Source: a candidate division NC10 bacterium CSP1-5 (GTDB lineage Bacteria; Methylomirabilota; Methylomirabilia; Methylomirabilales; CSP1-5). Taken from it: a DNA stretch of 64,000 nt. Of the stretch, positions 1 through 64,000 are shown one piece after another. A program made the position numbers and the translations under genes. Where the stretch lies: the NCBI GenBank assembly GCA_001443495.1, contig LDXR01000017.1, forward strand, positions 2,384-66,383, given 5' to 3'. Every line of letters begins with the position of its first letter. Position 1 is the first letter of the stretch. Below the pieces are notes generated by a model. That model saw only the letters and a list, made by a program, of their open reading frames with translations, did not search any database and was not told the origin of the DNA.

Positions 1-1490
1 CAGAATCGCTGCGGCGCCACCTCGACCTGGATCCGCAATTCGTAGACCGGGTAGAGGCGGGAGGCGCCGGTTACCTGAACTTCTTCCTGACCAAGGCCTT
101 CTGGCAGCAGGTGATTCCGGGGATCCTCACCGCGGGGGAGGAGTACGGTCGGTCTCGGGTTGGCGCAGGAAAGAGGGCTCAGGTCGAGTTTGTCAGCGCC
201 AACCCCACCGGGCCGCTCCACGTCGGACATGGTCGGGGTGCCGCGGTGGGGGATGCCCTGGCGAATCTGTTGGCGGCTGCGGGATTTACCGTCGAGCGGG
301 AGTTCTACGTCAATGACGCCGGGACACAGATCGAGATGCTGGCTCGCTCTGTCCTGGCCCGGTACCGGCAAAGCTTCAGCCGGGAGGCCCCCTTGCCTGA
401 GGGAGGGTACCACGGGGAGTACGTCCGCGACCTGGCGGCTGCCCTGCAGGCAGAGTATGGCGAGAAGTTTCTGGATCTCCCAGGGCAGGAGTCGCTCCCG
501 GTGATCGGTGAGTTTGCGACTCGCCTCATGCTGGAGGAGATCAAAGGCGATCTGGAGCGGTTCGGAATCCACTTCGATTCCTGGGTGAGCGAGAAGATCC
601 TGCTCGGCCGATGGGGTCCGCCGGATCAGGCTCGACTGCTGGCGACGGTACGCGATCTCTTTGGCCCGCACGTCTATGAGGAGGAGGGGGCGATCTGGCT
701 CCGGACATCCGCCTTCGGGGACGACAAGGACCGGGTCCTGATCCGGGCCAGTGGAGAGCCCACCTATTTCGTCTCCGACTGCTTCTACCATCGCGAGAAG
801 TTCGAACGCGGATTCGAACGTCTGATCGACGTCTGGGGGGCCGATCACCACGGCTACATCCCGAGAGTCAAGGCAGCGCTCGAAGCCTTGGGCTATCCTT
901 TCGAGGCGCTGCATGTCGTCTTGGTGCAGATGGTTACGGTCCTTCGGGGGGGCATGCCGGTTCCCATGTCGAAGCGGAGCGGGGAGTTCGTCACCTTGGC
1001 CGAGGTGATGGCCGAGGTCGGGACCGATGCGGCCCGCTTCATCTTCCTGACCCGCCGCTCGGACAGCCCCCTCGACTTTGACCTCGAGCTCGCCAAGGCC
1101 CAGTCCATGGAGAACCCGGTCTACTATGTGCAGTACGCCCACGCGCGCTTGAGCAGCGTCTTGCGGGAGGCGGAAAAGGCGGGGGTCCCCGGCCCCTATC
1201 TCGAAGCCCCCCTGGCCCTTTTGGATCAGCCCGAGGAGATTTCACTCTTGAAGCACCTTGCCCTGTACCCCGAGATGGTGGAGGCGGCGGCGGTCACGTA
1301 TGAGCCGCACCGCATTCCGGCTTACTTGCAGAATTTGGCAGGGGAGTTGCATGGCTATTACAATAAATATCGGATCATCGGTGCGGATCGACCGCTGAGC
1401 CAGGCACGCCTCGCGCTGGTTTCGGCGACACGGACGGTGCTGGCGAACGCGCTCACGCTCCTGGGCGTGACGGCACCCCAACGCATGTAG
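1..1490 (+). CDS. argS: arginine--tRNA ligase, 5' end outside window
   Basis: The frame of track ORF 111-1490 stays open back to base 3 (ESLRRHLDLDPQFVDRVEAGGAGYLNFFL). HIGH-region ANPTGPLHVGHGRGAAVGD and C-terminal anticodon-binding region ENPVYYVQYAHARL are present. Stop at 1488-1490. Confidence 0.9.
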   Translation, partial: ESLRRHLDLDPQFVDRVEAGGAGYLNFFLTKAFWQQVIPGILTAGEEYGRSRVGAGKRAQVEFVSANPTGPLHVGHGRGAAVGDALANLLAAAGFTVEREFYVNDAGTQIEMLARSVLARYRQSFSREAPLPEGGYHGEYVRDLAAALQAEYGEKFLDLPGQESLPVIGEFATRLMLEEIKGDLERFGIHFDSWVSEKILLGRWGPPDQARLLATVRDLFGPHVYEEEGAIWLRTSAFGDDKDRVLIRASGEPTYFVSDCFYHREKFERGFERLIDVWGADHHGYIPRVKAALEALGYPFEALHVVLVQMVTVLRGGMPVPMSKRSGEFVTLAEVMAEVGTDAARFIFLTRRSDSPLDFDLELAKAQSMENPVYYVQYAHARLSSVLREAEKAGVPGPYLEAPLALLDQPEEISLLKHLALYPEMVEAAAVTYEPHRIPAYLQNLAGELHGYYNKYRIIGADRPLSQARLALVSATRTVLANALTLLGVTAPQRM

Positions 1491-1493
1491 CGA

Positions 1494-1620
1494 ACGGATT
1501 ACCGACTACCGATGACCGTTGACCGAAAGGGCGAGGGGTGGTATTTCTCGGTCGCGGGTCATCGGTTACAGATCGTCGGTGCACTCTCATTTGTCATCGG
1601 ACTACTGTCATCGGTCATCG
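1494..1620. repeat. heptamer array locus A (ACCGATG-type left arm, GTCATCG-type right arm, inverted)
   Basis: Left arm: ACGGATT ACCGACT ACCGATG ACCGTTG ACCGAAA (1494-1528). Core: GGGCGAGGGGTGG. Right arm: nine in-phase units at 1558-1620, four of them exact GTCATCG (1558, 1593, 1607, 1614). The array ends 15 nt before the alaC-like ATG. Confidence 0.9.
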
Positions 1621-1635
1621 AGTAAGGGGGGAATC

Positions 1636-2802
1636 ATGCATGACTTTGCACGGATGAAGCGACTGCCCCCCTACATCTTCAGCATCGTCAACGAGCTGAA
1701 GACCAAGGCGCGGGCGCGGGGAGAGGACATCATCGATTTCGGCATGGGGAACCCGGATCAGCCGACACCGAAGCATATCGTCGACAAGCTGTGTGATGCG
1801 GCCCGGAATCCGAGAAACCATCGCTACTCCGCCTCGCGAGGAATCACCAAGCTCCGGAAGGCGATCGCCGACTGGTACCGCCGCCGGTACAGCGTGGAGA
1901 TCGATCCCGACACCGAGGCGATCGCCACTATCGGAGTCAAGGAGGGGATTTCCCATCTTGCCCTGGCGATCGTGGAACGGGGAGATGTGGCGTTGGTCCC
2001 GAGTCCGACCTATCCCATTCATGCCTATTCGGTGGTGATTGCGGGCGGCGATGTCCGGAACGTCCCCCTGGGACCGGGGATCGACTTCTTCGAGAAGCTG
2101 CAGGAGGCCTACAAGGGGTGCTGGCCGCCGCCCAAGCTCCTCATGGTGAGCTTTCCCCACAACCCCACGACCCAGGTGGTGGACCTCGCCTTCTTCACCA
2201 AGCTGGTCGAGTTCGCCAAAGCGCACGGTTTGATCGTGATCCACGACTTTGCCTACGCCGACCTCACCTTCGACGGATACCGGGCCCCGAGCTTTCTCGG
2301 GGTGCCGGGAGCGCGCGAGGTCGGGGTAGAGTTCTTCAGCCTCTCGAAGAGTTACAACATGCCGGGGTGGCGGGTCGGCTTCGCCGTCGGGAACCGACAG
2401 ATCATCGCCGCGTTAGCCCAGATCAAGAGCTATCTGGATTACGGCCATTTCCAGCCGATACAGATTGCCTCCATCATTGCGCTGAACGGTCCGCAGGATT
2501 GCGTGGACGACATCGTGGCGATGTACAGGGCCCGACGGGACGTGCTGGTGACCGGGCTGAACCGGCTCGGTTGGCCCTGTGAAAAGCCGCTGGGGACCAT
2601 GTTTGTCTGGGCCAAGATCCCGGAGGCCTACCGGGCCATGGGCTCCCTGGAGTTTTCGAAGTTCCTGCTAGAAAAGGCCAAGGTGGCGGTCTCACCCGGG
2701 ATCGGGTTCGGCAACCTGGGGGACGAGTATGTGCGCTTTGCCCTGGTGGAGAATCAACACCGGACCCGTCAGGCGCTCCAGGGGATCAGGCGGGCGCTCT
2801 GA
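1636..2802 (+). CDS. alaC: class I PLP aminotransferase, AlaC/YfdZ-like alanine aminotransferase
   Basis: ATG 1636 is preceded by AAGGGGGG. N-terminus [28 protein letters not shown] and the PLP-lysine region [15 protein letters not shown] match the AlaC pattern. The track start at 1519 reads through the heptamer array and is not credible. Confidence 0.85.
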
Positions 2803-2858
2803 GCGGAGGACGGCCTTTGCCCCTTGCCAGGCGCAGGGACGTTCGGTATAGTGAAGAC

Positions 2859-4274
2859 ATGAGCGTTGAGCGAGACAAGTTCCGGGACGAGTGCGGCGTC
2901 TTCGGCATCTACGGGCATCCGGAGGCGGCTAATCTCACCTATTTGGGCCTCTACGCCTTGCAGCACCGCGGCCAGGAATCGGCGGGGATCGCCTGTTCGG
3001 ACGGGAAGACGATCCATGTGGAAAAGGCGATGGGCCTGGTGGCCGACGTCTTCACCGAGGCGCGCCTCCGGCGGCTGCCGGGTGATATCGCCATCGGACA
3101 CGTCCGCTATTCCACCACCGGGTCGAGCCAACTCAAGAATGCCCAGCCCTTTTTCGCGGGCACCCATCGGGGCTCCCTGGCGCTCGGTCACAACGGCAAC
3201 CTGGTCAACGCCATGAGGGTCCGGGCCGAACTCGAGGCTCGGGGATCCGTCTTCAGCTCGACATCCGACACCGAGGTCATCCTGCATCTGATCGCCCGCT
3301 CTCAGGCCGATAGCTTGATCGATGCGGCCGCCGCGGCGCTATCAGACCTCCACGGGGCCTACTCCTTGGTCCTGATGAACGAGGGACAGCTTCTCGGGAT
3401 CCGCGACCCCCGAGGCTTCCGTCCCCTCTCCCTGGGCCGGATCAAGGAGGGCTATGTGCTTGCGTCAGAATCCTGCGCCTTTGACCTGATCGGGGCGACC
3501 TTCGTGCGGGATGTGGATCCCGGAGAGTTTCTCTTGATCGATCAGAGCGGACTGCACTCGTATTTCCCGCTGCCGGTGACCTCCCCCGCCATGTGCATCT
3601 TTGAGCACGTGTACTTTGCACGCCCCGACAGCCTGGTCTTTGGCCAGCACGTCTCTCGAGTCCGGAAAGAGCTGGGACGCCGCCTGGCGCAGGAGGCCCC
3701 CGCCGACGCGGATATCGTCGTTCCCGTCCCCGATTCCGGGATGTACGCCGCCCTGGGCTATGCCCAGGAGGCGGGTCTTTCCTATGAGCAGGGGATGGTG
3801 CGAAACCACTACGTGGGCCGGACCTTCATCGAGCCCAAGGGCTCCATCCGGCACTTCGGTGTCAAGGTCAAGCTCAACGCCGTGCGCGAGGTCCTGGAGG
3901 GGAAGCGGGTCGTGGTGGTGGATGACTCCATCATCCGCGGAACGACGAGCCGAAAGATCGTCGCCATGCTCCGGGCGGCCGGGGCCCGGGAGGTCCATAT
4001 GCGGGTCAGCTCTCCGCCCACGAGCTGGCCATGCTACTACGGCATCGATACCCCGACCCGCCGGGAGCTCATTGCTTCGTCACACACGGTGGATGAGATT
4101 CGGAGGTACGTCGGGGCCGATTCCTTGGCGTACCTCAGCCTCAAGGGCCTCCTGGAAGCCGTGGGCAAGGATGACGGGTACTGTGCAGCCTGCTGGACCG
4201 GCCGATATCCCGTGGAGTTTCCGGGCCAGGGGGTGCGGCAGTTGAACCTCTTCGAGCATCGCGAACGCGCATAG
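2859..4274 (+). CDS. purF: amidophosphoribosyltransferase
   Basis: ATG 2859, a short propeptide, then the Ntn cysteine CGVFGIYGH. PRTase loop [14 protein letters not shown]-terminal Cys pattern [15 protein letters not shown]. Confidence 0.95.
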
Positions 4275-4283
4275 GAGAGAAAG

Positions 4284-4556
4284 ATGACAACGGCTTCTAC
4301 GGATCCTCACGAGCGGGCGAGGCGGCTCGCGCGGCTCATCGTGGCCGATATCATCCTCTACAATCAGGCCAAGATCGATGAGGGGATCAAGAATGATACT
4401 CTCTTTGATCTCCTCGCAGAGGATATCGAAGTCGCCCGCCGGTACTACGAAAAGCATGTGGACGCTGCCGTGGCCCGGGAGGCGAATTACTTCGACCTGG
4501 CCCTCGTGGATGTCCTGGTCAAGGGAAGGCAGGACATCCCGTCCAAGATCTGGTAG
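4284..4556 (+). CDS. small conserved hypothetical protein (90 aa)
   Basis: ATG preceded by GGAGAGAAAG. Non-repetitive helical-looking sequence (ERARRLARLIVADIILYNQAKIDEGI) with GC-rich third positions. No function recognised. Confidence 0.5.
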   Translation: MTTASTDPHERARRLARLIVADIILYNQAKIDEGIKNDTLFDLLAEDIEVARRYYEKHVDAAVAREANYFDLALVDVLVKGRQDIPSKIW

Positions 4557-4652
4557 GAAGGGTCTCCCGCACTCACGTTCCGCATCTCTTCCACGGACGG
4601 CACGCGTGTCTCCGCGAACCGGGGGACCTTCCGCGCTCTATCCCAACAGAGA

Positions 4653-4681
4653 TTGCAATCCCCGGTCTCTCCTGCTAGACT
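4653..4681 (+). promoter_or_regulatory. sigma70-like promoter candidate for hppA
   Basis: TTGCAA (4653-4658), a 17-nt spacer, then TAGACT (4676-4681), about 65 nt upstream of the hppA ATG. Confidence 0.4.
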
Positions 4682-4747
4682 CTCCCCGCCTGCGACGGGA
4701 TACCATCCGCCATGCATGACTGACCTTCAATAAAGGAGCAGACGACG

Positions 4748-7075
4748 ATGAGCGAGGCCAGTATTGTCCTTCCCCAGTTCGGGCCGACGGAGTGGACCAT
4801 CCTGTGGGTGGTCCTTGTCTCATCCTTTATCGCCCTGGGGTATGGTCTGTTGCTGGCGTTTCGGGTCCTTCGGGAAGATCCGGGATCGCCAGCGATGGTC
4901 CGGGTAGCCGCCGCCATCGAGGAGGGGGCCTTTGCCTACCTGGCGCGTCAGGTGAAGACTATGATCTGGTTTGTCATCGCCATCACGATCGGTCTTTTTT
5001 TCATGTACCGCGGGATGTACGAGGGGTTGGTTCTTCCTCTCGGCGTGTCGCTCGCCTTCCTGATGGGGGTGGCAGCGTCCTACGGCGCCGGTTATGTCGG
5101 CATGTGGTTGGCCGTGAAGGGAAACGTCCGGACAGCCGCCGCTGCCCTGAAAAGCTTCAAGACATCGCTGGAGATCGCCTTCCGGGCCGGCACGGTGTCC
5201 GGGATGTTCACCGTCGGCCTCGGCCTCCTCGGTGCCACCATCATCTTCCTCTTGTTCAGAGAAAATGCCATGAAGATCCTGATCGGCTTCGGCTTCGGCG
5301 GGTCGTTGGCCGCCCTCTTTATGCGCATGGGTGGCGGCATTTTCACCAAGGCGGCCGATGTGGGAGCGGACCTAGTGGGCAAGATCGAGAAAGGAATCCC
5401 GGAGGACGACCCGCGCAATCCCGCCACGATCGCGGACAACGTGGGTGACAACGTGGGCGACTGCGCCGGCATGGCGGCCGATGTCTTCGAATCCTACGAG
5501 GTTACGCTGGTGGCCGCCATCATCCTGGGTGCGGGTGCCATGCTGGACAAGGATTTCGTTCAGGCCTTTGGAGGCGAGGCCACTGCGCTCAAGGTGACAT
5601 TAGCGCTGGTCATCTACCCCCTCCTCATCCGGGCCGTGGGGGTCTTCGGCTCGATCATCGGCACCTGGGCCGTGCGGGGGAAAGATGACCCCGCCATGAA
5701 TCCCATGAAGCCGATCAACGTCGGATTCTGGGTGGCCGCCCTCACCTCCGTTGTCGGGTTCTTCGGGGTGAGCTGGTGGTACCTCGGGAGCATCACCGCC
5801 ACGAAGTACCACAGCGAGGGATTCCCCTTCTGGCTGCGCGTGTCCGTGGCCAATACCATGGGCATCGTCCTGGCCCTGGTGATCCAGTGGATGACGGAGT
5901 ACTTCACGGCGACGGATAAAAAGCCGGTGAACGAGATTGCGCACGCCAGCAAAACGGGTCCGGCCACGCTGATCCTCTCCGGGGTTGCCTATGGCCTGGA
6001 GTCGAGCGTCTGGGCCATCCTAGCCATCGCCGCCACTATCTTCGGCTCGTACAGCATCTTTGGGGGGAGCTTCTCGCTGTCCGCCTACGGCATCGCCCTG
6101 GCCGGCCTGGGGCTCTTGGCCACCACCGGCTTCGTCCTGGCCGAGGATACGTTCGGTCCCATCTCGGACAACGCCAGTGGCATCTTCGAAATGTCCGGGG
6201 CGCTGAAGGACAACCCCAAAACCCCGTCCGGGATCGAGGCGCACCGGATCGTGGCCAAGCTGGACGCGGTGGGGAACACGACCAAGGCGCTCACCAAAGG
6301 ACTGGCCATTGCCACGGCGGTCATCGCCGCGGTCTCCCTCTTTCGCTCGTTCATTGACGAGGCGCACCTGTATGAGATCGGTATTCAAGTGAACCTCCCG
6401 GAGGTGTTCATCGGGTTCCTCATCGGCGGGGCCGTGCCGTTCCTCTTCTCCTCCTTCGCCATCCAGGCGGTGAGCCGGGCCGCCTTCCTCCTGGTGGAAG
6501 AGGTCCGACGGCAGTTCCGCGAGAAGCCCGGGATCATGGAGTATAAGGAGAAGCCTGACTACGGTCGCTGCGTGGAGATCGTGACGGCCGCCGCCCAGAA
6601 AGAGCTGCTCGGGCCCGGCATCCTCTCGATCGTAAGCCCCATCCTGGTGGCCTTCGCCTTTGGCGCCCCTGCCCTGGGCGGATTCCTGGCCGGCGCGATC
6701 CTCACCGGGCAGCTGATGGCGGTCTTCCTGTCCAATACCGGTGGGGCCTGGGACAACGCCAAGAAGAAGATCGAGGAGGGCCTCTTCGGTGGGAAGGGGA
6801 CCGAATTCCACAAGGCCGCGGTCATCGGCGACACCGTCGGCGATCCGTTCAAGGATACGGCGGGGCCGGCGATCAATCCGATGATCAAGGTCATGAACCT
6901 CGTGGCGATCCTGGTGGCGCCGCTGGCGATTCAGGATATCGCCCCCATAACGCGCTTCATCATTTTTCTGGTTTGTCTGCTCATCCTCGGCTTCTCCGTC
7001 GCATTCTCCAAGCGGGGTTCTATCGCCAAGGAGCAACCCGCGTCAGGGAGGAAGGTCGTCGAAGCCTCGAAATAG
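4748..7075 (+). CDS. hppA: membrane-bound proton/sodium-translocating pyrophosphatase
   Basis: 775-aa polytopic protein with signatures GDNVGDNVGDCAGMAADVFESYEV, GGAWDNAKKKIE and GDTVGDPFKDTAGPAINP. Confidence 0.95.
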   Translation: MSEASIVLPQFGPTEWTILWVVLVSSFIALGYGLLLAFRVLREDPGSPAMVRVAAAIEEGAFAYLARQVKTMIWFVIAITIGLFFMYRGMYEGLVLPLGVSLAFLMGVAASYGAGYVGMWLAVKGNVRTAAAALKSFKTSLEIAFRAGTVSGMFTVGLGLLGATIIFLLFRENAMKILIGFGFGGSLAALFMRMGGGIFTKAADVGADLVGKIEKGIPEDDPRNPATIADNVGDNVGDCAGMAADVFESYEVTLVAAIILGAGAMLDKDFVQAFGGEATALKVTLALVIYPLLIRAVGVFGSIIGTWAVRGKDDPAMNPMKPINVGFWVAALTSVVGFFGVSWWYLGSITATKYHSEGFPFWLRVSVANTMGIVLALVIQWMTEYFTATDKKPVNEIAHASKTGPATLILSGVAYGLESSVWAILAIAATIFGSYSIFGGSFSLSAYGIALAGLGLLATTGFVLAEDTFGPISDNASGIFEMSGALKDNPKTPSGIEAHRIVAKLDAVGNTTKALTKGLAIATAVIAAVSLFRSFIDEAHLYEIGIQVNLPEVFIGFLIGGAVPFLFSSFAIQAVSRAAFLLVEEVRRQFREKPGIMEYKEKPDYGRCVEIVTAAAQKELLGPGILSIVSPILVAFAFGAPALGGFLAGAILTGQLMAVFLSNTGGAWDNAKKKIEEGLFGGKGTEFHKAAVIGDTVGDPFKDTAGPAINPMIKVMNLVAILVAPLAIQDIAPITRFIIFLVCLLILGFSVAFSKRGSIAKEQPASGRKVVEASK

Positions 7076-7091
7076 CTTGGGAGGGGGAACA

Positions 7092-8510
7092 ATGGCCGGG
7101 GATGACTATCGGATTGAACGCGACTCGATGGGAGAAGTCCGGGTTCCAGCCAAGGCCTATTATGGGGCGCAAACGCAGCGCGCCGTCGAGAACTTTCCGG
7201 TGAGCGGGCTCCGCTTCCCCCCGAGCTTTATCCACGCCCTGGGGATGATCAAGCTGTGTGGGGCGAGGGCGAACCTCGACCTCGGGCTGCTAGACCGGAG
7301 GATCGCCGAGGCCGTGATCAAAGCCGCCCAGGAAGTGGTGGCCGGGACGTGGAACGGGGAGTTCGTCGTCGACATCTTTCAAACCGGCTCCGGCACCTCG
7401 ACGAACATGAATGCCAACGAGGTGATCGCGAATCGGGCCATCGAGCTTTTGGGGGGGCAGATCGGTAGCAAACAGCCAGTCCATCCCAATGACCATGTGA
7501 ACCTGGGGCAGTCGTCGAACGATGTGATCCCGACCGCCATCCACGTGGCGGCCCTCCAGGAGATCGAGCGGGAACTCCTGCCTTCCCTGCGGAAGCTGCA
7601 CCAGGTCCTCCTCGCCAAGGCGGGGGAGTTTGACCGGGTGGTCAAGATTGGCCGGACGCATCTGCAGGATGCGACCCCCGTTCGGCTGGGACAGGAATTC
7701 GGCGGCTATGCCAGGCAGGTGGAGCTTGGCATCGTGCGGATCGAACGGATCCGCCCGTCACTCCACGAACTGGCGTTGGGCGGCACCGCCGTGGGGACCG
7801 GGATCAACACCCATCCCGAGTTTCCCGGTCGGGTGATCCGGTACCTGGCCGAGATGACCCAGCTCCCGCTGGGTGAGGCCAAGAATCATTTCGAAGCCCA
7901 GGGGAGCCAAGATGCTCTCGTGGAGACGAGCGGGATCCTCAAGACGGTCGCGGTGAGCCTGACGAAGATCGCCAATGATATCCGCTGGCTCGGGTCGGGT
8001 CCCCGTTGCGGCCTCGGCGAGATTGTGCTTCCCGCCATTCAGCCGGGCTCCTCCATCATGCCGGGCAAGGTCAATCCGGTCATCCCCGAGGCTGTCATCC
8101 AGGTGGCGGCCCAGGTGATCGGCAATGACGCCTGCATCACCATCGGGGGCCAGGGAGGGTACTTCGAGCTGAACGTGATGATGCCGGTTATGGCCCATAC
8201 GCTCTTGCAGTCCATCGCCCTGCTCTCGAGCGCCTCCCGGATCTTCGTCGATAAGTGCCTGGTGGGAATCCGTGCCGATGAGGCGCGCTGTGCCGAGCTG
8301 ATCGAGCAGTCCCTCGCGATGTGCACGGCGCTGGCCCCGGTCATCGGCTATGACAGCGCCGCGAAGATCGCCAAAGAGAGCTATGAGACCGGCAAGACGA
8401 TACGTCAGGTGGCCCTCGAGCACCGGATTCTCCCTGAGGCGGAGCTGAACCGGATTCTGGATCCCTGGCGGATGACCGAGCGGGGGATTGTCGGCCGTGG
8501 CGAGGGGTGA
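7092..8510 (+). CDS. aspA: aspartate ammonia-lyase / class II fumarase family (AspA-like)
   Basis: ATG 7092 follows GGGAGGGGG. YRIERDSMGEVRVPAKAYYGAQTQRAVENFPVSG is present. The SS-loop GSSIMPGKVNPVIPEAV has the AspA-type NPV rather than the FumC-type NPTQ. Confidence 0.8.
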   Translation: MAGDDYRIERDSMGEVRVPAKAYYGAQTQRAVENFPVSGLRFPPSFIHALGMIKLCGARANLDLGLLDRRIAEAVIKAAQEVVAGTWNGEFVVDIFQTGSGTSTNMNANEVIANRAIELLGGQIGSKQPVHPNDHVNLGQSSNDVIPTAIHVAALQEIERELLPSLRKLHQVLLAKAGEFDRVVKIGRTHLQDATPVRLGQEFGGYARQVELGIVRIERIRPSLHELALGGTAVGTGINTHPEFPGRVIRYLAEMTQLPLGEAKNHFEAQGSQDALVETSGILKTVAVSLTKIANDIRWLGSGPRCGLGEIVLPAIQPGSSIMPGKVNPVIPEAVIQVAAQVIGNDACITIGGQGGYFELNVMMPVMAHTLLQSIALLSSASRIFVDKCLVGIRADEARCAELIEQSLAMCTALAPVIGYDSAAKIAKESYETGKTIRQVALEHRILPEAELNRILDPWRMTERGIVGRGEG

Positions 8511-8685
8511 GGTCTCCCGGGATCGGCGGCGAGAGCGCGCGGCTGTTCTGGCCCTGCTGATCGGGTATGGCGGGTTCGTCGCGGGGACGATCCTCATCCC
8601 CATCTCGCCCACCCTGGGAGGCATCATCTTCTGGGCTGGGGTCTTTACGATCTTCTGGGCCGGCTGGTCCTCCACCACCAAGTAG
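8488..8685 (+). CDS. possible small two-helix membrane protein (65 aa)
   Basis: TTG/GTG start overlapping the aspA 3' end. Two hydrophobic segments (AAVLALLIGYGGFVAGTILIPI, GGIIFWAGVFTIFWAGW) with strong GC3 codon bias. No homology recognised. Confidence 0.3.
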   Translation: MSAVARGEVSRDRRRERAAVLALLIGYGGFVAGTILIPISPTLGGIIFWAGVFTIFWAGWSSTTK

Positions 8686-9211
8686 CGGCCAGCGGGTCGT
8701 GTCCTTCTCGTCTCACCGACTCGGGCGCACTGCAGCGCCCTTGGCCCCTCGCTCCAGGGCTCTCGCGGCGACCCTGTTCGGCGGCTTGCGGCCTGGGTCC
8801 CTCCGTGTTCACGATGCGTGCAACGAACTCGGGCACGGATCGCGCCTCGGTTTCCCAGGCCGTCGCCCGCCGAGGGACCCCGCCGCTTCCGCCAATGTCG
8901 CTCGGGGCCTGCAGGCGCTGTTGCCGTGGCAGGACCCGGGCCGAACCCAAACCAGTTTCCGCCTTCCTCAGGATTTTCTCCCCTCAGCGGCTCGCGGGTG
9001 GCGGAGGCCGAGGCCCGGCCGCCCGCAGGAGAATTTCGCAACCAACACTTCCCAATAAATGGCGCGTTAATTGTCCGAGGACGGACGGGCGAGGCCTCCG
9101 ACAGGACCCGCAGAGCCGGAGAGCCAAGAGGCGCGACCCACCTGGTACCCACCAGCAATCTGGACTTCCGTTATGTTTGGATCAGTGCTGACTGGGGCTG
9201 TGAACGGTAGG

Positions 9212-10126
9212 CTAGTAGACGGGCGTGCACCAGTGCTGATATTTCTCGTGCTCGGCCTTGACGACCTGAAAGTAGAGCTGCTGGATCTTGGCCGTGAGGG
9301 GACCAATCTTGCCGTCGGACAGGGGGCGCCGATCCACCTCGATGATGGGCGAGACCTGGGCCCCGGTTCCACAGAGGAACGCCTCGTCAGAGAGATAGAG
9401 CTCTGATCGTCCCACCGAACGTTCAGTCACCTCCAGACCGAGCTCCTCACGGGACAATTCGATGAGGGTCTGCCGCGTGATCCCCTCGAGGATATCGGCG
9501 GAGAGATCCGGCGTGATCAGGGTGCCGCCCCGGATCAGGAAGATGTTCTCGGCCGATCCTTCGGAGACATGCCCGTCCTGGGTCAACAAGACGGCCTCAT
9601 CGAAGCCCTGCTCGATTGCCTCCGTCTTCGCCAGAGCGGAATTGACGTACCCGCCGGTCACCTTGCACCTGGCCGGAATGCTATTGTCGCTGATCCGCCG
9701 CCACGAGCTGACGCCCACCTTGATCCCCGTGGAGGTGTCGAGATAATCCCCCAGGGGAATCGTATAGACAGCGAAACCGGTCTCGTACCCGACGAGCTTG
9801 GGTCCCAGGCCTTCCGAGCCGATGTACGCCAGGGGTCGAATGTACGCATCCTCCCGATGCTGGTTCTTCCGGAGCAGTTCCAGCGTGATGTCGCAGAGCT
9901 CCTTGACATCCCTTCCCACCCGGAGGCGGAGGACCCGACAATTGCGGAGGAGTCGTTCGTAGTGCTCGGCCATCTTGAAGACAAAGAGTTGCTTCCGGCG
10001 GGCGTTCCAGTATGCGCGGATGCCTTCGAAGATCCCGGTCCCATAGTGGAGGGCATTGGTGCGGATGCTGATCCTGGCTTCGTCGAGCGGGACGAACTGA
10101 TTGTTGAAATAGGCAAAAGGCGCCAT
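9212..10126 (-). CDS. ilvE: branched-chain amino acid aminotransferase (class IV)
   Basis: ATG at 10126 (MAPFAYFNNQFVPLDEARISIRTNALHYGTGIFEGIRAY), plus GSAENIFLIRGGTLITP. The track ORF extends 40 codons further upstream without support. Confidence 0.9.
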   Translation of the reverse strand: MAPFAYFNNQFVPLDEARISIRTNALHYGTGIFEGIRAYWNARRKQLFVFKMAEHYERLLRNCRVLRLRVGRDVKELCDITLELLRKNQHREDAYIRPLAYIGSEGLGPKLVGYETGFAVYTIPLGDYLDTSTGIKVGVSSWRRISDNSIPARCKVTGGYVNSALAKTEAIEQGFDEAVLLTQDGHVSEGSAENIFLIRGGTLITPDLSADILEGITRQTLIELSREELGLEVTERSVGRSELYLSDEAFLCGTGAQVSPIIEVDRRPLSDGKIGPLTAKIQQLYFQVVKAEHEKYQHWCTPVY

Positions 10127-10305
10127 AGGCAGGCTCCTCGGTCCTCCGAACGGCGATACAGCGTAACAAACAAGGTAGCGAGGGTGCGGGGGGGAAGTCA
10201 ACTGAATTTTGGCGCTCTGCAGGTCTCTTGGGCCCGATAGTGCCAAAAAGCCCTTGACAAGAGGGGGGGGAGGACGCTAGCGTGTCCTCAATAAATTCCG
10301 CAAGT

Positions 10306-10321
10306 TGGAACGCGGCTTGCA
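10306..10321 (+). promoter_or_regulatory. sigma54 (-24/-12) promoter candidate
   Basis: TGGAAC-GCGGC-TTGCA matches TGGCAC-N5-TTGCW with the correct GG-N10-GC spacing. It lies about 50 nt upstream of the response-regulator ATG. Confidence 0.5.
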
Positions 10322-10373
10322 GGGGTACAACGGAAATTCGTATCAGCGTCCACGGCGCGAAAAGGAGTGCCCC

Positions 10374-11321
10374 ATGAAAGCCCGGATCCTCGTTGCCGAC
10401 GATAGCGCCACCATGCAAAGGGTGGTAGAGCTTGCCCTCAATCGCGTTGGGGTAGAGCTCGTCCAGGCCCGAAGCGCTGAGGAAGCCATGCGCAAGGTCA
10501 GAGACGTGAAGCCCGACCTGATGCTGATTGACCATTCCATGCCGGATCGGTCAGGCCAGGACCTCTGCGCGACGTTCCGGAAGGACCCTAAATTGAAAGG
10601 CATTCCGATCATCTTGATGGCGGGGGTCTCGAGTCCCGTCGACGCGGCGGCGGTCCAGCGGGTCGGGGCCAGTGACGTCGTGACCAAACCCTTTGACTCC
10701 CAGACCCTCATTGGGAAGGTAAAGCAATTCCTGCTTGGCGCGGCTCCCCAGGACGAGGCGGGTCTGATGACGGAGAGGGCCGCGGGACCAGAAGCCCTTG
10801 GCGACGAGCCTCCAGAAATGTTGGGCGAGGAGATCAGGCTTCCGGCCGATGTCATGACCCAGGTCCAGGCGCCGTCGGACGAGTCCATCCCCACGTACGA
10901 GCTGCCTGTGACAGAAGGGGAGGAGCTTGCGCTGGGGAAGCCGGTCCACGAGGATACGCAGTTCACCTCCGGGGTCAGGGACCTCAGATTCGAGGATATG
11001 GCAGCCGCTGTAGGGGTCGGGAGACCCGGGGCGCGCACCCGAGACGAGCGGACGGGAGAACCAGCGGGGAGGGCGCAGACGGGCCGGGAAGCACCGGCGG
11101 TGCCAGCGGGCCACCAGACCCTGACCGTCCCGCCCGACATGGTCAAGACGTTAGCCCGCGAGGTGGCGGAGCGGGTCGCCACCCTTTTGGTCCGGGAGCT
11201 CAGGGCAGACCTCCTCGACCGGGTGAATAAGGTCCTTTGGGAGGTGGTCCCCGACCTGGCCGAGCAGTTAATCAGTCAGGAACTCCAACGGATCCGGGAG
11301 CTCGTCGAGGGGAAGCAGTAA
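10374..11321 (+). CDS. response regulator: receiver domain plus uncharacterised C-terminal region
   Basis: ATG 10374 follows AAAAGGAG. REC domain (ILVADDSATMQ..DLMLIDHSMPDRSG..KPF), a Pro/Glu/Ala-rich linker, and a helical C-terminal ~60 aa (VAERVATLLVRELRADLLDRVNKVLWEVVPDLAEQLI). No recognisable DNA-binding output domain. Confidence 0.8.
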   Translation: MKARILVADDSATMQRVVELALNRVGVELVQARSAEEAMRKVRDVKPDLMLIDHSMPDRSGQDLCATFRKDPKLKGIPIILMAGVSSPVDAAAVQRVGASDVVTKPFDSQTLIGKVKQFLLGAAPQDEAGLMTERAAGPEALGDEPPEMLGEEIRLPADVMTQVQAPSDESIPTYELPVTEGEELALGKPVHEDTQFTSGVRDLRFEDMAAAVGVGRPGARTRDERTGEPAGRAQTGREAPAVPAGHQTLTVPPDMVKTLAREVAERVATLLVRELRADLLDRVNKVLWEVVPDLAEQLISQELQRIRELVEGKQ

Positions 11322-11337
11322 GCAGGGCGACCGTTCC

Positions 11338-11378
11338 GGGGTGGGAGGGAGATCCCCTCGCACCCCGATTTTTTATTT
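11338..11378 (+). terminator. rho-independent terminator after the response regulator
   Basis: Nested GC stem GGGGTG-G-GAGGG-AGATC-CCCTC-G-CACCCC followed by GATTTTTTATTT. Confidence 0.7.
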
Positions 11379-11388
11379 GGAGGCTCGA

Positions 11389-14151
11389 GTGAGCGAGCGG
11401 AGTGGCCACGGCTACGATCCTCGCGATGTGGAGCCCCGCTGGTACGCCCTCTGGGAACGTCAGGGCTTCTTCCACGCCGATCCTGGCTCCCCACGGGCTC
11501 CCTATACCATCGTCATTCCCCCTCCGAACATCACCGGCTCCCTCCACATGGGGCACGCGCTGAACAATACTCTCCAGGATGTTCTCATCCGGTGGCGCAG
11601 AATGGCGGGCGATAACACCCTGTGGATGCCCGGGACGGATCATGCGGGCATCGCGACCCAGAACGTGGTAGAGCGTCAGCTGCTCGCCGAGGGACTCACC
11701 CGACAGCAGATCGGACGGGAGGCCTTCGTCGCCCGGGTCTGGCGGTGGCGGGAGCAGTCGGGAGGGACCATCATCAACCAGCTTAAGAAGCTGGGGGCCT
11801 CCTGCGACTGGGTCCGCGAAGTCTTTACCATGGATGGGCCACGCCAGAAGGCGGTGCTGGAAGTCTTTGCCCGTCTCTGGGAGGATGGGCTCTTGTACCG
11901 GGCGGAGCGGCTGGTGAACTGGTGCCCGCGCTGCGAAACCGCGCTGGCCGATATCGAGGTCGTGCATGAGGAGATCGACGGCACCCTGTGGCACATCCGG
12001 TATCCCTTCGCGGCGGATCCCAAGAGTGGAGTGGTGGTCGCCACCACGCGGCCCGAGACGATGCTGGCGGACACGGCCGTCGCCGTGCACCCGGAGGACC
12101 CCCGCTATGCGAAGGCTGTCGGCAAGCACGTCATCCTCCCGCTGGTGGGCCGGAAGCTGCCCGTGATCGCGGATCCATATGTGTCGCGCGAGTTCGGGAC
12201 CGGAGCCCTCAAGATCACTCCCGGCCACGACTTCAACGACTCCGAGATGGGCCAACGGCACGGTCTGCGCGTCATCGCTACCCTCTTGCCGGACGGAACG
12301 CTGAATGAAGAGTTCCTCACCGACGCCAGCGGGGAGGTGCGCCAACGCCTGCAGCCGCTGATTGGTCTGGACCGCTTCGAAGTCCGGCGGAGGGTGCTTG
12401 ATGACCTCCGCCGAGAGGGCGTCCTGCTCAAGGAGGAGCCGTACCGGTACGCATTGGGCCGGTGCTATCGGTGCCAGACTGTCGTCGAGCCGTTCCCCAC
12501 GCCGCAATGGTTCATCCGGACGAAGCCGCTGGCCGAGCCGGCCATCCGCGTGGTCGAAGAGGGCCGCGTGCGCATCATCCCGCCGCAGTGGGAAAAAAAC
12601 TACTTCGAGTGGATGCAAAACATCAAGGACTGGTGCATCTCCCGGCAAATCTGGTGGGGGCACCAGATTCCGGCCTGGTACTGCGGGTCGTGCGATGTCG
12701 GCAATATCGTTCCGGCTGCAGAGGGAGGATATTCCATCGGCCGCGACGCCCGGCCGATCGTGGCCCGCGAGAGGCCGACAGGGTGTCCGCGCTGCGGGGG
12801 CCAGGAGCTCGTGCAAGATCCCGACGTCCTCGACACCTGGTTCAGCTCCGCCCTCTGGCCCTTCTCGACCCTCGGCTGGCCGGAGCAGACCAAGGAGCTG
12901 CAGGTCTTTTACCCCACGACCGTTCTGGTCACCGCGTTTGACATCCTCTTCTTTTGGGTCGCGCGGATGATCATGATGGGGCTGAAATGCATGGAGGACG
13001 TCCCCTTCCACCAGGTCTATATCCATGCCCTGGTCCGGGATCCGGAGGGGCAGAAGATGTCCAAGTCCAAGGGGAACGTCATCGACCCGCTCGTCGTGAT
13101 CGAGCGGTACGGCGCCGACGCCCTGCGATGTACCCTCACCGCCCTGATTGCCCAGGGACGAGATGTCAGGCTCTCGGAAGAACGGATCGAGGGGTATCAA
13201 CACTTCTGTAACAAGATCTGGAACGCCTTTCGCTTCGTGGGTCTCCATCTCAGTCCGGACGATGCCGAGGCCCTCAAGAGGGAAGGGCCGCCGCCCCCGG
13301 CGGACCTTGCAGATCGGTGGATCGTGAGCCGCCTGCAGGAGGTGATTGCGTCGGTGACCCAGGCGTTGGAGACCTTCCGGTTCAGCGATGCCGCCTCCCA
13401 CCTCTATCAGTTCCTCTGGCACGAGTATTGCGACTGGTATCTGGAGTTCGTCAAGGTCAGGCTCACCACGGACGGAGACCAAGCAGCGGCCAGGACCGGT
13501 CGTCTCCTCCTGGTCCATGTGTTGGAGGTGTCGCTCAGGCTGCTGCATCCCATCATGCCCTTTATCACCGAGGAGATCTGGCAGCATCTGCCCCATCCGT
13601 CGGGAGCTCCCTCGAGCGTGATGATCGCCCCCTGGCCCGTTGCAGAGCCGTCCCGTGTTGATCCGGAGGCCGTGCGAAAGATGGACCGGGTCATGGCAGT
13701 GATCCGGGCCATCCGGAACATCCGATCCGAGGTGCGGATTCCAACCAATGCCTCGCCGATGGTACTGGTGAAGATCGGGCAAGAGGAGGATGCGTCACTC
13801 CTCGCAAGCGCTGAGACCTACGTTCGGCAGTTAGCCCGGGCGAGGGAGGTGCGGGTCGGGCGGACCCTCGAGCGGCCCCGCCGTTCAGCGGTAGCCGTAA
13901 CTGCCGGGATGGAGATCTACATCCCCCTCGAGGGGCTGATCGATATCGCAGCGGAGGCGCAGCGCGTCGACCGAGAGCTCCAGAAGGTAGCACAGGAGCT
14001 CGAGCGGGTGAACCGCAAGCTCAGCAACAGAGACTTTCTCGCCCGGGCACCGGCAGAGGTGGTGGCCAAGGAGCGGGAGACCCAGCGGGAGTTGGGGGAG
14101 GCCTCGGAGAAACTCGCGAGGCACCTCGGCGTGCTGCGAGATGAACGGTAA
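11389..14151 (+). CDS. valS: valine--tRNA ligase
   Basis: GTG 11389 follows GGAGG. PPPNITGSLHMGHAL (HIGH), KMSKSKGN (KMSKS) and a C-terminal coiled coil are present. Confidence 0.95.
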   Translation: MSERSGHGYDPRDVEPRWYALWERQGFFHADPGSPRAPYTIVIPPPNITGSLHMGHALNNTLQDVLIRWRRMAGDNTLWMPGTDHAGIATQNVVERQLLAEGLTRQQIGREAFVARVWRWREQSGGTIINQLKKLGASCDWVREVFTMDGPRQKAVLEVFARLWEDGLLYRAERLVNWCPRCETALADIEVVHEEIDGTLWHIRYPFAADPKSGVVVATTRPETMLADTAVAVHPEDPRYAKAVGKHVILPLVGRKLPVIADPYVSREFGTGALKITPGHDFNDSEMGQRHGLRVIATLLPDGTLNEEFLTDASGEVRQRLQPLIGLDRFEVRRRVLDDLRREGVLLKEEPYRYALGRCYRCQTVVEPFPTPQWFIRTKPLAEPAIRVVEEGRVRIIPPQWEKNYFEWMQNIKDWCISRQIWWGHQIPAWYCGSCDVGNIVPAAEGGYSIGRDARPIVARERPTGCPRCGGQELVQDPDVLDTWFSSALWPFSTLGWPEQTKELQVFYPTTVLVTAFDILFFWVARMIMMGLKCMEDVPFHQVYIHALVRDPEGQKMSKSKGNVIDPLVVIERYGADALRCTLTALIAQGRDVRLSEERIEGYQHFCNKIWNAFRFVGLHLSPDDAEALKREGPPPPADLADRWIVSRLQEVIASVTQALETFRFSDAASHLYQFLWHEYCDWYLEFVKVRLTTDGDQAAARTGRLLLVHVLEVSLRLLHPIMPFITEEIWQHLPHPSGAPSSVMIAPWPVAEPSRVDPEAVRKMDRVMAVIRAIRNIRSEVRIPTNASPMVLVKIGQEEDASLLASAETYVRQLARAREVRVGRTLERPRRSAVAVTAGMEIYIPLEGLIDIAAEAQRVDRELQKVAQELERVNRKLSNRDFLARAPAEVVAKERETQRELGEASEKLARHLGVLRDER

Positions 14152-14160
14152 CCGCGCTAA

Positions 14161-14254
14161 CGCTAAGCTGTCAGCGGTCAGCCGTCGGCTGTCAGCAATT
14201 TCCGGAGGGGAAATGGTATCCGTGCGGACTGCCGATAGCTGCCAGCCGACAGCT
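14161..14254. repeat. heptamer array locus B (CTGTCAG-type arms, inverted)
   Basis: Left arm: CGCTAAG CTGTCAG CGGTCAG CCGTCGG CTGTCAG (14161-14195). Core: AATTTCCGGAGGGGAAATGG. Right arm: GACTGCC GATAGCT GCCAGCC GACAGCT (14227-14254). The array ends 2 nt before the coaX ATG. Confidence 0.9.
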
Positions 14255-14256
14255 TC

Positions 14257-15029
14257 ATGGTAGCTATGTTGCTCGCGATCGACATCGGCAACACCAACAT
14301 CGTGCTCGGGCTCTTTCGGGAGCGGGAGCTCTTGCACCATTGGCGCGTCGGCACGCGGCGGGACGGCACAGCCGACGAGTACGGGATTCTTCTCAAGAAT
14401 CTCTTCGAGGTGGTGGGGATCCATCCCTCCGCTGTGAGCGGCGTGATCATCGCATCGGTGGTCCCGCCGCTCCAGCCCGTCTTTGAAGAGTTGACCAGCG
14501 CCCACTTCCGTTTGGGTCCGGTCGTGGTGGGACCCGGGATCCGGACCGGGATGCCCATCCTCTACGACAATCCGCGCGAGGTGGGGGCGGACCGCATCGT
14601 GAATGCGGTCGCGGCCTATGAGACGTACGGCGGCCCGGCGATCGTGGTCGATTTTGGCACGGCCACCACGTTCGATGCGATCTCCGCAAAGGGAGAGTAT
14701 CTCGGGGGCGTGATCGCGCCCGGAATCGGGATATCGGCTGAGGCCCTCTTTGAGCGGGCCGCCAAGTTGCCGCGGGTTGAAATCGTGCGCCCCAAAGCGG
14801 TCATTGGGAAGAATACCGTGGGCAGCATGCAGTCGGGCCTGTTCTACGGATATCTCAGTCTCGTGGACGGGATTGTGCGCCGGATGGTCCAGGAGATGGA
14901 GCGGGAACCGGCGGTCATCGGCACGGGCGGCCTGGCCCATCTGATCCTGGCGAGTCCGAGACGGTCCAGCACATTGACGCCTTCCTCACCCTCAAGGGCC
15001 TCCAGATCGTCTACGACCGCAACCGCTAA
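14257..15029 (+). CDS. coaX: type III pantothenate kinase, reading frame interrupted near 14947-14952
   Basis: N-terminus [16 protein letters not shown] and [11 protein letters not shown] are in the frame of ATG 14257. The canonical C-terminus [25 protein letters not shown] sits in another frame (14952-15029). The track ORF instead runs to 15096 with a low-complexity S/P/R/T tail. Confidence 0.8.
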
Positions 15030-15078
15030 CCCTACGCATAGAGAATTAACTGAGCGGCTCCCACTTCCGTCAACGCCG

Positions 15079-15131
15079 GGATATACAGCGGGCTAATATC
15101 TGGATATACTGCCGCCCCAGACGGTATATCC
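15079..15131. repeat. three copies of GGATATAC (two direct, one inverted) at about 22-bp spacing
   Basis: GGATATAC at 15079-15086 and 15102-15109, and GGTATATCC at 15123-15131. They sit immediately upstream of a promoter-like element. Confidence 0.8.
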
Positions 15132-15145
15132 GCGGGACGAGGGGC

Positions 15146-15174
15146 TTGACAAAAGGCCCCAAGTGGCTGATATT
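15146..15174 (+). promoter_or_regulatory. sigma70-like promoter candidate for the islet gene pair
   Basis: TTGACA (15146-15151), a 17-nt spacer, then GATATT (15169-15174). A 5'-UTR hairpin GGGATAG-N10-CTATCCC lies at 15212-15235. Confidence 0.4.
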
Positions 15175-15301
15175 ACGGCTGTTTTCGGTAGGAAGGGATA
15201 CCACCGGGAACGGGATAGACTGCGCAGCCTATCCCGGATGTCAGACGGTTCACTTAATTGTTCGGCGCACCAGCGGTGGCATCAGGAGGCATGAGGGCTA
15301 C

Positions 15302-15928
15302 ATGGGTTGGTTGTCCAGACTCGCTGGGCTTACTGAGCACCTCAAACTTGACGTTCTGATGAAGTTCGACATCGGGAGCGGGCAAGGTGTCGCGGCCCTT
15401 CGCTGGATCGTCACGCGGCCACACGCCTCACTGTCGGATGAACAGAGCAGGATCGCACTCGTCGCATTGCTATACGCGCGAACCTTGGTCAACCACCAAG
15501 AGACCCGTGGTGAGCTGTTCGACCGCATGGCACACGCCGCGCGGCGTGCACTGCAAGGCGATGGCAATCTGACTTTCGAACCGTGGAAGCTCCACGTCGC
15601 AGGCAAGGACTTCTCGATCTGGCCTTGGGTCCTCACGGAGCCGGGGCGGGTCACCGACGCTAGGACCTACACGGCCACGCTCCAGTCAACGTCTGGCGGC
15701 TCGCTGGCAATTCACTTGAAGATGGCGCTCGGACAGGTGCGAATCCTTGCCCCATCCTCAGCGTTGATCGCAGCGTTTGGGCTGGCGAGAGCCCTCAACG
15801 ACACCGACTGCACCCGCTTGGCCGAAGTCCTTCTAGGAATCAACGCGCACTACCGGTCATCTGACAGCATCAGCCTGGGTTCGGAACGAAGCGCACTGGC
15901 AACGGCTATGCCTGCGCTGGTGCGGTAG
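15302..15928 (+). CDS. hypothetical protein (208 aa), no recognisable domain
   Basis: ATG 15302 lies downstream of AGGAGG (15284-15289). Non-repetitive, soluble-looking sequence. It is followed after 8 nt by a membrane-protein gene. Confidence 0.5.
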   Translation: MGWLSRLAGLTEHLKLDVLMKFDIGSGQGVAALRWIVTRPHASLSDEQSRIALVALLYARTLVNHQETRGELFDRMAHAARRALQGDGNLTFEPWKLHVAGKDFSIWPWVLTEPGRVTDARTYTATLQSTSGGSLAIHLKMALGQVRILAPSSALIAAFGLARALNDTDCTRLAEVLLGINAHYRSSDSISLGSERSALATAMPALVR

Positions 15929-15936
15929 GAGGACGG

Positions 15937-16431
15937 ATGACAATCAGCGAACACGAACGCGCGCTCCGCCTGTCGATGGCGCACGACATGGGCCGCGTTT
16001 TCGGGCGAATCACCTTCAGGATAGCGCCCGCGCTACTCCTTGTTTTCGGGTATGGGATCGTCAACCTCGTCAGCCTGGGGACTGCCCCAAGACACTATTG
16101 GCAAACGTACGTCCCGCTCGTCGGTGCTGGTGCCTCGCTCTTGTCCTGCATCTTCTACCCGATGGCAATGTTCTACGGCCGAAGCTGGCTCTCGGCATCG
16201 ATGGCGATCACCGGATTCATCCCATACGTCTTCGCGCTCTTCGTGATGGTCGTTTTCGGCGGCATACGGCTCTACGGCTTGCTCTCTGGATTCTCGATTT
16301 TCGGTCTTCTGGGCGGCCTCTTCTGGCTCATCGTCGGCTACGCCATCCTGTACAACTTCTGGGTCTTCACCGAGGTAGTCGCGAGTGCTGCCAAGGCGCG
16401 AACGCGTGTGCTTGAGTCGCTTGAGAACTGA
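15937..16431 (+). CDS. hypothetical integral membrane protein (164 aa, about 4 TM helices)
   Basis: ATG follows GGAGGACGG. There are four long hydrophobic segments. No homology recognised. Confidence 0.55.
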   Translation: MTISEHERALRLSMAHDMGRVFGRITFRIAPALLLVFGYGIVNLVSLGTAPRHYWQTYVPLVGAGASLLSCIFYPMAMFYGRSWLSASMAITGFIPYVFALFVMVVFGGIRLYGLLSGFSIFGLLGGLFWLIVGYAILYNFWVFTEVVASAAKARTRVLESLEN

Positions 16432-16481
16432 AGCTCGCGCTCGGACTTGAGGGCGGAAAAAGGTGTCAGGAACCTTTTTTA

Positions 16482-16510
16482 TTGACGGGGAGGGTGGGTG
16501 AAGCTAGGCT
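16482..16510 (+). promoter_or_regulatory. promoter candidate for the RAYT gene (would give a near-leaderless mRNA)
   Basis: TTGACG, a 17-nt spacer, then TAGGCT ending 8 nt before ATG 16519. No SD is visible. Confidence 0.3.
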
Positions 16511-16518
16511 AGGGTCCC

Positions 16519-17214
16519 ATGGGACGTCCGTTACGTGCCGCTGTCGGCGGCGTGATCTACCACGTGTTGAACCGGGCGAATGGCGGGCTGCAGCTCTTTG
16601 AGAAAGCCGGGGACTACGGGGCGTTCGAGCGGGTCTTCGAGGAGGCTCACGAGCGGATCCCGATGCGGACCCTAGCGTATTGCCTCATGCCGAATCATTG
16701 GCATCTGGTGCTGTGGCCACGGCGTGACGGCGACCTCTCGCAGTTTCTGGCGTGGGTGACGCTGACGCACACGCAACGCTGGCATGCGCACCGCAAGACG
16801 ACGGGCCAGGGGCATGTGTACCAGGGCCGGTTCAAGGCATTTCCTCTGCAAAGGGATGAGCATTTCCTGGCAGTATGCCGGTATGTGGAGCGGAATCCCT
16901 TGAGGGCGGGGTTCGTAGTGAGAGCCGAAGAGTGGCGGTGGTCAAGCCTGTGGTGGCGGAGGGCTGGCGCCGCTTCGAAGCGGCGCTGGTTGGCCGAGTG
17001 GCCTATTCCACGGCCAGCGCGGTGGGTGAACTGGGTGAACGAGCCGCAGACGGGCACGGAACTTGAAGCACTGCGCCGGTGTGTCACGCGGGGGCAGCCC
17101 TTCGGCTCGGAGGCATGGGTGCGGCGCACGGCGCTCCGCTTGGGCCTCGAAGTGACGTTACGCCCTCGCGGGCGCCCGACAAGGGAGGGTAGGGGGCCAC
17201 GAAAAGGTTCCTGA
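16519..17214 (+). CDS. REP-associated tyrosine transposase (IS200-like Y1 HUH family)
   Basis: HUH motif in LMPNHWHLVLWP and the catalytic Tyr region CRYVERNPLRAG. 231 aa. Confidence 0.85.
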   Translation: MGRPLRAAVGGVIYHVLNRANGGLQLFEKAGDYGAFERVFEEAHERIPMRTLAYCLMPNHWHLVLWPRRDGDLSQFLAWVTLTHTQRWHAHRKTTGQGHVYQGRFKAFPLQRDEHFLAVCRYVERNPLRAGFVVRAEEWRWSSLWWRRAGAASKRRWLAEWPIPRPARWVNWVNEPQTGTELEALRRCVTRGQPFGSEAWVRRTALRLGLEVTLRPRGRPTREGRGPRKGS

Positions 17215-17216
17215 CA

Positions 17217-17280
17217 CCTTTTCCGCCTCCTTTTCCGCCTGCACCTTTTCCGCCCACCTTTTCCGCCCTTTCCGCCTTCC
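17217..17280. repeat. tandem CCTTTTCCGCC array (4 full copies plus 1 degenerate)
   Basis: Copies at 17217-17227, 17229-17239, 17244-17254 and 17257-17267, plus a degenerate copy at 17268-17276. Confidence 0.9.
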
Positions 17281-17398
17281 TGCTGCTGACGTGGGGGACG
17301 CGAGGGGTCCGGACCACTCGCCTGGCAGCTCGCGGTCCGGGTCGGCATCGTGGTCGCGCAGCAGAGCGGCAGATCCGTTCGACTGAGGAAGACGAGAC

Positions 17399-18202
17399 AT
17401 GATCGGAGCCGTTGCCGGAGACATCATTGGATCGGTATATGAGCGCTGCCCGATCAAGACCAAGGACTTCCCGCTTTTTCACCCTGATTGTCACTTCACC
17501 GACGACACAGTGCTGACTCTGGCCATTGCCGATGCCATTCTCACAGGTCGCTCATACTTGCGCTCGGTCCTGGAGATTGGCCGGCGTTATCCCGGCGCCG
17601 GGTATAGCGGCACATTCAGGCGCTGGCTACATTCCGAGAATCCCCAGCCCTACAGCAGTTGGGGAAACGGCGCAGCGATGCGCGTTAGTCCCGTGGGCTT
17701 CGCCTTCTCGACAGATAACGAGGTGCTGCAGCAAGCAGCCGAGACCGCCCGGATCTCACACAGCCACCCAGAAGGCATCAAAGGAGCGGAGGCGACGGCT
17801 CTTGCAGTGTTTCTCGCCCGAACATCCCGCGACAAGCAGCAGATCAGACAAGAGATTACGGATCGGTTCGGATACGACTTGAACCGAACCGTTGAGGACA
17901 TCCGTCCGAAGTACTCTTTTGATGTCTCCTGTCAGGGGACAGTACCCGAGGCCATCATTGCGTTCCTCGATTCCATCTCATACGAGGATGCCGTACGCAA
18001 TGCCATCTCACTTGGCGGCGATAGCGACACCCTAGCCTGCATAACGGGTGGCATTGCGGAAGCATTCTACGGCGGCATACCCCCCGACATCCCAACCCGG
18101 GTGCAGCAGTGCCTCACTCCAGACTTGTGGCGGGTGGTCGAGGAATTCTGCCAGAAGTACGGGACAGAGAAGTCGAACCAAGGAGTGCAGGCGACGCCGT
18201 GA
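17399..18202 (+). CDS. ADP-ribosylglycohydrolase family protein
   Basis: ARH-fold metal-site motifs FTDDTVLTLA and GGDSDTLACITGGIAEAFYG. 267 aa. GAGGAAG RBS. Confidence 0.9.
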   Translation: MIGAVAGDIIGSVYERCPIKTKDFPLFHPDCHFTDDTVLTLAIADAILTGRSYLRSVLEIGRRYPGAGYSGTFRRWLHSENPQPYSSWGNGAAMRVSPVGFAFSTDNEVLQQAAETARISHSHPEGIKGAEATALAVFLARTSRDKQQIRQEITDRFGYDLNRTVEDIRPKYSFDVSCQGTVPEAIIAFLDSISYEDAVRNAISLGGDSDTLACITGGIAEAFYGGIPPDIPTRVQQCLTPDLWRVVEEFCQKYGTEKSNQGVQATP

Positions 18203-18246
18203 CCCGCGCGCCTGACTCTTGTTGGGGGAGGGACGAGGGTCGGACA

Positions 18247-18777
18247 TTGATATTCTTATTTGGACGTGGTGGACCATTAGGGGCGCTGACTGCTCTTGTC
18301 GCTCTGGCGATTCCCGTCATCGGGTTGACAGCGCAGCGGGACGCGAAGTCCTACGAAACGATTAATGAGTTTGCGACTCGGGGCTGGGCTTTCGACTTAG
18401 GAACGTCTCTCACGGATCTCAAGGCGGTTGGAAACGTCCAGCGTGAAGTCGTTTCAACGGTGAAGAACCGGCATGACGAAAACCAAATCGACGAGGTTCG
18501 TGAGCTATATTACGACGGGCTGTACGTCAGGGCGTATTTCCCAGCAAAGGATCACAAGCGCCTCTTCCTTGAGGAGGTTGAGATAACAAGCGCGAGGTTT
18601 CGAGTCAAGCACGGTCTCAACGTGGGCGCCTCAGTCACCGAGCTGCAGCGCGTGCTCGGGCAACCAGACGAAGTCAAGGGGGACGTTTATTCGTATTTCG
18701 GTGAGGCTGATACCGTCCACTTCGTCGTCAGGGGTGGTGTCATTATCAAGGTCAAGTGGGAACTCTATCTTGATTGA
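18247..18777 (+). CDS. hypothetical secreted or membrane-anchored protein (~176 aa)
   Basis: In-frame TTG 18247 follows GAGGG. N-terminal hydrophobic segment LGALTALVALAIPVIGL. The DNA is visibly more AT-rich than its surroundings. The start is uncertain, because the track ORF begins at 18109 inside the ARH gene. Confidence 0.45.
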   Translation: MIFLFGRGGPLGALTALVALAIPVIGLTAQRDAKSYETINEFATRGWAFDLGTSLTDLKAVGNVQREVVSTVKNRHDENQIDEVRELYYDGLYVRAYFPAKDHKRLFLEEVEITSARFRVKHGLNVGASVTELQRVLGQPDEVKGDVYSYFGEADTVHFVVRGGVIIKVKWELYLD

Positions 18778-18786
18778 AGCATTGGG

Positions 18787-18814
18787 TTGACAGAGGAAGA
18801 AATAGTGCTAGAAT
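18787..18814 (+). promoter_or_regulatory. sigma70 promoter candidate for rplM-rpsI
   Basis: TTGACA (18787-18792), a 16-nt spacer, then TAGAAT (18809-18814), 37 nt upstream of the rplM ATG. Confidence 0.6.
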
Positions 18815-18850
18815 AAGTGGGTTTTCCAGGAGGCCAAAGGGGGCATTTGG

Positions 18851-19291
18851 ATGTTGGCGGGGCGGACATATAGCGCGAAGCCGGGCGAGGTCGAACGGCA
18901 CTGGTATGTCGTCGATGCGCAGGGCAAGGTCTTGGGACGGCTTGCCAGCGAGGTGGCGATGGTCCTTCGGGGCAAGCGGAAGCCCCAGTTCACCCCCCAT
19001 GTCGACACCGGCGACTTTGTGATCGTCGTCAACGCCCAGAAGGTCCTGCTCACCGGCAAGAAATTACGGCAGAAGATCTATTACCATTCCTCGCGGTACC
19101 CCGGAGGGCTGAAGGCGACAGCCGCGGGTGACCTGCTGAAGAAGCATCCTGAGCGCCTGATCCAGCGTGCGGTCCGGGGCATGCTTCCCAAGAGCAAGTT
19201 AGGGGATGCCCTCTACCGGAAGCTCAAGGTGTACGCCGGTGAGAAGCATCCGCACGAGGCCCAGAAACCTGTTCCCTTAGCGGTTCGGTGA
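18851..19291 (+). CDS. rplM: 50S ribosomal protein L13
   Basis: [47 protein letters not shown]. Confidence 0.95.
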
Positions 19292-19299
19292 GGAGCGTC

Positions 19300-19698
19300 G
19301 TGGCCAATACCACAGGGGGCTATTACGGGACCGGAAGACGGAAGAGCGCGGTGGCCCGGGTCCGACTGAAACCGGGGGAGGGCCGGATCGTGGTCAACCG
19401 CCGGCCGATGGACGAGTATTTTGGCCGGGCCACCCTTCGCATGGTGATCGCCCAACCCCTGAAGATCGTCGGCGTGGAGGGAAAGTATGATGTCATCGCC
19501 GACGTCCGGGGGGGCGGCAGTACGGGGCAGGCGGAGGCGATTCGACACGGGATCTCTCGGGCCCTGCTGGCACTGGATGGGGGACACCGTCCTCCCCTTC
19601 GGCAAGCGGGCCTGCTCACCAGGGATCCCCGCGTCAAAGAGCGCAAGAAGTACGGACAACGGGGGGCCCGCGCACGATTCCAGTTCTCCAAACGCTAG
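19300..19698 (+). CDS. rpsI: 30S ribosomal protein S9
   Basis: [56 protein letters not shown] 19300 follows GAGGAG. An alternative GTG at 19288 overlaps the rplM stop. Confidence 0.93.
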
Positions 19699-19715
19699 CC
19701 GGAGCATGGGTGCGA

Positions 19716-19750
19716 AAAAGGAGGGTCACCCGGGTGACCTTCCTTTTTTT
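19716..19750 (+). terminator. rho-independent terminator after rpsI
   Basis: AAGGAGGGTCAC-CCGG-GTGACCTTCCTT stem-loop followed by a T7 run. Confidence 0.8.
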
Positions 19751-19785
19751 ATCCCTCGATGTCTCAGAGGGAAAGGATTGTCGGG

Positions 19786-20829
19786 ATGAAGCAAAAGGTG
19801 GCCGTCGCCGGGGCCAGCGGGTACACCGGTGCGGAACTCCTCAGGCTCTTGGTTCGGCATCCGGCGGTAGACGTAGTGGCGGCGACGTCTGAGACTTACG
19901 CCGGCAAGCCGGTAAGAGCGGCCCTGCCCGGCCTCTCTGGATTCGTGGACCTCTCCTTCGACACCCTGGATACGACGAGGCTCGCCTCGGTCGCAGAGAT
20001 CGTCTTTCTGGCCTTGCCGCATACTGCCTCGGCTACGCCAGCCGCCGCTCTCCTCCAGGCCGGGTGCCGCGTAATCGATCTCAGCGCCGACTTTCGGCTC
20101 CGGGACCCTGGGGTCTACGAACGGTGGTATCGGGTGGCCCATCCGGTGCCCCACCTCCTTACAGAGGCGGTGTGTGGCCTGCCGGAGCTTTACCGGGACA
20201 GTATCCGACAGGCCCGATTGGTCGCTGTCCCCGGTTGTTATCCAACAGCGGCCCTTCTGGGTCTGCAGCCACTCGTGCGTGCGAGAAAAATCGCCTTGGA
20301 CTCGATCATCGTGAATGCGGCCTCTGGGATCTCCGGAGCGGGGCGCAAGCTCGATCTGCCCCTTCACTTTTCCGAGGCGAACGAGAACTTCAAGGCCTAT
20401 GCGGTTGCCTCCCACCGCCACACGCCCGAGATGGAGCAAGAGCTTTCGCGGCTCGCAGGGCAGGAGGTGGTTCTCTCTTTTACGCCCCATCTGGCCCCGA
20501 TGACCCGCGGCATCCTGAGCACCATCTACGCGACCTTGACCTCCCCGATGGTAGTGGAGAGCCTGCACGAGCTCTTTCACCACGCGTATAAGGGAGAGCC
20601 CTTCCTCAGGGTCCTGCCTCCGGGGACCTTTCCCGAGACCAAGCAGGTCTGGGGCTCGAATTACTGCGACATCGGAGTTGCGGTGGATTCGCGCGCGGGG
20701 AGGGCCATCGTCATCACGGCGCTCGATAATCTGGTCAAGGGGGCGGCAGGCCAGGCGATCCAGGCGATGAACCTGATGGTCGGGCTGGACGAGACCCTCG
20801 GGATCGCCGCCCCCCCGCTCTTCCCGTAG
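19786..20829 (+). CDS. argC: N-acetyl-gamma-glutamyl-phosphate reductase
   Basis: ATG 19786. VAVAGASGYTGAELLRLL, with the active-site Cys in VAVPGCYPTAALL. Confidence 0.95.
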   Translation: MKQKVAVAGASGYTGAELLRLLVRHPAVDVVAATSETYAGKPVRAALPGLSGFVDLSFDTLDTTRLASVAEIVFLALPHTASATPAAALLQAGCRVIDLSADFRLRDPGVYERWYRVAHPVPHLLTEAVCGLPELYRDSIRQARLVAVPGCYPTAALLGLQPLVRARKIALDSIIVNAASGISGAGRKLDLPLHFSEANENFKAYAVASHRHTPEMEQELSRLAGQEVVLSFTPHLAPMTRGILSTIYATLTSPMVVESLHELFHHAYKGEPFLRVLPPGTFPETKQVWGSNYCDIGVAVDSRAGRAIVITALDNLVKGAAGQAIQAMNLMVGLDETLGIAAPPLFP

Positions 20830-20839
20830 GACGCAATCC

Positions 20840-20916
20840 GACGACGGATGACCGATAGTGACTGGTGGCTAACCACGACGTATGAACCCTGAACCCTGAA
20901 CCATGAACCATGAACG
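20840..20916. repeat. heptamer array locus C (GATGACC-type merging into NTGAACC x5)
   Basis: In-phase units GACGACG GATGACC GATAGTG ACTGGTG GCTAACC ACGACGT, then ATGAACC CTGAACC CTGAACC ATGAACC ATGAACG. The argJ ATG at 20903 is the start of the fourth TGAACC unit. Confidence 0.9.
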
Positions 20917-22123
20917 CTTTGTAGAGCTGGAGGGGGGGATCACGGCCGTCCGTGGCGTGCGGGCGGCGGGGGTGCACTGCGGCATCAAGAAGGCGAAGCC
21001 GGACCTTGCCCTCATCCGGACCGCGGAGCCGAGCCCGGTGGCAGGGGTCTTCACCACCAACCGGGTCAAGGCGGCTCCGGTCCTCTGGTGCCAAAGGCGT
21101 CTACAGGAGGGCACGCGCCTGTCGGCGATTGTGGTCAACAGCGGCAATGCCAACGCCTGCACCGGCCTTCAGGGGCTCCAGGATGCCGAGAGGATGGCCC
21201 AGCTCACCGCTGCCGCCGTGGGGTGTCCGGTGGAGGAAACCTTTGTGTGCTCTACGGGAATTATCGGCCGGACACTCCCGATAGACCGCGTCGCCTGGGG
21301 AATTCGCGAGGCGGCCGCTCGGCTTCGGGGGGACGGGGGACCCGAGGCTGCCCGGGCGATCATGACGACCGACACGGTCCCGAAGGAGGCGGCGGTTGCA
21401 GTGGATGTGGAGGGACGTCGAGTCCACGTGGGGGGCATGACAAAGGGCGCGGGGATGATCGCCCCCCGCATGGCCACCATGCTCGGCTTTCTCGCCACTG
21501 ATGCCGTCCTTCAGGCGCCTGAACTTCAGGCGCTCCTCGTCGAGGCGGTTGACCGGTCCTTTCACTGCATCACGGTGGATGGAGATACCAGTACTAACGA
21601 TACAGTCCTCTGCTTTGCTACCGGCAAAGCCGGCGGCCCCCCGCTTCACCCGGGGGCGCCAGGATGGACAGCCTTCCGAGAGGCTCTCGTGGAGGTCGCC
21701 CGGACCCTGGCGAAGAAGATCGTGGCCGACGGCGAGGGGGCGACCAAGCTCGTGACGGTTCAGGTGGCCGGGGCCCCCTCTTCCGCGGCGGCGCGGCGCA
21801 TTGCCTTTGGGGTCGCCAATTCCCCTCTGGTGAAGACCACCTTTTTCGCTCAGGACTGCAACTGGGGACGGATCATGGCAGCCATCGGGGCTTCCGGGGT
21901 CGATGTGGACCCGGAGGCGATCAATATCAGGATCGGAGAGGTGCCCGTGGTTTCAGGCGGGGTCGGTCTCGGCTTGGAGGCCGAGGAGGCAGCCCACAAG
22001 GCTATGACCCTGCGCGAGTTTGTCGTGGCGATCGATCTCAACCTGGGAGAGGGAGCGGCGGTCATCTGGACCACCGATCTGGGCTACGAGTATGTGCGGG
22101 CGAACGTTACCTATCGCAGCTAA
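20903..22123 (+). CDS. argJ: bifunctional ornithine acetyltransferase / N-acetylglutamate synthase
   Basis: Autoprocessing site region GMIAPRMATMLGFLATDA. 406 aa. The start codon lies inside the heptamer array. Confidence 0.95.
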   Translation: MNHERFVELEGGITAVRGVRAAGVHCGIKKAKPDLALIRTAEPSPVAGVFTTNRVKAAPVLWCQRRLQEGTRLSAIVVNSGNANACTGLQGLQDAERMAQLTAAAVGCPVEETFVCSTGIIGRTLPIDRVAWGIREAAARLRGDGGPEAARAIMTTDTVPKEAAVAVDVEGRRVHVGGMTKGAGMIAPRMATMLGFLATDAVLQAPELQALLVEAVDRSFHCITVDGDTSTNDTVLCFATGKAGGPPLHPGAPGWTAFREALVEVARTLAKKIVADGEGATKLVTVQVAGAPSSAAARRIAFGVANSPLVKTTFFAQDCNWGRIMAAIGASGVDVDPEAINIRIGEVPVVSGGVGLGLEAEEAAHKAMTLREFVVAIDLNLGEGAAVIWTTDLGYEYVRANVTYRS

Positions 22124-22327
22124 CGGGCGATCACCGATAACCGCCCGAGTTTCTAGCCCAGCACCAACGGTAGCTTGTCAGATAGGCTCTGGATGTGATA
22201 TGAAAAAGTGGGTTACGGTAGGCCACACTACACACGCCTTCGGATCTTCCGGCCGGTGTTTGCGTTGGGCAAATGGCCCGGAAGAGGTGAAGAGGGCGGC
22301 GGATGAACCGGTGGAGAGGAGGCATCT

Positions 22328-23113
22328 ATGCCGGATGTGACAATGAAAGAGCTCTTGGAAGCGGGGGTTCACTTCGGACACCAGACCAAGCGCTGGAACC
22401 CGAAGATGAGGAAGTATCTCTTCGGGGAGCGGAACGGCATCTATATCATCGACCTCCAGAAGACCATCGAGAAGTTCAACGAGGCGTGCCGGTTCGTCGG
22501 GGAACTCGCCGGGCGCGGAGATTCGGTGCTCTTTGTGGGGACCAAGCGGCAGGCGGCGGATTCTGTCAAAGAAGGGGCGGAACGGAGCGGGATGTTTTAC
22601 GTGCATCATCGCTGGCTCGGCGGGACCTTGACGAATTTCCAGACCATCCGGAAGAGCATCAACCGGCTCAAGCAACTGGAGCAGATGCAGTCGGATGGCA
22701 GCGTCGAGAGCCTCCCGAAAAAGGAGGCGCTGCATCTCGGCCGCGAGATCGAAAAGTTGAACCGGACGCTGGCGGGGATCAAGGAAATGAATCGGCTGCC
22801 CGGGGCCGTCGTGGTCGTCGATACCAAGCGGGAGCGGATCGCCGTTCGGGAGGCCCGACGCCTTGGTATCCCCGTGGTGGCCCTGGTGGACACCAATTGT
22901 GATCCAGAGGAGATTGACTATCCGATCCCGGGCAATGATGATGCCATCCGCTCCATCAAGCTGATCACGTCTCGATTGGCCGACGCGGTTCTGGAGGGGC
23001 GGGGGGCCGTTGACCGGGGTCTGGAACGAGAGATGCTCGAGGGGGCCGAGGCGGTCAATGAGGGCTCGGTCGAGACGCTGCCGGCCGTTGAGGAGGAGGC
23101 CGAAGTCCTGTAA
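22328..23113 (+). CDS. rpsB: 30S ribosomal protein S2
   Basis: [41 protein letters not shown]. Confidence 0.95.
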
Positions 23114-23176
23114 GGTATCGACAGGTAACGGCAGGCCGTCTGCGAGGGCTTGGACGGCCGGAATGGGAAACCACTG

Positions 23177-23783
23177 ATGGAGATCGCGGCGTCGCAGGTC
23201 AAGGAGCTCCGAATCAAAACCGGGGCGGGCGTGATGGAGTGCAAGTCAGCCCTGGCGGAGGCTCGGGGAGATTTCGAACGGGCAGTCGCCATCCTCCGGG
23301 AGCGGGGGATGGCGAACGCGGCCCGGAAGGCGGGGCGGACGGCGACCGATGGGCTGATCGTCGCCTACGTCCATCCCGGCGGCCGGATCGGGGTGTTGAT
23401 CGAGGTGAACTGCGAGACCGATTTTGTGGCCCGGACCGAACAATTCCAGGCCTTGACCAAGGATCTGGCGATGCATGTGGCGGCCATGAATCCCCTCTAC
23501 CTTCGGCGGGAGGAGGTGCCCGAGACGGTGCTCGCCGAGGAGCGGCGAATCTTGCAAGTGCAGGCAGCGGGCAGCAGCAAGGTGCCCGAAGTCGTCGAGC
23601 GGATTGTGCAGGGCCGGCTGGAGAAATTCTTCGTCGAGACGTGTTTGATGAACCAGCCCTTTGTCAAGGACCCGGGGCGGACAGTCGAACAGGTCATCCA
23701 GGAGGCCATCAGCACGATTGGGGAAAACATCGTGGTCCGACGCTTCTGCCGATACCAACTCGGCGAGGCGTCCGACGACAACA

Positions 23784-23797
<14 letters not shown>
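23177..23797 (+). CDS. tsf: elongation factor Ts (short form)
   Basis: ATG 23177. VKELRIKTGAGVMECKSALAEARGDFERAV..IGVLIEVNCETDFVART. Confidence 0.95.
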
Positions 23798-24623
<826 letters not shown>

Positions 24624-24626
24624 GCC

Positions 24627-25184
24627 ATGGTCAAGGATGTGCTGGATCGGACAGAAGCGACCATGAAGAAGGGGGTCGAGTCGGTAGGGCGAGACTTTGC
24701 CGGGGTCCGAACCGGTCGCGCCTCTGCGGCGCTCCTGCAAGGGATCACCGTGGAATGTTATGGGACCATGACTCCGCTCCAGCAGGTGGCCACCGTGGCG
24801 GCCCCCGAGACCCGTCTGATCACCATCCAGCCCTGGGATCCGAACCTGGTCGCGGCCATCGAAAAAGCGATTCTGAAATCAGGCCTGGGGATCACTCCCT
24901 CGAGCGACGGGCGGGTGATCCGGATCGCCATCCCACCCCTCACCGAAGAGCGGCGAAAGGAGTTGGTCCGGGTGGTGCGGCGCATCGCGGAAGAGGGGCG
25001 GGTCGCCATTCGGAATGTCCGGCGCGACGCCAACGAAAAGCTCAAGGCCCTCGAGAAGCAGAAGAAAATCACCGAAGATGATCTCAAGAAGAGTGTCGAA
25101 TCAGTCCAGAAGCTCACCGACAAGTACATCAAGGAACTCGAGATGGCCTTGACCACCAAGGAGAAGGAGATCCTTGAGTTCTGA
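24627..25184 (+). CDS. frr: ribosome recycling factor
   Basis: 185 aa, with RTGRASAALLQGITVECYG..IRNVRRDANEKLK. Confidence 0.95.
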   Translation: MVKDVLDRTEATMKKGVESVGRDFAGVRTGRASAALLQGITVECYGTMTPLQQVATVAAPETRLITIQPWDPNLVAAIEKAILKSGLGITPSSDGRVIRIAIPPLTEERRKELVRVVRRIAEEGRVAIRNVRRDANEKLKALEKQKKITEDDLKKSVESVQKLTDKYIKELEMALTTKEKEILEF

Positions 25185-25330
25185 CAGACGTCCCCCAGTG
25201 GCCAGGCGTGGCTCTTGAACGCTTTCATCCATCCCTCCCCCGACGATCTTTTTTCTTTTCCCCTGCCCAGTTGCAGAGATGCCTCCCGGGACCTCCGGTG
25301 GGCCGAGTTGTCTCTCGTGGGGATCTGACC

Positions 25331-26125
25331 GTGCACGGCAGAAGGCTCCTGAGCGCCCTGATCCTCCTTTTCCCCTTTCTCCTCCTCGTCATCTACGGCG
25401 GGGAAAGGGGATTTATCCTGCTGGCGATGGTGGCCGCGGTGATCAGCCTGTGGGAGTTCACCCGGCTGGTGGATCCCTCCGTTCCCTGGCGGGCGGTGGC
25501 CCTGCTGGGGGCGGCGGGGCTTGTCGGGGCGACCTCATTGGGTGGCATGGAATGGCTCGGTCCGGGCATGCTCCTCTTGCTGTTGCTGGAGCTTTCCCGT
25601 GTCGTCGGAGGTGGAGAGGACATGGAGGCCAACCTTCGTCGCGCCACCCTCTGTATTGTCGGGGTCCTGTATGTCGCCGGTCCCCTGAGCTCCGCCGTGG
25701 CCCTCAGAGGGATGCCGGAGGGCGTACGATACATCCTTCTCGCGTGCAGCATCGTCTGGATTGGAGATACCGCCGCATTCTACGTCGGATCACGCCTGGG
25801 GCGCCGGCCCTTAGCCCCGCGACTCAGCCCCAAGAAATCTGTCGAAGGGAGTGTGGCCGGACTGGTGGCGAGCATGCTCGCGTCCTGGATGGGTACGCGC
25901 GCCTTGGGCATGCCGGTCCCCTTTCTCTTCAGTCTCCTTCTGGGGGCCGTGATCGGGGGTGCGGGACAGCTGGGAGATTTGGTCGAGTCTGGCATCAAAC
26001 GCGCTTTCCATGTGAAAGACACGGGTGATCTCATCCCCGGGCATGGAGGGATGCTCGACAGGATGGATAGCCTCCTCTTCGCACTCCCTATATTCTACCT
26101 CTGGGTCAAGATGGGATGGATCTAG
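25331..26125 (+). CDS. cdsA: phosphatidate cytidylyltransferase
   Basis: GTG 25331. CTP-transferase signature SGIKRAFHVKDTGDLIPGHGGMLDRMDS. Polytopic. Confidence 0.85.
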   Translation: MHGRRLLSALILLFPFLLLVIYGGERGFILLAMVAAVISLWEFTRLVDPSVPWRAVALLGAAGLVGATSLGGMEWLGPGMLLLLLLELSRVVGGGEDMEANLRRATLCIVGVLYVAGPLSSAVALRGMPEGVRYILLACSIVWIGDTAAFYVGSRLGRRPLAPRLSPKKSVEGSVAGLVASMLASWMGTRALGMPVPFLFSLLLGAVIGGAGQLGDLVESGIKRAFHVKDTGDLIPGHGGMLDRMDSLLFALPIFYLWVKMGWI

Positions 26126-27681
26126 CGACGGTACGAGAGAGCCCTCTCGCTTGGCGCCTGATGGTCTCGCGGGGAGGCCTGGCCGCCTTGAGCGGCGTTC
26201 TCCTTGCACTGAGCTTTCCCAAGTTTGACTTGGCCCCTCTCGCCTTCGTGGCCCTCATCCCCCTCCTGGTGGGGCTGGACGGCGTCTCTGCCCTGCAGGG
26301 CATGTATCTGGGGATCATCGCAGGGGTAGTCTTCTCGCTCATGAGCGTCCCCTGGGTCGTTCATACGATGACCACGTACGGAGGGCTCCCCGTCCCTCTC
26401 GGTGTCGTGCTTCTTGTCGCACTTTCCCTCTACCTTGCGCTCTACGTGGGGGTCTTTGCGTTCGGGGTCACGCGACTGTCACCCGAAAGCGGTCTCGTGT
26501 ATCTCGTGGGCGCTGCGACTCTATGGGTCGGCCTCGAATATCTGCGTACCTTCCTCCTGACCGGCTTTCCCTGGAATCTCCTGGGGTATACCCAGTACAG
26601 GAGCCTTTCGATCATCCAGATCGCATCAATCACAGGCGTATACGGGGTCTCATTTCTCTTGGTCCTGGTCAATGCCGCGGTGGCGCTGGCCTGCCTTCAC
26701 GTGCGACAGAGCGCGCGGCAGGCCTTGATGCCTGTGCTGGGGGTGGGCGTGCTCCTGATCGGGGCAGTGGTGTTCGGCATGGGACGGAGGGTGTCGGCAG
26801 AGATCCCCCGCAGGGAGATCCGGGTATCGGTCGTCCAGGGGAATATCGAGCAGGGGATCAAGTGGGACCCGGGATTCGCGGGCCGGACGATCGGCATTTA
26901 TGATCGTCTGACCCGCAGGGCAGACCGGGGGTCGGACCTCATCGTGTGGCCAGAGACCGCCGTTCCTTTTTTCCTCCGGGAGGGGGGGCCGTTGACACGA
27001 CGGGTCCTCGACCTCGCGATGGAGGCGCAGGCGCATCTCTTGGTCGGAAGCCCGGATCGCGAGAGCGACGCCTCGCCTCGCTACTACAACAGCGCCTTCC
27101 TCATCTCGCCGGCGGGGGAGATTGTGCAGAAATATGATAAGATGCATCTGGTCCCCTTTGGGGAATACGTTCCGTTATCATCGCTCCTCTTTTTCGTGCA
27201 CAAAATGGCGACCGGGATCGGCGATTTTAGCGCCGGAGAGACGTTCACGGTCTTCGAGACCCCGGGCGGACGCTTTGGGGTTCTGATCTGCTTTGAAACC
27301 ATCTTTCCCGATCAGGTTCGCCGGTACGTTCTCGCCGGGGCCGACTTCCTGGTGAATATCACCAATGACGCCTGGTTCGGGGACTCCGCCGCCCCGTATC
27401 AGCATCTGAGTATGGCTGCGCTGCGGGCGGTGGAAAACGGGGTCTACTTGGTGCGGGCGGCGAACACCGGGATCTCCGCCCTGGTCGCCCCGTCGGGCCA
27501 GATCCTGGAGCAGTCAGACCTCTTTGTCGAGGCCGTCCTGTCGGCAACGATGGCTCCCCGGCCAGGGGGAACGTTCTATACGAGACGCGGGGATCTGCTC
27601 GCCTGGAGCTCTGTTCTCATCAGCCTCTTCCTCCTGGCCTTTAGGAGGCGGACGGGGCGCAAGGAAAGGAGGACACGATGA
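26116..27681 (+). CDS. lnt: apolipoprotein N-acyltransferase
   Basis: N-terminal polytopic domain plus a CN-hydrolase domain (VWPETAVPF, KMHLVPFGEYVP, LICFETIFPD). Confidence 0.9.
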   Translation: MDLATVRESPLAWRLMVSRGGLAALSGVLLALSFPKFDLAPLAFVALIPLLVGLDGVSALQGMYLGIIAGVVFSLMSVPWVVHTMTTYGGLPVPLGVVLLVALSLYLALYVGVFAFGVTRLSPESGLVYLVGAATLWVGLEYLRTFLLTGFPWNLLGYTQYRSLSIIQIASITGVYGVSFLLVLVNAAVALACLHVRQSARQALMPVLGVGVLLIGAVVFGMGRRVSAEIPRREIRVSVVQGNIEQGIKWDPGFAGRTIGIYDRLTRRADRGSDLIVWPETAVPFFLREGGPLTRRVLDLAMEAQAHLLVGSPDRESDASPRYYNSAFLISPAGEIVQKYDKMHLVPFGEYVPLSSLLFFVHKMATGIGDFSAGETFTVFETPGGRFGVLICFETIFPDQVRRYVLAGADFLVNITNDAWFGDSAAPYQHLSMAALRAVENGVYLVRAANTGISALVAPSGQILEQSDLFVEAVLSATMAPRPGGTFYTRRGDLLAWSSVLISLFLLAFRRRTGRKERRTR

Positions 27682-28785
27682 CGGTCGAACTCGGTAAGCG
27701 ACTCGAGACGGCGGTGGCGAAAATCCAAAACCTCTGGGCCTATCTTTGACCTGCCGGCGAAGGCACAGCGGGCTACACAGTTAGAGCAGATCGCCCAGGG
27801 CCCTGACTTTTGGAAGGAACCGGATCGAGCCCAGCGGCTTCTCAGGGAGCTCGGGGAGCTGAAGGAGACACTGTCACTCCACACTGCGCTCAGGAGTGAG
27901 GTCGAAGATCAGCGAACGCTGTTGGAACTGGCCCGGGAGGCGGACGATGAGGAGGCCCTCAAGGAGGTCGAGGGAGCGGTCAAGACGTTGGAGCAACGGA
28001 TCAGCGATCTAGAGCTCCGCGCGGTCCTCTCTGGCCCACACGACCGGGGCAATGCCATCCTCTCGATCAATCCGGGGGCGGGCGGGACCGAGTCCCAGGA
28101 CTGGGCCCAGATGCTGCTGCGGATGTACGCGCGCTGGTGCGACGGCAGAGGCTTCAAGACGCAGATCCTCGATCTCCAGCCGGGGGAGGAAGCGGGGATC
28201 AAGGGGGCGGTCGTTTCTGTCGTCGGTCCCTATGCGTACGGCACCCTCAAGGCCGAGGTGGGGGTTCATCGGCTCGTGCGGATTTCACCCTATGATGCCA
28301 GCCACCGACGGCACACCTCCTTTGCCTCGGTGGCGGTCCTGCCCGAGGTGGAGGAGGTCGAGGTCGTGATTAACGAGAAGGACCTGAAGATCGAGACCTT
28401 CCGGGCGAGCGGGCATGGGGGACAACACGTGAACGTGACCGACTCGGCCGTCCGGATCACCCACCTCCCGACCGGGACCACAGTCTCGTGCCAGAATGAG
28501 CGTTCCCAGCACAAGAACAAGGCCCTCGCCATGAAGGTGCTCCGATCCCGACTGTATGAACATTTCCGGGAGAAACAGGAGCGGGAGATGCAGGCGTTGG
28601 CCGGTGAAAAAAAGGAGATCGCCTGGGGATCGCAGATTCGATCCTATATCCTCGCGCCGTATCAGCTCGTGAAGGACCATCGCACAGGCGTGGAGACGGG
28701 GAACGTCGAGGCGGTGCTGAGTGGGGCGATCGATCCTTTCGTGAACGCCTATCTGTTTCAGCCCGCTCGCCGCCTTTCACCTTGA
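27678..28785 (+). CDS. prfB: peptide chain release factor 2, requires a +1 programmed frameshift at 27744-27750
   Basis: ATG 27678 (ATGA overlap with the lnt stop, AAGGAAAGGAGG upstream). Frame 0 gives MTVELGKRLETAVAKIQNLWAYL, then the in-frame TGA. The +1 frame continues DLPAKAQRATQLEQI.. into track ORF 27922-28785, which carries the GGQ motif (SGHGGQHVN). Confidence 0.9.
27741..27750 (+). other. RF2 autoregulatory +1 frameshift site TAT CTT TGA C
   Basis: Identical to the canonical slippery/stop context CUU UGA C of bacterial prfB. Confidence 0.9.
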
Positions 28786-28834
28786 CAGACTTGAAGGTTC
28801 CTCTTTACACTTTTGCGAATACGACCACGGGACA

Positions 28835-30334
28835 GTGGAGGTCGGAGTGGAGGAGAGCAGTCCGCTGATCCGGGAGCGGCAGGGGAAGCTCGAGAAGCTG
28901 CGTCGGATGGGGATCGACCCGTACGGCTTGCGTTGGGAAGTCACCGCGCTGGCCGGTGACCTTCAGCAACAGCACCGCGACGCATCGACCGCCTTTTTCG
29001 ATTCCGAGGTGGTGGCCGTCAGCCTGGCCGGTCGGCTGATGACACTGCGCGACCACGGCAAGACGACCTTCGCCGATCTCAAGGACCGCACCGGCCAGAT
29101 CCAGATATACTTGCGCGAGGACCGGCTCGGTAACGAGGCGTACAGCCTCCTGAAATGGACAGATATCGGCGATTTTCTGGGGGTCACGGGCCGCCTCTTT
29201 CGGACCCGCACCGGCGAGCTCACCGTGGTAGTTGAAGAGTTCCGTCTGTTGACCAAGTCTCTCCGCCCTCTGCCAGAGAAGTGGCATGGCCTCGTCGACG
29301 TGGAGACTCGCTACCGGCAGCGGTATCTCGACTTGGTGGCAAACCCGGAGGTGGCGACGGTCTTTCAGCGTCGCTCGCTGCTGATCCGCGAGGTCCGGCA
29401 GTTCTTCGACCAGCGGGGATTCCTCGAGGTGGAGACCCCCATGATGCAGGCCGTGGCGGGGGGTGCCGCTGCTCGGCCTTTCATCACCCACCATAACGCG
29501 CTGGACATGGATCTCTATCTGCGCATCGCCCCGGAGCTCTACCTGAAACGCCTGTTGGTGGGCGGGCTGGAGCGGGTATACGAAATCAACCGCAACTTTC
29601 GGAACGAGGGGATCGATACGCGCCACAATCCCGAGTTCACCATGCTGGAGTTCTATCAAGCGTACGCGGATTATCATGATTTGATGACCCTGACCGAGGA
29701 ACTTCTCCCTCATCTCTGTCGGGTTCTTCTCGGCGGGGAGGAGCTCACGTACCAGGGCGCGCGGATCAATCTCTCTCCCCCCTGGCCCCGATTGACGGTC
29801 GTGGAGGCGCTCCGGAAGGTGGGCGGAATCCGGGAGGAGGATCTGGAAGGTGCCGAGAGGCTGCGGGCCGTGGCTGCCCAGCGCGGCGTTCCGGTACAGG
29901 CGGGGTGGGGACGGGGCAAGCTTGTCGACGCGTTGATGGCGCATTTGGTGGAGCCCCACTTGGTCCAGCCGACGTTCCTCCTCGACTTCCCCCTCGAGCT
30001 TTCCCCCCTGGCCAGGAGTCGGCCGGACGATCCTCGACTGGCCCAGCGGTTCGAGCTCTTCGTAGCAGGGCTCGAGCTGGCGAACGCCTATACGGAGCTG
30101 AACGATCCTCAGGAACAGCGTCAGCGCCTCGAGGAACAGCTGCGGGCGCGAGAGGGTGGAGATGAGGAGGCTCACCGGATGGATGAGGATTTCGTCCGCG
30201 CCCTCGAGTACGGGATGCCGCCGGCGGCGGGCGAGGGGATCGGGATCGACCGTCTGGTCATGCTTGTCACCGATTCACCCTCCATCCGCGACGTCGTCCT
30301 GTTTCCGCAGCTCCGTCCGAAGGAGCAGGGATGA
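28835..30334 (+). CDS. lysS: lysine--tRNA ligase (class II)
   Basis: OB-fold N-domain. Class II motifs FRNEGIDTRHNPEFTMLEFYQAYADY and GIGIDRLVMLVTDSPSIRDVVLFP. Confidence 0.95.
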   Translation: MEVGVEESSPLIRERQGKLEKLRRMGIDPYGLRWEVTALAGDLQQQHRDASTAFFDSEVVAVSLAGRLMTLRDHGKTTFADLKDRTGQIQIYLREDRLGNEAYSLLKWTDIGDFLGVTGRLFRTRTGELTVVVEEFRLLTKSLRPLPEKWHGLVDVETRYRQRYLDLVANPEVATVFQRRSLLIREVRQFFDQRGFLEVETPMMQAVAGGAAARPFITHHNALDMDLYLRIAPELYLKRLLVGGLERVYEINRNFRNEGIDTRHNPEFTMLEFYQAYADYHDLMTLTEELLPHLCRVLLGGEELTYQGARINLSPPWPRLTVVEALRKVGGIREEDLEGAERLRAVAAQRGVPVQAGWGRGKLVDALMAHLVEPHLVQPTFLLDFPLELSPLARSRPDDPRLAQRFELFVAGLELANAYTELNDPQEQRQRLEEQLRAREGGDEEAHRMDEDFVRALEYGMPPAAGEGIGIDRLVMLVTDSPSIRDVVLFPQLRPKEQG

Positions 30335-31596
30335 GCCTGCGTCGACAGATGCCTTACGAGATTCTGATCGGGTTCAGGTATCTGAAGTCGAAGCGGCGAG
30401 AAGCCGTGATCTCCCTGATCACGCTGATCTCAAGCGGCGGGGTGGCCCTGGGCGTCATGGCCCTCATCGTCGTCCTCTCGGTTATGAGCGGCTTCGAGAG
30501 GGATCTCCGGGCCAAGATCCTGGGAACCACTGCCCATGTAGTCTTGCTCAAGTTCGGCGAGGGAGGGGTGACTAACGCGGGTGAGCTCCTGCCCCGTGTC
30601 GAGTCGCTCCCGCATGTGATCGGGGCTGCTCCCTTCACCCTCCATCAGGTCATGCTCACGTCTCGCCAGGGGGTGATGGGGGCCGTCCTCCGGGGGATTG
30701 ATCCCCAGCAGGAGGGGAAGGTCACCGAGCTGGCACGAAACATGAAAGAAGGGACCCTGGATGCCCTCCGTCGGGTCGATGATGGGATCATCCTCGGCAA
30801 GTCGTTGGCGGCCAGCCTGGGGGTCCGCATCGGAGATGCGGTGAATGTCGTCTCTCCCGTCGGGGGGGGCGTGACGCCCCTCGGGATGGTTCCCCGGGTC
30901 AAGCAGTTTACCCTGGCTGGGATTTTCGAGGCCGGGATGTACGAATACGACGCAGGGCTGGCCTACATCCCCATTCCGGCCGCCCAGGCCTTCTTCCGGA
31001 TGGGCACCGCCGTTACCGGGGTGGAGATCAAGATCGACGATATCTACGAGGCCGCTCGGGTGGCCGGCCGGGTCCAGGAGGAGCTCGGGTTTCCCTTTTA
31101 CACCCGGACCTGGATGGAAATGCACAAGAACCTCTTCTCGGCCCTGAAGCTCGAGAAGACGGTGATGTTTATCATCCTCGTGATGATCGTCTTGGTGGCC
31201 GCCTTTGGCATTGTCAGCACGCTCACGATGGTGGTGATGGAGAAGACCAGGGAGATCGCTATCCTGAAGTCGATGGGGGCCACAGCGGCCGGTATCATGA
31301 AGATCTTCATGGTGGAGGGGATTGTGATCGGGACAGCCGGGACCCTCCTCGGGCTCTTGGGCGGACTCGCCGTGACGGTCAATCTGGACACGATCGTCCC
31401 CTTCATCGAGCGCCTCTTCGGGATCAACGCCTTTCCCGGCGACGTCTATTTCCTGGATAAATTGCCGCACCAGGTGAATGTCCCGGACGTGGTCGCGGTG
31501 GTGACGGTAAGCCTGGTCATCAGCTTCCTCGCTACCGTGTATCCGTCCTGGCAGGCTTCGCGTCTGGACCCGGTGGAGGCCCTCAGGTATGAATGA
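30331..31596 (+). CDS. lolC: lipoprotein-releasing system permease (LolC/LolE, FtsX/MacB-type)
   Basis: ATGA overlap with lysS. N-terminus YEILIGFRYLKSKRREAVISLITLIS, a periplasmic domain, and C-terminal FtsX-type TM helices. Confidence 0.85.
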   Translation: MSLRRQMPYEILIGFRYLKSKRREAVISLITLISSGGVALGVMALIVVLSVMSGFERDLRAKILGTTAHVVLLKFGEGGVTNAGELLPRVESLPHVIGAAPFTLHQVMLTSRQGVMGAVLRGIDPQQEGKVTELARNMKEGTLDALRRVDDGIILGKSLAASLGVRIGDAVNVVSPVGGGVTPLGMVPRVKQFTLAGIFEAGMYEYDAGLAYIPIPAAQAFFRMGTAVTGVEIKIDDIYEAARVAGRVQEELGFPFYTRTWMEMHKNLFSALKLEKTVMFIILVMIVLVAAFGIVSTLTMVVMEKTREIAILKSMGATAAGIMKIFMVEGIVIGTAGTLLGLLGGLAVTVNLDTIVPFIERLFGINAFPGDVYFLDKLPHQVNVPDVVAVVTVSLVISFLATVYPSWQASRLDPVEALRYE

Positions 31597-32308
31597 ATTC
31601 ATCGAGGTCCGCGATCTTCGGAAGTCCTTCCGGATGGGGGGGGAGGCGCTCCACATCTTGAAGGGGGTCAATCTCAGGGTCCGGCGGGGGGAATTCCTCG
31701 CCATCGTGGGCCCCTCAGGGGTGGGGAAGAGCACCCTGCTTCATATCCTGGGGGGGCTGGACCGCCCCACCGCAGGTCACGTATACTACCAGGGCGTCGA
31801 GATCTCCCGCCTGCCCGAGGGGGAGCTGGCGGCGTTCCGGAATCGCACGATCGGTTTCGTCTTCCAGTTCCACCATCTCTTGCCGGAGTTTTCGGCCCTG
31901 GAGAATACCATGATGCCGGGCCTGATTGGACGACAGGGTTGGGAGAACGCCGAGGAGAAGGCGCGAGGAATGTTGAAGCGCGTGGGGCTTGCAGACCGGT
32001 TCAGGCACAGGCCAGGGGAGCTGTCCGGGGGTGAGCAGCAGCGGGTGGCCATTGCCCGGGCATTGGTTCTGTCCCCCACCGTCCTTCTTGCTGATGAGCC
32101 GACCGGGAATCTGGACTCGAAGACCGGTGAGGCTATCTTTGATCTCCTCCGGGAACTCAATCGGGAGCAGGGACTCACGGTGATCCTCGTCACCCACAAT
32201 GAGTGGTTTGCGCGGCAGACCGATCGGATGCTTCGGATGGCGGACGGTCAGCTGGGGGAAGTCGGGCCCGGAAGGGAGTCGGGGGTCAGGGACGCCGGCA
32301 CCCGATGA
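31589..32308 (+). CDS. lolD: lipoprotein-releasing system ATP-binding protein
   Basis: Walker A GPSGVGKST, signature LSGGEQQRVAIARAL, Walker B LLADEPTGNLD. Confidence 0.85.
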   Translation: MNEFIEVRDLRKSFRMGGEALHILKGVNLRVRRGEFLAIVGPSGVGKSTLLHILGGLDRPTAGHVYYQGVEISRLPEGELAAFRNRTIGFVFQFHHLLPEFSALENTMMPGLIGRQGWENAEEKARGMLKRVGLADRFRHRPGELSGGEQQRVAIARALVLSPTVLLADEPTGNLDSKTGEAIFDLLRELNREQGLTVILVTHNEWFARQTDRMLRMADGQLGEVGPGRESGVRDAGTR

Positions 32309-32425
32309 GGGCGGTCATCCACACCATAAGGCGCGGAGCAGGAGTGCCAAAATCTTTCGTTGCTGGTCGGAGAGAAAGCTGCTATACTCGGCCTAGTTGC
32401 CATACATCCGGGAGAGGGGATGGGT

Positions 32426-34858
32426 ATGTTTGAGCGTTTTACCGAACGGGCGCGGAAGGTAATCATCCTGGCCCGGGAAGAGGCGATCCGTCTCGGACAC
32501 AACTTTGTCGGGACGGAGCATCTCCTCCTCGGTCTTGTCCGGGAGGGGGATGGTCTCGCAATGGCCATCCTGAAGAAGCTCACCGTGAACCTCTCGACCC
32601 TGAAGGGAGAGGTGGAAAAGATCGTCTCCGTCGGGACCCAGGTGAGCCCCGCGGGCGAGGTCCCCTTCACCCCCCAGGCCAAGAAGGTCCTCGAATACGC
32701 TATCTCCGAAGCCCGGTCCATGGGGCATAACTATATCGGCACCGAGCATCTCCTCCTGGGGCTCGTCCGCGAAGGGGAGGGGATTGCATCGCTCGTCCTC
32801 CGGGACGTGGGAGTGACGGTCGCAGCCGCCAAGGCTCAGGCGCAAGAGCTGTTAGGCGAGCAGGCCACCAAGGCCGCTGGCACCGGTCGGACGCCCGCCC
32901 TCGACGAGTTTGGAGTCGAACTGACCAACATGGCGCGTCAGGGAAAACTCGATCCCGTCATCGGTCGGGAGGCGGAGATCGAACGGGTCATTCAGATCCT
33001 GTCCCGGCGGACCAAGAATAATCCGGTCCTTATCGGAGAGGCCGGCGTGGGCAAGACGGCCATTGTGGAGGGATTGGCCCAGCGGATCGTCGCCTCCGAT
33101 GTGCCGGAGACCCTCCTGCGCAAGCGCGTGGTGCAGCTCGACCTCCCCGGAATGGTTGCAGGTACCAAGTACCGGGGCCAGTTCGAAGAGCGGCTTAAGG
33201 CGGTCATCAAAGAGATCCAGCAGACGGGGAATGTCATTATCTTTATCGACGAGCTGCATACCCTGGTCGGGGCCGGGGCGGCCGAAGGCGCGATCGATGC
33301 CTCGAACATGCTCAAGCCGGCCTTGGCCCGCGGCGAGATCCAGGTGATTGGCGCCACCACCATGGATGAGTACCGCAAGTATGTGGAGAAGGATCGGGCG
33401 CTGGAGCGGCGCTTCCAGACGATCTTTGTCGGCCAGCCGAGTGTGGACGAGACCATCCGGATCCTCCGCGAGATCAAGGACCTCTACGAAGCCCATCATT
33501 CCGCCGTCATCACCGAAGAAGCCGTGGTGGCGGCTGCCCGGCTGTCACACCGCTATATTGCTGACCGCTTTCTGCCCGACAAGGCGATCGACGTCATGGA
33601 CGAGGCAGGCTCCCGCGCCCGCCTGAAGTCGCTGATGCTCCCGGAGGACATCCGGGAGATGGAGAATGAGGTGGAGCGCCTCCGTCAGCAGAAAGAAGAT
33701 GCCATCAGGACGCAGGCCTTTGAGGTGGCTGCACGCCTCCGAGATGCCGAGCGGAGACTTCGAGCAGAGCTTGAAGAAAGAAGGAATAAATGGAAGGAAT
33801 TCAAGACAAAAGAGAAGATCATAGTCAACGATGAAGACATCGCGTACATCGTCTCTAAGTGGACGGGCATTCCGCTGTACCAAATTGAAGAGGCCGAGGC
33901 CCAGAGGCTGCTCCGGATGGAGGAGGATCTCGGCAAGCGCGTCGTGGGGCAGGAGGAGGCGATCCGAGCAGTGACGCGGGCCATCCGGCGCTCCCGCTCC
34001 GGCTTGAAGAATCCCCGGAGGCCGGTGGGTTCTTTCATATTCCTCGGCCCGACGGGGGTGGGAAAGACGGAGCTGGCCAAGGCGTTGGCGGAGTTCCTCT
34101 TTGGAACCGAAGATGCCATCGTCCGCGTCGATATGTCGGAGTATATGGAGCGCTTCGCCGTCTCGCGACTCATCGGGGCCCCCCCGGGCTATATCGGCTA
34201 TGATGACAGCGGCCAGCTCACGGAAAAGGTGCGTCGCCGCCCCTTTTCGGTGATCCTTCTGGACGAGATCGAGAAGGCCCACCCGGAGGTGTTCAACCTC
34301 CTCCTGCAGATCTTTGAAGACGGCCACCTGACCGACAGCTACGGTCGACAGGTGGACTTCAAAAACACGATCCTGATTATGACCAGCAATATCGGGGCAC
34401 GGCAGATCACCATGCATGCCCCCATGGGCTTCACCACGGGGAGCCAGGAACAGAGCTACGCCAAGATGAAGGAGACGGTCCTGGCGGAGCTGAAGAAGAC
34501 CTTTAACCCCGAGTTCATGAACCGGATTGATGAGGTGATCGTTTTCCACCCCCTTGCGAAGGAGCACATGCGGAAGATCGCCGACCTGATGCTGCAGCGA
34601 CTCCAGTCGCAGCTCGATGAAAAACGGATCACGCTGATGATGTCCGATGACGCCAAGGAGTTCCTCATCGACAAGGGATACGACCCGCAGTTCGGGGCGA
34701 GACCTCTGCGCCGGGCCATCCAGCGCTACGTGGAGGACCTCTTGGCCGAAGAGATGCTTCGAGGAGGCCTCACCGAGGGGAGCACGGTTCGCGTGAAGGC
34801 AGGGGTCGACGTGCTCACAGCGGAAGAGGTGACCAATCTTCTCGGGCAGACCAGCTGA
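32426..34858 (+). CDS. clpC: ATP-dependent Clp protease ATP-binding subunit ClpC
   Basis: ATG 32426. [13 protein letters not shown] plus a duplicated Clp_N repeat. Two AAA modules ([16 protein letters not shown]). Confidence 0.9.
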
Positions 34859-34877
34859 GTGACCCAGATCCCACCAC

Positions 34878-34905
34878 GAGGGTCCGACAGGACCCTTTTT
34901 GGTTT
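34878..34905 (+). terminator. rho-independent terminator after clpC
   Basis: GGGTCC-GACA-GGACCC followed by TTTTTGGTTT. Confidence 0.7.
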
Positions 34906-34992
34906 ACTTCCCCCCCCTGCAGTGGTATAAGTCGCGCGGTGTCTTGAGAGGCCGAGGGTCCATTTCCATCTTACAGGAGAGGTTGTCGATAG

Positions 34993-37272
34993 ATGGAGCG
35001 AACCCTACGGACGGTCTTTTTTTTGTCGTCTGCCTTCCTCTTGATCCAGACGTGTCCCACCGTTGCGTGGGGTCAGCAGGTACCCACGGTCAAAGAGATC
35101 AATATTCGAGGGAATCAGAAGGTCGAGTCTGATGCCATCCGTCAACGCATTCAGACGCGCGTTGGTGATCCTTTTTCGCCCGAGAAGATCCGTGGGGATG
35201 TCGAGCGCCTGTTCAAGATGGGCTTCTTCGATGATGTCATGGTCGAGGCGGAGGAGCTGGAAGGAGGACTGCGCCTGATCTACGCGGTCACGGAGAAACC
35301 CAGCATTCGGTCGATTCGGATTGTCGGGGCCAAGGAGATTGAAGAAAAGGACGTTCGTGACCGCATCGACGTTGCCGCCGGGACGGTGTTCGACCCCCAA
35401 GCCCTCGGTCGGAATGCCGAAAAGATCCGGGCCCACTACGAAGGGGAGGGATTCTATGTCGCCCAGGTGGTGGGAAGGTCCGAGAAGGTCTCGGACCGGG
35501 AGGTGGACCTCGTCTTTGAGATCGAGGAGGGGGCGAAGTTTTACGTGAGGGACATTACCTTCGTGGGCAACAAGGGGCTCAGTGCCGGGACGATCAAAGG
35601 GGTGATGGCGACGAAGGAGCGGTTTTTCATTTGGTTTCTTCGGCCTGGGGTCCTCAAACGGCCGGACCTCGACCAAGACGTGGAGCGGATCAAGGCGCTG
35701 TATCTCGACCGAGGGTATCTGCAGGTGAAGGTTGCAGAGCCGGAGATTCAGATCGATAAGGCGGCGAATCGCCTGGACATCATGTTCCGGATCGAGGAGG
35801 GCCTCCGGTTCCGCACGGGAACGGTCAGCGTGCAGGGAAGCACCATCTTCACTCCAGAGGAACTCGTGGCCAGCCTCAAACTGCCCCGGGAGGAGTTCTT
35901 CGGTCGCGATGTCCTCCGCAAGGACCTGCTGGCCCTGTCTGAAAAATATTCCGAGCTGGGATACGTCTTTGCAGATGTCGTTCCGGTCACCCGGGTACGA
36001 GCGGATGAGTCGGTTGTCGACGTAAACTTCGAGATTACCGAGGGGATAAAGGCCTATGTGGAGCGGATCGAGATTCGGGGGAATACGAAGACGCGTGACG
36101 GGGTGATCCGGAGACATCTGGAGTTAGCCGAGGGGGATGTATACAACGGCAAGCTCCTTCGGGAAGCACGGACAGCACTGAGCCGCCTCGGGTACTTCGA
36201 ATCGGTGGATGTCAAGAGCAGCCAAGGGTCTGCACCCGAGCAACTCGTGCTCGGAATCGACGTGAAGGAAAAGCCCACAGGTCGGTTGGGAGTCGGTGGG
36301 GGGTTCAGCACCTCCGGGGGAGCCATCGGGACTGTCTTCTTGACCGAGGATAATCTCTTCGGGCTCGGGAAGCGGATCCGTCTCGCGGCGCAGTTGGGGA
36401 CCATCAGCAGTGGTCTGAACCTTCGGTACGATGATCCCTTCTTCTTGGACTCCGACTATTCCTTCAGCCTGGCTGCCTTCGACCGGACCTCGGACTTCGA
36501 CGATTTTACCGAAGAGCGGCGCGGAGCCGAAATCGGATTTGGCCGTCGATTCTTCAAGTATAATTTCGTGAGTATCGGGTACCTGTATGAGGTGGTTGAT
36601 ATCTCTGACGTCAGCCCGACCGCCTCGAGTCTCATCAGAAATGAGCAGGGGACCTCGTCGACCAGCTCCATCAACCTCGGGCTGGTCCGAGACACGCGCG
36701 ATAATCCCAGCAACCCCACGAGGGGGTACCGCGTCAGCCTGAATAATGAGTGGGCGGGCGGCCCGCTGGGAGCGGACAACGATTTTTACAAGATCATTCT
36801 GGATGCCCGATATCACTTTCCCATTTTCGAAGACCAGGAGATCATTGGGTCGATCCGGGGGCGCGGTGGGTTCGTCGAGACCTACGGGGATACTGATCAA
36901 GTCCCGCTCCAGGAGCGGTTCTTCCTCGGAGGACCCACCAACTTTCGCGGGAGTGGTTTCCGGAAACTGAGCCCCCGGGACCCGGTGACCGGGGAGCGGG
37001 TCGGAGGGAACCAGTTTTACCTCTTCACCACGGAGGTAGGATTCCCCATCTTCAAGGAGTTTATCGATCTCCGGGGGGCCGTCTTTTTTGATGCCGCGCA
37101 AACCATGGGTCAGGACGAGGCGATCAACTTTGACCCGGAATATGCCTTTGGGTTTGGGCTGGGCCTGGTGACCCCCTTCGGCCCGGTCCGGGTCGACCTC
37201 GGATATAACCCCGATCCGCGCGCGGACAATGACAATTTTGTCATCCATTTCAACCTGGGACGCGTGTTCTAG
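34993..37272 (+). CDS. bamA: outer membrane protein assembly factor BamA
   Basis: Signal peptide, POTRA repeats (VKEINIRGNQKV.., IRSIRIVGAKEI.., VRDITFVGNKGL.., VERIEIRGNTKT..), and a C-terminal beta-barrel ending in aromatic F. Confidence 0.9.
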   Translation: MERTLRTVFFLSSAFLLIQTCPTVAWGQQVPTVKEINIRGNQKVESDAIRQRIQTRVGDPFSPEKIRGDVERLFKMGFFDDVMVEAEELEGGLRLIYAVTEKPSIRSIRIVGAKEIEEKDVRDRIDVAAGTVFDPQALGRNAEKIRAHYEGEGFYVAQVVGRSEKVSDREVDLVFEIEEGAKFYVRDITFVGNKGLSAGTIKGVMATKERFFIWFLRPGVLKRPDLDQDVERIKALYLDRGYLQVKVAEPEIQIDKAANRLDIMFRIEEGLRFRTGTVSVQGSTIFTPEELVASLKLPREEFFGRDVLRKDLLALSEKYSELGYVFADVVPVTRVRADESVVDVNFEITEGIKAYVERIEIRGNTKTRDGVIRRHLELAEGDVYNGKLLREARTALSRLGYFESVDVKSSQGSAPEQLVLGIDVKEKPTGRLGVGGGFSTSGGAIGTVFLTEDNLFGLGKRIRLAAQLGTISSGLNLRYDDPFFLDSDYSFSLAAFDRTSDFDDFTEERRGAEIGFGRRFFKYNFVSIGYLYEVVDISDVSPTASSLIRNEQGTSSTSSINLGLVRDTRDNPSNPTRGYRVSLNNEWAGGPLGADNDFYKIILDARYHFPIFEDQEIIGSIRGRGGFVETYGDTDQVPLQERFFLGGPTNFRGSGFRKLSPRDPVTGERVGGNQFYLFTTEVGFPIFKEFIDLRGAVFFDAAQTMGQDEAINFDPEYAFGFGLGLVTPFGPVRVDLGYNPDPRADNDNFVIHFNLGRVF

Positions 37273-37295
37273 GTGAAAGCTGGGAGGTGAAGGAA

Positions 37296-37835
37296 ATGCG
37301 AATGAGGCGGGGGACCTTGAGGGGACTGCCGCTGTTGGTGCTGGCCGCACTCGCCGTCGGAGTGGATGCGGCTCCGGTGGGTGCCCAGGCGGTCAAGATC
37401 GGTCTTGTAGACCTGCAGAGGGTCCTGTTGGAGTCCAAGAAGGGGAAGGACGCCCTGGCAAAGCTCAAGACCGACAGGGACGCGAAGCAGCGAGACCTTG
37501 ATGCCCAAGAAAAGAAGGTCCGCCAGACGGAAACCGATTTCGAGAAGCAACGCTCCGTGCTGAGTGAAGACGCCAGGAGGGAGAAGGAGAAGGTGATGCA
37601 GAAGGCGCGGCGAGATCTGGCTCGGATCGTGGACGACCTGAATCGCGAGTTCGGCGAGCGCGAGCGAGATCTGCGAGAGCGGTTGGTCCGGGAGATTACC
37701 ACCGTGGTGCGGGAATACGGCAAGAAGAACGGGTACGTGCTGATCCTAGAGGTGCGGGCCGCGGGGGTGATGCACAGCAGTGAGGGGGCCGATATCAGCA
37801 AGGAAGTTATCGCCGTCTACGATGCCGGGAAATAA
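37296..37835 (+). CDS. skp: OmpH/Skp family periplasmic chaperone
   Basis: ATG 37296 lies 8 nt after GGGAGG. Signal peptide, then IGLVDLQRVLLESKKGKDA and a charged coiled region. Confidence 0.8.
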   Translation: MRMRRGTLRGLPLLVLAALAVGVDAAPVGAQAVKIGLVDLQRVLLESKKGKDALAKLKTDRDAKQRDLDAQEKKVRQTETDFEKQRSVLSEDARREKEKVMQKARRDLARIVDDLNREFGERERDLRERLVREITTVVREYGKKNGYVLILEVRAAGVMHSSEGADISKEVIAVYDAGK

Positions 37836-37991
37836 TTGATTGAGAGACCGCCGCACCGGCAGGGGCGGGGCTTCGCCGAGAGAATCCTCTTATTTGCTTG
37901 CTTCTCAAGCGCCTTCGTGATATGACAGCTCGGCTGTCTGGGCGCTGGGTCCGGGTGCGGTGGGGCCAGCGGCGATTATGAGGTCGGGGCG

Positions 37992-38450
37992 ATGGCAGAA
38001 GACGTCATGGACATCCCGGAGATTCAGAGGCACATTCCACACCGCTATCCCTTTCTGCTTGTGGATCGGATTCTGGAGGTCGAGAAGGGCCGCCGGATTG
38101 TGGGAGTCAAGAATGTGACCATGAACGAGCCCTTTTTCGCCGGCCACTTCCCCGGGCGGCCTATCATGCCGGGAGTTCTTCTCATCGAGGGCATGGCACA
38201 GGTGGGAGGGGTCCTGTGGAGCAAGACGATCGATCTGCCTCGAGAGGACGTCTCCCGGTATTTCTATTTTGCCGCAATCGACAAGGTGAAGTTCCGCCGG
38301 CCGGTGTATCCCGGCGACCAGGTGCGGTATGAGCTCCAGATCCTGCATCTCAAGAGTCGACTCTGCAAGATGCGGGGTCATGCCTATGTAGACGGCCAAT
38401 TGGTGGTGGAAGCGGAACTGCTCTCGATGCTCGTGGAGCACGAGCAGTGA
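37992..38450 (+). CDS. fabZ: 3-hydroxyacyl-ACP dehydratase
   Basis: IPHRYPFLLVDRI..EPFFAGHFPGRPIMPGVLLIEGMAQ. Confidence 0.95.
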   Translation: MAEDVMDIPEIQRHIPHRYPFLLVDRILEVEKGRRIVGVKNVTMNEPFFAGHFPGRPIMPGVLLIEGMAQVGGVLWSKTIDLPREDVSRYFYFAAIDKVKFRRPVYPGDQVRYELQILHLKSRLCKMRGHAYVDGQLVVEAELLSMLVEHEQ

Positions 38451-39280
38451 ACCTGCCGACTCGAAAAAAACGGGGCAGTCGAATTGCGTCTGGAAGGGAC
38501 CCCTCGGTCCACCTCCATCCGACGGCGATCGTGTCCCCGTCCGCCAAGATCGGGCCGGGGGTGATCGTGGGTCCCTACGCCGTCATTGGGGACCATGTGA
38601 GCATCGGGGAAGGGACTAGCGTCGGGTCCCACGTGATCGTCGATGGATGGACGGAGATCGGCCGGGGGTGTCGGATCTTTTCCCATGCCGTCCTCGGCAC
38701 CGAGCCACAGGATCTCAAATTTCAGGGTGAGAAGAGCAGTCTGGTGATCGGCGATCACGTAGTCATCCGGGAGTTCACGACCATCCATCGCGGGACCGCG
38801 GGGGGCGGCGGCAAGACGGTGATCGGCAATCATGTGTTGATCATGGCTTCCACGCATGTGGCCCATGATTGCATCCTGGGGGACGGAGCCATCCTCGCGA
38901 CCGGTGCCGGACTGGGCGGTCATGTCGCCGTCGAGGAATCTGCGGTGATTGGAGGCCTCGTCGGTGTGCACCAGTTTTGCCGTATCGGGAAGTATGCCCT
39001 CGTCGGTGGCTGCTCGGCCGTGAGGCAAGATGTCATTCCTTTTTCCAAGGTCTCAGGGGACGGCCCGAAGCTGTACGGGCTCAACACCGTCGGTCTTCGC
39101 CGTCACAACCACCCGAAGGAGACGATCCGCAGTTTGCGGAAGGCCTACCGGCTCCTCTTCCAGTCCGGGCTCAATACCTCCCAGGCCGTCGCGCGCATCC
39201 AGGAGGAGATCTGGGACTGCGTGGAGGTGCAGCACCTCGTCCAGTTCATCAAGACCTCGGAACGGGGCGTGGCCCGATGA
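38447..39280 (+). CDS. lpxA: acyl-ACP--UDP-N-acetylglucosamine O-acyltransferase
   Basis: GTGA overlap with fabZ. VHLHPTAIVSPSAKIGPGVIVGPYAVIGDHVSIGEG hexapeptide repeats. About 20 extra N-terminal residues, so the start is uncertain. Confidence 0.88.
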   Translation: MNLPTRKKRGSRIASGRDPSVHLHPTAIVSPSAKIGPGVIVGPYAVIGDHVSIGEGTSVGSHVIVDGWTEIGRGCRIFSHAVLGTEPQDLKFQGEKSSLVIGDHVVIREFTTIHRGTAGGGGKTVIGNHVLIMASTHVAHDCILGDGAILATGAGLGGHVAVEESAVIGGLVGVHQFCRIGKYALVGGCSAVRQDVIPFSKVSGDGPKLYGLNTVGLRRHNHPKETIRSLRKAYRLLFQSGLNTSQAVARIQEEIWDCVEVQHLVQFIKTSERGVAR

Positions 39281-39367
39281 GGGTCTCCTCACCATCGAGC
39301 CCCGAGGCGTCCTCTCCGTCCCGACGGCCTGCTGACCGGTGACCCCGAACAGCTGAGCAGGTGAGTT

Positions 39368-40168
39368 ATGTCTCGGATCGGGATCATTGCGGGCTCCGGT
39401 CCCCTTCCCCTCTTGGCCGCCCGTGAGGCCAAGGCGGCCGGGCGGATGGTGACCGTGGTCGCCATCCGCGAAGAGGCGGACCCCGCGGTCGAGGCGGTGG
39501 CGGATCGCCTCCACTGGGTCGGAGTCGGCCAACTGGGGGCGCTCATCCGGGCTCTGAAGCGCGATGGGGTGAGCGAGGCCATCATGGTCGGCAAGGTGCG
39601 GATGAGTCACCTCTTCAGCCAGGTCCGTCCGGATGTCCGGGGAGCGCTACTCTATCTCCGCCTGAAGGATCGCCGGGGCGATTCCATCATGGAAGCGGTA
39701 GCCCAGGAGCTCGAGCGCGCCGGGATCACCCTCCTCGAGTGTACCCGGTTTCTGGCTGGGGTCTTGGTCGAAAAGGGGGTCCTGACCCGGCGGGCTCCGA
39801 CGGAGCGGGAATGGGAGGACATTCGATTCGGTCGGGAGGTCGCAAGCACCCTGGCGCACGTGAAGGTCGGGCAGACGGTGGTGGTAAAGCACGGCGCGGT
39901 CCTCGCGGTCGAAGCGGTCGAGGGGACCGACGCCGCGGTGCGGCGAGGGGGGGAGCTGGGACGGGAAGGGGTGGTGGTCGTCAAGGTGTGCCGGCCCCAG
40001 CACGATTTTCGGTTTGATGTCCCCGTCATCGGCCCGATGACCATTGCGGTGCTGCGCGAGGTGCGAGGGACGGCGCTGGCGGTAGAGGCGAACCGCACCC
40101 TGCTCCTGGATCGGGAACAGACCCTTGGTCTCGCGGATGAGGCCGGCATCGCGGTCGTGGCCGACTGA
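39368..40168 (+). CDS. lpxI: UDP-2,3-diacylglucosamine hydrolase, LpxI type (DUF1009)
   Basis: IGIIAGSGPLPLLAAREAK..VGQTVVVKHGAVLAVEAVEGTDAAVRRGG..FDVPVIGPMTI. It sits between lpxA and lpxB, as LpxI genes do. Confidence 0.8.
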   Translation: MSRIGIIAGSGPLPLLAAREAKAAGRMVTVVAIREEADPAVEAVADRLHWVGVGQLGALIRALKRDGVSEAIMVGKVRMSHLFSQVRPDVRGALLYLRLKDRRGDSIMEAVAQELERAGITLLECTRFLAGVLVEKGVLTRRAPTEREWEDIRFGREVASTLAHVKVGQTVVVKHGAVLAVEAVEGTDAAVRRGGELGREGVVVVKVCRPQHDFRFDVPVIGPMTIAVLREVRGTALAVEANRTLLLDREQTLGLADEAGIAVVAD

Positions 40169-40171
40169 GAG

Positions 40172-40201
40172 GGTTCAGAGTTGAACTATGAACCCTGAAC
40201 G
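40172..40201. repeat. heptamer array locus E (short: GGTTCAG .. TTGAACT ATGAACC CTGAACG)
   Basis: GTTCA-GAGT-TGAAC mini-hairpin, then two TGAAC units. The oxidoreductase ATG at 40188 begins the ATGAACC unit. Confidence 0.85.
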
Positions 40202-41135
40202 AAAGATACGGGTGGCGGTCATCGGGGTGGGGCATGTGGGTCAGCACCACGCCCGGATCTACCGGGAACTCCCTGGAGCCGAGCTGGTCGGCGTCGTCGA
40301 CATCGATCGCGCTAAGCTCCAGGAGTTGAGCGAATCCCTGGGCGTGGCCGCATGTGAGGATTACCGGGATATGTTCGGCCGGGTGGACGCCGTCAGCGTC
40401 GCCGTCCCCACGGTTCTCCACGCCCCTATCGCCCGCGACTGTCTGGAGCGCGGCCTTGACGTCCTCGTCGAAAAGCCCCTGGCCGAAACCTTGGAAGAGG
40501 CGGAGGAACTCACGGATCTGGCCAGGCGACGGGGACGGATTCTCCAGGTGGGCCATGTGGAGCGGTTTAACGGGGCGGTCCGCGCTCTTCAACGGATGGT
40601 CAAGGCGCCGGGTTTCATTGAGTGTCATCGCCTCAGTCCCTTCCCGCAGCGTAGCACCGATGTGGACGTGATCCTCGATCTCATGATCCACGATATCGAC
40701 ATCATCCTCAGCCTGGTGAAGTCTCCGGTCACCCAGGTGCGCGCGGTCGGGGTGCCGGTCCTGACCGATCGCGTGGACATTGCCAATGCCAGGATTGAGT
40801 TCGCGTCAGGATGTGTGGCCAACGTGACCGCCAGCCGGGTGAGCGTTGAACGCGTCCGCAAGATCCGCGTCTTTCAGCCGGACACGTATATCTCCCTCGA
40901 CTATGCGAGTCAAGAGATCAGCCTCTACCGTCGCCTGCCGGGAAACCCTACGTTTCATCCCCCCCAGCCTCCCCGGATCGTCAGGGAGGAGGTGGTCGTC
41001 GAGAAAGAAGAACCCCTCCGCCTACAGCTCGCGAGCTACCTCAGGTCGGTCCGGGAGCGGACGCGGCCAGAGGTCTCGGGGGAAGAGGCGGTAGAGGCTC
41101 TCCGGGCCGCGTCCCAGATCCTGGCCAAAATTTGA
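40188..41135 (+). CDS. Gfo/Idh/MocA family NAD(P)-dependent oxidoreductase
   Basis: Rossmann N-terminus VAVIGVGHVGQHHARIY and the family motif LVEKPLAETLEEA. The start codon lies inside the heptamer array. Confidence 0.85.
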   Translation: MNPERKIRVAVIGVGHVGQHHARIYRELPGAELVGVVDIDRAKLQELSESLGVAACEDYRDMFGRVDAVSVAVPTVLHAPIARDCLERGLDVLVEKPLAETLEEAEELTDLARRRGRILQVGHVERFNGAVRALQRMVKAPGFIECHRLSPFPQRSTDVDVILDLMIHDIDIILSLVKSPVTQVRAVGVPVLTDRVDIANARIEFASGCVANVTASRVSVERVRKIRVFQPDTYISLDYASQEISLYRRLPGNPTFHPPQPPRIVREEVVVEKEEPLRLQLASYLRSVRERTRPEVSGEEAVEALRAASQILAKI

Positions 41136-41137
41136 CA

Positions 41138-42295
41138 ATGAATAAGAAAATATTCATCGTGGCCGGGGAGGCCTCCGGAGACCTCCACGCCGCCGATCTC
41201 GCGCGGGCCCTCCTCTCCCTCGACCCGGAGGTCACCCTCTTGGGGATGGGGGGGGAACAGATGCGGCGGGCTGGTGTCACCCTTCACGTCGATGCCGGCG
41301 AGTTGGCCGCCGTCGGGATCACCGAAGCACTCTCGGGCATTGTGGCGGTCCTGCGCGCCTTGGCACGGCTCCGGTCGGCCCTCGACGCGGAAAATCCCGC
41401 CCTCCTCCTCCTGATCGACTTCCCCGATTTCAATTTTTGGTTGGCGCGGGCTTCCCGACGGAGGGGGATTCCGGTGCTGTACTATATCAGCCCGCAGGTC
41501 TGGGCCTGGCGCAAAGGGAGGATCCGGACGCTGAAGCGGCTGGTGAAAAAGATGCTGGTCATCTTCTCCTTTGAGGAGGTCCTGTATCGCCAGGCGGGGG
41601 TTCCCGTCACTTTTGTCGGCCACCCCATGCTGGACCGTCTGCGAGACATTCCGAGTCGAGAAGAGGCTCGTCGCCGCATGGGGTATGATCCTTCGGATCG
41701 GATCATTGGCCTCCTCCCGGGGAGCCGTGAGGGAGAGGTCCGACACCACCTCCCGGTTCTCAAAGCGGCCGCTGCCCAGATTGTTCAAGCTGAGCCCCCG
41801 GTCCGGTTTCTTCTGGGTGTGGCCGATTCACTCCCCCCGCGACTGGTCGAGACGCTCCTTCAGGGGAGTGATTTACCGATTCGACTGCTCCGAGGCCAGA
41901 CGTACGAGATCATGCGAGCGGCAGACCTGGTGATCGCGGCATCGGGAACGGCGACACTCGAGGCAGGGCTTCTCGGGACCCCCATGGTCATCATCTATCG
42001 GGTCTCCCGTCTCACTTGGTGGGTGGGCAGGCTCTTGGTGGATGTTCCCGCCGTAGGGATGGTAAACTTAGTTGCAGGAAGGCGCGTGGTACCCGAGCTG
42101 CTGCAGTGGGACTGTACCCCTGAGCGGGTGGCCAAGATCGCCCTGGAGCTCTTGCAGAGCCCTGAGGCCCTTGGGTCGATCCGTGAGGAGCTCCAGAAGA
42201 TTCGGAGAAAGCTCGGAGAGGAGGGGGCCTCTCTTCGCGCAGCCCGGGAGGTCCTCAAGACGCTGTATGAGGTGGAGGCCAGGAGTCGGAGGTGA
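41138..42295 (+). CDS. lpxB: lipid-A-disaccharide synthase
   Basis: ATG 41138. KIFIVAGEASGDLHAADLARAL..YISPQVWAWRKGRI. Confidence 0.9.
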   Translation: MNKKIFIVAGEASGDLHAADLARALLSLDPEVTLLGMGGEQMRRAGVTLHVDAGELAAVGITEALSGIVAVLRALARLRSALDAENPALLLLIDFPDFNFWLARASRRRGIPVLYYISPQVWAWRKGRIRTLKRLVKKMLVIFSFEEVLYRQAGVPVTFVGHPMLDRLRDIPSREEARRRMGYDPSDRIIGLLPGSREGEVRHHLPVLKAAAAQIVQAEPPVRFLLGVADSLPPRLVETLLQGSDLPIRLLRGQTYEIMRAADLVIAASGTATLEAGLLGTPMVIIYRVSRLTWWVGRLLVDVPAVGMVNLVAGRRVVPELLQWDCTPERVAKIALELLQSPEALGSIREELQKIRRKLGEEGASLRAAREVLKTLYEVEARSRR

Positions 42296-43023
42296 AGCGA
42301 GCCTGGAAGGGTCTTCGGACCAATCCGGTTGTCATCGCCGTCCTCACCCGGCTGGTGGTGTTCCTGCTCGGGGGTCTCTTCCGGTCCCTGCGAATGAGCT
42401 ATGTGGGGCGCGAGGTGCTCGACGAAATTATCCGCGCCGAGGGGAGACGGGTCATGGCAACTTTCTGGCATGGCCGGCTCCTCATGATGCCCTTTGCGTA
42501 TCGTGAAGGTCCGTGGGCAATTATGGTGAGTCGACACCCGGATGCGGAGGTTATCAGCCGGGTGGCAGAGCGATTCGGCATTCAACCGGTACGGGGTTCG
42601 GCCCGCCGAGGCGGTGCCCGGGCCCTTCGCGGGATGGTGCGAGCCTCCCGAAGAGGGTATCATCTGGCGATCACCCCAGATGGGCCTCTCGGCCCGAGGG
42701 AGCAGGTGAAGACCGGAACGATCGAGCTCGCCCGGCTGGCTGGGACCCCGATCATTCCGATGGCCTTTGCCGCGTCGCACGGAAGGTTCGAGCGCAGTTG
42801 GGACCGGCTTCTGATCCCGTATCCCTTTGGCCGGGGGGTGTTTGTGTACGGAGAACCGGTCGTGGTTTCTCCGACGGCCGGCCCCGAGGAGGTGGAGAAG
42901 GCGCGCGCCGTCCTCGAGGAGGGTCTTCGTCAGGTGACGGCGGTGGCTGATGCGTACTTCAAAGAATCAGCAGTCGGCCATCAGCCATCAGCCGTCGGCG
43001 CAAGATCCGAGAGGAGCCTTTGA
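42292..43023 (+). CDS. DUF374 / lysophospholipid acyltransferase-like protein
   Basis: GTGA overlap with lpxB. ATFWHGRLLMMP..HPDAEVISRVAERFG..PDGPLGPRE. The last ~19 codons are encoded by the heptamer array. Confidence 0.8.
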   Translation: MKRAWKGLRTNPVVIAVLTRLVVFLLGGLFRSLRMSYVGREVLDEIIRAEGRRVMATFWHGRLLMMPFAYREGPWAIMVSRHPDAEVISRVAERFGIQPVRGSARRGGARALRGMVRASRRGYHLAITPDGPLGPREQVKTGTIELARLAGTPIIPMAFAASHGRFERSWDRLLIPYPFGRGVFVYGEPVVVSPTAGPEEVEKARAVLEEGLRQVTAVADAYFKESAVGHQPSAVGARSERSL

Positions 43024-43045
43024 TGCTGACTGCTGATCGCTGAAA
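42966..43045. repeat. heptamer array locus F (ATCAGCC/GTCGGCC left arm, GCTGAYN right arm, inverted)
   Basis: Left arm: ATCAGCA GTCGGCC ATCAGCC ATCAGCC GTCGGCG (42966-43000). Core contains GAGAGGAG. Right arm: GCTGACT GCTGATC GCTGAAA (43025-43045). The direct repeat ATCCGAGAG occurs at 43005-43013 and 43045-43053. Confidence 0.9.
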
Positions 43046-43061
43046 TCCGAGAGTGGATCTC

Positions 43062-44333
43062 ATGAGGGCCCTGTACAGCATCGGTCTCTTCCTGGCGTTG
43101 CTCACCCATCTGCCTCGCATTCTCCGCCGAGGTGGCCGGCGCGGTCCGTTCGGGCTAGCGGAGCGGTTAGGCCGATACCCTGAATCGCTCACCATCAGGC
43201 TTCGAGAGAAACGCCCGCTCTGGCTCCATGCGGTTTCGGTGGGGGAAGCGGTGGTGGGAGGCATTCTACTTTCACGACTGCGCGCGAGGCGGTCGGGACT
43301 GCCCTTCCTCGTCTCAACGGTCACCGCCACGGGACGGGAGGTGGCTCGAGAGCGAATCCCCCAAGCGGAGGCGCACATCTACTTTCCTCTGGACTTTCCC
43401 GGACCCGTGGCCCGCGCCCTGACGGCCGTCAAGCCCAGGCTCGTCCTCCTGACGGAGGGCGAGATATGGCCAAACTTTCTTGAGGCCTGCCACCTCCGAG
43501 ACGTGCCGGTCCTCCTGGTGAACGGCCGGGTCTCAGATCGGTCTTTCCGGCGCTGCCAGCTTGTCACGCCGCTCTACCGGCGGGTGCTCAAGCGCATCGC
43601 GCTCTTCTGCATGCAGGGCGAGGGGGATGCACGCCGCATTTTGACGTTGGGGGCCGATCCGGAGCGCGTGGTCGTCACGGGCAACATCAAGTATGATGAC
43701 GAGGAGGCGAATGACCAGTTTCCCGCGCGTCTTGCCCCTGTCGCGCGTCTCGTGGACGGTCGGCCGGTCTGGGTGGCCGGGAGTACCCATCGGGGAGAGG
43801 AGGGCCCTGTCCTCCAGGCCTTTCACGAGATCAAGACAGCGGTCCCCGGTTCGATCCTGGTCCTTGCCCCGCGCCACCCGGAGCGGATTCCCGAGGTCGA
43901 GATGCTCCTCCGGGAGGCAGGCCTTCCCTTCGTTCGCCGGAGCGCGCTTACCGGAGGCGCTGCCGAGCTTCCGTCAGTCGTCCTGGTCGATACCATGGGA
44001 GAGTTGAGTCACCTCTATGCCCTGGCCACGGTGGCTTTCGTGGGCGGCAGCCTGGTCCCGGTGGGCGGGCATAACATCCTGGAACCCGCCCGATATCGGC
44101 GGCCGATCCTGTTTGGGCCGCACATGGACAACTTTGGCGAGGTGGCTGAGGCCTTCCTCGGTGAGGGAACGCCTCACCAGGTTCGTGATGCCCCCGAGCT
44201 GGCGGCACGGGTCCTCAACCTCTTCCGCGACCCTGCTGCGGCACACCGGATGGGGGAGGCCGCCTATCGGGTACTGACCCGCAACCGGGGGGCGGCCGAG
44301 CGGACCGTCACGCTGATCGAGCGGTATCTGTGA
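43062..44333 (+). CDS. waaA: 3-deoxy-D-manno-octulosonic acid transferase
   Basis: ATG 43062 lies 5 nt after GAGAGTGG (an alternative GTG is at 43053). LWLHAVSVGEAVVGGILLSRL..GGSLVPVGGHNILEPA. Confidence 0.9.
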   Translation: MRALYSIGLFLALLTHLPRILRRGGRRGPFGLAERLGRYPESLTIRLREKRPLWLHAVSVGEAVVGGILLSRLRARRSGLPFLVSTVTATGREVARERIPQAEAHIYFPLDFPGPVARALTAVKPRLVLLTEGEIWPNFLEACHLRDVPVLLVNGRVSDRSFRRCQLVTPLYRRVLKRIALFCMQGEGDARRILTLGADPERVVVTGNIKYDDEEANDQFPARLAPVARLVDGRPVWVAGSTHRGEEGPVLQAFHEIKTAVPGSILVLAPRHPERIPEVEMLLREAGLPFVRRSALTGGAAELPSVVLVDTMGELSHLYALATVAFVGGSLVPVGGHNILEPARYRRPILFGPHMDNFGEVAEAFLGEGTPHQVRDAPELAARVLNLFRDPAAAHRMGEAAYRVLTRNRGAAERTVTLIERYL

Positions 44334-45421
44334 ATCCGAATATTCACCGACACTATCGCCAGTGGGTCGCCGGTCACGGTCGGCGGGGCCGCCCGGTGCG
44401 CGCTCTCCTGCGTGTGGCGTCCTGGGCCTACGGCCTGGGTGTCGGGTGGCGTCGCGGCCTGTACGGCGTCGGTCTGCTCAGACGGGTCCGCCCGCCCGTA
44501 CCGGTTATCAGCATCGGCAATATCACCGCCGGAGGGACCGGGAAGACCCCCTTGACGATCCACCTCGGGCAGGAGCTCCGGGACCGGGGACTTCGAGCGG
44601 CGGTAGTGACGAGGGGCTACGGGGGGACGAGGGAGGGGAGGACGGTCGTTGTCTCGGACGGCCAGACCGTGAGAGCGGGCTATCCCGATGTCGGGGATGA
44701 GGCACTCCTTCTCGCGCGGAAGTTGCCCGGGGTTGTCGTCCTCATGTCCGCTGATCGGGTCAAGGGGTGCCGGGTGGCCGTTCGCGAGTTCGGCGCTCAG
44801 GTGATCCTCTTGGATGACGGCTTCCAACATCTTCGGGTCGCGCGGGACCTGGACATCGTTCTTCTGGATAGAGAAAATCCTTTCGGATACGGTTATCTCC
44901 TTCCTCGGGGACTCCTCCGGGAGCCCGTACGTGCCATACGACGGGCAGATCTCCTGGTGATGACCGGGGTGGGCGACCCTGGGGAGCCCACGGACGCGCT
45001 CTCTCACTCCCGCGACATCACGCGGGTGCCTATCCTCCATGCGGTCTACACCCCGACGGTCTTCACCGATGTCATGAGCGGTCAGACGGTCGCCGAGGAA
45101 GACCTCCGCGGTCAAAGATTCGTCGCCTTCTCCGGGATCGCGAACCCGTCGGCCTTCGACCGGACGCTCGCGTCCCTCGGGAAGGTACCGAAGCGTCATC
45201 TCATCTATCCCGACCATCACCCGTACAGCGCGGCGGACATCGCCACGATCGCAGAGTGCATGAAGGAGGTTGGGGCGACGGTCGCCCTGACGACTGAGAA
45301 GGATGCGGTTCGCATTGAAAAACTCCCGGTCCCATTTCCCGTTCTTGCAGTTGGGGTGAGCCTCACCCTTACGAGCGGCCAGCCGGAGCTGAAGCGTTTC
45401 CTGGACACCCTGTTTCCGTAG
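44330..45421 (+). CDS. lpxK: tetraacyldisaccharide 4'-kinase
   Basis: GTGA overlap with waaA. P-loop ISIGNITAGGTGKTPLT. Confidence 0.9.
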   Translation: MNPNIHRHYRQWVAGHGRRGRPVRALLRVASWAYGLGVGWRRGLYGVGLLRRVRPPVPVISIGNITAGGTGKTPLTIHLGQELRDRGLRAAVVTRGYGGTREGRTVVVSDGQTVRAGYPDVGDEALLLARKLPGVVVLMSADRVKGCRVAVREFGAQVILLDDGFQHLRVARDLDIVLLDRENPFGYGYLLPRGLLREPVRAIRRADLLVMTGVGDPGEPTDALSHSRDITRVPILHAVYTPTVFTDVMSGQTVAEEDLRGQRFVAFSGIANPSAFDRTLASLGKVPKRHLIYPDHHPYSAADIATIAECMKEVGATVALTTEKDAVRIEKLPVPFPVLAVGVSLTLTSGQPELKRFLDTLFP

Positions 45422-45442
45422 CGGAATGGGCGAGAGGCGGCG

Positions 45443-46522
45443 ATGAGGGTGATCGAGCGGACGGGGGTCGATCCAGCCGGGGTTCGCCGGATCCTGATCC
45501 GGGGAGTGAACTGGGTCGGCGACGCGGTGATGACCACGCCTGCCATCGCCGGCATCCGCAAGACCTTCCCTCGCGCGCAGATCTCTCTCCTCGTGAAGCC
45601 GTGGGTTGCCGGGGTCTTTGCGGGGAACCCACACATCGACGAGATACTCATCTACGACGGGGAAGGCCGTCACAGGGGCGTAACAGGACTCCTCCAGCTG
45701 GCCCGAGAGCTTCGGGAGTCCCGGTTCGAACTGGCCATCCTGCTTCAGAACGCCTTTGAAGCGGCCCTCCTTGCCTTCCTAGCCAGAATCCCCCACCGAA
45801 TTGGCTACAACACCCAGGGGAGGGGTCTGCTCCTGACCACGGCGGTGGCTCAGGATCGATCGACGAGAAAGCTTCATTACGCCGACTACTACCTGGCTCT
45901 CCTTGGCGCGCTCGGGTGGGCACAGGAAAAGCGCGAGCCGTCCCTATTTCTCAGCAGCCAAACGGAGGAGCGGGCCGAGGCCTTGCTCGCGGAGGAGGGG
46001 GTGGGGCCGCAGGACACCCTTGTGGCCTTCAATCCCGGCTCGATCTATGGCTCGGCCAGGCGCTGGCCCGAGGAGCGGTTCGCAGCGCTGGCCGATCGCC
46101 TGGTCGAGGACCTCGGGGTAAAGGTACTTCTTACCGGGGCGAAAGTCGACGGGGCGGTGGCGAGGGCGGTTCGGTCGTATGCCCGCTATCCACAGCATGT
46201 GATTGACCTGATCGGCCGAACGGACATTCAGCTTCTGGCGGCGGTGCTGAGACGCTGCGCTGTCTTTGTGACTATCGATACAGGGTCGATGCACATCGGC
46301 GCAGCCGTGGGCGTTCCGCTGGTGGCGATCTTTGGACCGACCAATGAGAAGACCGCCTTTCCGCTGGGAAGGCACGTGCTCCTCAGGCATCCGGTCCCAT
46401 GCAGCCCCTGCCTTCTGAGAGAATGCCCGATTGACCACCGGTGCATGACTGGGATTTCAGTGGATCAGGTTTTATCCTCTGTAATAGGTGTTTATGACTT
46501 TAATGATAAAGTTGTACATTAA
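45443..46522 (+). CDS. waaF: glycosyltransferase family 9 (ADP-heptose:LPS heptosyltransferase, WaaF-like)
   Basis: ILIRGVNWVGDAVMTTPAIAGIRKTFP..FVTIDTGSMHIGAAVGVPLVAIFGPT. The last ~16 codons are unusually AT-rich. Confidence 0.85.
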   Translation: MRVIERTGVDPAGVRRILIRGVNWVGDAVMTTPAIAGIRKTFPRAQISLLVKPWVAGVFAGNPHIDEILIYDGEGRHRGVTGLLQLARELRESRFELAILLQNAFEAALLAFLARIPHRIGYNTQGRGLLLTTAVAQDRSTRKLHYADYYLALLGALGWAQEKREPSLFLSSQTEERAEALLAEEGVGPQDTLVAFNPGSIYGSARRWPEERFAALADRLVEDLGVKVLLTGAKVDGAVARAVRSYARYPQHVIDLIGRTDIQLLAAVLRRCAVFVTIDTGSMHIGAAVGVPLVAIFGPTNEKTAFPLGRHVLLRHPVPCSPCLLRECPIDHRCMTGISVDQVLSSVIGVYDFNDKVVH

Positions 46523-46535
46523 GTTGTGACACCAA

Positions 46536-47105
46536 ATGATAAGGGGCTCGCCGGCAGTCTTTCTCGATCGAGACGGGACCATCAACGAGGACTCAGGGTA
46601 TCTGGCTGATCCTTCGGGCCTCCGACTTTTGTCGGGGGCCGGGCTGGGGCTCCGGCTGCTTCAGGAGGGGGGCTTTCGGCTGGTGGTGGTGAGCAACCAA
46701 TCGGGGATCGCCCGGGGGTATTTGACGGAAGCAAGGCTTGCCGAGATCCACCAAAGGCTCGAGAGCCTGCTTGGGACAGAGGGGGTCACGTTGAGCGGCG
46801 TATATTACTGCCCCCACCACCCGGAGGGGGCTCCCCCGTTTCGACAGGTGTGTCATTGTCGCAAGCCTCAGGGGGGATTGGTGGAGCGCGCGGCGCGGGA
46901 GCACAAAATTGACTTGAGCCGCTCGTATGTCGTCGGAGACCAGCTCGTCGATATCGAGCTGGCGCGGCAGTCGGGGATGACGGCCATCCTCGTGCTTACC
47001 GGGCAGGGGAGGCTCGCGTTAGAGTCGGGAACCGTTGAGGCGGATCATGTCGCCACCGATCTCGCGGCCGCGGCCCGTTGGATTCTCGGGAGGCACGTCG
47101 GATGA
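46536..47105 (+). CDS. gmhB: D-glycero-D-manno-heptose 1,7-bisphosphate phosphatase
   Basis: HAD motifs VFLDRDGTIN and VVVSNQSGIARG. Zn-binding pattern CPHHP..CHCRKP. Confidence 0.85.
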   Translation: MIRGSPAVFLDRDGTINEDSGYLADPSGLRLLSGAGLGLRLLQEGGFRLVVVSNQSGIARGYLTEARLAEIHQRLESLLGTEGVTLSGVYYCPHHPEGAPPFRQVCHCRKPQGGLVERAAREHKIDLSRSYVVGDQLVDIELARQSGMTAILVLTGQGRLALESGTVEADHVATDLAAAARWILGRHVG

Positions 47106-47135
47106 GCCAACAGGATATCCGGGCGCTGCGAAGAA

Positions 47136-47231
47136 GGTTCACGGTTCAGGGTTCATAGTTCATAGACGGAGATGGGAGAGGAATGGTTGGTCCGCCATTG
47201 ACCATGAACCACCAACCATGAACCCCGAACG
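47136..47231. repeat. heptamer array locus G (GGTTCAN x4, inverted ATGAACC-type x4)
   Basis: Left arm: GGTTCAC GGTTCAG GGTTCAT AGTTCAT (47136-47163). Core contains GGGAGAGGA. Right arm: ATGAACC ACCAACC ATGAACC CCGAACG (47204-47231). The Memo-like GTG is 9 nt downstream. Confidence 0.9.
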
Positions 47232-47240
47232 AGGGTTGAA

Positions 47241-48044
47241 GTGGTACGCCGACCGGCGGTCGCAGATCTCTTCTACGCGGGAAACGCCAAGGCGCTCCAC
47301 CCTCAGGTTGAGGATTTGCTCCCTCGAGGGGAAGAGAGGACCGCGGCGATGGGCGTGGTAGTCCCCCATGCTGGATATATCTATTCGGGTGCGGTGGCCG
47401 GGGCAGTCTACGCCCGGCTGGACCCTCCCGAGTCGTGTGTCGTCCTGGGCCCAAACCATACGGGTCTCGGGGCCGCTGCCGCCATTATGACCTCTGGGAC
47501 CTGGGAGACGCCTTTGGGGGAAGTGACGATCGATACCGAGCTGGCCCGGGCCATCCTCGATCGATCCCGGGTGCTCGAGGAAGACGATCGGGCCCATCGG
47601 AAGGAGCACGCGATCGAGGTCCAACTGCCGTTCCTCCAGATTCTGTTCCCCGATCTGTCGTTTGTGCCTATTTCCTTGATGAGTCATGAATACGGGGCGT
47701 GCCGCGATGTCGGACAAGCCCTCGCCGAGGCCATCCAGGCTTCGGGAAAGCAGGTGCTGCTCATTGCCAGCACCGATATGAGCCACTACATCTCCCGGGA
47801 GCTGGCCGAGCGAAAGGATCGGATGGCTATCGACGCGATACTGGATCTGGACCCGGAGCGGCTCCACGCCACTGTGCTGCGGGAACGGATCAGCATGTGC
47901 GGTTTTCACCCGACCACCGCCATGCTGGTCGCCGCGAAGACACTCGGGGCGTCCCGGGGCGAGTTGGTCCGCTACGCCACCTCCGGCGACGTCACCAAGG
48001 ATCATGCCTCCGTCGTCGGCTATGCCGGCCTGATTATTCGGTAG
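47241..48044 (+). CDS. Memo-like protein (AmmeMemoRadiSam system protein B family)
   Basis: GTG 47241. RRPAVADLFYAGN..GVVVPHAGYIYSGAVAG..EHAIEVQLPFLQ. Confidence 0.85.
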   Translation: MVRRPAVADLFYAGNAKALHPQVEDLLPRGEERTAAMGVVVPHAGYIYSGAVAGAVYARLDPPESCVVLGPNHTGLGAAAAIMTSGTWETPLGEVTIDTELARAILDRSRVLEEDDRAHRKEHAIEVQLPFLQILFPDLSFVPISLMSHEYGACRDVGQALAEAIQASGKQVLLIASTDMSHYISRELAERKDRMAIDAILDLDPERLHATVLRERISMCGFHPTTAMLVAAKTLGASRGELVRYATSGDVTKDHASVVGYAGLIIR

Positions 48045-48114
48045 GGACACGCTGGCGAGGCCGCGGCCATCGGACTCCAATAATACAAGTCAAGGTTTGG
48101 TTGACGTGCGCGGA

Positions 48115-48762
48115 TCACTGACGCGGCGTGGAGTGGGGGTCAGATTTTGTCGTGAGGTACATGACGAGGATGTACAGGGCCGCCAGGACGAGCACCAGCC
48201 CGGCGATCCAATGGAACCGCGAGACCAGAACATTGACCATCTCGGAGGGATTATCGAGGAGCTGCGGCCGGTCCCCGATGACCTGGGCGCCGAACCAGGC
48301 CAGGATGCCGCACCAGATGGCCGACCCGATAATGGTCATGACGCTATAGACCGTGAAGTTCATCCGGACCAGCCCGGCCGGTATGCCGATCAGATGCCGA
48401 ACCACAGGGAGCAGTCGGGCAAAGAACACGCTGCCGGCCTCGTACCGGGCCAGCCAGCGTTCGGCGCGGAGCAACTTCGCCTCAGCAACGAAAAAGTACC
48501 TGCCATACCGGATCACGAGCGGCCGTCCCACCCAGCGGGCGACCCAATAGGTCGCCGCGGCGCCAAGGTAGCTCCCCACCGTCCCGGCCAGTACTACCCC
48601 CCAAAGGCTGTACCGTCCCTGCTCGGCCCAGTAGGCAGCCGGAGGGATCACCAGCTCACTGGGGACCGGGAAGATAGAGCTCTCCATGGCCATCAAAAGA
48701 ATGATCCCCGGATAGCCCCAGTCGTGGACCCACTGAAACCAGATCACGATCAACGCATGCAT
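48115..48762 (-). CDS. DedA family membrane protein
   Basis: ATG at 48762. GYPGIILLMAMESSIFPVPSELVIPPAAY..FFARLLPVVRHLIGIPAG. The track ORF extends 114 codons further upstream without support. Confidence 0.85.
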   Translation of the reverse strand: MHALIVIWFQWVHDWGYPGIILLMAMESSIFPVPSELVIPPAAYWAEQGRYSLWGVVLAGTVGSYLGAAATYWVARWVGRPLVIRYGRYFFVAEAKLLRAERWLARYEAGSVFFARLLPVVRHLIGIPAGLVRMNFTVYSVMTIIGSAIWCGILAWFGAQVIGDRPQLLDNPSEMVNVLVSRFHWIAGLVLVLAALYILVMYLTTKSDPHSTPRQ

Positions 48763-48942
48763 GAACCGTGAATCTACCTCACCCCGCCGATCTGCGCAAG
48801 CCAAGTCACAGAAGGGCCGCACCTCGAAGATCCATTGAAAGTGCCTCGTCGTTTCCTTATGATTGAGGGACCTGAGCCCGAACAAAGTGGGGACGTGATT
48901 CTTGTGCCGTGCGTTGTTCACACATAGCAAAGGAGGTGTGAA

Positions 48943-49263
48943 ATGGCCACGAGGAAGCCAGTGAGGCCGAAAAGGACGAGCGCGAGTAAGGCCCGAAGAC
49001 GTGCGGGTACGAAGGGGGCGAAGGCGGCCAGGAAGCCTGCCAAGCGACCGGCAGCCAAGCCTGCTAAATGGTATGCGTATTGCGTCATCAAGCAGCCGCC
49101 CCATGATTACAGCCCCATCTACGGATACTTACCGTGGTCCGGGCCACATCGGGCATCGCGCGCTCTGGCGGACGCTGATGCAAGAGCCCACAATGCGAAT
49201 CCAGGACACCAGGCCCTTGTGCTCCAGGCCAAAACAAAGGCGACAGCGAGGAAAAGGAGCTAA
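48943..49263 (+). CDS. small basic protein with a histone-H1-like K/R/A/P-rich N-terminal tail (106 aa)
   Basis: Strong RBS AAAGGAGG 7 nt upstream. N-terminal 43 aa KPVRPKRTSASKARRRAGTKGAKAARKPAKRPAAKPAK. The C-terminal ~60 aa are non-repetitive (WYAYCVIKQPPHDYSPIYGYLPWSGPH). Confidence 0.5.
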   Translation: MATRKPVRPKRTSASKARRRAGTKGAKAARKPAKRPAAKPAKWYAYCVIKQPPHDYSPIYGYLPWSGPHRASRALADADARAHNANPGHQALVLQAKTKATARKRS

Positions 49264-49326
49264 CCGGAGAATGATGCGAGGAGCTGCAAATGAGGCAACC
49301 CGTGGACAAGAGAGAGGGGAGGGCTG

Positions 49327-50691
49327 ATGGAACAGCTCGCCCGCTACCCGCTGGTGAAGACACTGATTGAGCGCCGCTCGCGCCGATTTGGTAAGGGGAT
49401 GTGCCTGAACGGGGGACCCCTCGCCTATGCCAGCGCCTACTCCCCAGAGCCGCTGAGTCTCGAAGAAGAAGCGGCGTTGGCCTTTGCTGCCTGCGGCATT
49501 ACCGGGTACGCCCTCGCCGAGCTTCCGTACGAGACCGGCGAGGTGCCGGAGGCGGGGGGTGGCAACATTATGATCGGCTTCATCGGCCGCACCGTGGCCA
49601 GCGGCCATGCCTTGCACTATGTGACCGTCTTTGTCGTCAATGATGATGGTGTGTGGATGCTCAAGCGCCCTCAGGATTATCGACAAACCGAAATCGCGAG
49701 CCTGATCCAAGCTGCACATGAATGCAAGTTCGTCGAGCTGTACGAAAAGAGCCGGGTCCGTATCGCCGACCGGCGCCTGGATGTGCCACGCCAAAAACCC
49801 TTCGTGCCGCCATTCAACAAGTGGTCAGCCAATCTGCCAGGTACGACCTACTTTTTATGCGTCAACGAGTTCACCGCCGACTACATCAATGTGATGCTGG
49901 CGGCTTTCGGCGAGGAGTTCGGCTACTTCGTGGTGGACGAGCGCAACCGCTTCGAACCGGCGGGCATCGCCAAGTTCGCCGTCTCTCGGGGCGGTCACCT
50001 CCAGGACGATCCCAAACACGGCCTCGTGGCAACACTCGGTTTCTTCGAAACGTGGCTCTACGAATTCGCGGCCATCGAACAAGGCGGAATCCTCCAGAAC
50101 CTAGGCCTGATGAGCCAGGCTCTTGGGCTAGGGGGCTTCCCCCATTTCGCGGCCCATCCGTTCATCTGGTTTCAGACCCTCGGGTTTCGCATGGAAGAGA
50201 TCCCCTTTTCGCGGACGATCGGTGCCGGGCCAGTGACCAGACGGCTCCTGTGGCTGCTCAGGAAGGACGTGCCTGTTCCGACAGCGGTGGGGTTGGAGCG
50301 GGACGGTGAGGTGCTTATCAAGCCGTACTGCCCGCCCTACTACCGCAACATGGAGGAGGCGGTCCTGGCCTTTGTGGACTTCAAATACGGGGAGGGCACG
50401 GGCATTTTTCGCGACGGCGGGGCGGTGACGGGATGGAGGGATGGCGCCGCGGTGCAGGCCGCCATTCCGCGGTACTCCGACAGGGCCATCGCAGCAACGA
50501 TCGCCTACTGCGAGTACGTGTATAACCGCTACGGGCGTTTCCCCGCCCACAGCGGTCCTTTCCGTACCATCCTTGCCTATCAGGCCCATCACCTGGATCC
50601 GGATTTCTATGAAAGGTTCTACGGGCCCGCAGCGCTCACCGATACCCAGCGTGACCATCGGGCGGCCTGGCATCGCCACGCCGGCGCGTGA
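49327..50691 (+). CDS. nitroreductase-fold (FMN oxidoreductase-like) protein of unknown function (454 aa)
   Basis: N-terminal RRSRRF motif (TLIERRSRRFGKG) and a distal AIEQGGILQNLGLMSQALGLGGF segment, both typical of the nitroreductase/SagB-like fold. This is my pattern judgement, not a search result. Confidence 0.6.
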   Translation: MEQLARYPLVKTLIERRSRRFGKGMCLNGGPLAYASAYSPEPLSLEEEAALAFAACGITGYALAELPYETGEVPEAGGGNIMIGFIGRTVASGHALHYVTVFVVNDDGVWMLKRPQDYRQTEIASLIQAAHECKFVELYEKSRVRIADRRLDVPRQKPFVPPFNKWSANLPGTTYFLCVNEFTADYINVMLAAFGEEFGYFVVDERNRFEPAGIAKFAVSRGGHLQDDPKHGLVATLGFFETWLYEFAAIEQGGILQNLGLMSQALGLGGFPHFAAHPFIWFQTLGFRMEEIPFSRTIGAGPVTRRLLWLLRKDVPVPTAVGLERDGEVLIKPYCPPYYRNMEEAVLAFVDFKYGEGTGIFRDGGAVTGWRDGAAVQAAIPRYSDRAIAATIAYCEYVYNRYGRFPAHSGPFRTILAYQAHHLDPDFYERFYGPAALTDTQRDHRAAWHRHAGA

Positions 50692-50753
50692 AAGGGGTGG
50701 GACGCGTGTGGGTCCGAAACTTGCACCGGGGGAGTGCGGGAGATAGAACCCCC

Positions 50754-51791
50754 ATGAAGGCTTGGTGGAGAAGAGGGCCTAAAGCCAAGACGATCACCCT
50801 GGCCCTGCAGGGTGGTGGCGCCCACGGCGCATATACCTGGGGCGTGCTCGACCGGCTCCTCGCGGATCCGCGCATTGTCATCGAGGGCGTCAGCGCGACC
50901 AGCGCTGGGGCGATGAACGCGGCGGTCCTGGCCCAGGGGCTGATGACCGGCGGCACGCAAGGTGGCCGTGCCGCTCTCGAGTCCTTCTGGCACGGTGTCA
51001 GCGGCGCCGCCCAGACAGCTCCTTTTCAATCGACGTGGCTGAGCCGTTGGTTGGGGAGCTGGAACATGGGCTGCTTCCCTGCCACCTTGGCTCTTGACGT
51101 CGTGCCCCCCATGTTTTCACCCTACAAGCTGAACCCGTTTAATCTGAATCCGTTACGCGACCTGCTGGTCAAGACGATCGATTTCGACCGCCTCAAGGAC
51201 TGCAGCCCGGTCAAGCTCTTCATCTCGGCGAGCAACGTGCGTAGCGGCAGGATCAAGGTCTTCGAAACCCGGGAGCTGTCCGCAGACGTGCTGATGGCTT
51301 CGGCGTCCCTGCCGCTCCTCTTCCGGGCGGTCGAGATCGACGGCGAGGCCTACTGGGACGGCGGATATATGGGGAATCCGGCGATCTTTCCCCTCATCTA
51401 CGACTGCGAATCCCGGGACGTGCTGATCGTCCGCGTTACCCCGATCCGGCGAGAGGAGGTGCCCAAGACTGCGCGGGAGATTCTGAATCGGATAAACGAG
51501 ATCAGCTTCAATTCCTCTCTCATGCGCGAGATGCGGGCCATTGCCTTTGTCACCCGCCTGATCGACGAGGGCGTGGTGAAGAAACGAAGACTGAAGCGCA
51601 TCCTCGTCCACGACATCGACGCCGAGCCGTACATGGCTCAGCTTGCCTTTTCCAGCAAGCTCGATCCTCATTGGCACTTCCTCATGCACTTGCGGGACAT
51701 CGGACGCGAGAGCGCCGATCGGTGGATCCAGACCAACTTCGATAAGGTGGGCGTCGAGTCCTCGATAGATCTCCGGGCGGAATTCCTGTAA
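50754..51791 (+). CDS. patatin-like phospholipase
   Basis: ATG 50754. Oxyanion LQGGGAHGAYTWG, nucleophile elbow VSATSAGA, and the Asp of the dyad in YWDGGYMGNP. Confidence 0.85.
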   Translation: MKAWWRRGPKAKTITLALQGGGAHGAYTWGVLDRLLADPRIVIEGVSATSAGAMNAAVLAQGLMTGGTQGGRAALESFWHGVSGAAQTAPFQSTWLSRWLGSWNMGCFPATLALDVVPPMFSPYKLNPFNLNPLRDLLVKTIDFDRLKDCSPVKLFISASNVRSGRIKVFETRELSADVLMASASLPLLFRAVEIDGEAYWDGGYMGNPAIFPLIYDCESRDVLIVRVTPIRREEVPKTAREILNRINEISFNSSLMREMRAIAFVTRLIDEGVVKKRRLKRILVHDIDAEPYMAQLAFSSKLDPHWHFLMHLRDIGRESADRWIQTNFDKVGVESSIDLRAEFL

Positions 51792-51875
51792 GGTACGCCA
51801 ATTGGCCCACGAACGCCGGCTCTACTGAACGGCGAACGCCTTTTCGGCCGCCCATGAAGGGGTTTTTGCTGGGAG

Positions 51876-52310
51876 GTGCGTAACATTCGGCTGCTTTTCG
51901 TATGTATGGGCAATATCTGTCGAAGTCCGATGGCCGCCGGTCTCGCCCAGCGCATGCTTGAGGGGCGCGGCGAGGCCGAGAGCGCCGGCATTGCACCCTT
52001 CGGGCACCGGGCCGCCGCTGAGACCATTCGCCTGATGCGGCAGGAGGGGATCGATCTCTCTGATCATAAACCACGACAGGTTTTGGATGTGTGTTTCGAA
52101 GACTACGACTATGTCGTGTCGCTGGACCCCTACGTTCACAGGCACTTGAAGGAACGCTGCGGGGTCGCGCCGATGAAGCTTGTCTCATGGGAGATTGACG
52201 ATCCGTACGGACAGGGCATGGACACCTACCAGAAGAGTTTCGAATCGATTCGGTCCCATCTGGAAGATTTTCTCGCCCAACTCGGGCTTCCCTTTGGAGG
52301 AGACCGCTAA
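51876..52310 (+). CDS. low-molecular-weight protein tyrosine phosphatase / ArsC-like
   Basis: CX5R(S/T) P-loop LLFVCMGNICRSP and the DP loop IDDPYG. GTG start, with its position uncertain by a few codons. Confidence 0.8.
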   Translation: MRNIRLLFVCMGNICRSPMAAGLAQRMLEGRGEAESAGIAPFGHRAAAETIRLMRQEGIDLSDHKPRQVLDVCFEDYDYVVSLDPYVHRHLKERCGVAPMKLVSWEIDDPYGQGMDTYQKSFESIRSHLEDFLAQLGLPFGGDR

Positions 52311-52314
52311 GGGT

Positions 52315-52830
52315 ATGACACGCTGGGTGAAGGTGGGTGTCCTGTGGGTTCTGGCGGCGGGAGCGTTGGGGATCGCCGCCGGGCGATTGAATGCCTGGCT
52401 CCTCGATAATGTCAACCTCGTCTTTCACGAGGCGGGCCACGTCCTCTTTGCTCTCGGAGGCGAATTCATCGGGATCTTGGGGGGTAGCGTGATGCAGGTC
52501 CTGATTCCCGTAGTCTGTGGCGTGGCCCTCCTGCAGCGGGGTGACCCCTTTGGTGTGGCCCTGTGCGGCTTGTGGACGGGCCAGAGCATGGTCAATGTAG
52601 CCGTCTATGTCGGCGACGCACGGCAACTGGCCCTGCCCCTCTTAGGGGGCGAGCACGTCATTCACGACTGGAACTACCTCTTGGGAAAACTTGGCCTCCT
52701 CGAGTGGGACCGATTCCTGGCCGGAATGATCACACTGATGGCTGTGCTGACGATCCTCGCCTCGGCAGCGCTCGGGACGCTCACCCTCCTCTCGGATCAC
52801 AGATCCCGAAGCATCGCGGTCCAAGAATAG
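52315..52830 (+). CDS. small polytopic membrane protein with an HExxH motif (putative zinc metallopeptidase-like)
   Basis: ATG 52315 lies 4 nt after the phosphatase stop. FHEAGHVLF follows the first TM helix, and further hydrophobic helices follow. Confidence 0.55.
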   Translation: MTRWVKVGVLWVLAAGALGIAAGRLNAWLLDNVNLVFHEAGHVLFALGGEFIGILGGSVMQVLIPVVCGVALLQRGDPFGVALCGLWTGQSMVNVAVYVGDARQLALPLLGGEHVIHDWNYLLGKLGLLEWDRFLAGMITLMAVLTILASAALGTLTLLSDHRSRSIAVQE

Positions 52831-52918
52831 GCAGGACGCAGACCGATTCCTCCGTGTCCCGTTGAAAGACAGACCACTCGATGGTATCATGGAATCCTTG
52901 AGAGAGGAGGTCATCAGC

Positions 52919-53914
52919 ATGCGATACAGCACAAGCGTTCTTGTCGGGGCGCTCATCCTCATCATGGGTCAGGCCGCTTGGGCCGGGGGGTCGAACTACG
53001 GGATCACGCCAGGGGCGAAAACGTCCATCGAGGGCAAGATCTCGGAATGGCCGGTGCCCACACCCCGCTTCGCGCGTGACCCCGCTCCGGGACCTGACGG
53101 CAACATCTACATCGCGGTGATGTCCGGGAATAAGATTGCGCGCTTCGACCCCCGCTCGAAGACCTTCACAGAGTGGGATCTCCCGAAGGGGGCGCAGCCG
53201 CACGGCCTGTTCGTGGACGCGGGCGGCCATGTCTGGTACACGGGAAACGGCAACGGCACCATCGGCCGGCTCGATCCGTCTACGGGCAAGGTGGTGGAGT
53301 ACAAGGCGCCATCGGGAGGCGATCCGCACACGCTCGTCACCGATGGGCAGGGGGTAATCTGGTTTACGGTGCAGCGCGGAAGCCGCATCGGGCGCCTGGA
53401 CACCCGCACGGGAAAGATCACCGAGTATCCGACCGCCGGTCGTCCGTACGGCATCGCGCTTGATCAGGCGGGGAATGTCTGGTTCTGCCAGATCGGCGCC
53501 GGAAAGCTGGGGAAGCTCGACCCAAAGACGGGCGCCATGACCGAACTGGCGCTGGATCCGGACTCGCAGCCGCGTCGCATGGCGACGGCTCCGGACGGGT
53601 CCCTGTGGGTCACCCTGTACGGCAAGGGGACGCTGATTCGCGTCGACCCCCGCGCCGGGAAGGTGCTCAAAGAGTACCCACTGCCCGCGGGCCGGAGCGG
53701 GGGGCCGTATGCGGTGACGATGGACGGGGCGGGCGTGGTCTGGGCCAACGAGATTCACGCGAACACCGTGGTGCGGCTGGATCCCAAGACGGAGCAGATC
53801 CGAGCGTTCCCATTACCCTCGGGCGACGTCGGTGTCCGCAAGATGATCGTGGATGCCCAGGGACGGCTCTGGTATATGGGGAGCCACAACGGCCGCCTCG
53901 GCGTCATCGAGTAG
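52919..53914 (+). CDS. secreted beta-propeller protein, virginiamycin B lyase (Vgb)-like repeats
   Basis: ATG 52919 follows GAGAGGAGG. Signal peptide MRYSTSVLVGALILIMGQAAWA. Repeated ~40-aa blades (G.VW.T......I.R.DP.TG...E.). Confidence 0.75.
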   Translation: MRYSTSVLVGALILIMGQAAWAGGSNYGITPGAKTSIEGKISEWPVPTPRFARDPAPGPDGNIYIAVMSGNKIARFDPRSKTFTEWDLPKGAQPHGLFVDAGGHVWYTGNGNGTIGRLDPSTGKVVEYKAPSGGDPHTLVTDGQGVIWFTVQRGSRIGRLDTRTGKITEYPTAGRPYGIALDQAGNVWFCQIGAGKLGKLDPKTGAMTELALDPDSQPRRMATAPDGSLWVTLYGKGTLIRVDPRAGKVLKEYPLPAGRSGGPYAVTMDGAGVVWANEIHANTVVRLDPKTEQIRAFPLPSGDVGVRKMIVDAQGRLWYMGSHNGRLGVIE

Positions 53915-54916
53915 GTGCCGTCGGTGGGGTATCGGGTTGAGCGACAGGTGGCGGTGGAAGCCGTCCGGCAGGCGTGCCATCTCTGCGAATCGGTCCGGGC
54001 GTCGCTCATCTCGCAGGGGACGATAGCGAAAGCGGACCGGTCTCCGGTCACGGTAGCCGATTTCGGTGCCCAGGCCGTCGTCAACCTGGCCCTGCGTATC
54101 GCCTTTCCAGACGATCCCATCATGGCCGAAGAGGATGCCGCGTTCCTCCGGACCTCCTCGGGCGCGGCCCTCAGAGCCAGCCTCTGTCGCCACGTTCGGG
54201 CCGTTGTGCCGGGCGTGGCTGACGATACGGTGCTCTCCGCCATCGACCAGGGGGCGTGGGAGGGCGGACCCGCCGGCCGCTACTGGGCCCTCGACCCAAT
54301 TGACGGGACCAAGGGATTTCTTCGCGGTGAGCAGTATGCGATTGCCCTCGCGCTGATCGAGGATGGCGAGGTGGTCCTGGGGGTCCTCGGCTGTCCGAAC
54401 CTCCCCGCCGATCCCAGCTATCCTGACGGACGCAAGGGTTGCCTGTTTAGCGCTGTCAATGGACACGGTGCGACGATGCAGTGGATCGACGACTCCACGG
54501 TACGGAAGATCACGGTGACGGAGATTACGGATCCCACGGCAGCTTCGTTCTGCGAGTCGGTCGAGGACTCTCATTCGTCGCACCGAAACGCCGCACGCGT
54601 CGCGTCCCTCCTTGGGATGGCCGCTCCGCCCCTACGCATCGATAGCCAGTGTAAGTACGCGGTACTTGCACGCGGTGACGTCTCGGTCTACCTGCGACTG
54701 CCTACCCAGGCCGACTACGAGGAGAAGAACTGGGATCACGCCGCCGGCTGGATCATCGTCAAGGAGGCGGGAGGGGAAGTGAGCGACGTCCAGGGTCAGC
54801 CGCTGGACTTCTCCCTCGGGCGGACCTTGCGCCGTAACAGAGGCGTGGTAGCAACCAACGGCAGGCTCCACGCGCACGTCATCGCCGCCCTTGGACGCGT
54901 TCTCGGGTCCGGCTGA
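53915..54916 (+). CDS. cysQ: 3'(2'),5'-bisphosphate nucleotidase (inositol monophosphatase superfamily, HAL2/CysQ type)
   Basis: KADRSPVTVADFGAQAVV, PIMAEED, and WALDPIDGTKGFLRGEQYA (the metal-binding DPIDGT motif). Confidence 0.8.
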   Translation: MPSVGYRVERQVAVEAVRQACHLCESVRASLISQGTIAKADRSPVTVADFGAQAVVNLALRIAFPDDPIMAEEDAAFLRTSSGAALRASLCRHVRAVVPGVADDTVLSAIDQGAWEGGPAGRYWALDPIDGTKGFLRGEQYAIALALIEDGEVVLGVLGCPNLPADPSYPDGRKGCLFSAVNGHGATMQWIDDSTVRKITVTEITDPTAASFCESVEDSHSSHRNAARVASLLGMAAPPLRIDSQCKYAVLARGDVSVYLRLPTQADYEEKNWDHAAGWIIVKEAGGEVSDVQGQPLDFSLGRTLRRNRGVVATNGRLHAHVIAALGRVLGSG

Positions 54917-54918
54917 AG

Positions 54919-55689
54919 TCAGCAGTCGTGTCCGGGGTTGCGGGATTCCGCAGTGGAGGGGTTCCGCGAGGGAGATGCGCTCGATTGCTGGCCCGGGCGT
55001 GGGGTTGCCTCCGACACGGGGCGGCGGCTCCGCCGCTGGGCGATCCATTTTCCGATCACGATGACTGCCAGGGTGAACGCGGCCTCAACGAGTCGCCTGA
55101 TCACCCAGTGCTCCATGCCCAGGAGCAGGGCGGCCTTCGTGTCATTCACGACCATGTGACCCGCGGTCCACCCCAGAACGCCCGCGCCGACGTACACCAG
55201 CCCGGGGTAGCGATCCATCAGGCGGGCAATCCAGCCGGCGCAAAACATGATAATGGGGATGCTGAGGCCCAGCCCGAAGAGGATAAGGCCGAAATCCCCG
55301 CCAGAGGCCCCACCGATCGCCAGGATATTGTCGGTGCTCATGATGAAATCGGCGACGGCGATGATCCAGATCGCGTGCCAGAAGTCCTTGGCCGCCTGGC
55401 CGTGGGATTCATCGACCGCTTTCTGATCGAGCAGGAGCTTGACGGCGATCCAGCCGACCAGGAGGCCACCGATGGCGCTCAGGAAGGGGATTCGCAGGAG
55501 TTGGGCAACGGCGAAGGTGACGGCGACCCGGATAAAGACCGCGAGTCCGGCACCGGTGATGATGGCGACGCGGCGCTGAGTCGGCGGGAGGGTCCTGGCG
55601 GCCATTGCGATGATGAGCGCGTTGTCCCCAGCCAGGACGATATCGATGAGCGTGATCGACGCGAAACGCAGGACATACTCGAGGTCCAT
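54919..55689 (-). CDS. TerC family integral membrane protein
   Basis: ITLIDIVLAGDNALIIAMAA and DFIMSTDNILAIGGAS form the duplicated TerC motif. Confidence 0.85.
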   Translation of the reverse strand: MDLEYVLRFASITLIDIVLAGDNALIIAMAARTLPPTQRRVAIITGAGLAVFIRVAVTFAVAQLLRIPFLSAIGGLLVGWIAVKLLLDQKAVDESHGQAAKDFWHAIWIIAVADFIMSTDNILAIGGASGGDFGLILFGLGLSIPIIMFCAGWIARLMDRYPGLVYVGAGVLGWTAGHMVVNDTKAALLLGMEHWVIRRLVEAAFTLAVIVIGKWIAQRRSRRPVSEATPRPGQQSSASPSRNPSTAESRNPGHDC

Positions 55690-55756
55690 TCGACCCCTCA
55701 GGCGGAGTTACCCGCCCTCCAAACCCTCTTACTCATAATCGATACCCTGCCGATTG

Positions 55757-57088
55757 TCAAATGAATAGCGACGAAGGCTTGCCCCCCTTCGAGCGAAGGT
55801 ATCTAAACCGCCGGAACGACATCCAGAGTAAACCGGCGCCAATCACGGCAGCGGGAACACCCAGGATAAAGCGCTGCCGGACCCTCGCCCTCTCCCTTAA
55901 CGTCCCGAGGACCATCCGATCCCCCCAGGCGATCTCCGTGCGACCTGCCAGGGTCTGCAAGAGACGGCCCTTCATCTCTGCGGAAATCTCCATCTCCCCC
56001 CATGTGACCTTTAGGTGCATGTCTTGAAGGCGCTTGAGCTCCGCCTCGGCCCTCCGGATCGAGTCGATGGAATGCAGATAGGTCTCTCGTTCCACCCGAG
56101 ACAGAAAGGCCAGATTGATTTCAGGAACGGCCCTGTCAGCGAGGTCGAGCCAGAGATGGCTCCCCCGTGGATGGATCATGAGGTAGAGGGCTGCCAGCAG
56201 CAGGAGAACGGAACCGCCCATGACCGTTCCCCATAAGTAGCGATGACCTTCTCCGGCGCGGATGCGGCTCAGGTGGCGGGGGAGGATCCTGGCGATGGCG
56301 CTGAGGATGAGGATGAGACCGAAGGTGCAGACAACCGTCGCACCCGTCGGAAGATCCCACACGTAGGAGCCACTGAGACCGACCACGCTGGCGGCGAATC
56401 CCAAGACCCAGCCGATAGCAAGGCGAGGGCCGACGCGGACCGAGAAAAAGGATCCGCAGACCGCAGGGACGATGAGGTACGAGAAGACCAGGAGGACCCC
56501 GGCGATCTGCACGGAACTGGTGACCACAAAGCCGAAAGAGATGTAAAAGAGGAAATCCCAGAAACGGATCCAGAGTCCTTGCCGGTCGGCCTCCTGAGGG
56601 TCAAGGCTGATGAGGAGAAACCGATGACGGAAGACCCAGTGAAAAAGGCCGATGCCGCCATAGAGAAGGAGGAGGGTAAAGGTCTCTTGGGCGGAGACGG
56701 TCAGGATACTGCCCACCAGGATGTACTTGATGTGCTCGGCTCCATGGGGGGCACGGTCCACGGCTAGCACGGCTGCACCCGCGGAGACGGCATAGACGAT
56801 GCCGATGATCGCCTCCTGGGGTATCCTCCCGCCCTTCATCCTGGACAGGGAGAAGATGGCCGCCCCGAGAAAGGTGAAGGCTAACGAGGTAAAGTAGGCC
56901 GCCGTGCTTTGCAGGCCGTATCCCGCCAGGAAGGCAAAGGTGACCCCCAGGGCCGCGATCTGGGCTAACGCGAGATCCACAAAGATCACTCCCCGCTCGA
57001 TGACGTGAAGACCCAGGTACGCGTGGATCCCGGTGAGGAGGAGGCACGCGAAGAAGGGGACGGTGAGAAGCTCGAGTGCCTGGTTCAT
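55757..57088 (-). CDS. metal (Zn/Mn) ABC transporter permease, ABC-3 family, with a ~170-aa C-terminal extension
   Basis: The first ~270 aa are ZnuB/MntB-like (FFACLLLTGIHAYLGLHVIERGVIFVDLALAQIAALG). The extension has two extra hydrophobic helices flanking a charged ~110-aa segment. Confidence 0.85.
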   Translation of the reverse strand: MNQALELLTVPFFACLLLTGIHAYLGLHVIERGVIFVDLALAQIAALGVTFAFLAGYGLQSTAAYFTSLAFTFLGAAIFSLSRMKGGRIPQEAIIGIVYAVSAGAAVLAVDRAPHGAEHIKYILVGSILTVSAQETFTLLLLYGGIGLFHWVFRHRFLLISLDPQEADRQGLWIRFWDFLFYISFGFVVTSSVQIAGVLLVFSYLIVPAVCGSFFSVRVGPRLAIGWVLGFAASVVGLSGSYVWDLPTGATVVCTFGLILILSAIARILPRHLSRIRAGEGHRYLWGTVMGGSVLLLLAALYLMIHPRGSHLWLDLADRAVPEINLAFLSRVERETYLHSIDSIRRAEAELKRLQDMHLKVTWGEMEISAEMKGRLLQTLAGRTEIAWGDRMVLGTLRERARVRQRFILGVPAAVIGAGLLWMSFRRFRYLRSKGGKPSSLFI

Positions 57089-58059
57089 CTGCCGCTCTCT
57101 TGCCTCTTGGGAATGCCGGCCTCCCGAAAGGCGCTTACGAGCCGGGAGATGTCATAGTCAAAGAGCGCGATGTAGTCGGCGATCCCCTCGGCGCCACCCA
57201 CCGACGGGGAAAGCTTTACAACAGCCGCCCCCGTCTTCTCGGCCAACAGGCGAGGAACGGAGTCACTGAAGTAGGGCTCCATCACGATGATCTTCACCTG
57301 GTGGTGTGACATCCGCTCGATGAGGGAGCCGATATGGGCGGGGGAGGGGGGAACGCCGGGGTTCGCTTCCACAAAGCCCACTACCTCAAGGCCGAAGCGT
57401 TTCGCAAAATAGGGCCAACTGTTATGGTAGGAGACGACGCGGGTACCATGATAGGGGGCTGTCTCCCGAAGCCAGCGCTCCAGCGCCCGGTCCACGCGAT
57501 CCAGAAAGGTTGCCCGGTTTTGACCGAAGCGGTCGGCATCACCAGGGGAGAGGCGGCTGAGTGCCTTGAGGATATTGGCGGTGATGGGGCGCGCATTGGC
57601 GGGGTCAAGCCAGTAGTGGGTATTCCCGAAGCCGTGGATATGTCCCGGCGTTCGCCCCGCGCGTGGGACCTCAGTCTCCAGAAGCGGGACATCTCGGGAA
57701 GCATCGAGATGACCCTCGCCCCCGGGGAAAAGACGCGCGTTACCCGCTCGCTGCAAGAGTCTCCCGGCCCAGGGCTCGTGGTCGAGCCCGATCCGGACAA
57801 AGAGCTCCGCTCCTTTCAGCTTGACGAGATGGCTCGGCCGGATCTCGAGGTCGTGGGGGTCTTTGTCACCGGTCGCGACGCTCTCCACATCCACGCGGTC
57901 TCCACCGACGGCCTCGACGAGGGCCTTGAGATCGGGAGTGGTGGTCACCACGCGGATCTTCTTCCCTGTCTCAGGGATCCCCCAGCTTGGCCAAAATATC
58001 CAGCAGGTTAGAAGGAGGATTGCAGCCTTCGTAACGAGTTTCAAGAGAAGGCTTTGCAT
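57085..58059 (-). CDS. metal ABC transporter substrate-binding protein (ZnuA/TroA family)
   Basis: Signal/anchor sequence, then IRVVTTTPDLKALVEAVGG..DPHDLEIRP..NTHYWLDPANA..YHNSWPYFAKRFGL. Confidence 0.85.
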   Translation of the reverse strand: MQSLLLKLVTKAAILLLTCWIFWPSWGIPETGKKIRVVTTTPDLKALVEAVGGDRVDVESVATGDKDPHDLEIRPSHLVKLKGAELFVRIGLDHEPWAGRLLQRAGNARLFPGGEGHLDASRDVPLLETEVPRAGRTPGHIHGFGNTHYWLDPANARPITANILKALSRLSPGDADRFGQNRATFLDRVDRALERWLRETAPYHGTRVVSYHNSWPYFAKRFGLEVVGFVEANPGVPPSPAHIGSLIERMSHHQVKIIVMEPYFSDSVPRLLAEKTGAAVVKLSPSVGGAEGIADYIALFDYDISRLVSAFREAGIPKRQESGR

Positions 58060-58131
58060 CTGCTGAACGAGAAAATCGGGCGGCCTCGGGACCGTCCCGC
58101 TGGCCGCCCTCTGGGTTCATGGTGGCGGACG

Positions 58132-59217
58132 TTACATCTTCGTCGCGAAGTTCTTCTTCGGGACCATGCAATGGACCCCCTTCCGGATGTCCACCACCTG
58201 GGTCACCCGACAATCCACCAGGATCGAGGTGAGGGAGTAGGCCTCGTAGGGTGTGACCTTGAACTTCTCCACCATGAAATCCACGGTCTCCTTCGCCGCG
58301 AGCTTGAAAGCCTCGTTTAGGTCCTCGTGGAAGCCCATCAGGATCCAGTGGGTTGCGGTCTCCGCCCGGGGCCACGTCAGCTTCATATCCTTCCGGACGA
58401 TGGGCTGCAGCACGATCTCCCGGAACGCGCACTCAATCGCCGTCAGGTTCACCTCGTTGTTCCCCTGCCGGCAGTGGGCGTCTCCCACCCAGACCAGCCC
58501 CCCCTTCAGGAGGACCGGCACGTAAAGAATGGAACCCTCCTGGAGCTCATTCAGGTCCAAATTTGAGGCGTTCTTCCAGGGGCGGAGGGTGCTGACCGGA
58601 GCCGTCTTCTCTTTTGCGCCCCCTTTTCTCGGAGAGGGGTCGTCCGGATCGATGCCGACCGCCAATATTCCCGGGAAGGGTTGCAGATCGACGATAATCC
58701 CGGGCTTAAACTCGGCCTGCTTCTTCTCCCAGTCCAAGTAGAAATACCGTACGAAGCCCTCTGGGAAGAACTCCTGGAGCCCGCCGACCTTGGGGAACTC
58801 TTTCCCCGGGAGGTTGAAATTGACGCCAAAGGCCTTGGGCACGATCTTCTTGATCCGGATCTCCATCACGTCCCCGGGCTCGGCCCCCTCGACATAGACC
58901 GGTCCCGTGACCGAATGAGGCCCGCCACCCGGGTTGGCGAGCCGGAGCTTCACGATCTCCTCCATCGTGGTTCCAGGGTTGATCTGGTTGTGGGCATGCA
59001 TCATCGTCTCAATCGCCACCAACTCCCCCGACTTCATGGTCAGCTTGGACGGCTCCTTGGGGTCGAGCCAACCCCACTGGGTGGTCTCCAGCGTGGCGGG
59101 GAGGATGTGGAGCTTCTGTCCCTCGAGGGTAACCGTCCGCTGCTGGGCCATGGCATAGAGCCCGATCGAGACGACTCCGACAACGAGCGCTATGATGACG
59201 ACACTCTTCTTCCGCAT
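58132..59217 (-). CDS. acetamidase/formamidase family protein, secreted
   Basis: ATG 59217 lies 8 nt after AAGGAGG. N-terminal signal/anchor. GPVYVEGAEPGDVMEI..VGDAHCRQGNNEV is typical of the FmdA/AmdA family. Confidence 0.85.
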   Translation of the reverse strand: MRKKSVVIIALVVGVVSIGLYAMAQQRTVTLEGQKLHILPATLETTQWGWLDPKEPSKLTMKSGELVAIETMMHAHNQINPGTTMEEIVKLRLANPGGGPHSVTGPVYVEGAEPGDVMEIRIKKIVPKAFGVNFNLPGKEFPKVGGLQEFFPEGFVRYFYLDWEKKQAEFKPGIIVDLQPFPGILAVGIDPDDPSPRKGGAKEKTAPVSTLRPWKNASNLDLNELQEGSILYVPVLLKGGLVWVGDAHCRQGNNEVNLTAIECAFREIVLQPIVRKDMKLTWPRAETATHWILMGFHEDLNEAFKLAAKETVDFMVEKFKVTPYEAYSLTSILVDCRVTQVVDIRKGVHCMVPKKNFATKM

Positions 59218-59491
59218 CACCCTTGCCTCCTTATTACTAACTCTGAGACGTCACCACTAGCTGGTCCTTCATTCTTGGGCAAACCCGCCTTCAATGTCTC
59301 GGGCCTCGTGATCATCACCTCCCTTCGGTGCTTTGAGGTATCTAGGGACAGTATGTACCAGCAGATGAACGATGAACCTTGGGAGACTGAACGGCAACAA
59401 TGTGGTAGCCTTCCCTTATCGCAGCCCCTCCCCGATGTCAACGGCTTTTTCAAACCCTCTTTGCTATTGACACGGCGATTGCGGATGCCGT

Positions 59492-61156
59492 ATGGAATCT
59501 CGTATGCACAGACCCCTCCGTTCGTTCCGACCGACCATCCTGGCACCGAAGGCCATGGTTACCTCTCCCCATTATCTTGCCTCCGAGGCGGGGGTGTCGG
59601 TGCTGCGCGACGGCGGGAATGCCGTTGAGGCGGCGATCGCCACGGCCGCTGTCCTCTGCGTCGTCTATCCGCATATGACCAGTATCGGGGGCGACAACTT
59701 CTGGCTTATCTATGATGCTCGGCGCCGGCAGCTCCACGGGCTGAACGCGAGCGGTCGTGCGGGAGGGCGCTGCACGATCGAGTTGTATCGAGAGCGAGGG
59801 CACACCCGGGCCATCCCATCACGGGGCGTCTTAGCCGCGAATACGGTGCCGGGGGCCGTGGACGGCTGGTGGGAGGCGTACCGGTACAGTCGGCGGGTCC
59901 TCAACGGTCGAATCCGGTGGGCCACGCTCCTCGACGAGGCTATCCGCTATGCGGAAAAAGGGTTCCCCGTCGCCGCAGTCCTGGAGAGCGCGACCCGCGA
60001 GAACCTCGAGTCCCATGACGCCGAGCTCCACCATCTACAGCGCTTCGAAGGCTTTCGCCGCATCTTCTTGAAACAGGGCCGCGCCTTCAGGGCAGGCGAG
60101 GTGATGGTGCAGAAGGATCTGGGCCGGACGCTCCGAGAGCTCGCCCGAGGGGGTCGTAATGCCTTCTATGCTGGACCAATCGCACGGGAGATCGTCCGAT
60201 TCTTGGCGCGGGAAGCCGGGGTCCTGACCCGTGAGGACTTTGCGGGGCATCGCTCCGAGTGGGTGAGACCCCTGGGCGTTCCGTACCGCGGCTACCGCAT
60301 CTTCAGCCTGCCGCCGAACAGCCAGGGGCTCGCCTTTCTCATGCTCATGGGGGTCTTATCGCACTTTGATCTCCGCTCTTTCGGAGACAGCTCGGTTGAA
60401 TACTTGCACCTGATCGTTGAGACAACAAAGAGGGTCTTCCAAGACCGGGACCGGTGGGTGACCGATCCACGATTCGTCAAGGCTCCGATCTCCCGACTTC
60501 TCAGTCGTCCCTACCTCCAAGAGATCGCCCGGACGGTCGCCCGGGGCGGGCACATCGGGGGCCTCGGAGGCGCGCCGTCGGGAGGGGATACCGTGTGGCT
60601 CGGCGTCGTGGACGAAGCGGGGAATGCGGTCTCGTTGATTCAGAGCATCTATTTCGAGTTCGGTTCTGGCATTGTTGCGGGTGAGACTGGCGTCATCTTA
60701 CAGAATCGGGGGAGCTTCTTCTCCCTCGATCCCACCCATGTCAACGCGTTAGCCCCCAAGAAGCGGACCTTCCACACCCTGATGCCTGCCATGGTCTTGC
60801 GCGGTGGCCGACCCTATCTGGTCCTCGGGACGATGGGAGGGCAGGGCCAGCCTCAGACTCTCGCCGCCATCGCCACTCGGATCATCGATTTTGGCCTGGA
60901 GGTCCAAGAGGCCATTGAGGCGGCGCGGTGGATGTACGGGCGTTCCTGGGTCTTGCCCGAACTCGCGCTGTACTTGGAAGGACGATTCCCAGAGGACATT
61001 TTCAGGAGCCTCGAGCAGCGGGGGCATGTCATTCGGCGGCTTCCCGCTTGGAATGAATGGCTGGGGCAGGCTCAGGCGATTCGGATCGATCCGAAATCAG
61101 GCGTACGTGAGGGTGGCGCCGATCCCCGCGGCGATGGCCTTGCCATCGGCTTCTAG
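59492..61156 (+). CDS. ggt: gamma-glutamyltransferase
   Basis: MVTSPHYLASEAGVSVLRDGGNAVEAAIA. Autoprocessing and nucleophile region GGDTVWLGVVD, plus MGGQGQPQ. The start may instead be ATG 59504. Confidence 0.9.
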   Translation: MESRMHRPLRSFRPTILAPKAMVTSPHYLASEAGVSVLRDGGNAVEAAIATAAVLCVVYPHMTSIGGDNFWLIYDARRRQLHGLNASGRAGGRCTIELYRERGHTRAIPSRGVLAANTVPGAVDGWWEAYRYSRRVLNGRIRWATLLDEAIRYAEKGFPVAAVLESATRENLESHDAELHHLQRFEGFRRIFLKQGRAFRAGEVMVQKDLGRTLRELARGGRNAFYAGPIAREIVRFLAREAGVLTREDFAGHRSEWVRPLGVPYRGYRIFSLPPNSQGLAFLMLMGVLSHFDLRSFGDSSVEYLHLIVETTKRVFQDRDRWVTDPRFVKAPISRLLSRPYLQEIARTVARGGHIGGLGGAPSGGDTVWLGVVDEAGNAVSLIQSIYFEFGSGIVAGETGVILQNRGSFFSLDPTHVNALAPKKRTFHTLMPAMVLRGGRPYLVLGTMGGQGQPQTLAAIATRIIDFGLEVQEAIEAARWMYGRSWVLPELALYLEGRFPEDIFRSLEQRGHVIRRLPAWNEWLGQAQAIRIDPKSGVREGGADPRGDGLAIGF

Positions 61157-61243
61157 CGCTGGCAAGCTGGCACGCCAGGCTCCCCGCATTCTCCTGCACT
61201 GGGGAAATGGGGTCAGAGAACAGTTCTCTTCCCGGAGGGACTG

Positions 61244-61678
61244 ATGAAAGCGAAGGTCCTGCAATCCCGTGAGGGGCAATACATCAATGTCATCGGCGAC
61301 AACCAGTACATCAAGCTAACAGGCGAGGAGACCGGGGGCGCCTATACGCTCATCGAGGAGATCAACCCTCCGGGTGTCGGCATCCCTCTGCATGTTCACG
61401 AGAACGAGGATGAGACATTCCACGTCGTGGAAGGGCAGGTGGAATTCACGCTGGACGGAAAGCCCATGAAGGCCGGCGCCGGTACGACCGTCTATCTGCC
61501 GCGCCGCGTGCCGCACGCCTTCAAAGTAGTGGGGCAGACGCCGGCGAGGGTGCTCGTGTTGCTGTCCCCCTCCGGGTTGGAAAGGATGTTCCGAGAGCTG
61601 GCGCAGCTACCGCCGGGGCCTCCGGACATGGAAAAGGTGGTTGCCATCTGCGGTCGGTACGGCATCCGGTTCTTGTAG
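61244..61678 (+). CDS. cupin domain protein
   Basis: Cupin motifs GIPLHVHENEDETFHVVEG and VYLPRRVPHAF. GGAGGG RBS. Confidence 0.8.
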   Translation: MKAKVLQSREGQYINVIGDNQYIKLTGEETGGAYTLIEEINPPGVGIPLHVHENEDETFHVVEGQVEFTLDGKPMKAGAGTTVYLPRRVPHAFKVVGQTPARVLVLLSPSGLERMFRELAQLPPGPPDMEKVVAICGRYGIRFL

Positions 61679-61684
61679 GGGGCA

Positions 61685-61864
61685 TCAGCGAAATGGGGCC
61701 GCGGGGACTTTTCTTTGAGGGTCGCCCATGAAGCTGGCGCTGATCGGGGCCTCCTCCTGGATGATCTCTTGTCGGATAAACTTATAGCCGAGCTGCCGGG
61801 CCGCCTCCATCCCGATGAAGGTCCCCAAACTTCCCATTTGTCTGGTCATGGCGATGATCGGCAT
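61685..61864 (-). pseudogene. truncated remnant of a cytidylate-kinase-like (Cytidylate_kin2) gene
   Basis: A 59-codon ORF absent from the track. MPIIAMTRQMGSLGTFIGMEAARQLGYKFIRQEIIQEEA resembles the N-terminal ~40 aa of ~220-aa family members. The rest is absent, because the cupin gene abuts it. Confidence 0.4.
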
Positions 61865-61882
61865 AGCGTTCCTGGCGCCGCG

Positions 61883-63415
61883 CTAATCGCCTCCCGCCTT
61901 CTTCACCTCTTCCACCTTGAAGGTCCGTCCGACCCGCCGGGCGAGCGGCCGGATCGCCGGGAGCAGGAAGAGGAATATCGTCAAGATCATGAATCCGGCG
62001 GCGATCGGTCGGGTGAAAAAGATGGCGAGAGACCCGCCGGAGAGGATCAGGCTCTGCCGCAGGGCCTCCTCGGTCATGTCCCCCAGGACCAGGGCGATGA
62101 CCAGCGGCGCCAGCGGGTACTTCAACTTCTTGAAGACGTAGCCGATCACGCCGTACACCAGCAAGAGCCAGATGTCCAGCATGGTGTTCTTCACCGCGTA
62201 CGCGCCGATGGCGCTGAGGAGGATGATCAGGGGCGTCAAGATGGCGTAGGGCGTTTTGAGGATGGCGGCGAAGACGGGGAGCATGGAGAGGCAAAAGACG
62301 ACGCCCATCACATTGCCGATGTACATGCTCGCGATAAAACCCCAGACAAAATCTTTTTGCTCGACGAAGAGCATCGGACCGGGTTGGAGGCCCCAGATGT
62401 AGAGACCGCCTAGGATGACGGCGGCGGTGGGGGAGCCGGGAATCCCCAAGGTAATCAGGGGGAGGAGGGCGCCGATCCCGGCCGCATGCGCAGCCGATTC
62501 CGTCGCGATCACCCCCTCGGGGACTCCGGTCCCGAACTTTTCCGGGTGCTTGGAGTACTGCTTGGCGATTCCGTAGCTCATGAAAGACGCCGGGGTCGCG
62601 CCGGTCCCCGGCATGACCCCGATCCAGAATCCCAGGATCGTCCCGGTGATCCAGGTGAACAGATTCCTCCACAGGGTTTTGATCGTCACCCAGATATCCT
62701 TCAAGCCGATTCTGCCCTGGACGCCCTTGAACTCCAACGCCTCCTCCGCGGCCAAGAGGATCTCACCGACCCCGAAGAGGCCGATCGAGGCCGTGATGAA
62801 GCTGAACCCGCTCAATAACGTGATGGAGCCGAAGTTGAGGCGGGGCCGTCCCGTCACGATGTCGAGCCCGACGCTGGCCAGGAGGAAGCCGACACATGCC
62901 GAGCCGATGGTCTTGGCGGCCGAGCCGCCGCCGAGCCCGGTGAAAGTGCTGAAGGCTAACGTGAGGACCGCGAAGTTCTCGGCCGGGCCGAACTTCAGGG
63001 CCAGTTCAGCTAGGGGAGGCGCGAAGAAGGTGAAGAGGATGATAGAGACAAGGGCGGCAAAGAAGCCGGGGATGAAGGCGGCGGCAAGGGCCTGTCCTGC
63101 CTTCCCCTGTTTTGCCATCGGGTAGCCGTCGAACATCGTCGCCACCGACCAGGGCTCGCCCGGGATGTTGAAGAGGATGGAGGTGATGGCGCCGCCGAAG
63201 AGGGCCCCCCAGTAGATACAGGAGAGGAAAACGATGGCCGACGTGGTGGACATGGTGAAGGTGAGGGGCAGGAGGATCGCCACGCCGCTGGTTCCGCCGA
63301 GACCGGGGATGACGCCGATAATCACACCGAGGAAGATCCCGAAGGCGGCGATCATTAGGTTGAACGGAGAGATGGCAATGTTGAAGCCGTGAATGAGATT
63401 TGCCAGGGCTTCCAT
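61883..63415 (-). CDS. tctA: tripartite tricarboxylate transporter large permease
   Basis: 510-aa polytopic protein. FNLMIAAFGIFLGVIIGVIPGLGGTSGVAILLPLTF is typical of TctA. Confidence 0.9.
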   Translation of the reverse strand: MEALANLIHGFNIAISPFNLMIAAFGIFLGVIIGVIPGLGGTSGVAILLPLTFTMSTTSAIVFLSCIYWGALFGGAITSILFNIPGEPWSVATMFDGYPMAKQGKAGQALAAAFIPGFFAALVSIILFTFFAPPLAELALKFGPAENFAVLTLAFSTFTGLGGGSAAKTIGSACVGFLLASVGLDIVTGRPRLNFGSITLLSGFSFITASIGLFGVGEILLAAEEALEFKGVQGRIGLKDIWVTIKTLWRNLFTWITGTILGFWIGVMPGTGATPASFMSYGIAKQYSKHPEKFGTGVPEGVIATESAAHAAGIGALLPLITLGIPGSPTAAVILGGLYIWGLQPGPMLFVEQKDFVWGFIASMYIGNVMGVVFCLSMLPVFAAILKTPYAILTPLIILLSAIGAYAVKNTMLDIWLLLVYGVIGYVFKKLKYPLAPLVIALVLGDMTEEALRQSLILSGGSLAIFFTRPIAAGFMILTIFLFLLPAIRPLARRVGRTFKVEEVKKAGGD

Positions 63416-63430
63416 CGTGGGATTCCCTCC

Positions 63431-63907
63431 CTAAAAGGGGAGGTACTCGCCAAACATCCCCTTGGGCATAGGGATGAGAAACCACCGCTCAAGAATCAGA
63501 AAGGCGGCTACGGGAAAGAGCAGGCTGGCCGCGAGGCTCCCAACCCAGGAATGCCGGCCCATCCACCGCATGAAAAAGGCGAGGTAGAGCGCCGAGGTGA
63601 GGTAAAAGCCCGTCACCTCGATGAGGACGACGGCACCGACCATGGGCAGGAAGACGGCCATGACCGGCCTGAGGCTTTTCTTGGAAACGAAAGGCTTCCT
63701 GGCGGTCTCACCTGCAGGATCCATCCGGATCGCCTTGGCCAGGATCACCACGCTGCAGGCGCCGAGGATGAGCGAAAGCCAGAAGGGGAAGAACCCGGCT
63801 CGAGGTCCCGAGGGGCCCCAGCCAAATCCGAGGCGCACTGCCTCCACGGTCCCGATGCCGGCGAAGGTGAGGAGTGCCAGGGCGCAGATGATCTCGGCCT
63901 TTTTCAT
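63431..63907 (-). CDS. tctB: tripartite tricarboxylate transporter small permease
   Basis: ATG at 63907 (MKKAEIICALALLTFAG). Four-helix small membrane protein immediately upstream of tctA. Confidence 0.75.
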   Translation of the reverse strand: MKKAEIICALALLTFAGIGTVEAVRLGFGWGPSGPRAGFFPFWLSLILGACSVVILAKAIRMDPAGETARKPFVSKKSLRPVMAVFLPMVGAVVLIEVTGFYLTSALYLAFFMRWMGRHSWVGSLAASLLFPVAAFLILERWFLIPMPKGMFGEYLPF

Positions 63908-63936
63908 GGTATGCGCTCGGCATCTGCTCAGCACAA

Positions 63937-63969
63937 GACCGGGCCGCCCCGACGCGGAGCGGCCCGGTC
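63937..63969 (-). promoter_or_regulatory. perfect 11-bp GC stem-loop upstream of tctB
   Basis: GACCGGGCCGC-N11-GCGGCCCGGTC. No clear U-tract follows, so its role (attenuator, processing site or mRNA stabiliser) is open. Confidence 0.4.
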
Positions 63970-64000
63970 CATCATGTGATGCCCAGGTCGTCTACTTGAG

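Follow-up and report, generated by a model that had tools for sequence, protein, structure and literature searches.

Tandem heptamer arrays forming hairpins in co-directional gene spacers of an uncultured NC10 bacterium

Introduction

Heptanucleotide repeats have been described as the most abundant class of long SSR in most bacterial genomes, an excess for which Mrazek proposed a property of the replication machinery (Mrazek 2007, as cited in PMC4679880 and PMC4692102). Two published systems come close to the loci described here. In two Xanthomonas genomes, which hold 186 and 183 (GGGANTN)n arrays, 70 and 75 cases are inverted pairs that converge and could form stem-loops (PMC4692102). Tandem 7-9-nt repeat sites of four classes are described for Geobacter metallireducens, where most of them stand as opposite-strand pairs, such as the ones between proB and proA (PMC2700814). 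The NC10 loci resemble the former in being inverted heptamer pairs and the latter in being paired tandem arrays of several classes, and the likeness drawn in the original prediction to the heptameric STRR repeats of cyanobacteria is also apt. Intergenic heptamer repeats and their inverted pairs are already known to be real and widespread in bacteria, and the earlier accounts in Xanthomonas and Geobacter overturn the suggestion that this architecture was undescribed.

The window that we analysed is a stretch of 64,000 nt from candidate division NC10 bacterium CSP1-5, which is uncultured. New here are whole-unit differences between near-identical strains, a tsf|pyrH hairpin that is kept in every allele seen despite exchange of its unit family, the recurrence across spacers of about four related families, and arrays that span from stop to start codon, often at the Shine-Dalgarno position. 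The loci are, with high probability, slippage-type heptamer SSR hairpins. The whole reading, in which slippage-driven hairpins of this kind act as REP-type intercistronic stem-loops, has in our judgement about an even chance of being correct, and the REP-like function, taken by itself, is put forward tentatively.

Heptamer arrays in seven spacers

All seven co-directional spacers for which in-phase 7-nt arrays had been predicted contain them, at the predicted positions, as read from the sequence and, for the arrays listed in the last column of Table 1, from TRF. With arrays called from a lag-7 self-match score of 10 upwards, the window has six of period 7, whereas 30 dinucleotide-preserving shuffles of it averaged 0.13 and never exceeded 1, an excess over composition-matched sequence. 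The self-match scan found zero arrays of period 4, 5, 8, 9, 10 or 11 in the window. Identity at lag 7 ranged over 0.41-0.55 in spacers with arrays, compared with about 0.2-0.35 outside them.

The units have six constant positions and one free, at a fixed 7-nt spacing. Three unit types had originally been distinguished; about four related families (GGTCATC, GGTCAGC, GGTTCAN and GGTCCGA, all near GGTCAnC) describe the arrays better, the GGTCCGA array at 23784-23809 having gone unlisted, and the same families recur at different spacers. Short traces of repeat had been predicted at 22129, 48760 and 59364; with two units each they are not significant by themselves, and that at 59364 is not fully in phase.

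Table 1. Array features of the window with adjoining gene landmarks and TRF period-7 arrays (indels 0% in each).
Locus	Feature	Position	Strand	Sequence	Gene landmarks	TRF array
A	left arm	1494-1526	+	about 4 units (A/T)CCGA(C/T)N, family GGTCATC/GATGACC	begins 3 nt past argS stop codon (1488-1490)	1497-1526
A	loop	1527-1556	+	GAGGGG block inside		
A	right arm	1557-1620	+	9 in-phase GGTCATC units, middle degenerate	3': Shine-Dalgarno site (AAGGGGGG), then aminotransferase ATG at 1636	
B	left arm	14161-14196	+	GCTGTCA / GCGGTCA / GCCGTCG / GCTGTCA	begins 9 nt past valS stop codon (14149-14151)	14166-14196
B	loop	14197-14225	+	GGAGGGG 14205-14211; ATG 14213		
B	right arm	14226-14254	+	units are reverse complement of left arm	2 nt before coaX ATG (14257), no Shine-Dalgarno site between	
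C	degenerate array	20840-20881	+	GATGACC-type		
C	direct array	20882-20916	+	NTGAACC x5, without inverted partner	argJ ATG (20903) within	20882-20915
D	GTCCGA array	23784-23809	+	GTCCGAT x3.7	tsf stop codon TAG 23795-23797 within	23784-23809
D	GGAGG	23820-23824	+	directly 5' of left arm		
D	left arm	23825-23853	+	GTTCACN x4		23825-23853
D	loop	23854-23871	+	from folding		
D	right arm	23872-23895	+	C(G/A)TGAAC x3	11 nt before pyrH ATG (23907), no Shine-Dalgarno site between	23872-23895
E	whole locus	40172-40201	+	mini hairpin GGTTCA-GAG-TTGAACT and two direct TGAAC units	begins 3 nt past lpxI stop codon (40166-40168); GAGAGG directly 5'; GFO_IDH gene ATG (40188) inside	
F	left arm	42966-43000	+	ATCAGCN / GTCGGCC units	within 3' end of DUF374 ORF	42966-42993
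F	loop	43001-43023	+	contains GAGAGGAG	DUF374 stop TGA 43021-43023 overlaps ATG at 43023	
F	right arm	43024-43045	+	(T/C)GCTGAN x3; TGA in all three frames	16 nt before kdtA ATG (43062)	
G	left arm	47136-47165	+	GGTTCAN x4	begins 30 nt past gmhB stop codon (47103-47105)	47136-47165
G	loop	47166-47200	+	contains GGGAGAGGA		
G	right arm	47201-47231	+	NTGAACC-type x4, degenerate	3': Shine-Dalgarno site GAGGG, then Memo GTG at 47241	47201-47224

Turnover among strains and relatives

At least 10 independent metagenome assemblies (JGI, ENA) carry the loci for each of three regions, and related MAGs in NCBI have homologous hairpins. An assembly or sequencing artefact would have to recur in all of these and to generate variation between assemblies that is biologically coherent, consisting of whole units, and its probability is negligible. 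Among assemblies that are 99.6-99.9% identical, whole-unit differences are found at locus C, where the direct array has 4 or 5 units depending on the strain, and at locus F, where the loss of one unit in L092 shifts the frame of the DUF374 C-terminal tail (245 versus 243 aa). In L111, a relative at 91% identity, only the seed GTGAACCATGAACCGTGAA stands where the window has five locus C units. L002 and L007 have flanks 98.4-99.6% identical to those of the window, yet both spacer B and spacer D have been replaced in them. L233 has the locus-A family at argC|argJ, and L240 has the locus-B/F family there.

These comparisons show that the arrays arise and turn over in place as entire 7-nt units are gained and lost, that they evolve far faster than their flanks, and that arm complementarity is kept even after the unit family at a spacer has been replaced. 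The unit changes would come from replication slippage. What keeps the arms alike may be template switching, in which the hairpin templates the copying, or selection for pairing, or the two together.

In every allele seen, at flank identities of 90.6 to 99.7%, the tsf|pyrH spacer (locus D) has a heptamer hairpin, whose family is GTCCGA in some alleles and GTTCA in the others. A GTCCGA/TCGGAC hairpin fills this spacer in L002, L111/L112, L235 and L240-243, and the array at 23784-23809 in the window is the remnant left arm of this hairpin. In L007, 8 of the 29 positions of the GTTCA left arm differ from the window, and the right arm changes to match, giving GTTCAC/GTGAAC in the window and GTTCAT/ATGAAC in L007. 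A CGGAGGG block had been placed just 5' of the left arm; its GGAGG is indeed there, is kept as TTACGGAGG in the three GTTCA-type alleles, and is the sole Shine-Dalgarno-like block upstream of pyrH. The degenerate array of locus C is likewise a remnant left arm, the complete hairpin being found at the same spacer in L233 (CCGATGA many times / GGTCATC x4).

The swapping of unit families at one spacer, and the appearance of locus D, where a GTTCA hairpin looks inserted into an older GTCCGA hairpin, could also reflect mobility: the hairpins would then be miniature elements of REP/REPIN or MITE type, mobilised by a RAYT-like tyrosine transposase that the window encodes. The Y1 transposase gene concerned, at 16519-17214, reaches 70.8 bits against the model for REP-associated tyrosine transposases, short of the cutoff of 80. 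We consider such mobility very improbable: loops are unrelated among hairpins of the same family, terminal repeats and target-site duplications are absent, the arrays grow from local seeds, and the period-7 excess extends across phyla irrespective of such transposase genes. The transposase gene, moreover, has its own, different flanking repeat, with GGCGGAAAAAGGTG upstream and five CACCTTTTCCGCC-like copies, three of them exact, downstream.

Occurrence and unit composition beyond this genome

Nor are the arrays peculiar to the window, the genome or the lineage, since they are found across phyla and metagenomes. Period 7 was the dominant array period in 1.4 Mb of unrelated genomes, spanning many phyla, and 25 of the 68 arrays there had an inverted partner; a metagenome scan returned at least 120 GTTCA/TGAAC hairpins. 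Heptamer arrays also occupy the rpsB-to-tsf interval at 10 of 70 loci, mostly in Acidobacteriota and with differing units. Unit composition is non-random: 20 of 68 units contain CTGA/TCAG where 5.4% would be expected, an enrichment of about five-fold across phyla, and GTCA and ACTG are also common.

A unit core shared across phyla, the closeness of all NC10 families to one consensus, and the design of six constant positions and one free at fixed spacing would suit an oligomeric protein that binds DNA or single-stranded RNA with each subunit on one unit. Following published suggestions, the protein could be a nucleoid or global regulator such as IHF/HU for DNA, as proposed for Geobacter, or a cold-shock-type OB-fold protein, covering about 7 nt, for RNA, as proposed for Beggiatoaceae repeats. 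However, unit families coexist in one genome and swap at the same spacer without visible consequence, copy number is unconstrained, and contigs picked for GTTCA hairpins, 655 kb in total, have 118 other arrays, 88 of them of other types, all of which makes protein binding improbable.

Folding of the arrays

The prediction that five loci have inverted arms able to form hairpins is borne out by both sequence and folding, with z-scores of -2.3 for locus A (1494-1620), -4.5 for B (14161-14254), -3.5 for D (23825-23895), -2.7 for F (42966-43045) and -1.4 for G (47136-47231). The small hairpin at locus E (40170-40204) scored -3.9, and locus C, with its direct array only, -0.7. The hairpins are long but imperfect, being built of roughly 6-bp segments with mismatches mostly at unit position 7, core positions being paired in 81-90% of units and position 7 in 63%. 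GGAG-like blocks occur in the NC10 loops as predicted, at roughly P = 0.05 by our own estimate; a purine-rich core does not hold as a general trait, loop blocks among 53 related metagenome hairpins numbering 8 sense and 5 antisense.

No strand asymmetry was seen among the eight window hairpins, where the sense strand folded better in three and the antisense in four, with one tie, or at 57 co-directional metagenome loci, where the counts were 30 and 25 (Wilcoxon P = 0.5). G-U pairs at the latter numbered 106 versus 82.

The original prediction was correct that CRISPRs, terminators and riboswitches do not explain the arrays. CRISPRs are excluded by array anatomy, and riboswitches and other curated RNA families because an Rfam search of the loci gave zero matches even at E <= 1. 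Canonical terminators are excluded because a U tract is absent 3' of all array hairpins in the window, though canonical U-tract terminators follow rpsI, a response regulator gene and clpB. Intrinsic terminators or attenuators of a non-canonical kind, lacking a U tract, acting in both directions and giving neighbouring genes different transcript levels, would be in keeping with stable hairpins that begin at or just past stop codons, that abut both stop codons in convergent gene pairs, and that lie at boundaries of changing stoichiometry (tsf|pyrH and the rpsB-to-tsf interval, for example). Termination of this kind is nevertheless a poor prospect given the missing U tracts in a window that has textbook U-tract terminators, the lack of strand asymmetry, the hairpins found between divergent genes, and the location of arrays inside conserved operons (rpsB-tsf-pyrH-frr, the lpx cluster), where they border immediately on the following start codon.

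Gene boundaries and possible function

As had been predicted, all loci lie between plus-strand genes and close before a start codon, ending 0-16 nt upstream of it or overlapping it; locus G fits this distance only if Memo starts at GTG 47241, a start supported by the Pfam Memo profile, which spans the longer product end to end. Typically an array extends over the spacer from one gene's stop codon to the next gene's start codon, often occupying the Shine-Dalgarno position, and arrays invade gene ends, namely the stop codon of tsf, the tail of DUF374, and the first codons of argJ and GFO_IDH. Metagenomes supplied 57 co-directional GTTCA/TGAAC hairpins. In 40 of them the start of the array is -1 to +17 nt from the upstream stop, and in about 28 the first in-frame ATG lies at most 21 nt past the array. 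At a cut-off of <= -5 kcal/mol, a Shine-Dalgarno site is present in 70% of 50 other window genes and in 3 of the 7 preceded by arrays (Mann-Whitney P = 0.047), a deficit that rests on seven genes.

REP elements are said, from the work of Newbury in 1987 and of Liang, Rudd and Deutscher in 2015, to affect mRNA stability and translation near stop codons. In a REP-like role, the heptamer hairpin would be carried in the transcript and would work as a REP/BIME-type intercistronic stem-loop, a barrier or processing point in mRNA decay, and would not be a Rho-independent terminator, a mobile element or a structured RNA gene. Because the hairpin occupies the expected ribosome-binding region, translation of the downstream cistron may depend on ribosomes finishing the upstream one. 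Against the REP-like reading, a sense-strand folding signature is lacking in both window and metagenome, and pairing is dispensable at locus C and in the L002 allele of valS|coaX, both of which are direct arrays only. A pure 3'-end or coupling role also predicts fewer hairpins between divergent genes than the 16 of 89 counted, which by rough ORF-based orientation is about the share expected without preference, and the tight fit between stop and start codons is equally expected from neutral expansion bounded by coding sequence.

Such expansion would make the arrays a mutational by-product without function, in which chance double units seed arrays, slippage expands them until coding sequence is reached, quasi-palindrome template switching homogenises the arms, and operon spacers tolerate the outcome. 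Rapid turnover by whole-unit indels, the missing strand asymmetry, unpaired arrays and alleles that have lost pairing, undiminished numbers between divergent genes and the invasion of gene ends are all consistent with this, and the period-7 excess over many phyla fits the replication-machinery property in Mrazek's proposal as cited above. We nonetheless regard a wholly neutral origin as rather unlikely. The tsf|pyrH hairpin persists in all alleles across about 10% divergence despite replacement of its sequence, arrays recur with different units in the rpsB-to-tsf interval, and they replace the Shine-Dalgarno region that most other genes possess; the CTGA/TCAG bias and the recurrence of a small repertoire of families likewise argue against it.

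Two short reading frames were also noticed within the array loci. Locus B contains a putative 16-codon mini-ORF, from ATG 14213 to TAG 14261-14263, that overlaps the coaX start region, and locus F a putative 6-codon mini-ORF from ATG 43023 to TGA 43041-43043.

Heptamer arrays fill intercistronic spacers

We used Tandem Repeats Finder together with a lag-7 self-match scan to locate tandem heptamers in the window, which has a G+C content of 62% and carries almost all of its genes on the + strand. Exact matches of its proteins assign it to candidate division NC10 bacterium CSP1-5 (Methylomirabilota). The units are head-to-tail 7-nt copies in constant phase, and Tandem Repeats Finder places period-7 arrays with 0% indels at nine starts (1497, 14166, 20882, 23784, 23825, 23872, 42966, 47136 and 47201). 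At a score of 10 or more, the self-match scan gave six arrays in the window, against a mean of 0.13 and a maximum of 1 in 30 dinucleotide-preserving shuffles, and gave none there at periods 4, 5, 8, 9, 10 or 11. The heptamer observation is therefore real and far above chance. The sequences are as the original prediction described them, although its three unit types are better counted as a few related families, GGTCATC, GGTCAGC, GGTTCAN and GGTCCGA.

A gene map, built from gene calls on independent assemblies and from open reading frames, agrees with the predicted placement in co-directional spacers near start codons for all seven spacers (loci A to G), which lie within apparent operons and are nearly filled by their arrays. 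Arrays start 3-9 nt past the upstream stop codon at loci A, B and E and 30 nt past it at locus G, and they end 2-16 nt ahead of the next start codon. Coding sequence is touched only at gene ends: the tsf stop codon sits inside the locus D array, the locus F array extends into the 3' end of the DUF374 ORF to encode its tail, and the start and first codons of argJ and GFO_IDH fall within arrays. The DUF374 reading frame takes in both the left arm and the loop of locus F.

Coordinates of the array loci and of other features discussed, with gene context and folding z-scores
Feature	Window position	Spacer	Arrangement	z
Locus A	1494-1620	argS/aminotransferase	inverted pair	-2.3
Locus B	14161-14254	valS/coaX	inverted pair	-4.5
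Locus C	20840-20916	argC/argJ	unpaired array	-0.7
Locus D	23784-23895 (pair 23825-23895)	tsf/pyrH	inverted pair	-3.5
Locus E	40172-40201	lpxI/GFO_IDH	small hairpin	-3.9
Locus F	42966-43045	DUF374/kdtA	inverted pair	-2.7
Locus G	47136-47231	gmhB/Memo	inverted pair	-1.4
Transposase segment	16453-17276			
RAYT-like (Y1 transposase) gene	16519-17214			
prfB (RF2)	27678-28785			
prfB frameshift site	27744-27750			
DUF374 ORF	42292-43045 (segment to the end of locus F)			
Memo-like gene	47241-48044			

The predicted hairpin potential of the inverted arms, that is, of two arrays of reverse-complement units, is borne out at five loci, whose single strands fold into long imperfect hairpins (z from -1.4 to -4.5). 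Analysing the pairing by unit position, we found that it falls from 81-90% of units at the core positions to 73% at position 6 and 63% at position 7, the stem being made of segments of about 6 bp separated by mismatches that are frequent and not obligatory. A periodic mismatch as a strict design is thus only partly true, since position 7 is still paired in most units. The GGAG-like purine core that had been predicted is present in four of the five loops of the window but is not general, a Shine-Dalgarno-like block occurring in 8 sense against 5 antisense cases in 53 metagenome loops among the matches listed. In the loops of B and F an ATG comes after this block, at 14213 and 43023 respectively, and on a reading of the sequence each is predicted to open a mini-ORF that crosses the right arm and ends at or close to the start codon of the next gene.

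For the Memo-like gene downstream of locus G, metagenome gene calls begin at ATG 47349 (231 aa). A full-length alignment with the Pfam Memo profile is obtained only for the 267-aa product from GTG 47241, a codon preceded by GAGGG. Because the profile spans that longer product, we take GTG 47241 as the true start, and locus G therefore shares the stop-to-start pattern.

Whole-unit turnover in the spacers

Three regions of the window were each recovered, with the same arrays, in ten independent JGI/ENA assemblies, as the original prediction had asked to see, and the arrays are not assembly artefacts. Differences of whole units are already visible among assemblies with 99.6-99.9% identity to the window. 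The number of TGAACC units at locus C is four or five, depending on the assembly, and locus F in one of the compared DNA loci (L092) has one ATCAGCC unit fewer. With this deletion the DUF374 reading frame closes at the following TGA of the right arm, at 245 rather than 243 aa, so that the tail of the protein, which the repeat encodes, is variable.

Two compared loci, L002 and L007, have flanks 98.4-99.6% identical to the window and an identical PyrH, yet their spacers differ. In the tsf/pyrH spacer, L002 has three GTCCGAN units opposite three NTCGGAC units and L007 has four GTTCATN opposite four ATGAACN, where the window has GTTCACN opposite GTGAACC. In the valS/coaX spacer of L002, a direct GCACCCT/GAACCCT array replaces the CTGTCAG hairpin. 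Between the window and L007, 8 of the 29 positions in the left arm of locus D differ, where the divergence of the flanks would lead one to expect about 0.3, and these changes are matched by changes in the right arm. The arms may be kept matching by template switching, by selection, or by both.

Relatives with 90.6-93.8% identity supply further alleles, and a heptamer hairpin is present in every tsf/pyrH allele compared. This hairpin belongs to the GTCCGA family in L002, L111/112, L235 and L240-243; the window, L007 and L233 have one of the GTTCA family instead. These last three alleles have TTACGGAGG in common 5' of the left arm and are therefore of one origin. The tree of tsf/pyrH alleles conflicts with flank similarity, which points to recombination, and the window retains an old GTCCGAT left arm (23784-23809) beside its newer hairpin. 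At the argC/argJ spacer, L233 has a full hairpin of the locus A family, L240 a hairpin of the locus B/F family and L111 a GTCGGAC composite. With only the seed GTGAACCATGAACCGTGAA in L111, against five units in the window, the locus C array must have grown in place.

Thus, we conclude with firm support that the window loci are heptanucleotide simple sequence repeat (SSR) arrays, mostly inverted pairs in intercistronic positions, that arise and turn over in place by whole-unit changes. Together the alleles form a natural experiment, in which the same spacer has at least three hairpin designs in near-identical genomes and whole-unit gains and losses are visible.

Relation to described repeats

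Several known classes can be set aside. CRISPR arrays, terminators and riboswitches had been discounted from the start, and rightly so: the units are 7 nt and contiguous rather than 23-50-nt repeats with unique spacers, no U tract (T run) follows any right arm or hairpin, and Rfam 15 covariance models give no match in the whole window at gathering score or at E <= 1. Textbook terminators with U tracts do occur in the window, after rpsI, a response-regulator gene and clpB. MITEs are rejected by the lack of shared internal sequence and of duplications at allele boundaries.

REP/BIME elements of enterobacteria are intercistronic or 3' imperfect palindromes without a U tract, whose transcribed stem-loops block 3' exonucleases, and a REP close to a stop codon affects translation of the upstream gene. 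Their units are 20-40 nt long, follow one genome-wide consensus and are moved by RAYT transposases; they are not tandem heptamers. The NC10 hairpins, unlike these, grow in place and have no 20-40-nt consensus, sharing the 7-nt unit alone, with unrelated loops and arm lengths. The window does hold a Y1 tyrosine transposase gene (231 aa), which scores 70.8 bits with the REP-associated model NF047646, below its cutoff of 80. It is flanked by a different 13-nt repeat, with GGCGGAAAAAGGTG upstream and, downstream, five copies (three exact) resembling CACCTTTTCCGCC, the reverse complement of GGCGGAAAAAGGTG; a link of the heptamer arrays to this RAYT-like gene is rejected on these grounds, and with it a REP origin through a cognate RAYT. 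The exclusion of REP elements in the original prediction hence stands as regards identity, though a REP-like function is proposed below by analogy. The transposase segment is itself a variable island, L002 having a TPR gene there instead.

The STRR repeats of heterocystous cyanobacteria have units such as CCCCAGT, TTGGTCA and CAACAGT. Their long direct arrays are not typically inverted pairs, they belong to a different phylum, and none of the four NC10 families is an STRR unit, so that class is also rejected. What the two share (Mazel et al. 1990, cited in PMC4692102) is tandem 7-nt units in several families per genome and an intergenic position.

The class that does accommodate the window arrays, in period, excess, non-coding position and unit-number polymorphism, is that of the heptanucleotide SSRs of Mrazek 2007, which, as reported through PMC4679880 and PMC4692102, are the most abundant long SSRs in most bacterial genomes and for which slippage of the polymerase over about 7 nt was suggested as the cause. 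The paired inverted form, seen here in the five loci that fold as hairpins, is likewise on record, and the belief that this architecture was undescribed has to be given up. In Xanthomonas, (GGGANTN)n forms 186 and 183 arrays in two genomes, of which 70-75 cases are convergent inverted pairs with stem-loop potential, and most arrays are transcribed (Rehm et al. 2015, PMC4692102). As in NC10, the 7-nt units are heterogeneous, with constant and free positions, usually number about four and are intergenic; close species differ in the length and sequence of an array, but mostly not in its position or in whether it is single or paired (PMC4692102). However, Xanthomonas has a single G-rich family, discussed mainly as a former of G-quadruplexes, whereas NC10 has several families without G tracts that swap at one spacer, as well as a stop-to-start geometry not reported for Xanthomonas (PMC4692102).

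Geobacter metallireducens has four classes of site with 3-5 tandem units of 7-9 nt, for example MTYCTGA x5 and GTTGCTYN x4, which are absent from the sister species (Aklujkar et al. 2009, PMC2700814, in its passages on these repeats). Like the NC10 arrays, they are 'mostly found in pairs', one on each strand and a variable distance apart, in the gaps between genes of an operon (proB/proA); unlike them, their unit length is not only 7, and those passages suggest, without a test, that the sites are bound by IHF/HU or by an unknown global regulator and make no population or allele comparison (PMC2700814). A third parallel is the TAACTGA direct repeat of marine Beggiatoaceae, cyanobacteria and some Bacteroidetes, with 2-6 mostly intergenic units (MacGregor 2015, PMC4679880). 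These arrays also point to the downstream gene, most often ending 1 nt before its start codon; some reach back into the last part of the upstream ORF, the unit includes CTGA, and a function in translation was suggested (PMC4679880). In contrast to NC10, nearly all are direct, with a single inverted case, one unit dominates and horizontal spread is suspected (PMC4679880). A preprint on Nostoc links expression to heptamer repeats that lie near start codons, and our literature search on the GTTCAAA/TTTGAAC unit found nothing relevant.

Heptamer arrays in other phyla

We used at least 80 loci (L011-L090; 1.4 Mb) from unrelated phyla, obtained by a PyrH scan and having at most 69% PyrH identity, as an unbiased control. 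They contain 68 arrays at period 7, compared with 2-13 at periods 4, 5, 8, 10 and 11 and 27-32 at the multiples of three (6, 9 and 12), where the arrays are largely coding. The arrays are thus not confined to the window. An inverted partner lies within 150 nt of 25 of the 68 period-7 arrays, against 0/68 in a reversed-sequence control. Hosts include Acidobacteriota, Nitrospirota, Thermodesulfobacteriota, Bacillota and Gammaproteobacteria; across these and NC10 the inverted-pair form is common, and it is no curiosity of Xanthomonas or Geobacter. The rpsB-to-tsf interval has heptamer arrays, with different units, in 10/70 loci, mostly of Acidobacteriota.

A metagenome scan for three GTTCA units opposite three TGAAC units found at least 120 loci (L113-L232), which, among the matches listed, lie on contigs of 36-70% G+C and have unrelated loops. 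These contigs (655 kb, among the matches listed) hold 118 further period-7 arrays, 88 of them of other families. Much longer arrays also exist: at least 10 perfect AGTTTTC opposite ACTGAAC, 19 GTTCAGC/GTTCTCC and 26 CTGTGAA/CTATGAA units were found among L071 (9796-9938; a Gammaproteobacteria MAG), L196, L197 and L188. Expansion can therefore far exceed the 3-5 units of NC10.

The units of the other phyla depart from randomness in composition. CTGA/TCAG occurs in 20 of the 68 unbiased period-7 units where 5.4% would be expected, an enrichment of about five-fold, and in only 0-2 units each at periods 6, 8, 9 and 12. No mention of such a core shared across phyla was found in the heptamer-repeat literature compared here. 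It could reflect a common constraint, for example a stop codon in all frames or a preference in binding or slippage. A stop codon in the unit as a universal rule is rejected, TGA/TCA occurring in 24/68 units, about twice a rough expectation of 17%, so that CTGA/TCAG is the sharper signal. The NC10 families are all near GGTCAnC.

What the hairpins may do

STRR heptamers have been on record since 1990, and heptamers were recognised in 2007 as the commonest class of long bacterial SSR. No new kind of element is claimed here; what the window offers is its series of alleles and its geometry, through which the old question of why the period is seven and what role these repeats have becomes testable.

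That geometry, from stop codon through hairpin to start codon, is reproducible. Among the matches listed, 57 metagenome hairpins lie between co-directional genes, and in 40 of them the distance from the upstream stop codon to the start of the array is between -1 and +17 nt. In about 28 of the 57 the array is followed by its first in-frame ATG at no more than 21 nt, and a Shine-Dalgarno site would often not fit in between. In an organism whose genes normally have a ribosome-binding site, the arrays displace it: 70% of 50 other window genes have a Shine-Dalgarno site, compared with 3 of the 7 genes preceded by arrays (P = 0.047). For pyrH and GFO_IDH, the sole GGAGG-like block lies just 5' of the hairpin, and folding would place it near the ATG.

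By analogy with REPs, the hairpins may act as intercistronic stem-loops that would affect mRNA decay and make translation of the downstream gene depend on that of the upstream one. We propose this because a hairpin persists at tsf/pyrH despite complete sequence turnover, the arrays run from stop to start codon, Shine-Dalgarno sites are displaced and U tracts are lacking. A strong rival is that the arrays are a neutral by-product. Sense and antisense strands fold equally well, with no signal in fold energy or G-U counts in the window and none among 57 oriented metagenome loci of the matches listed (30 against 25, P = 0.5; G-U pairs 106 against 82), and therefore nothing marks selection on the sense transcript. 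Three U-G wobbles in the sense strand of the L233 allele are anecdotal, the window allele having a C-A. Pairing is dispensable at some loci, and there is no preference of context, since the metagenome hairpins among the matches listed comprise 57 co-directional, 16 convergent and 16 divergent cases, about the background mix, with orientation classes assigned roughly from the longest open frame 150 nt away. What the neutral account must accommodate is the persistence of the hairpin at tsf/pyrH; if correct, it would make the arrays a striking record of replication slipping by a step of 7 nt in bacteria.

Another way to view the hairpin is as a device for translational coupling in place of a Shine-Dalgarno site, with slippage tuning the coupling heritably and reversibly, a reading that we consider improbable. 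Its foot would bring together the upstream stop codon (0-12 nt from the 5' arm) and the downstream start codon (0-20 nt from the 3' arm), and the 3' arm has a TGA in each of the three frames, as well as ATG codons where its units are ATGAACC. Ribosomes finishing the upstream gene, or the loop mini-ORF at B and F, might then unwind the stem, or pass over its foot, and begin again at the following cistron, in a bacterial counterpart of shunting or termination-reinitiation. A 7-nt period would be favoured because 7 = 1 mod 3, three units closing all reading frames, and gain or loss of units by slippage would set how tightly cistrons are coupled. Should control of coupling or decay prove true, the arrays would give operons a widespread and quickly adjustable means of controlling gene dosage.

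Other features of the window

The window contains no tRNAs. At about 51.8 kb, in the Patatin/LMWPc interval, L091-L094 and L098 have an extra Amidohydro_2 gene (278 aa) that is absent from the window, L095-L097 and L099. The prfB gene has the classical programmed +1 frameshift site, CTT TGA C. Its ORF0 encodes MTVELGKRLETAVAKIQNLWAYL from ATG 27678, a codon that shares bases with the stop codon of lnt (ATGA), and it follows that the gene calls err in placing a TTG start at 27922 after a 240-nt 'spacer'.

Follow-up and report, generated by a model that had tools for sequence, protein, structure and literature searches.

A probable two-gene integron cassette stranded in a decayed array of the NC10 bacterium CSP1-5

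A pair of adjacent genes in the NC10 bacterium CSP1-5 is most likely the first cassette of a short decayed array lying between coaX and rplM. The window analyzed in this study is a stretch of 64,000 nucleotides (the 64-kb window), and the pair belongs to a segment running from 15260 to about 16448. What had seemed to be an orphan operon can now be classified. The segment is very probably a stranded two-gene integron cassette, which was probably co-opted under, and is probably expressed from, a promoter of the host. Integrons are little studied in the host phylum, NC10/Methylomirabilota. The two genes are called A and B here, and both of their products are named hypothetical protein in the database. 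The original prediction had described a 208-residue and a 164-residue gene separated by 8 nt, and this description is accurate; an AGGAGG sequence overlaps the stop codon of gene A. The parts of the cassette are as follows.

15260..15266, + strand: core site GTTCGGC (R' box, with the crossover between G and TT), marking exactly where the A-B cassette starts
15267..15301, + strand: cassette leader, conserved across contexts and containing the ribosome-binding site AGGAGG (15284-15289)
15302..15928, + strand: gene A (KRT68714.1), encoding a soluble alpha/beta protein of 208 aa, with its ATG at 15302
15937..16431, + strand: gene B (KRT68715.1), encoding a four-helix membrane protein of 164 aa with a conserved GF(I/L)PY motif
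16432..16448, + strand: 3' end of the cassette homology, past the stop codon of gene B; from here on, the spacer and the attC of locus L062 are missing

About 50 loci were fetched for a context comparison. In blastn alignments, the homology of the window to the loci L003, L015, L020, L023, L025, L048, and L062-64 starts at 15260, where the GTTCGGC core site lies 42 nt before gene A, and this start is shared by ten other contexts, of which at least seven are independent. The 3' end of the homology follows the gene content; it falls at 15931-35 where gene B is absent and at 16446-49, about 16 nt past the stop codon of gene B, where gene B is present. Across unrelated contexts, the DNA of the A-B unit is 79-90% identical. 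In L020, L048, and L062, attC sites have the heptamer GTTCGGC of the 5' boundary as their R' box.

Does the A-B unit occur as a cassette beside an integron integrase? In L062 and L063, it has a folded attC site on either side and lies downstream of an integrase gene. The L062 integrase scored 462.5 bits against TIGR02249 (cut-off 265), and the order of this locus is the integrase gene, an attI-like site (...GTTAGGC), cassette 1, an attC (GCCTAAC..GTTCGGC), the A-B unit, another attC (CCCGAAC..GTTCGGC), and an Unstab_antitox/ParE cassette. Both of these attC sites fold with the typical single bulged bases, more stably as the bottom strand. Arrays of attC sites were also found at distant homologs of A (33-45% identity), with four sites in L029, five in L035, and three in each of L043, L033, and L032. 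In an alignment of 23 attC sites, 12 of the 16 stem pairs have compensatory changes, and a covariance model made from this alignment recovered about 22 unseen sites, all of them co-oriented with gene A. The attC of the A-B cassette has a covariance-model score of 62 bits in L062/63 and 34.5 bits in L058. A strict attC scan (regex plus fold) gave 17 matches, as compared with 3-10 in shuffles, while a relaxed scan (AAC/GTT ends, one mismatch) was dropped as non-specific (67 matches versus 63 in shuffled DNA). In L057, a 79-aa two-helix protein and a B homolog are encoded between a GTTCGGC and an attC (GCCGAAC...GTTAGAC), which indicates that B-family genes are cassette cargo too.

Downstream of gene B, the window contains the following features.

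16452..17227, + strand: IS200-like element with a Y1 transposase gene at 16519-17214 (Pfam Y1_Tnp)
17280..17383, + strand: probable remnant of the A-B attC, with an L''-like CTGCTGCTGACG and an L'-R' stretch CAGCAGAGCGGCAGATCC-GTTCGAC, without R''; its covariance score of 6 bits is weak
17399..18202, + strand: ADP-ribosylglycohydrolase gene (Pfam PF03747, E 2.6e-36), the cargo of a second cassette
18172..18227, + strand: attC of the second cassette, GTCGAAC...GTTGGGG (covariance model R1, 26.7 bits, E 2.6e-4 window-wide, full-length)

The IS200-like element, whose ends are 21-nt perfect inverted repeats (16458-16478 and 17202-17222), each forming a small hairpin, separates gene B from the remnant of the attC of the cassette. 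Thus, the A-B copy in the window has no intact attC of its own. Between gene B and the GTTCGAC core site there is also a run of CCTTTTCCGCC-like repeats. This core site (17377-17383) opens the next cassette, 16 nt before the start of the ADP-ribosylglycohydrolase gene, whose stop codon is overlapped by the attC at 18172-18227. The R'' sequence GTCGAAC at 18172 is the exact complement of the GTTCGAC at 17377, as expected between the two ends of one cassette, and the ADP-ribosylglycohydrolase gene is therefore assigned to a second cassette. In my reading, coaX and rplM enclose a cassette array in decay, from which, judging from these sequence features, the A-B cassette can probably no longer be excised. 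The locus shows how a cassette array decays; once an IS200-like element has come between a cassette and its attC, the genes would be fixed where they are. A search of the 64-kb window with an IntI1 probe gave no integron integrase.

The A-B cassette resembles known systems in several respects and departs from them in others. As in integron cassettes, CALINs, and SALINs, its 5' boundary is a core site cut between G and TT, and it has a short promoterless leader with a ribosome-binding site. As with integron cassettes in general, the unit recurs in many contexts and is flanked by attC sites beside an integrase in L062/63. The second cassette of the window, with an R'' complementary to its own first bases, is as found in cassette arrays. 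In contrast to typical cassettes, the A-B copy of the window lost its own attC to the IS200-like insertion and carries two genes, whereas most integron cassettes carry one; its core site GTTCGGC also departs from the GTTRRRY consensus, having C as the fourth base. Since only one attC in the window (18172-18227) is significant, the second candidate being a remnant below the covariance-model threshold, the array falls short of a strict CALIN, which by definition has at least two. The neighboring element is like IS200/IS605 and REP-associated Y1 transposases in having a Y1_Tnp gene and inverted, hairpin-forming repeats.

Which promoter might serve the two genes? Integron cassettes normally have no promoters. 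Having none of its own, the A-B cassette would be read from a resident promoter candidate that lies upstream of the cassette boundary at 15146-15174. Integration of cassettes outside att sites, with expression from promoters that were already resident there, has been reported (10.1101/2022.09.11.507474). Directly 5' of 15260 in the window, neither a regex-plus-fold scan nor the covariance model detected an attC or attI site. The features between coaX and the cassette are as follows.

15079..15131, no strand assigned: triple of GGATATAC, locus-specific and outside the cassette, without a homolog in other loci
15146..15174, + strand: sigma-70-like promoter candidate TTGACA-17-GATATT (10 of 12 consensus positions matched), 86 nt 5' of the cassette boundary
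15211..15236, no strand assigned: 26-nt palindrome CGGGATAGACTGC/GCAGCCTATCCCG, with GGATAKRC copies four and five as its arms

The 64-kb window contains three exact copies of GGATATAC, at 15079-15086 and 15102-15109 on the forward strand and at 15124-15131 on the reverse strand, where 0.44 would be expected; only one of 100 shuffles of the window had three copies anywhere. The three copies span 53 nt with start-to-start steps of 23 and 22 nt, and the last two make an 8-bp inverted repeat with a 14-nt spacer. Sites of the TTGACA-17-GATATT type number two in the region versus 0.5 expected. The two halves of the palindrome (13 + 13 nt) are 92% complementary, and its arms, CGGGATAGACTGC and CGGGATAGGCTGC (reverse complement), are two more copies of the GGATATAC-type motif. 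Counting these arms, five of the seven GGATAKRC matches in the whole window fall within 156 bp, and the five sites bracket the promoter candidate. The palindrome is either an operator-like site or a hairpin of the 5' untranslated region, and an Rfam search of that region gave no RNA element at E values up to 1. The original prediction had described the two direct and one inverted copies, the promoter candidate, and a hairpin at 15212-15235. All three are present, except that the inverted copy starts at 15124 instead of 15123 and the hairpin extends by one base on each side as the palindrome.

It was also predicted that the array, the promoter, and the hairpin constitute the regulation belonging to the gene pair as a module. 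This part of the prediction is not supported, as the homology of all the copies begins downstream of these elements, at 15260. The 230 nt between coaX and 15260 have no match in any other A or A-B locus fetched. The repeated sites are present at the promoter candidate, while their conservation together with the genes elsewhere is absent, except for two short words in L025. In this other A-B locus, GATATACAG and GATAGACAG occur within 90 nt upstream of gene A, possibly by chance. Most simply, the five GGATAKRC sites are local sequence that did not travel with the genes, and they may serve as operators for a regulator of the host; the array may still control this A-B copy as a local feature. No regulator gene adjoins the pair in the window.

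The GGATATAC motif was also considered as a REP sequence of the neighboring Y1 transposase, and this was rejected. The transposase gene is flanked by 21-nt inverted repeats of its own that bear no relation to GGATATAC, nor is the motif scattered through the window; all the exact copies and five of the seven degenerate ones are confined to a single 156-bp stretch of 64 kb. The IS200-like element is a neighbor that disrupted the cassette, not a part of the pair. Alternatively, the region from 15076 to 15237 might be a small, non-autonomous, MITE-like element with the terminal inverted repeats CCGGGATATACAGCG and CGCAGCCTATCCCGG and subterminal repeats, carrying the promoter by chance. The inverted repeats at 15076-15090 and 15223-15237 (15 nt, 80% complementary, 132 nt apart) and the internal copies of the motif agree with such an element, but neither the 64-kb window nor any fetched locus contains a second copy and no target-site duplication was identified, so that this explanation is unlikely. 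Many dispersed copies of CGGGATAKRCWGC would favor a MITE or REP, while a few copies at promoters would favor a regulon. It is very unlikely that the pair is an ordinary chromosomal operon, in which a dedicated repressor or activator would bind the GGATATAC/GGATAKRC array as its operator and the array would have co-evolved with the promoter and the genes as one unit. The five related sites bracketing a good sigma-70-like promoter within 156 bp and the words in L025 speak for it, but the latter are only two and short. Moreover, no regulator gene adjoins the pair, nothing homologous to the 230 nt upstream of 15260 is present in fetched loci whose genes are 79-90% identical, and the homology breaks exactly at an integron core site; as a general model, the operon is refuted by this boundary.

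The two proteins of the A-B unit were compared with known families. The pair had been thought to be an orphan, and this is not the case. Protein A has 36 close relatives in a 90%-identity database and 171 cluster representatives at 50% identity in a profile search, and protein B has about 22 relatives. Searches of A and B against Pfam, NCBIfam, PADLOC (E values up to 1), and PHROGs gave no match, nor did a sequence search of A against the PDB, and Foldseek found nothing significant in the PDB and BFVD. Assignment of the two proteins to unrelated housekeeping families had been named as an outcome that would speak against a module, and the structure and profile searches gave no family for A or B. 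The AlphaFold model of A (pLDDT 92, pTM 0.90) has beta-hairpins and helical hairpins. The invariant residues include L57, Y58, R60, W107-P108-W109, Y123, and N181; they are mostly aromatic or hydrophobic, including the LLYARTL and WPW motifs, and no obvious catalytic set is seen among them. An internal duplication in A was considered and rejected, as an hhalign comparison of its two halves gave a probability of 0.2%. A, which has 171 clusters and a confidently predicted structure that Foldseek could not match to the PDB, is a new domain family outside the profile libraries. The AlphaFold model of B has four long helices (pLDDT 88), in agreement with the original prediction of a four-helix protein, and a structure search with it matched generic helical bundles only. 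Since the basic residues of B are clustered at both ends, both termini are predicted to be cytoplasmic.

How tightly are A and B linked? In no fewer than five independent contexts (the window, L014, L058-60, L061, and L062-65), the two genes lie side by side in the same direction, with a 4-nt overlap in L061. Neighboring but convergent genes occur in L026, and their products are 59% (A) and 39% (B) identical to the window proteins. P0049 is a fusion protein, with the B domain N-terminal to an A domain that is intact. In L018, L037, and L042, gene A is followed by only the first few codons of gene B, up to 18; these short remnants point to the loss of B. On the other hand, most A genes are single-gene cassettes without B, and B is found with no A in L054 and L056 and with the different 79-aa partner in L057. 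The idea that the pair is a recurring accessory module is supported by the adjacency in at least five contexts, by L026, and by the P0049 fusion, but the pairing is not obligatory, and the original interpretation as a whole is partly supported. A and B are in one frame in P0039/L062-65 and in L025, and each of these lineages has a different frameshift in A near codon 142-146. Because of these frameshifts, the in-frame lineages L062-65 and L025 were downgraded as evidence of linkage, and their A-B genes may be pseudogenes.

The family of A moves as cassettes and has been combined with membrane domains repeatedly. Many of the A cluster representatives are fused to unrelated transmembrane segments at either end. 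Other fusions join A to a response-regulator receiver and a zinc ribbon (P0178), to Sel1 repeats (P0086), and to zinc ribbons and transmembrane segments (P0145 and P0177). A Pfam scan of 20 long A fusion proteins yielded only REC, zinc-ribbon, and Sel1 domains, and the extensions were otherwise uninformative. A tblastn search for A in plasmid and phage records gave no match, and a search of representative genomes gave only one locus. I propose that A is a cytoplasmic domain acting at the membrane, where it would be docked on B or, in its relatives, tethered by other transmembrane segments. In such an arrangement, A would sense or bind something and B would act in the membrane.

What might such a pair do? 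I tentatively suggest that A-B is a small conflict module for phage defense or immunity; this is the least secure step, based on context, and its probability is low. The suggestion was made because chromosomal-integron cassettes are rich in such systems and because genes of this kind lie in the neighborhoods of the A and A-B loci, namely those for HEPN_AbiU2 (L061), a ParE-type toxin-antitoxin system (L062), and TIR_2 and FRG (L015 and L003). Many chromosomal-integron cassettes encode anti-phage systems (10.1101/2024.07.02.601686). The A-B cassette resembles the anti-phage cassettes of sedentary chromosomal integrons described there in being a compact one- or two-gene cassette and in having the HEPN_AbiU2, ParE-type, TIR_2, and FRG neighbors. 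Unlike them, it matches no PADLOC model, and the association is by neighborhood. As such cassettes are rich in anti-phage systems, the A family is a reasonable candidate for functional screening. A still more doubtful proposal is that A and B are a previously undescribed membrane-acting conflict system spreading as cassettes among uncultured soil and aquifer bacteria, with A to sense or bind and its membrane partner to act as the effector. If this is true, the way in which A has been tethered, repeatedly and independently, to various membrane anchors would represent a new modular effector architecture.

The fusions of A could be read in another way. A might serve in signaling or sensing, in which case the pair would be a small module for signal transduction at the membrane and not a conflict system, as suggested by the receiver domain with a zinc ribbon in P0178, the Sel1 repeats in P0086, and the zinc ribbons with transmembrane segments in P0145 and P0177. 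However, only a few of the 171 cluster representatives are such fusions, the family consists mostly of stand-alone cassette genes, and no output domain or partner kinase is linked; this reading seems improbable. Toxin-antitoxin cassettes are common in chromosomal integrons, which counts in favor of a toxin-antitoxin or toxin-immunity pair, where B would be a membrane-damaging toxin, A its neutralizer, and the cassette array would be stabilized by them. The small and tightly coupled unit (an 8-nt gap in the window and a 4-nt overlap in L061) and the adjoining ParE-type toxin-antitoxin cassette in L062 are consistent with this idea. However, A is commonly a single-gene cassette without B, B also occurs alone, and neither protein matches a toxin-antitoxin family in Pfam, NCBIfam, or PADLOC. 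Moreover, the fusion of A to B in P0049 and to unrelated transmembrane anchors in other proteins would be unusual for a toxin and its antidote. Thus, a toxin-antitoxin function is quite improbable.

One minor point concerns the gene upstream of the array, whose end is as follows.

15027..15029, + strand: true stop codon TAA of coaX (type III pantothenate kinase), from an alignment with the strain variant L006

The counterpart gene in L006 is annotated as Pan_kinase (Pfam). As compared with this strain variant, coaX in the window has a 1-nt deletion near 14952, and its ORF is artificially extended to 15096. It is because of this deletion that the upstream ORF seems to enter the first repeat.

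The ADP-ribosylglycohydrolase gene downstream of the A-B cassette is an integron cassette in its own right, beginning at a core site GTTCGAC and ending in an attC (GTCGAAC...GTTGGGG) which overlaps the stop codon of the gene. The features between gene B and rplM-rpsI in the window are as follows.

16452-17227: IS200-like element with a Y1 transposase gene and flanking inverted repeats
16458-16478 and 17202-17222: 21-nt perfect inverted repeats AAAAGGTGTCAGGAACCTTTT, flanking the Y1 transposase gene
17210-17277: tandem CCTTTTCCGCC-like repeats, immediately 3′ of the IS200-like element
17377-18227: ADP-ribosylglycohydrolase cassette, with the core site at its start and the attC at its end
18247-18777: ORF after this second cassette (176 aa as called in L006, a strain variant of the window locus)
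18787-18814: near-consensus promoter candidate TTGACA-16-TAGAAT, spotted by eye in the sequence directly 5′ of rplM-rpsI

The ORF at 18247-18777, which lies directly 3′ of the 18172-18227 attC and encodes a protein with a hydrophobic N-terminus, could be a third cassette. No attC was found between this ORF and rplM in the window. At the other end of the second cassette, L010, another strain variant, lacks about 150 bp compared with the window (window 17229-17381), and the endpoint of this deletion lies no more than 1-2 nt from the GTTCGAC core site.

In the window, the IS200-like element is located directly 3′ of gene B, at the expected place of the attC of the A-B cassette. Each of its AAAAGGTGTCAGGAACCTTTT repeats forms a hairpin by itself, and the stop codon of the Y1 transposase gene falls within the right-hand repeat. 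A Y1_Tnp fragment was also seen immediately 5′ of A-B in L014, and L045 has a candidate Y1 transposase ORF about 0.9 kb 3′ of A, judged by the likeness of its N-terminus. Are attC hairpins the targets of such elements?

In L003 and L015, two related loci, a gene for an FRG-domain protein forms the cassette directly 5′ of gene A (L003:490-1065 and L015:7001-7813), and an attC (29 bits) separates the two; integrase, HTH_17, primase-helicase, and TIR_2 genes are also present there. A cassette at L057:430-1300 has a leader, GTTCGGCGCA, nearly identical to that of the window cassette. A gene for a 79-aa two-helix membrane protein stands where gene A would be, overlapping by 4 nt a B homologue of 40% identity. 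In L062, the integron integrase gene (3500-4567) and the cassettes share one direction of transcription, unlike in class 1 integrons, where the integrase gene is divergent.

Two A-B lineages have differing frameshift indels at one spot in gene A, codons 142-146 (L062:5950-5990 and L025:3040-3060); one is a 10-nt duplication and the other a 4-nt deletion. In both lineages, the stop codon that would separate A from B is likewise lost. Parallel decay is one possible reading, and an unusual split arrangement is another.

Upstream of the A-B cassette, the 3′ end of coaX lacks 1 nt in the window (14950-15096) compared with L006. The deletion, a genuine frameshift or else an artefact of assembly, changes the reading frame so that the coaX ORF runs on to 15096, across the first of the three GGATATAC copies. 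Within 90 nt 5′ of gene A in L025 (2536-2583), GATATACAG and GATAGACAG are reminiscent, perhaps by chance, of this repeat motif, in a 5′ region that is otherwise unrelated.
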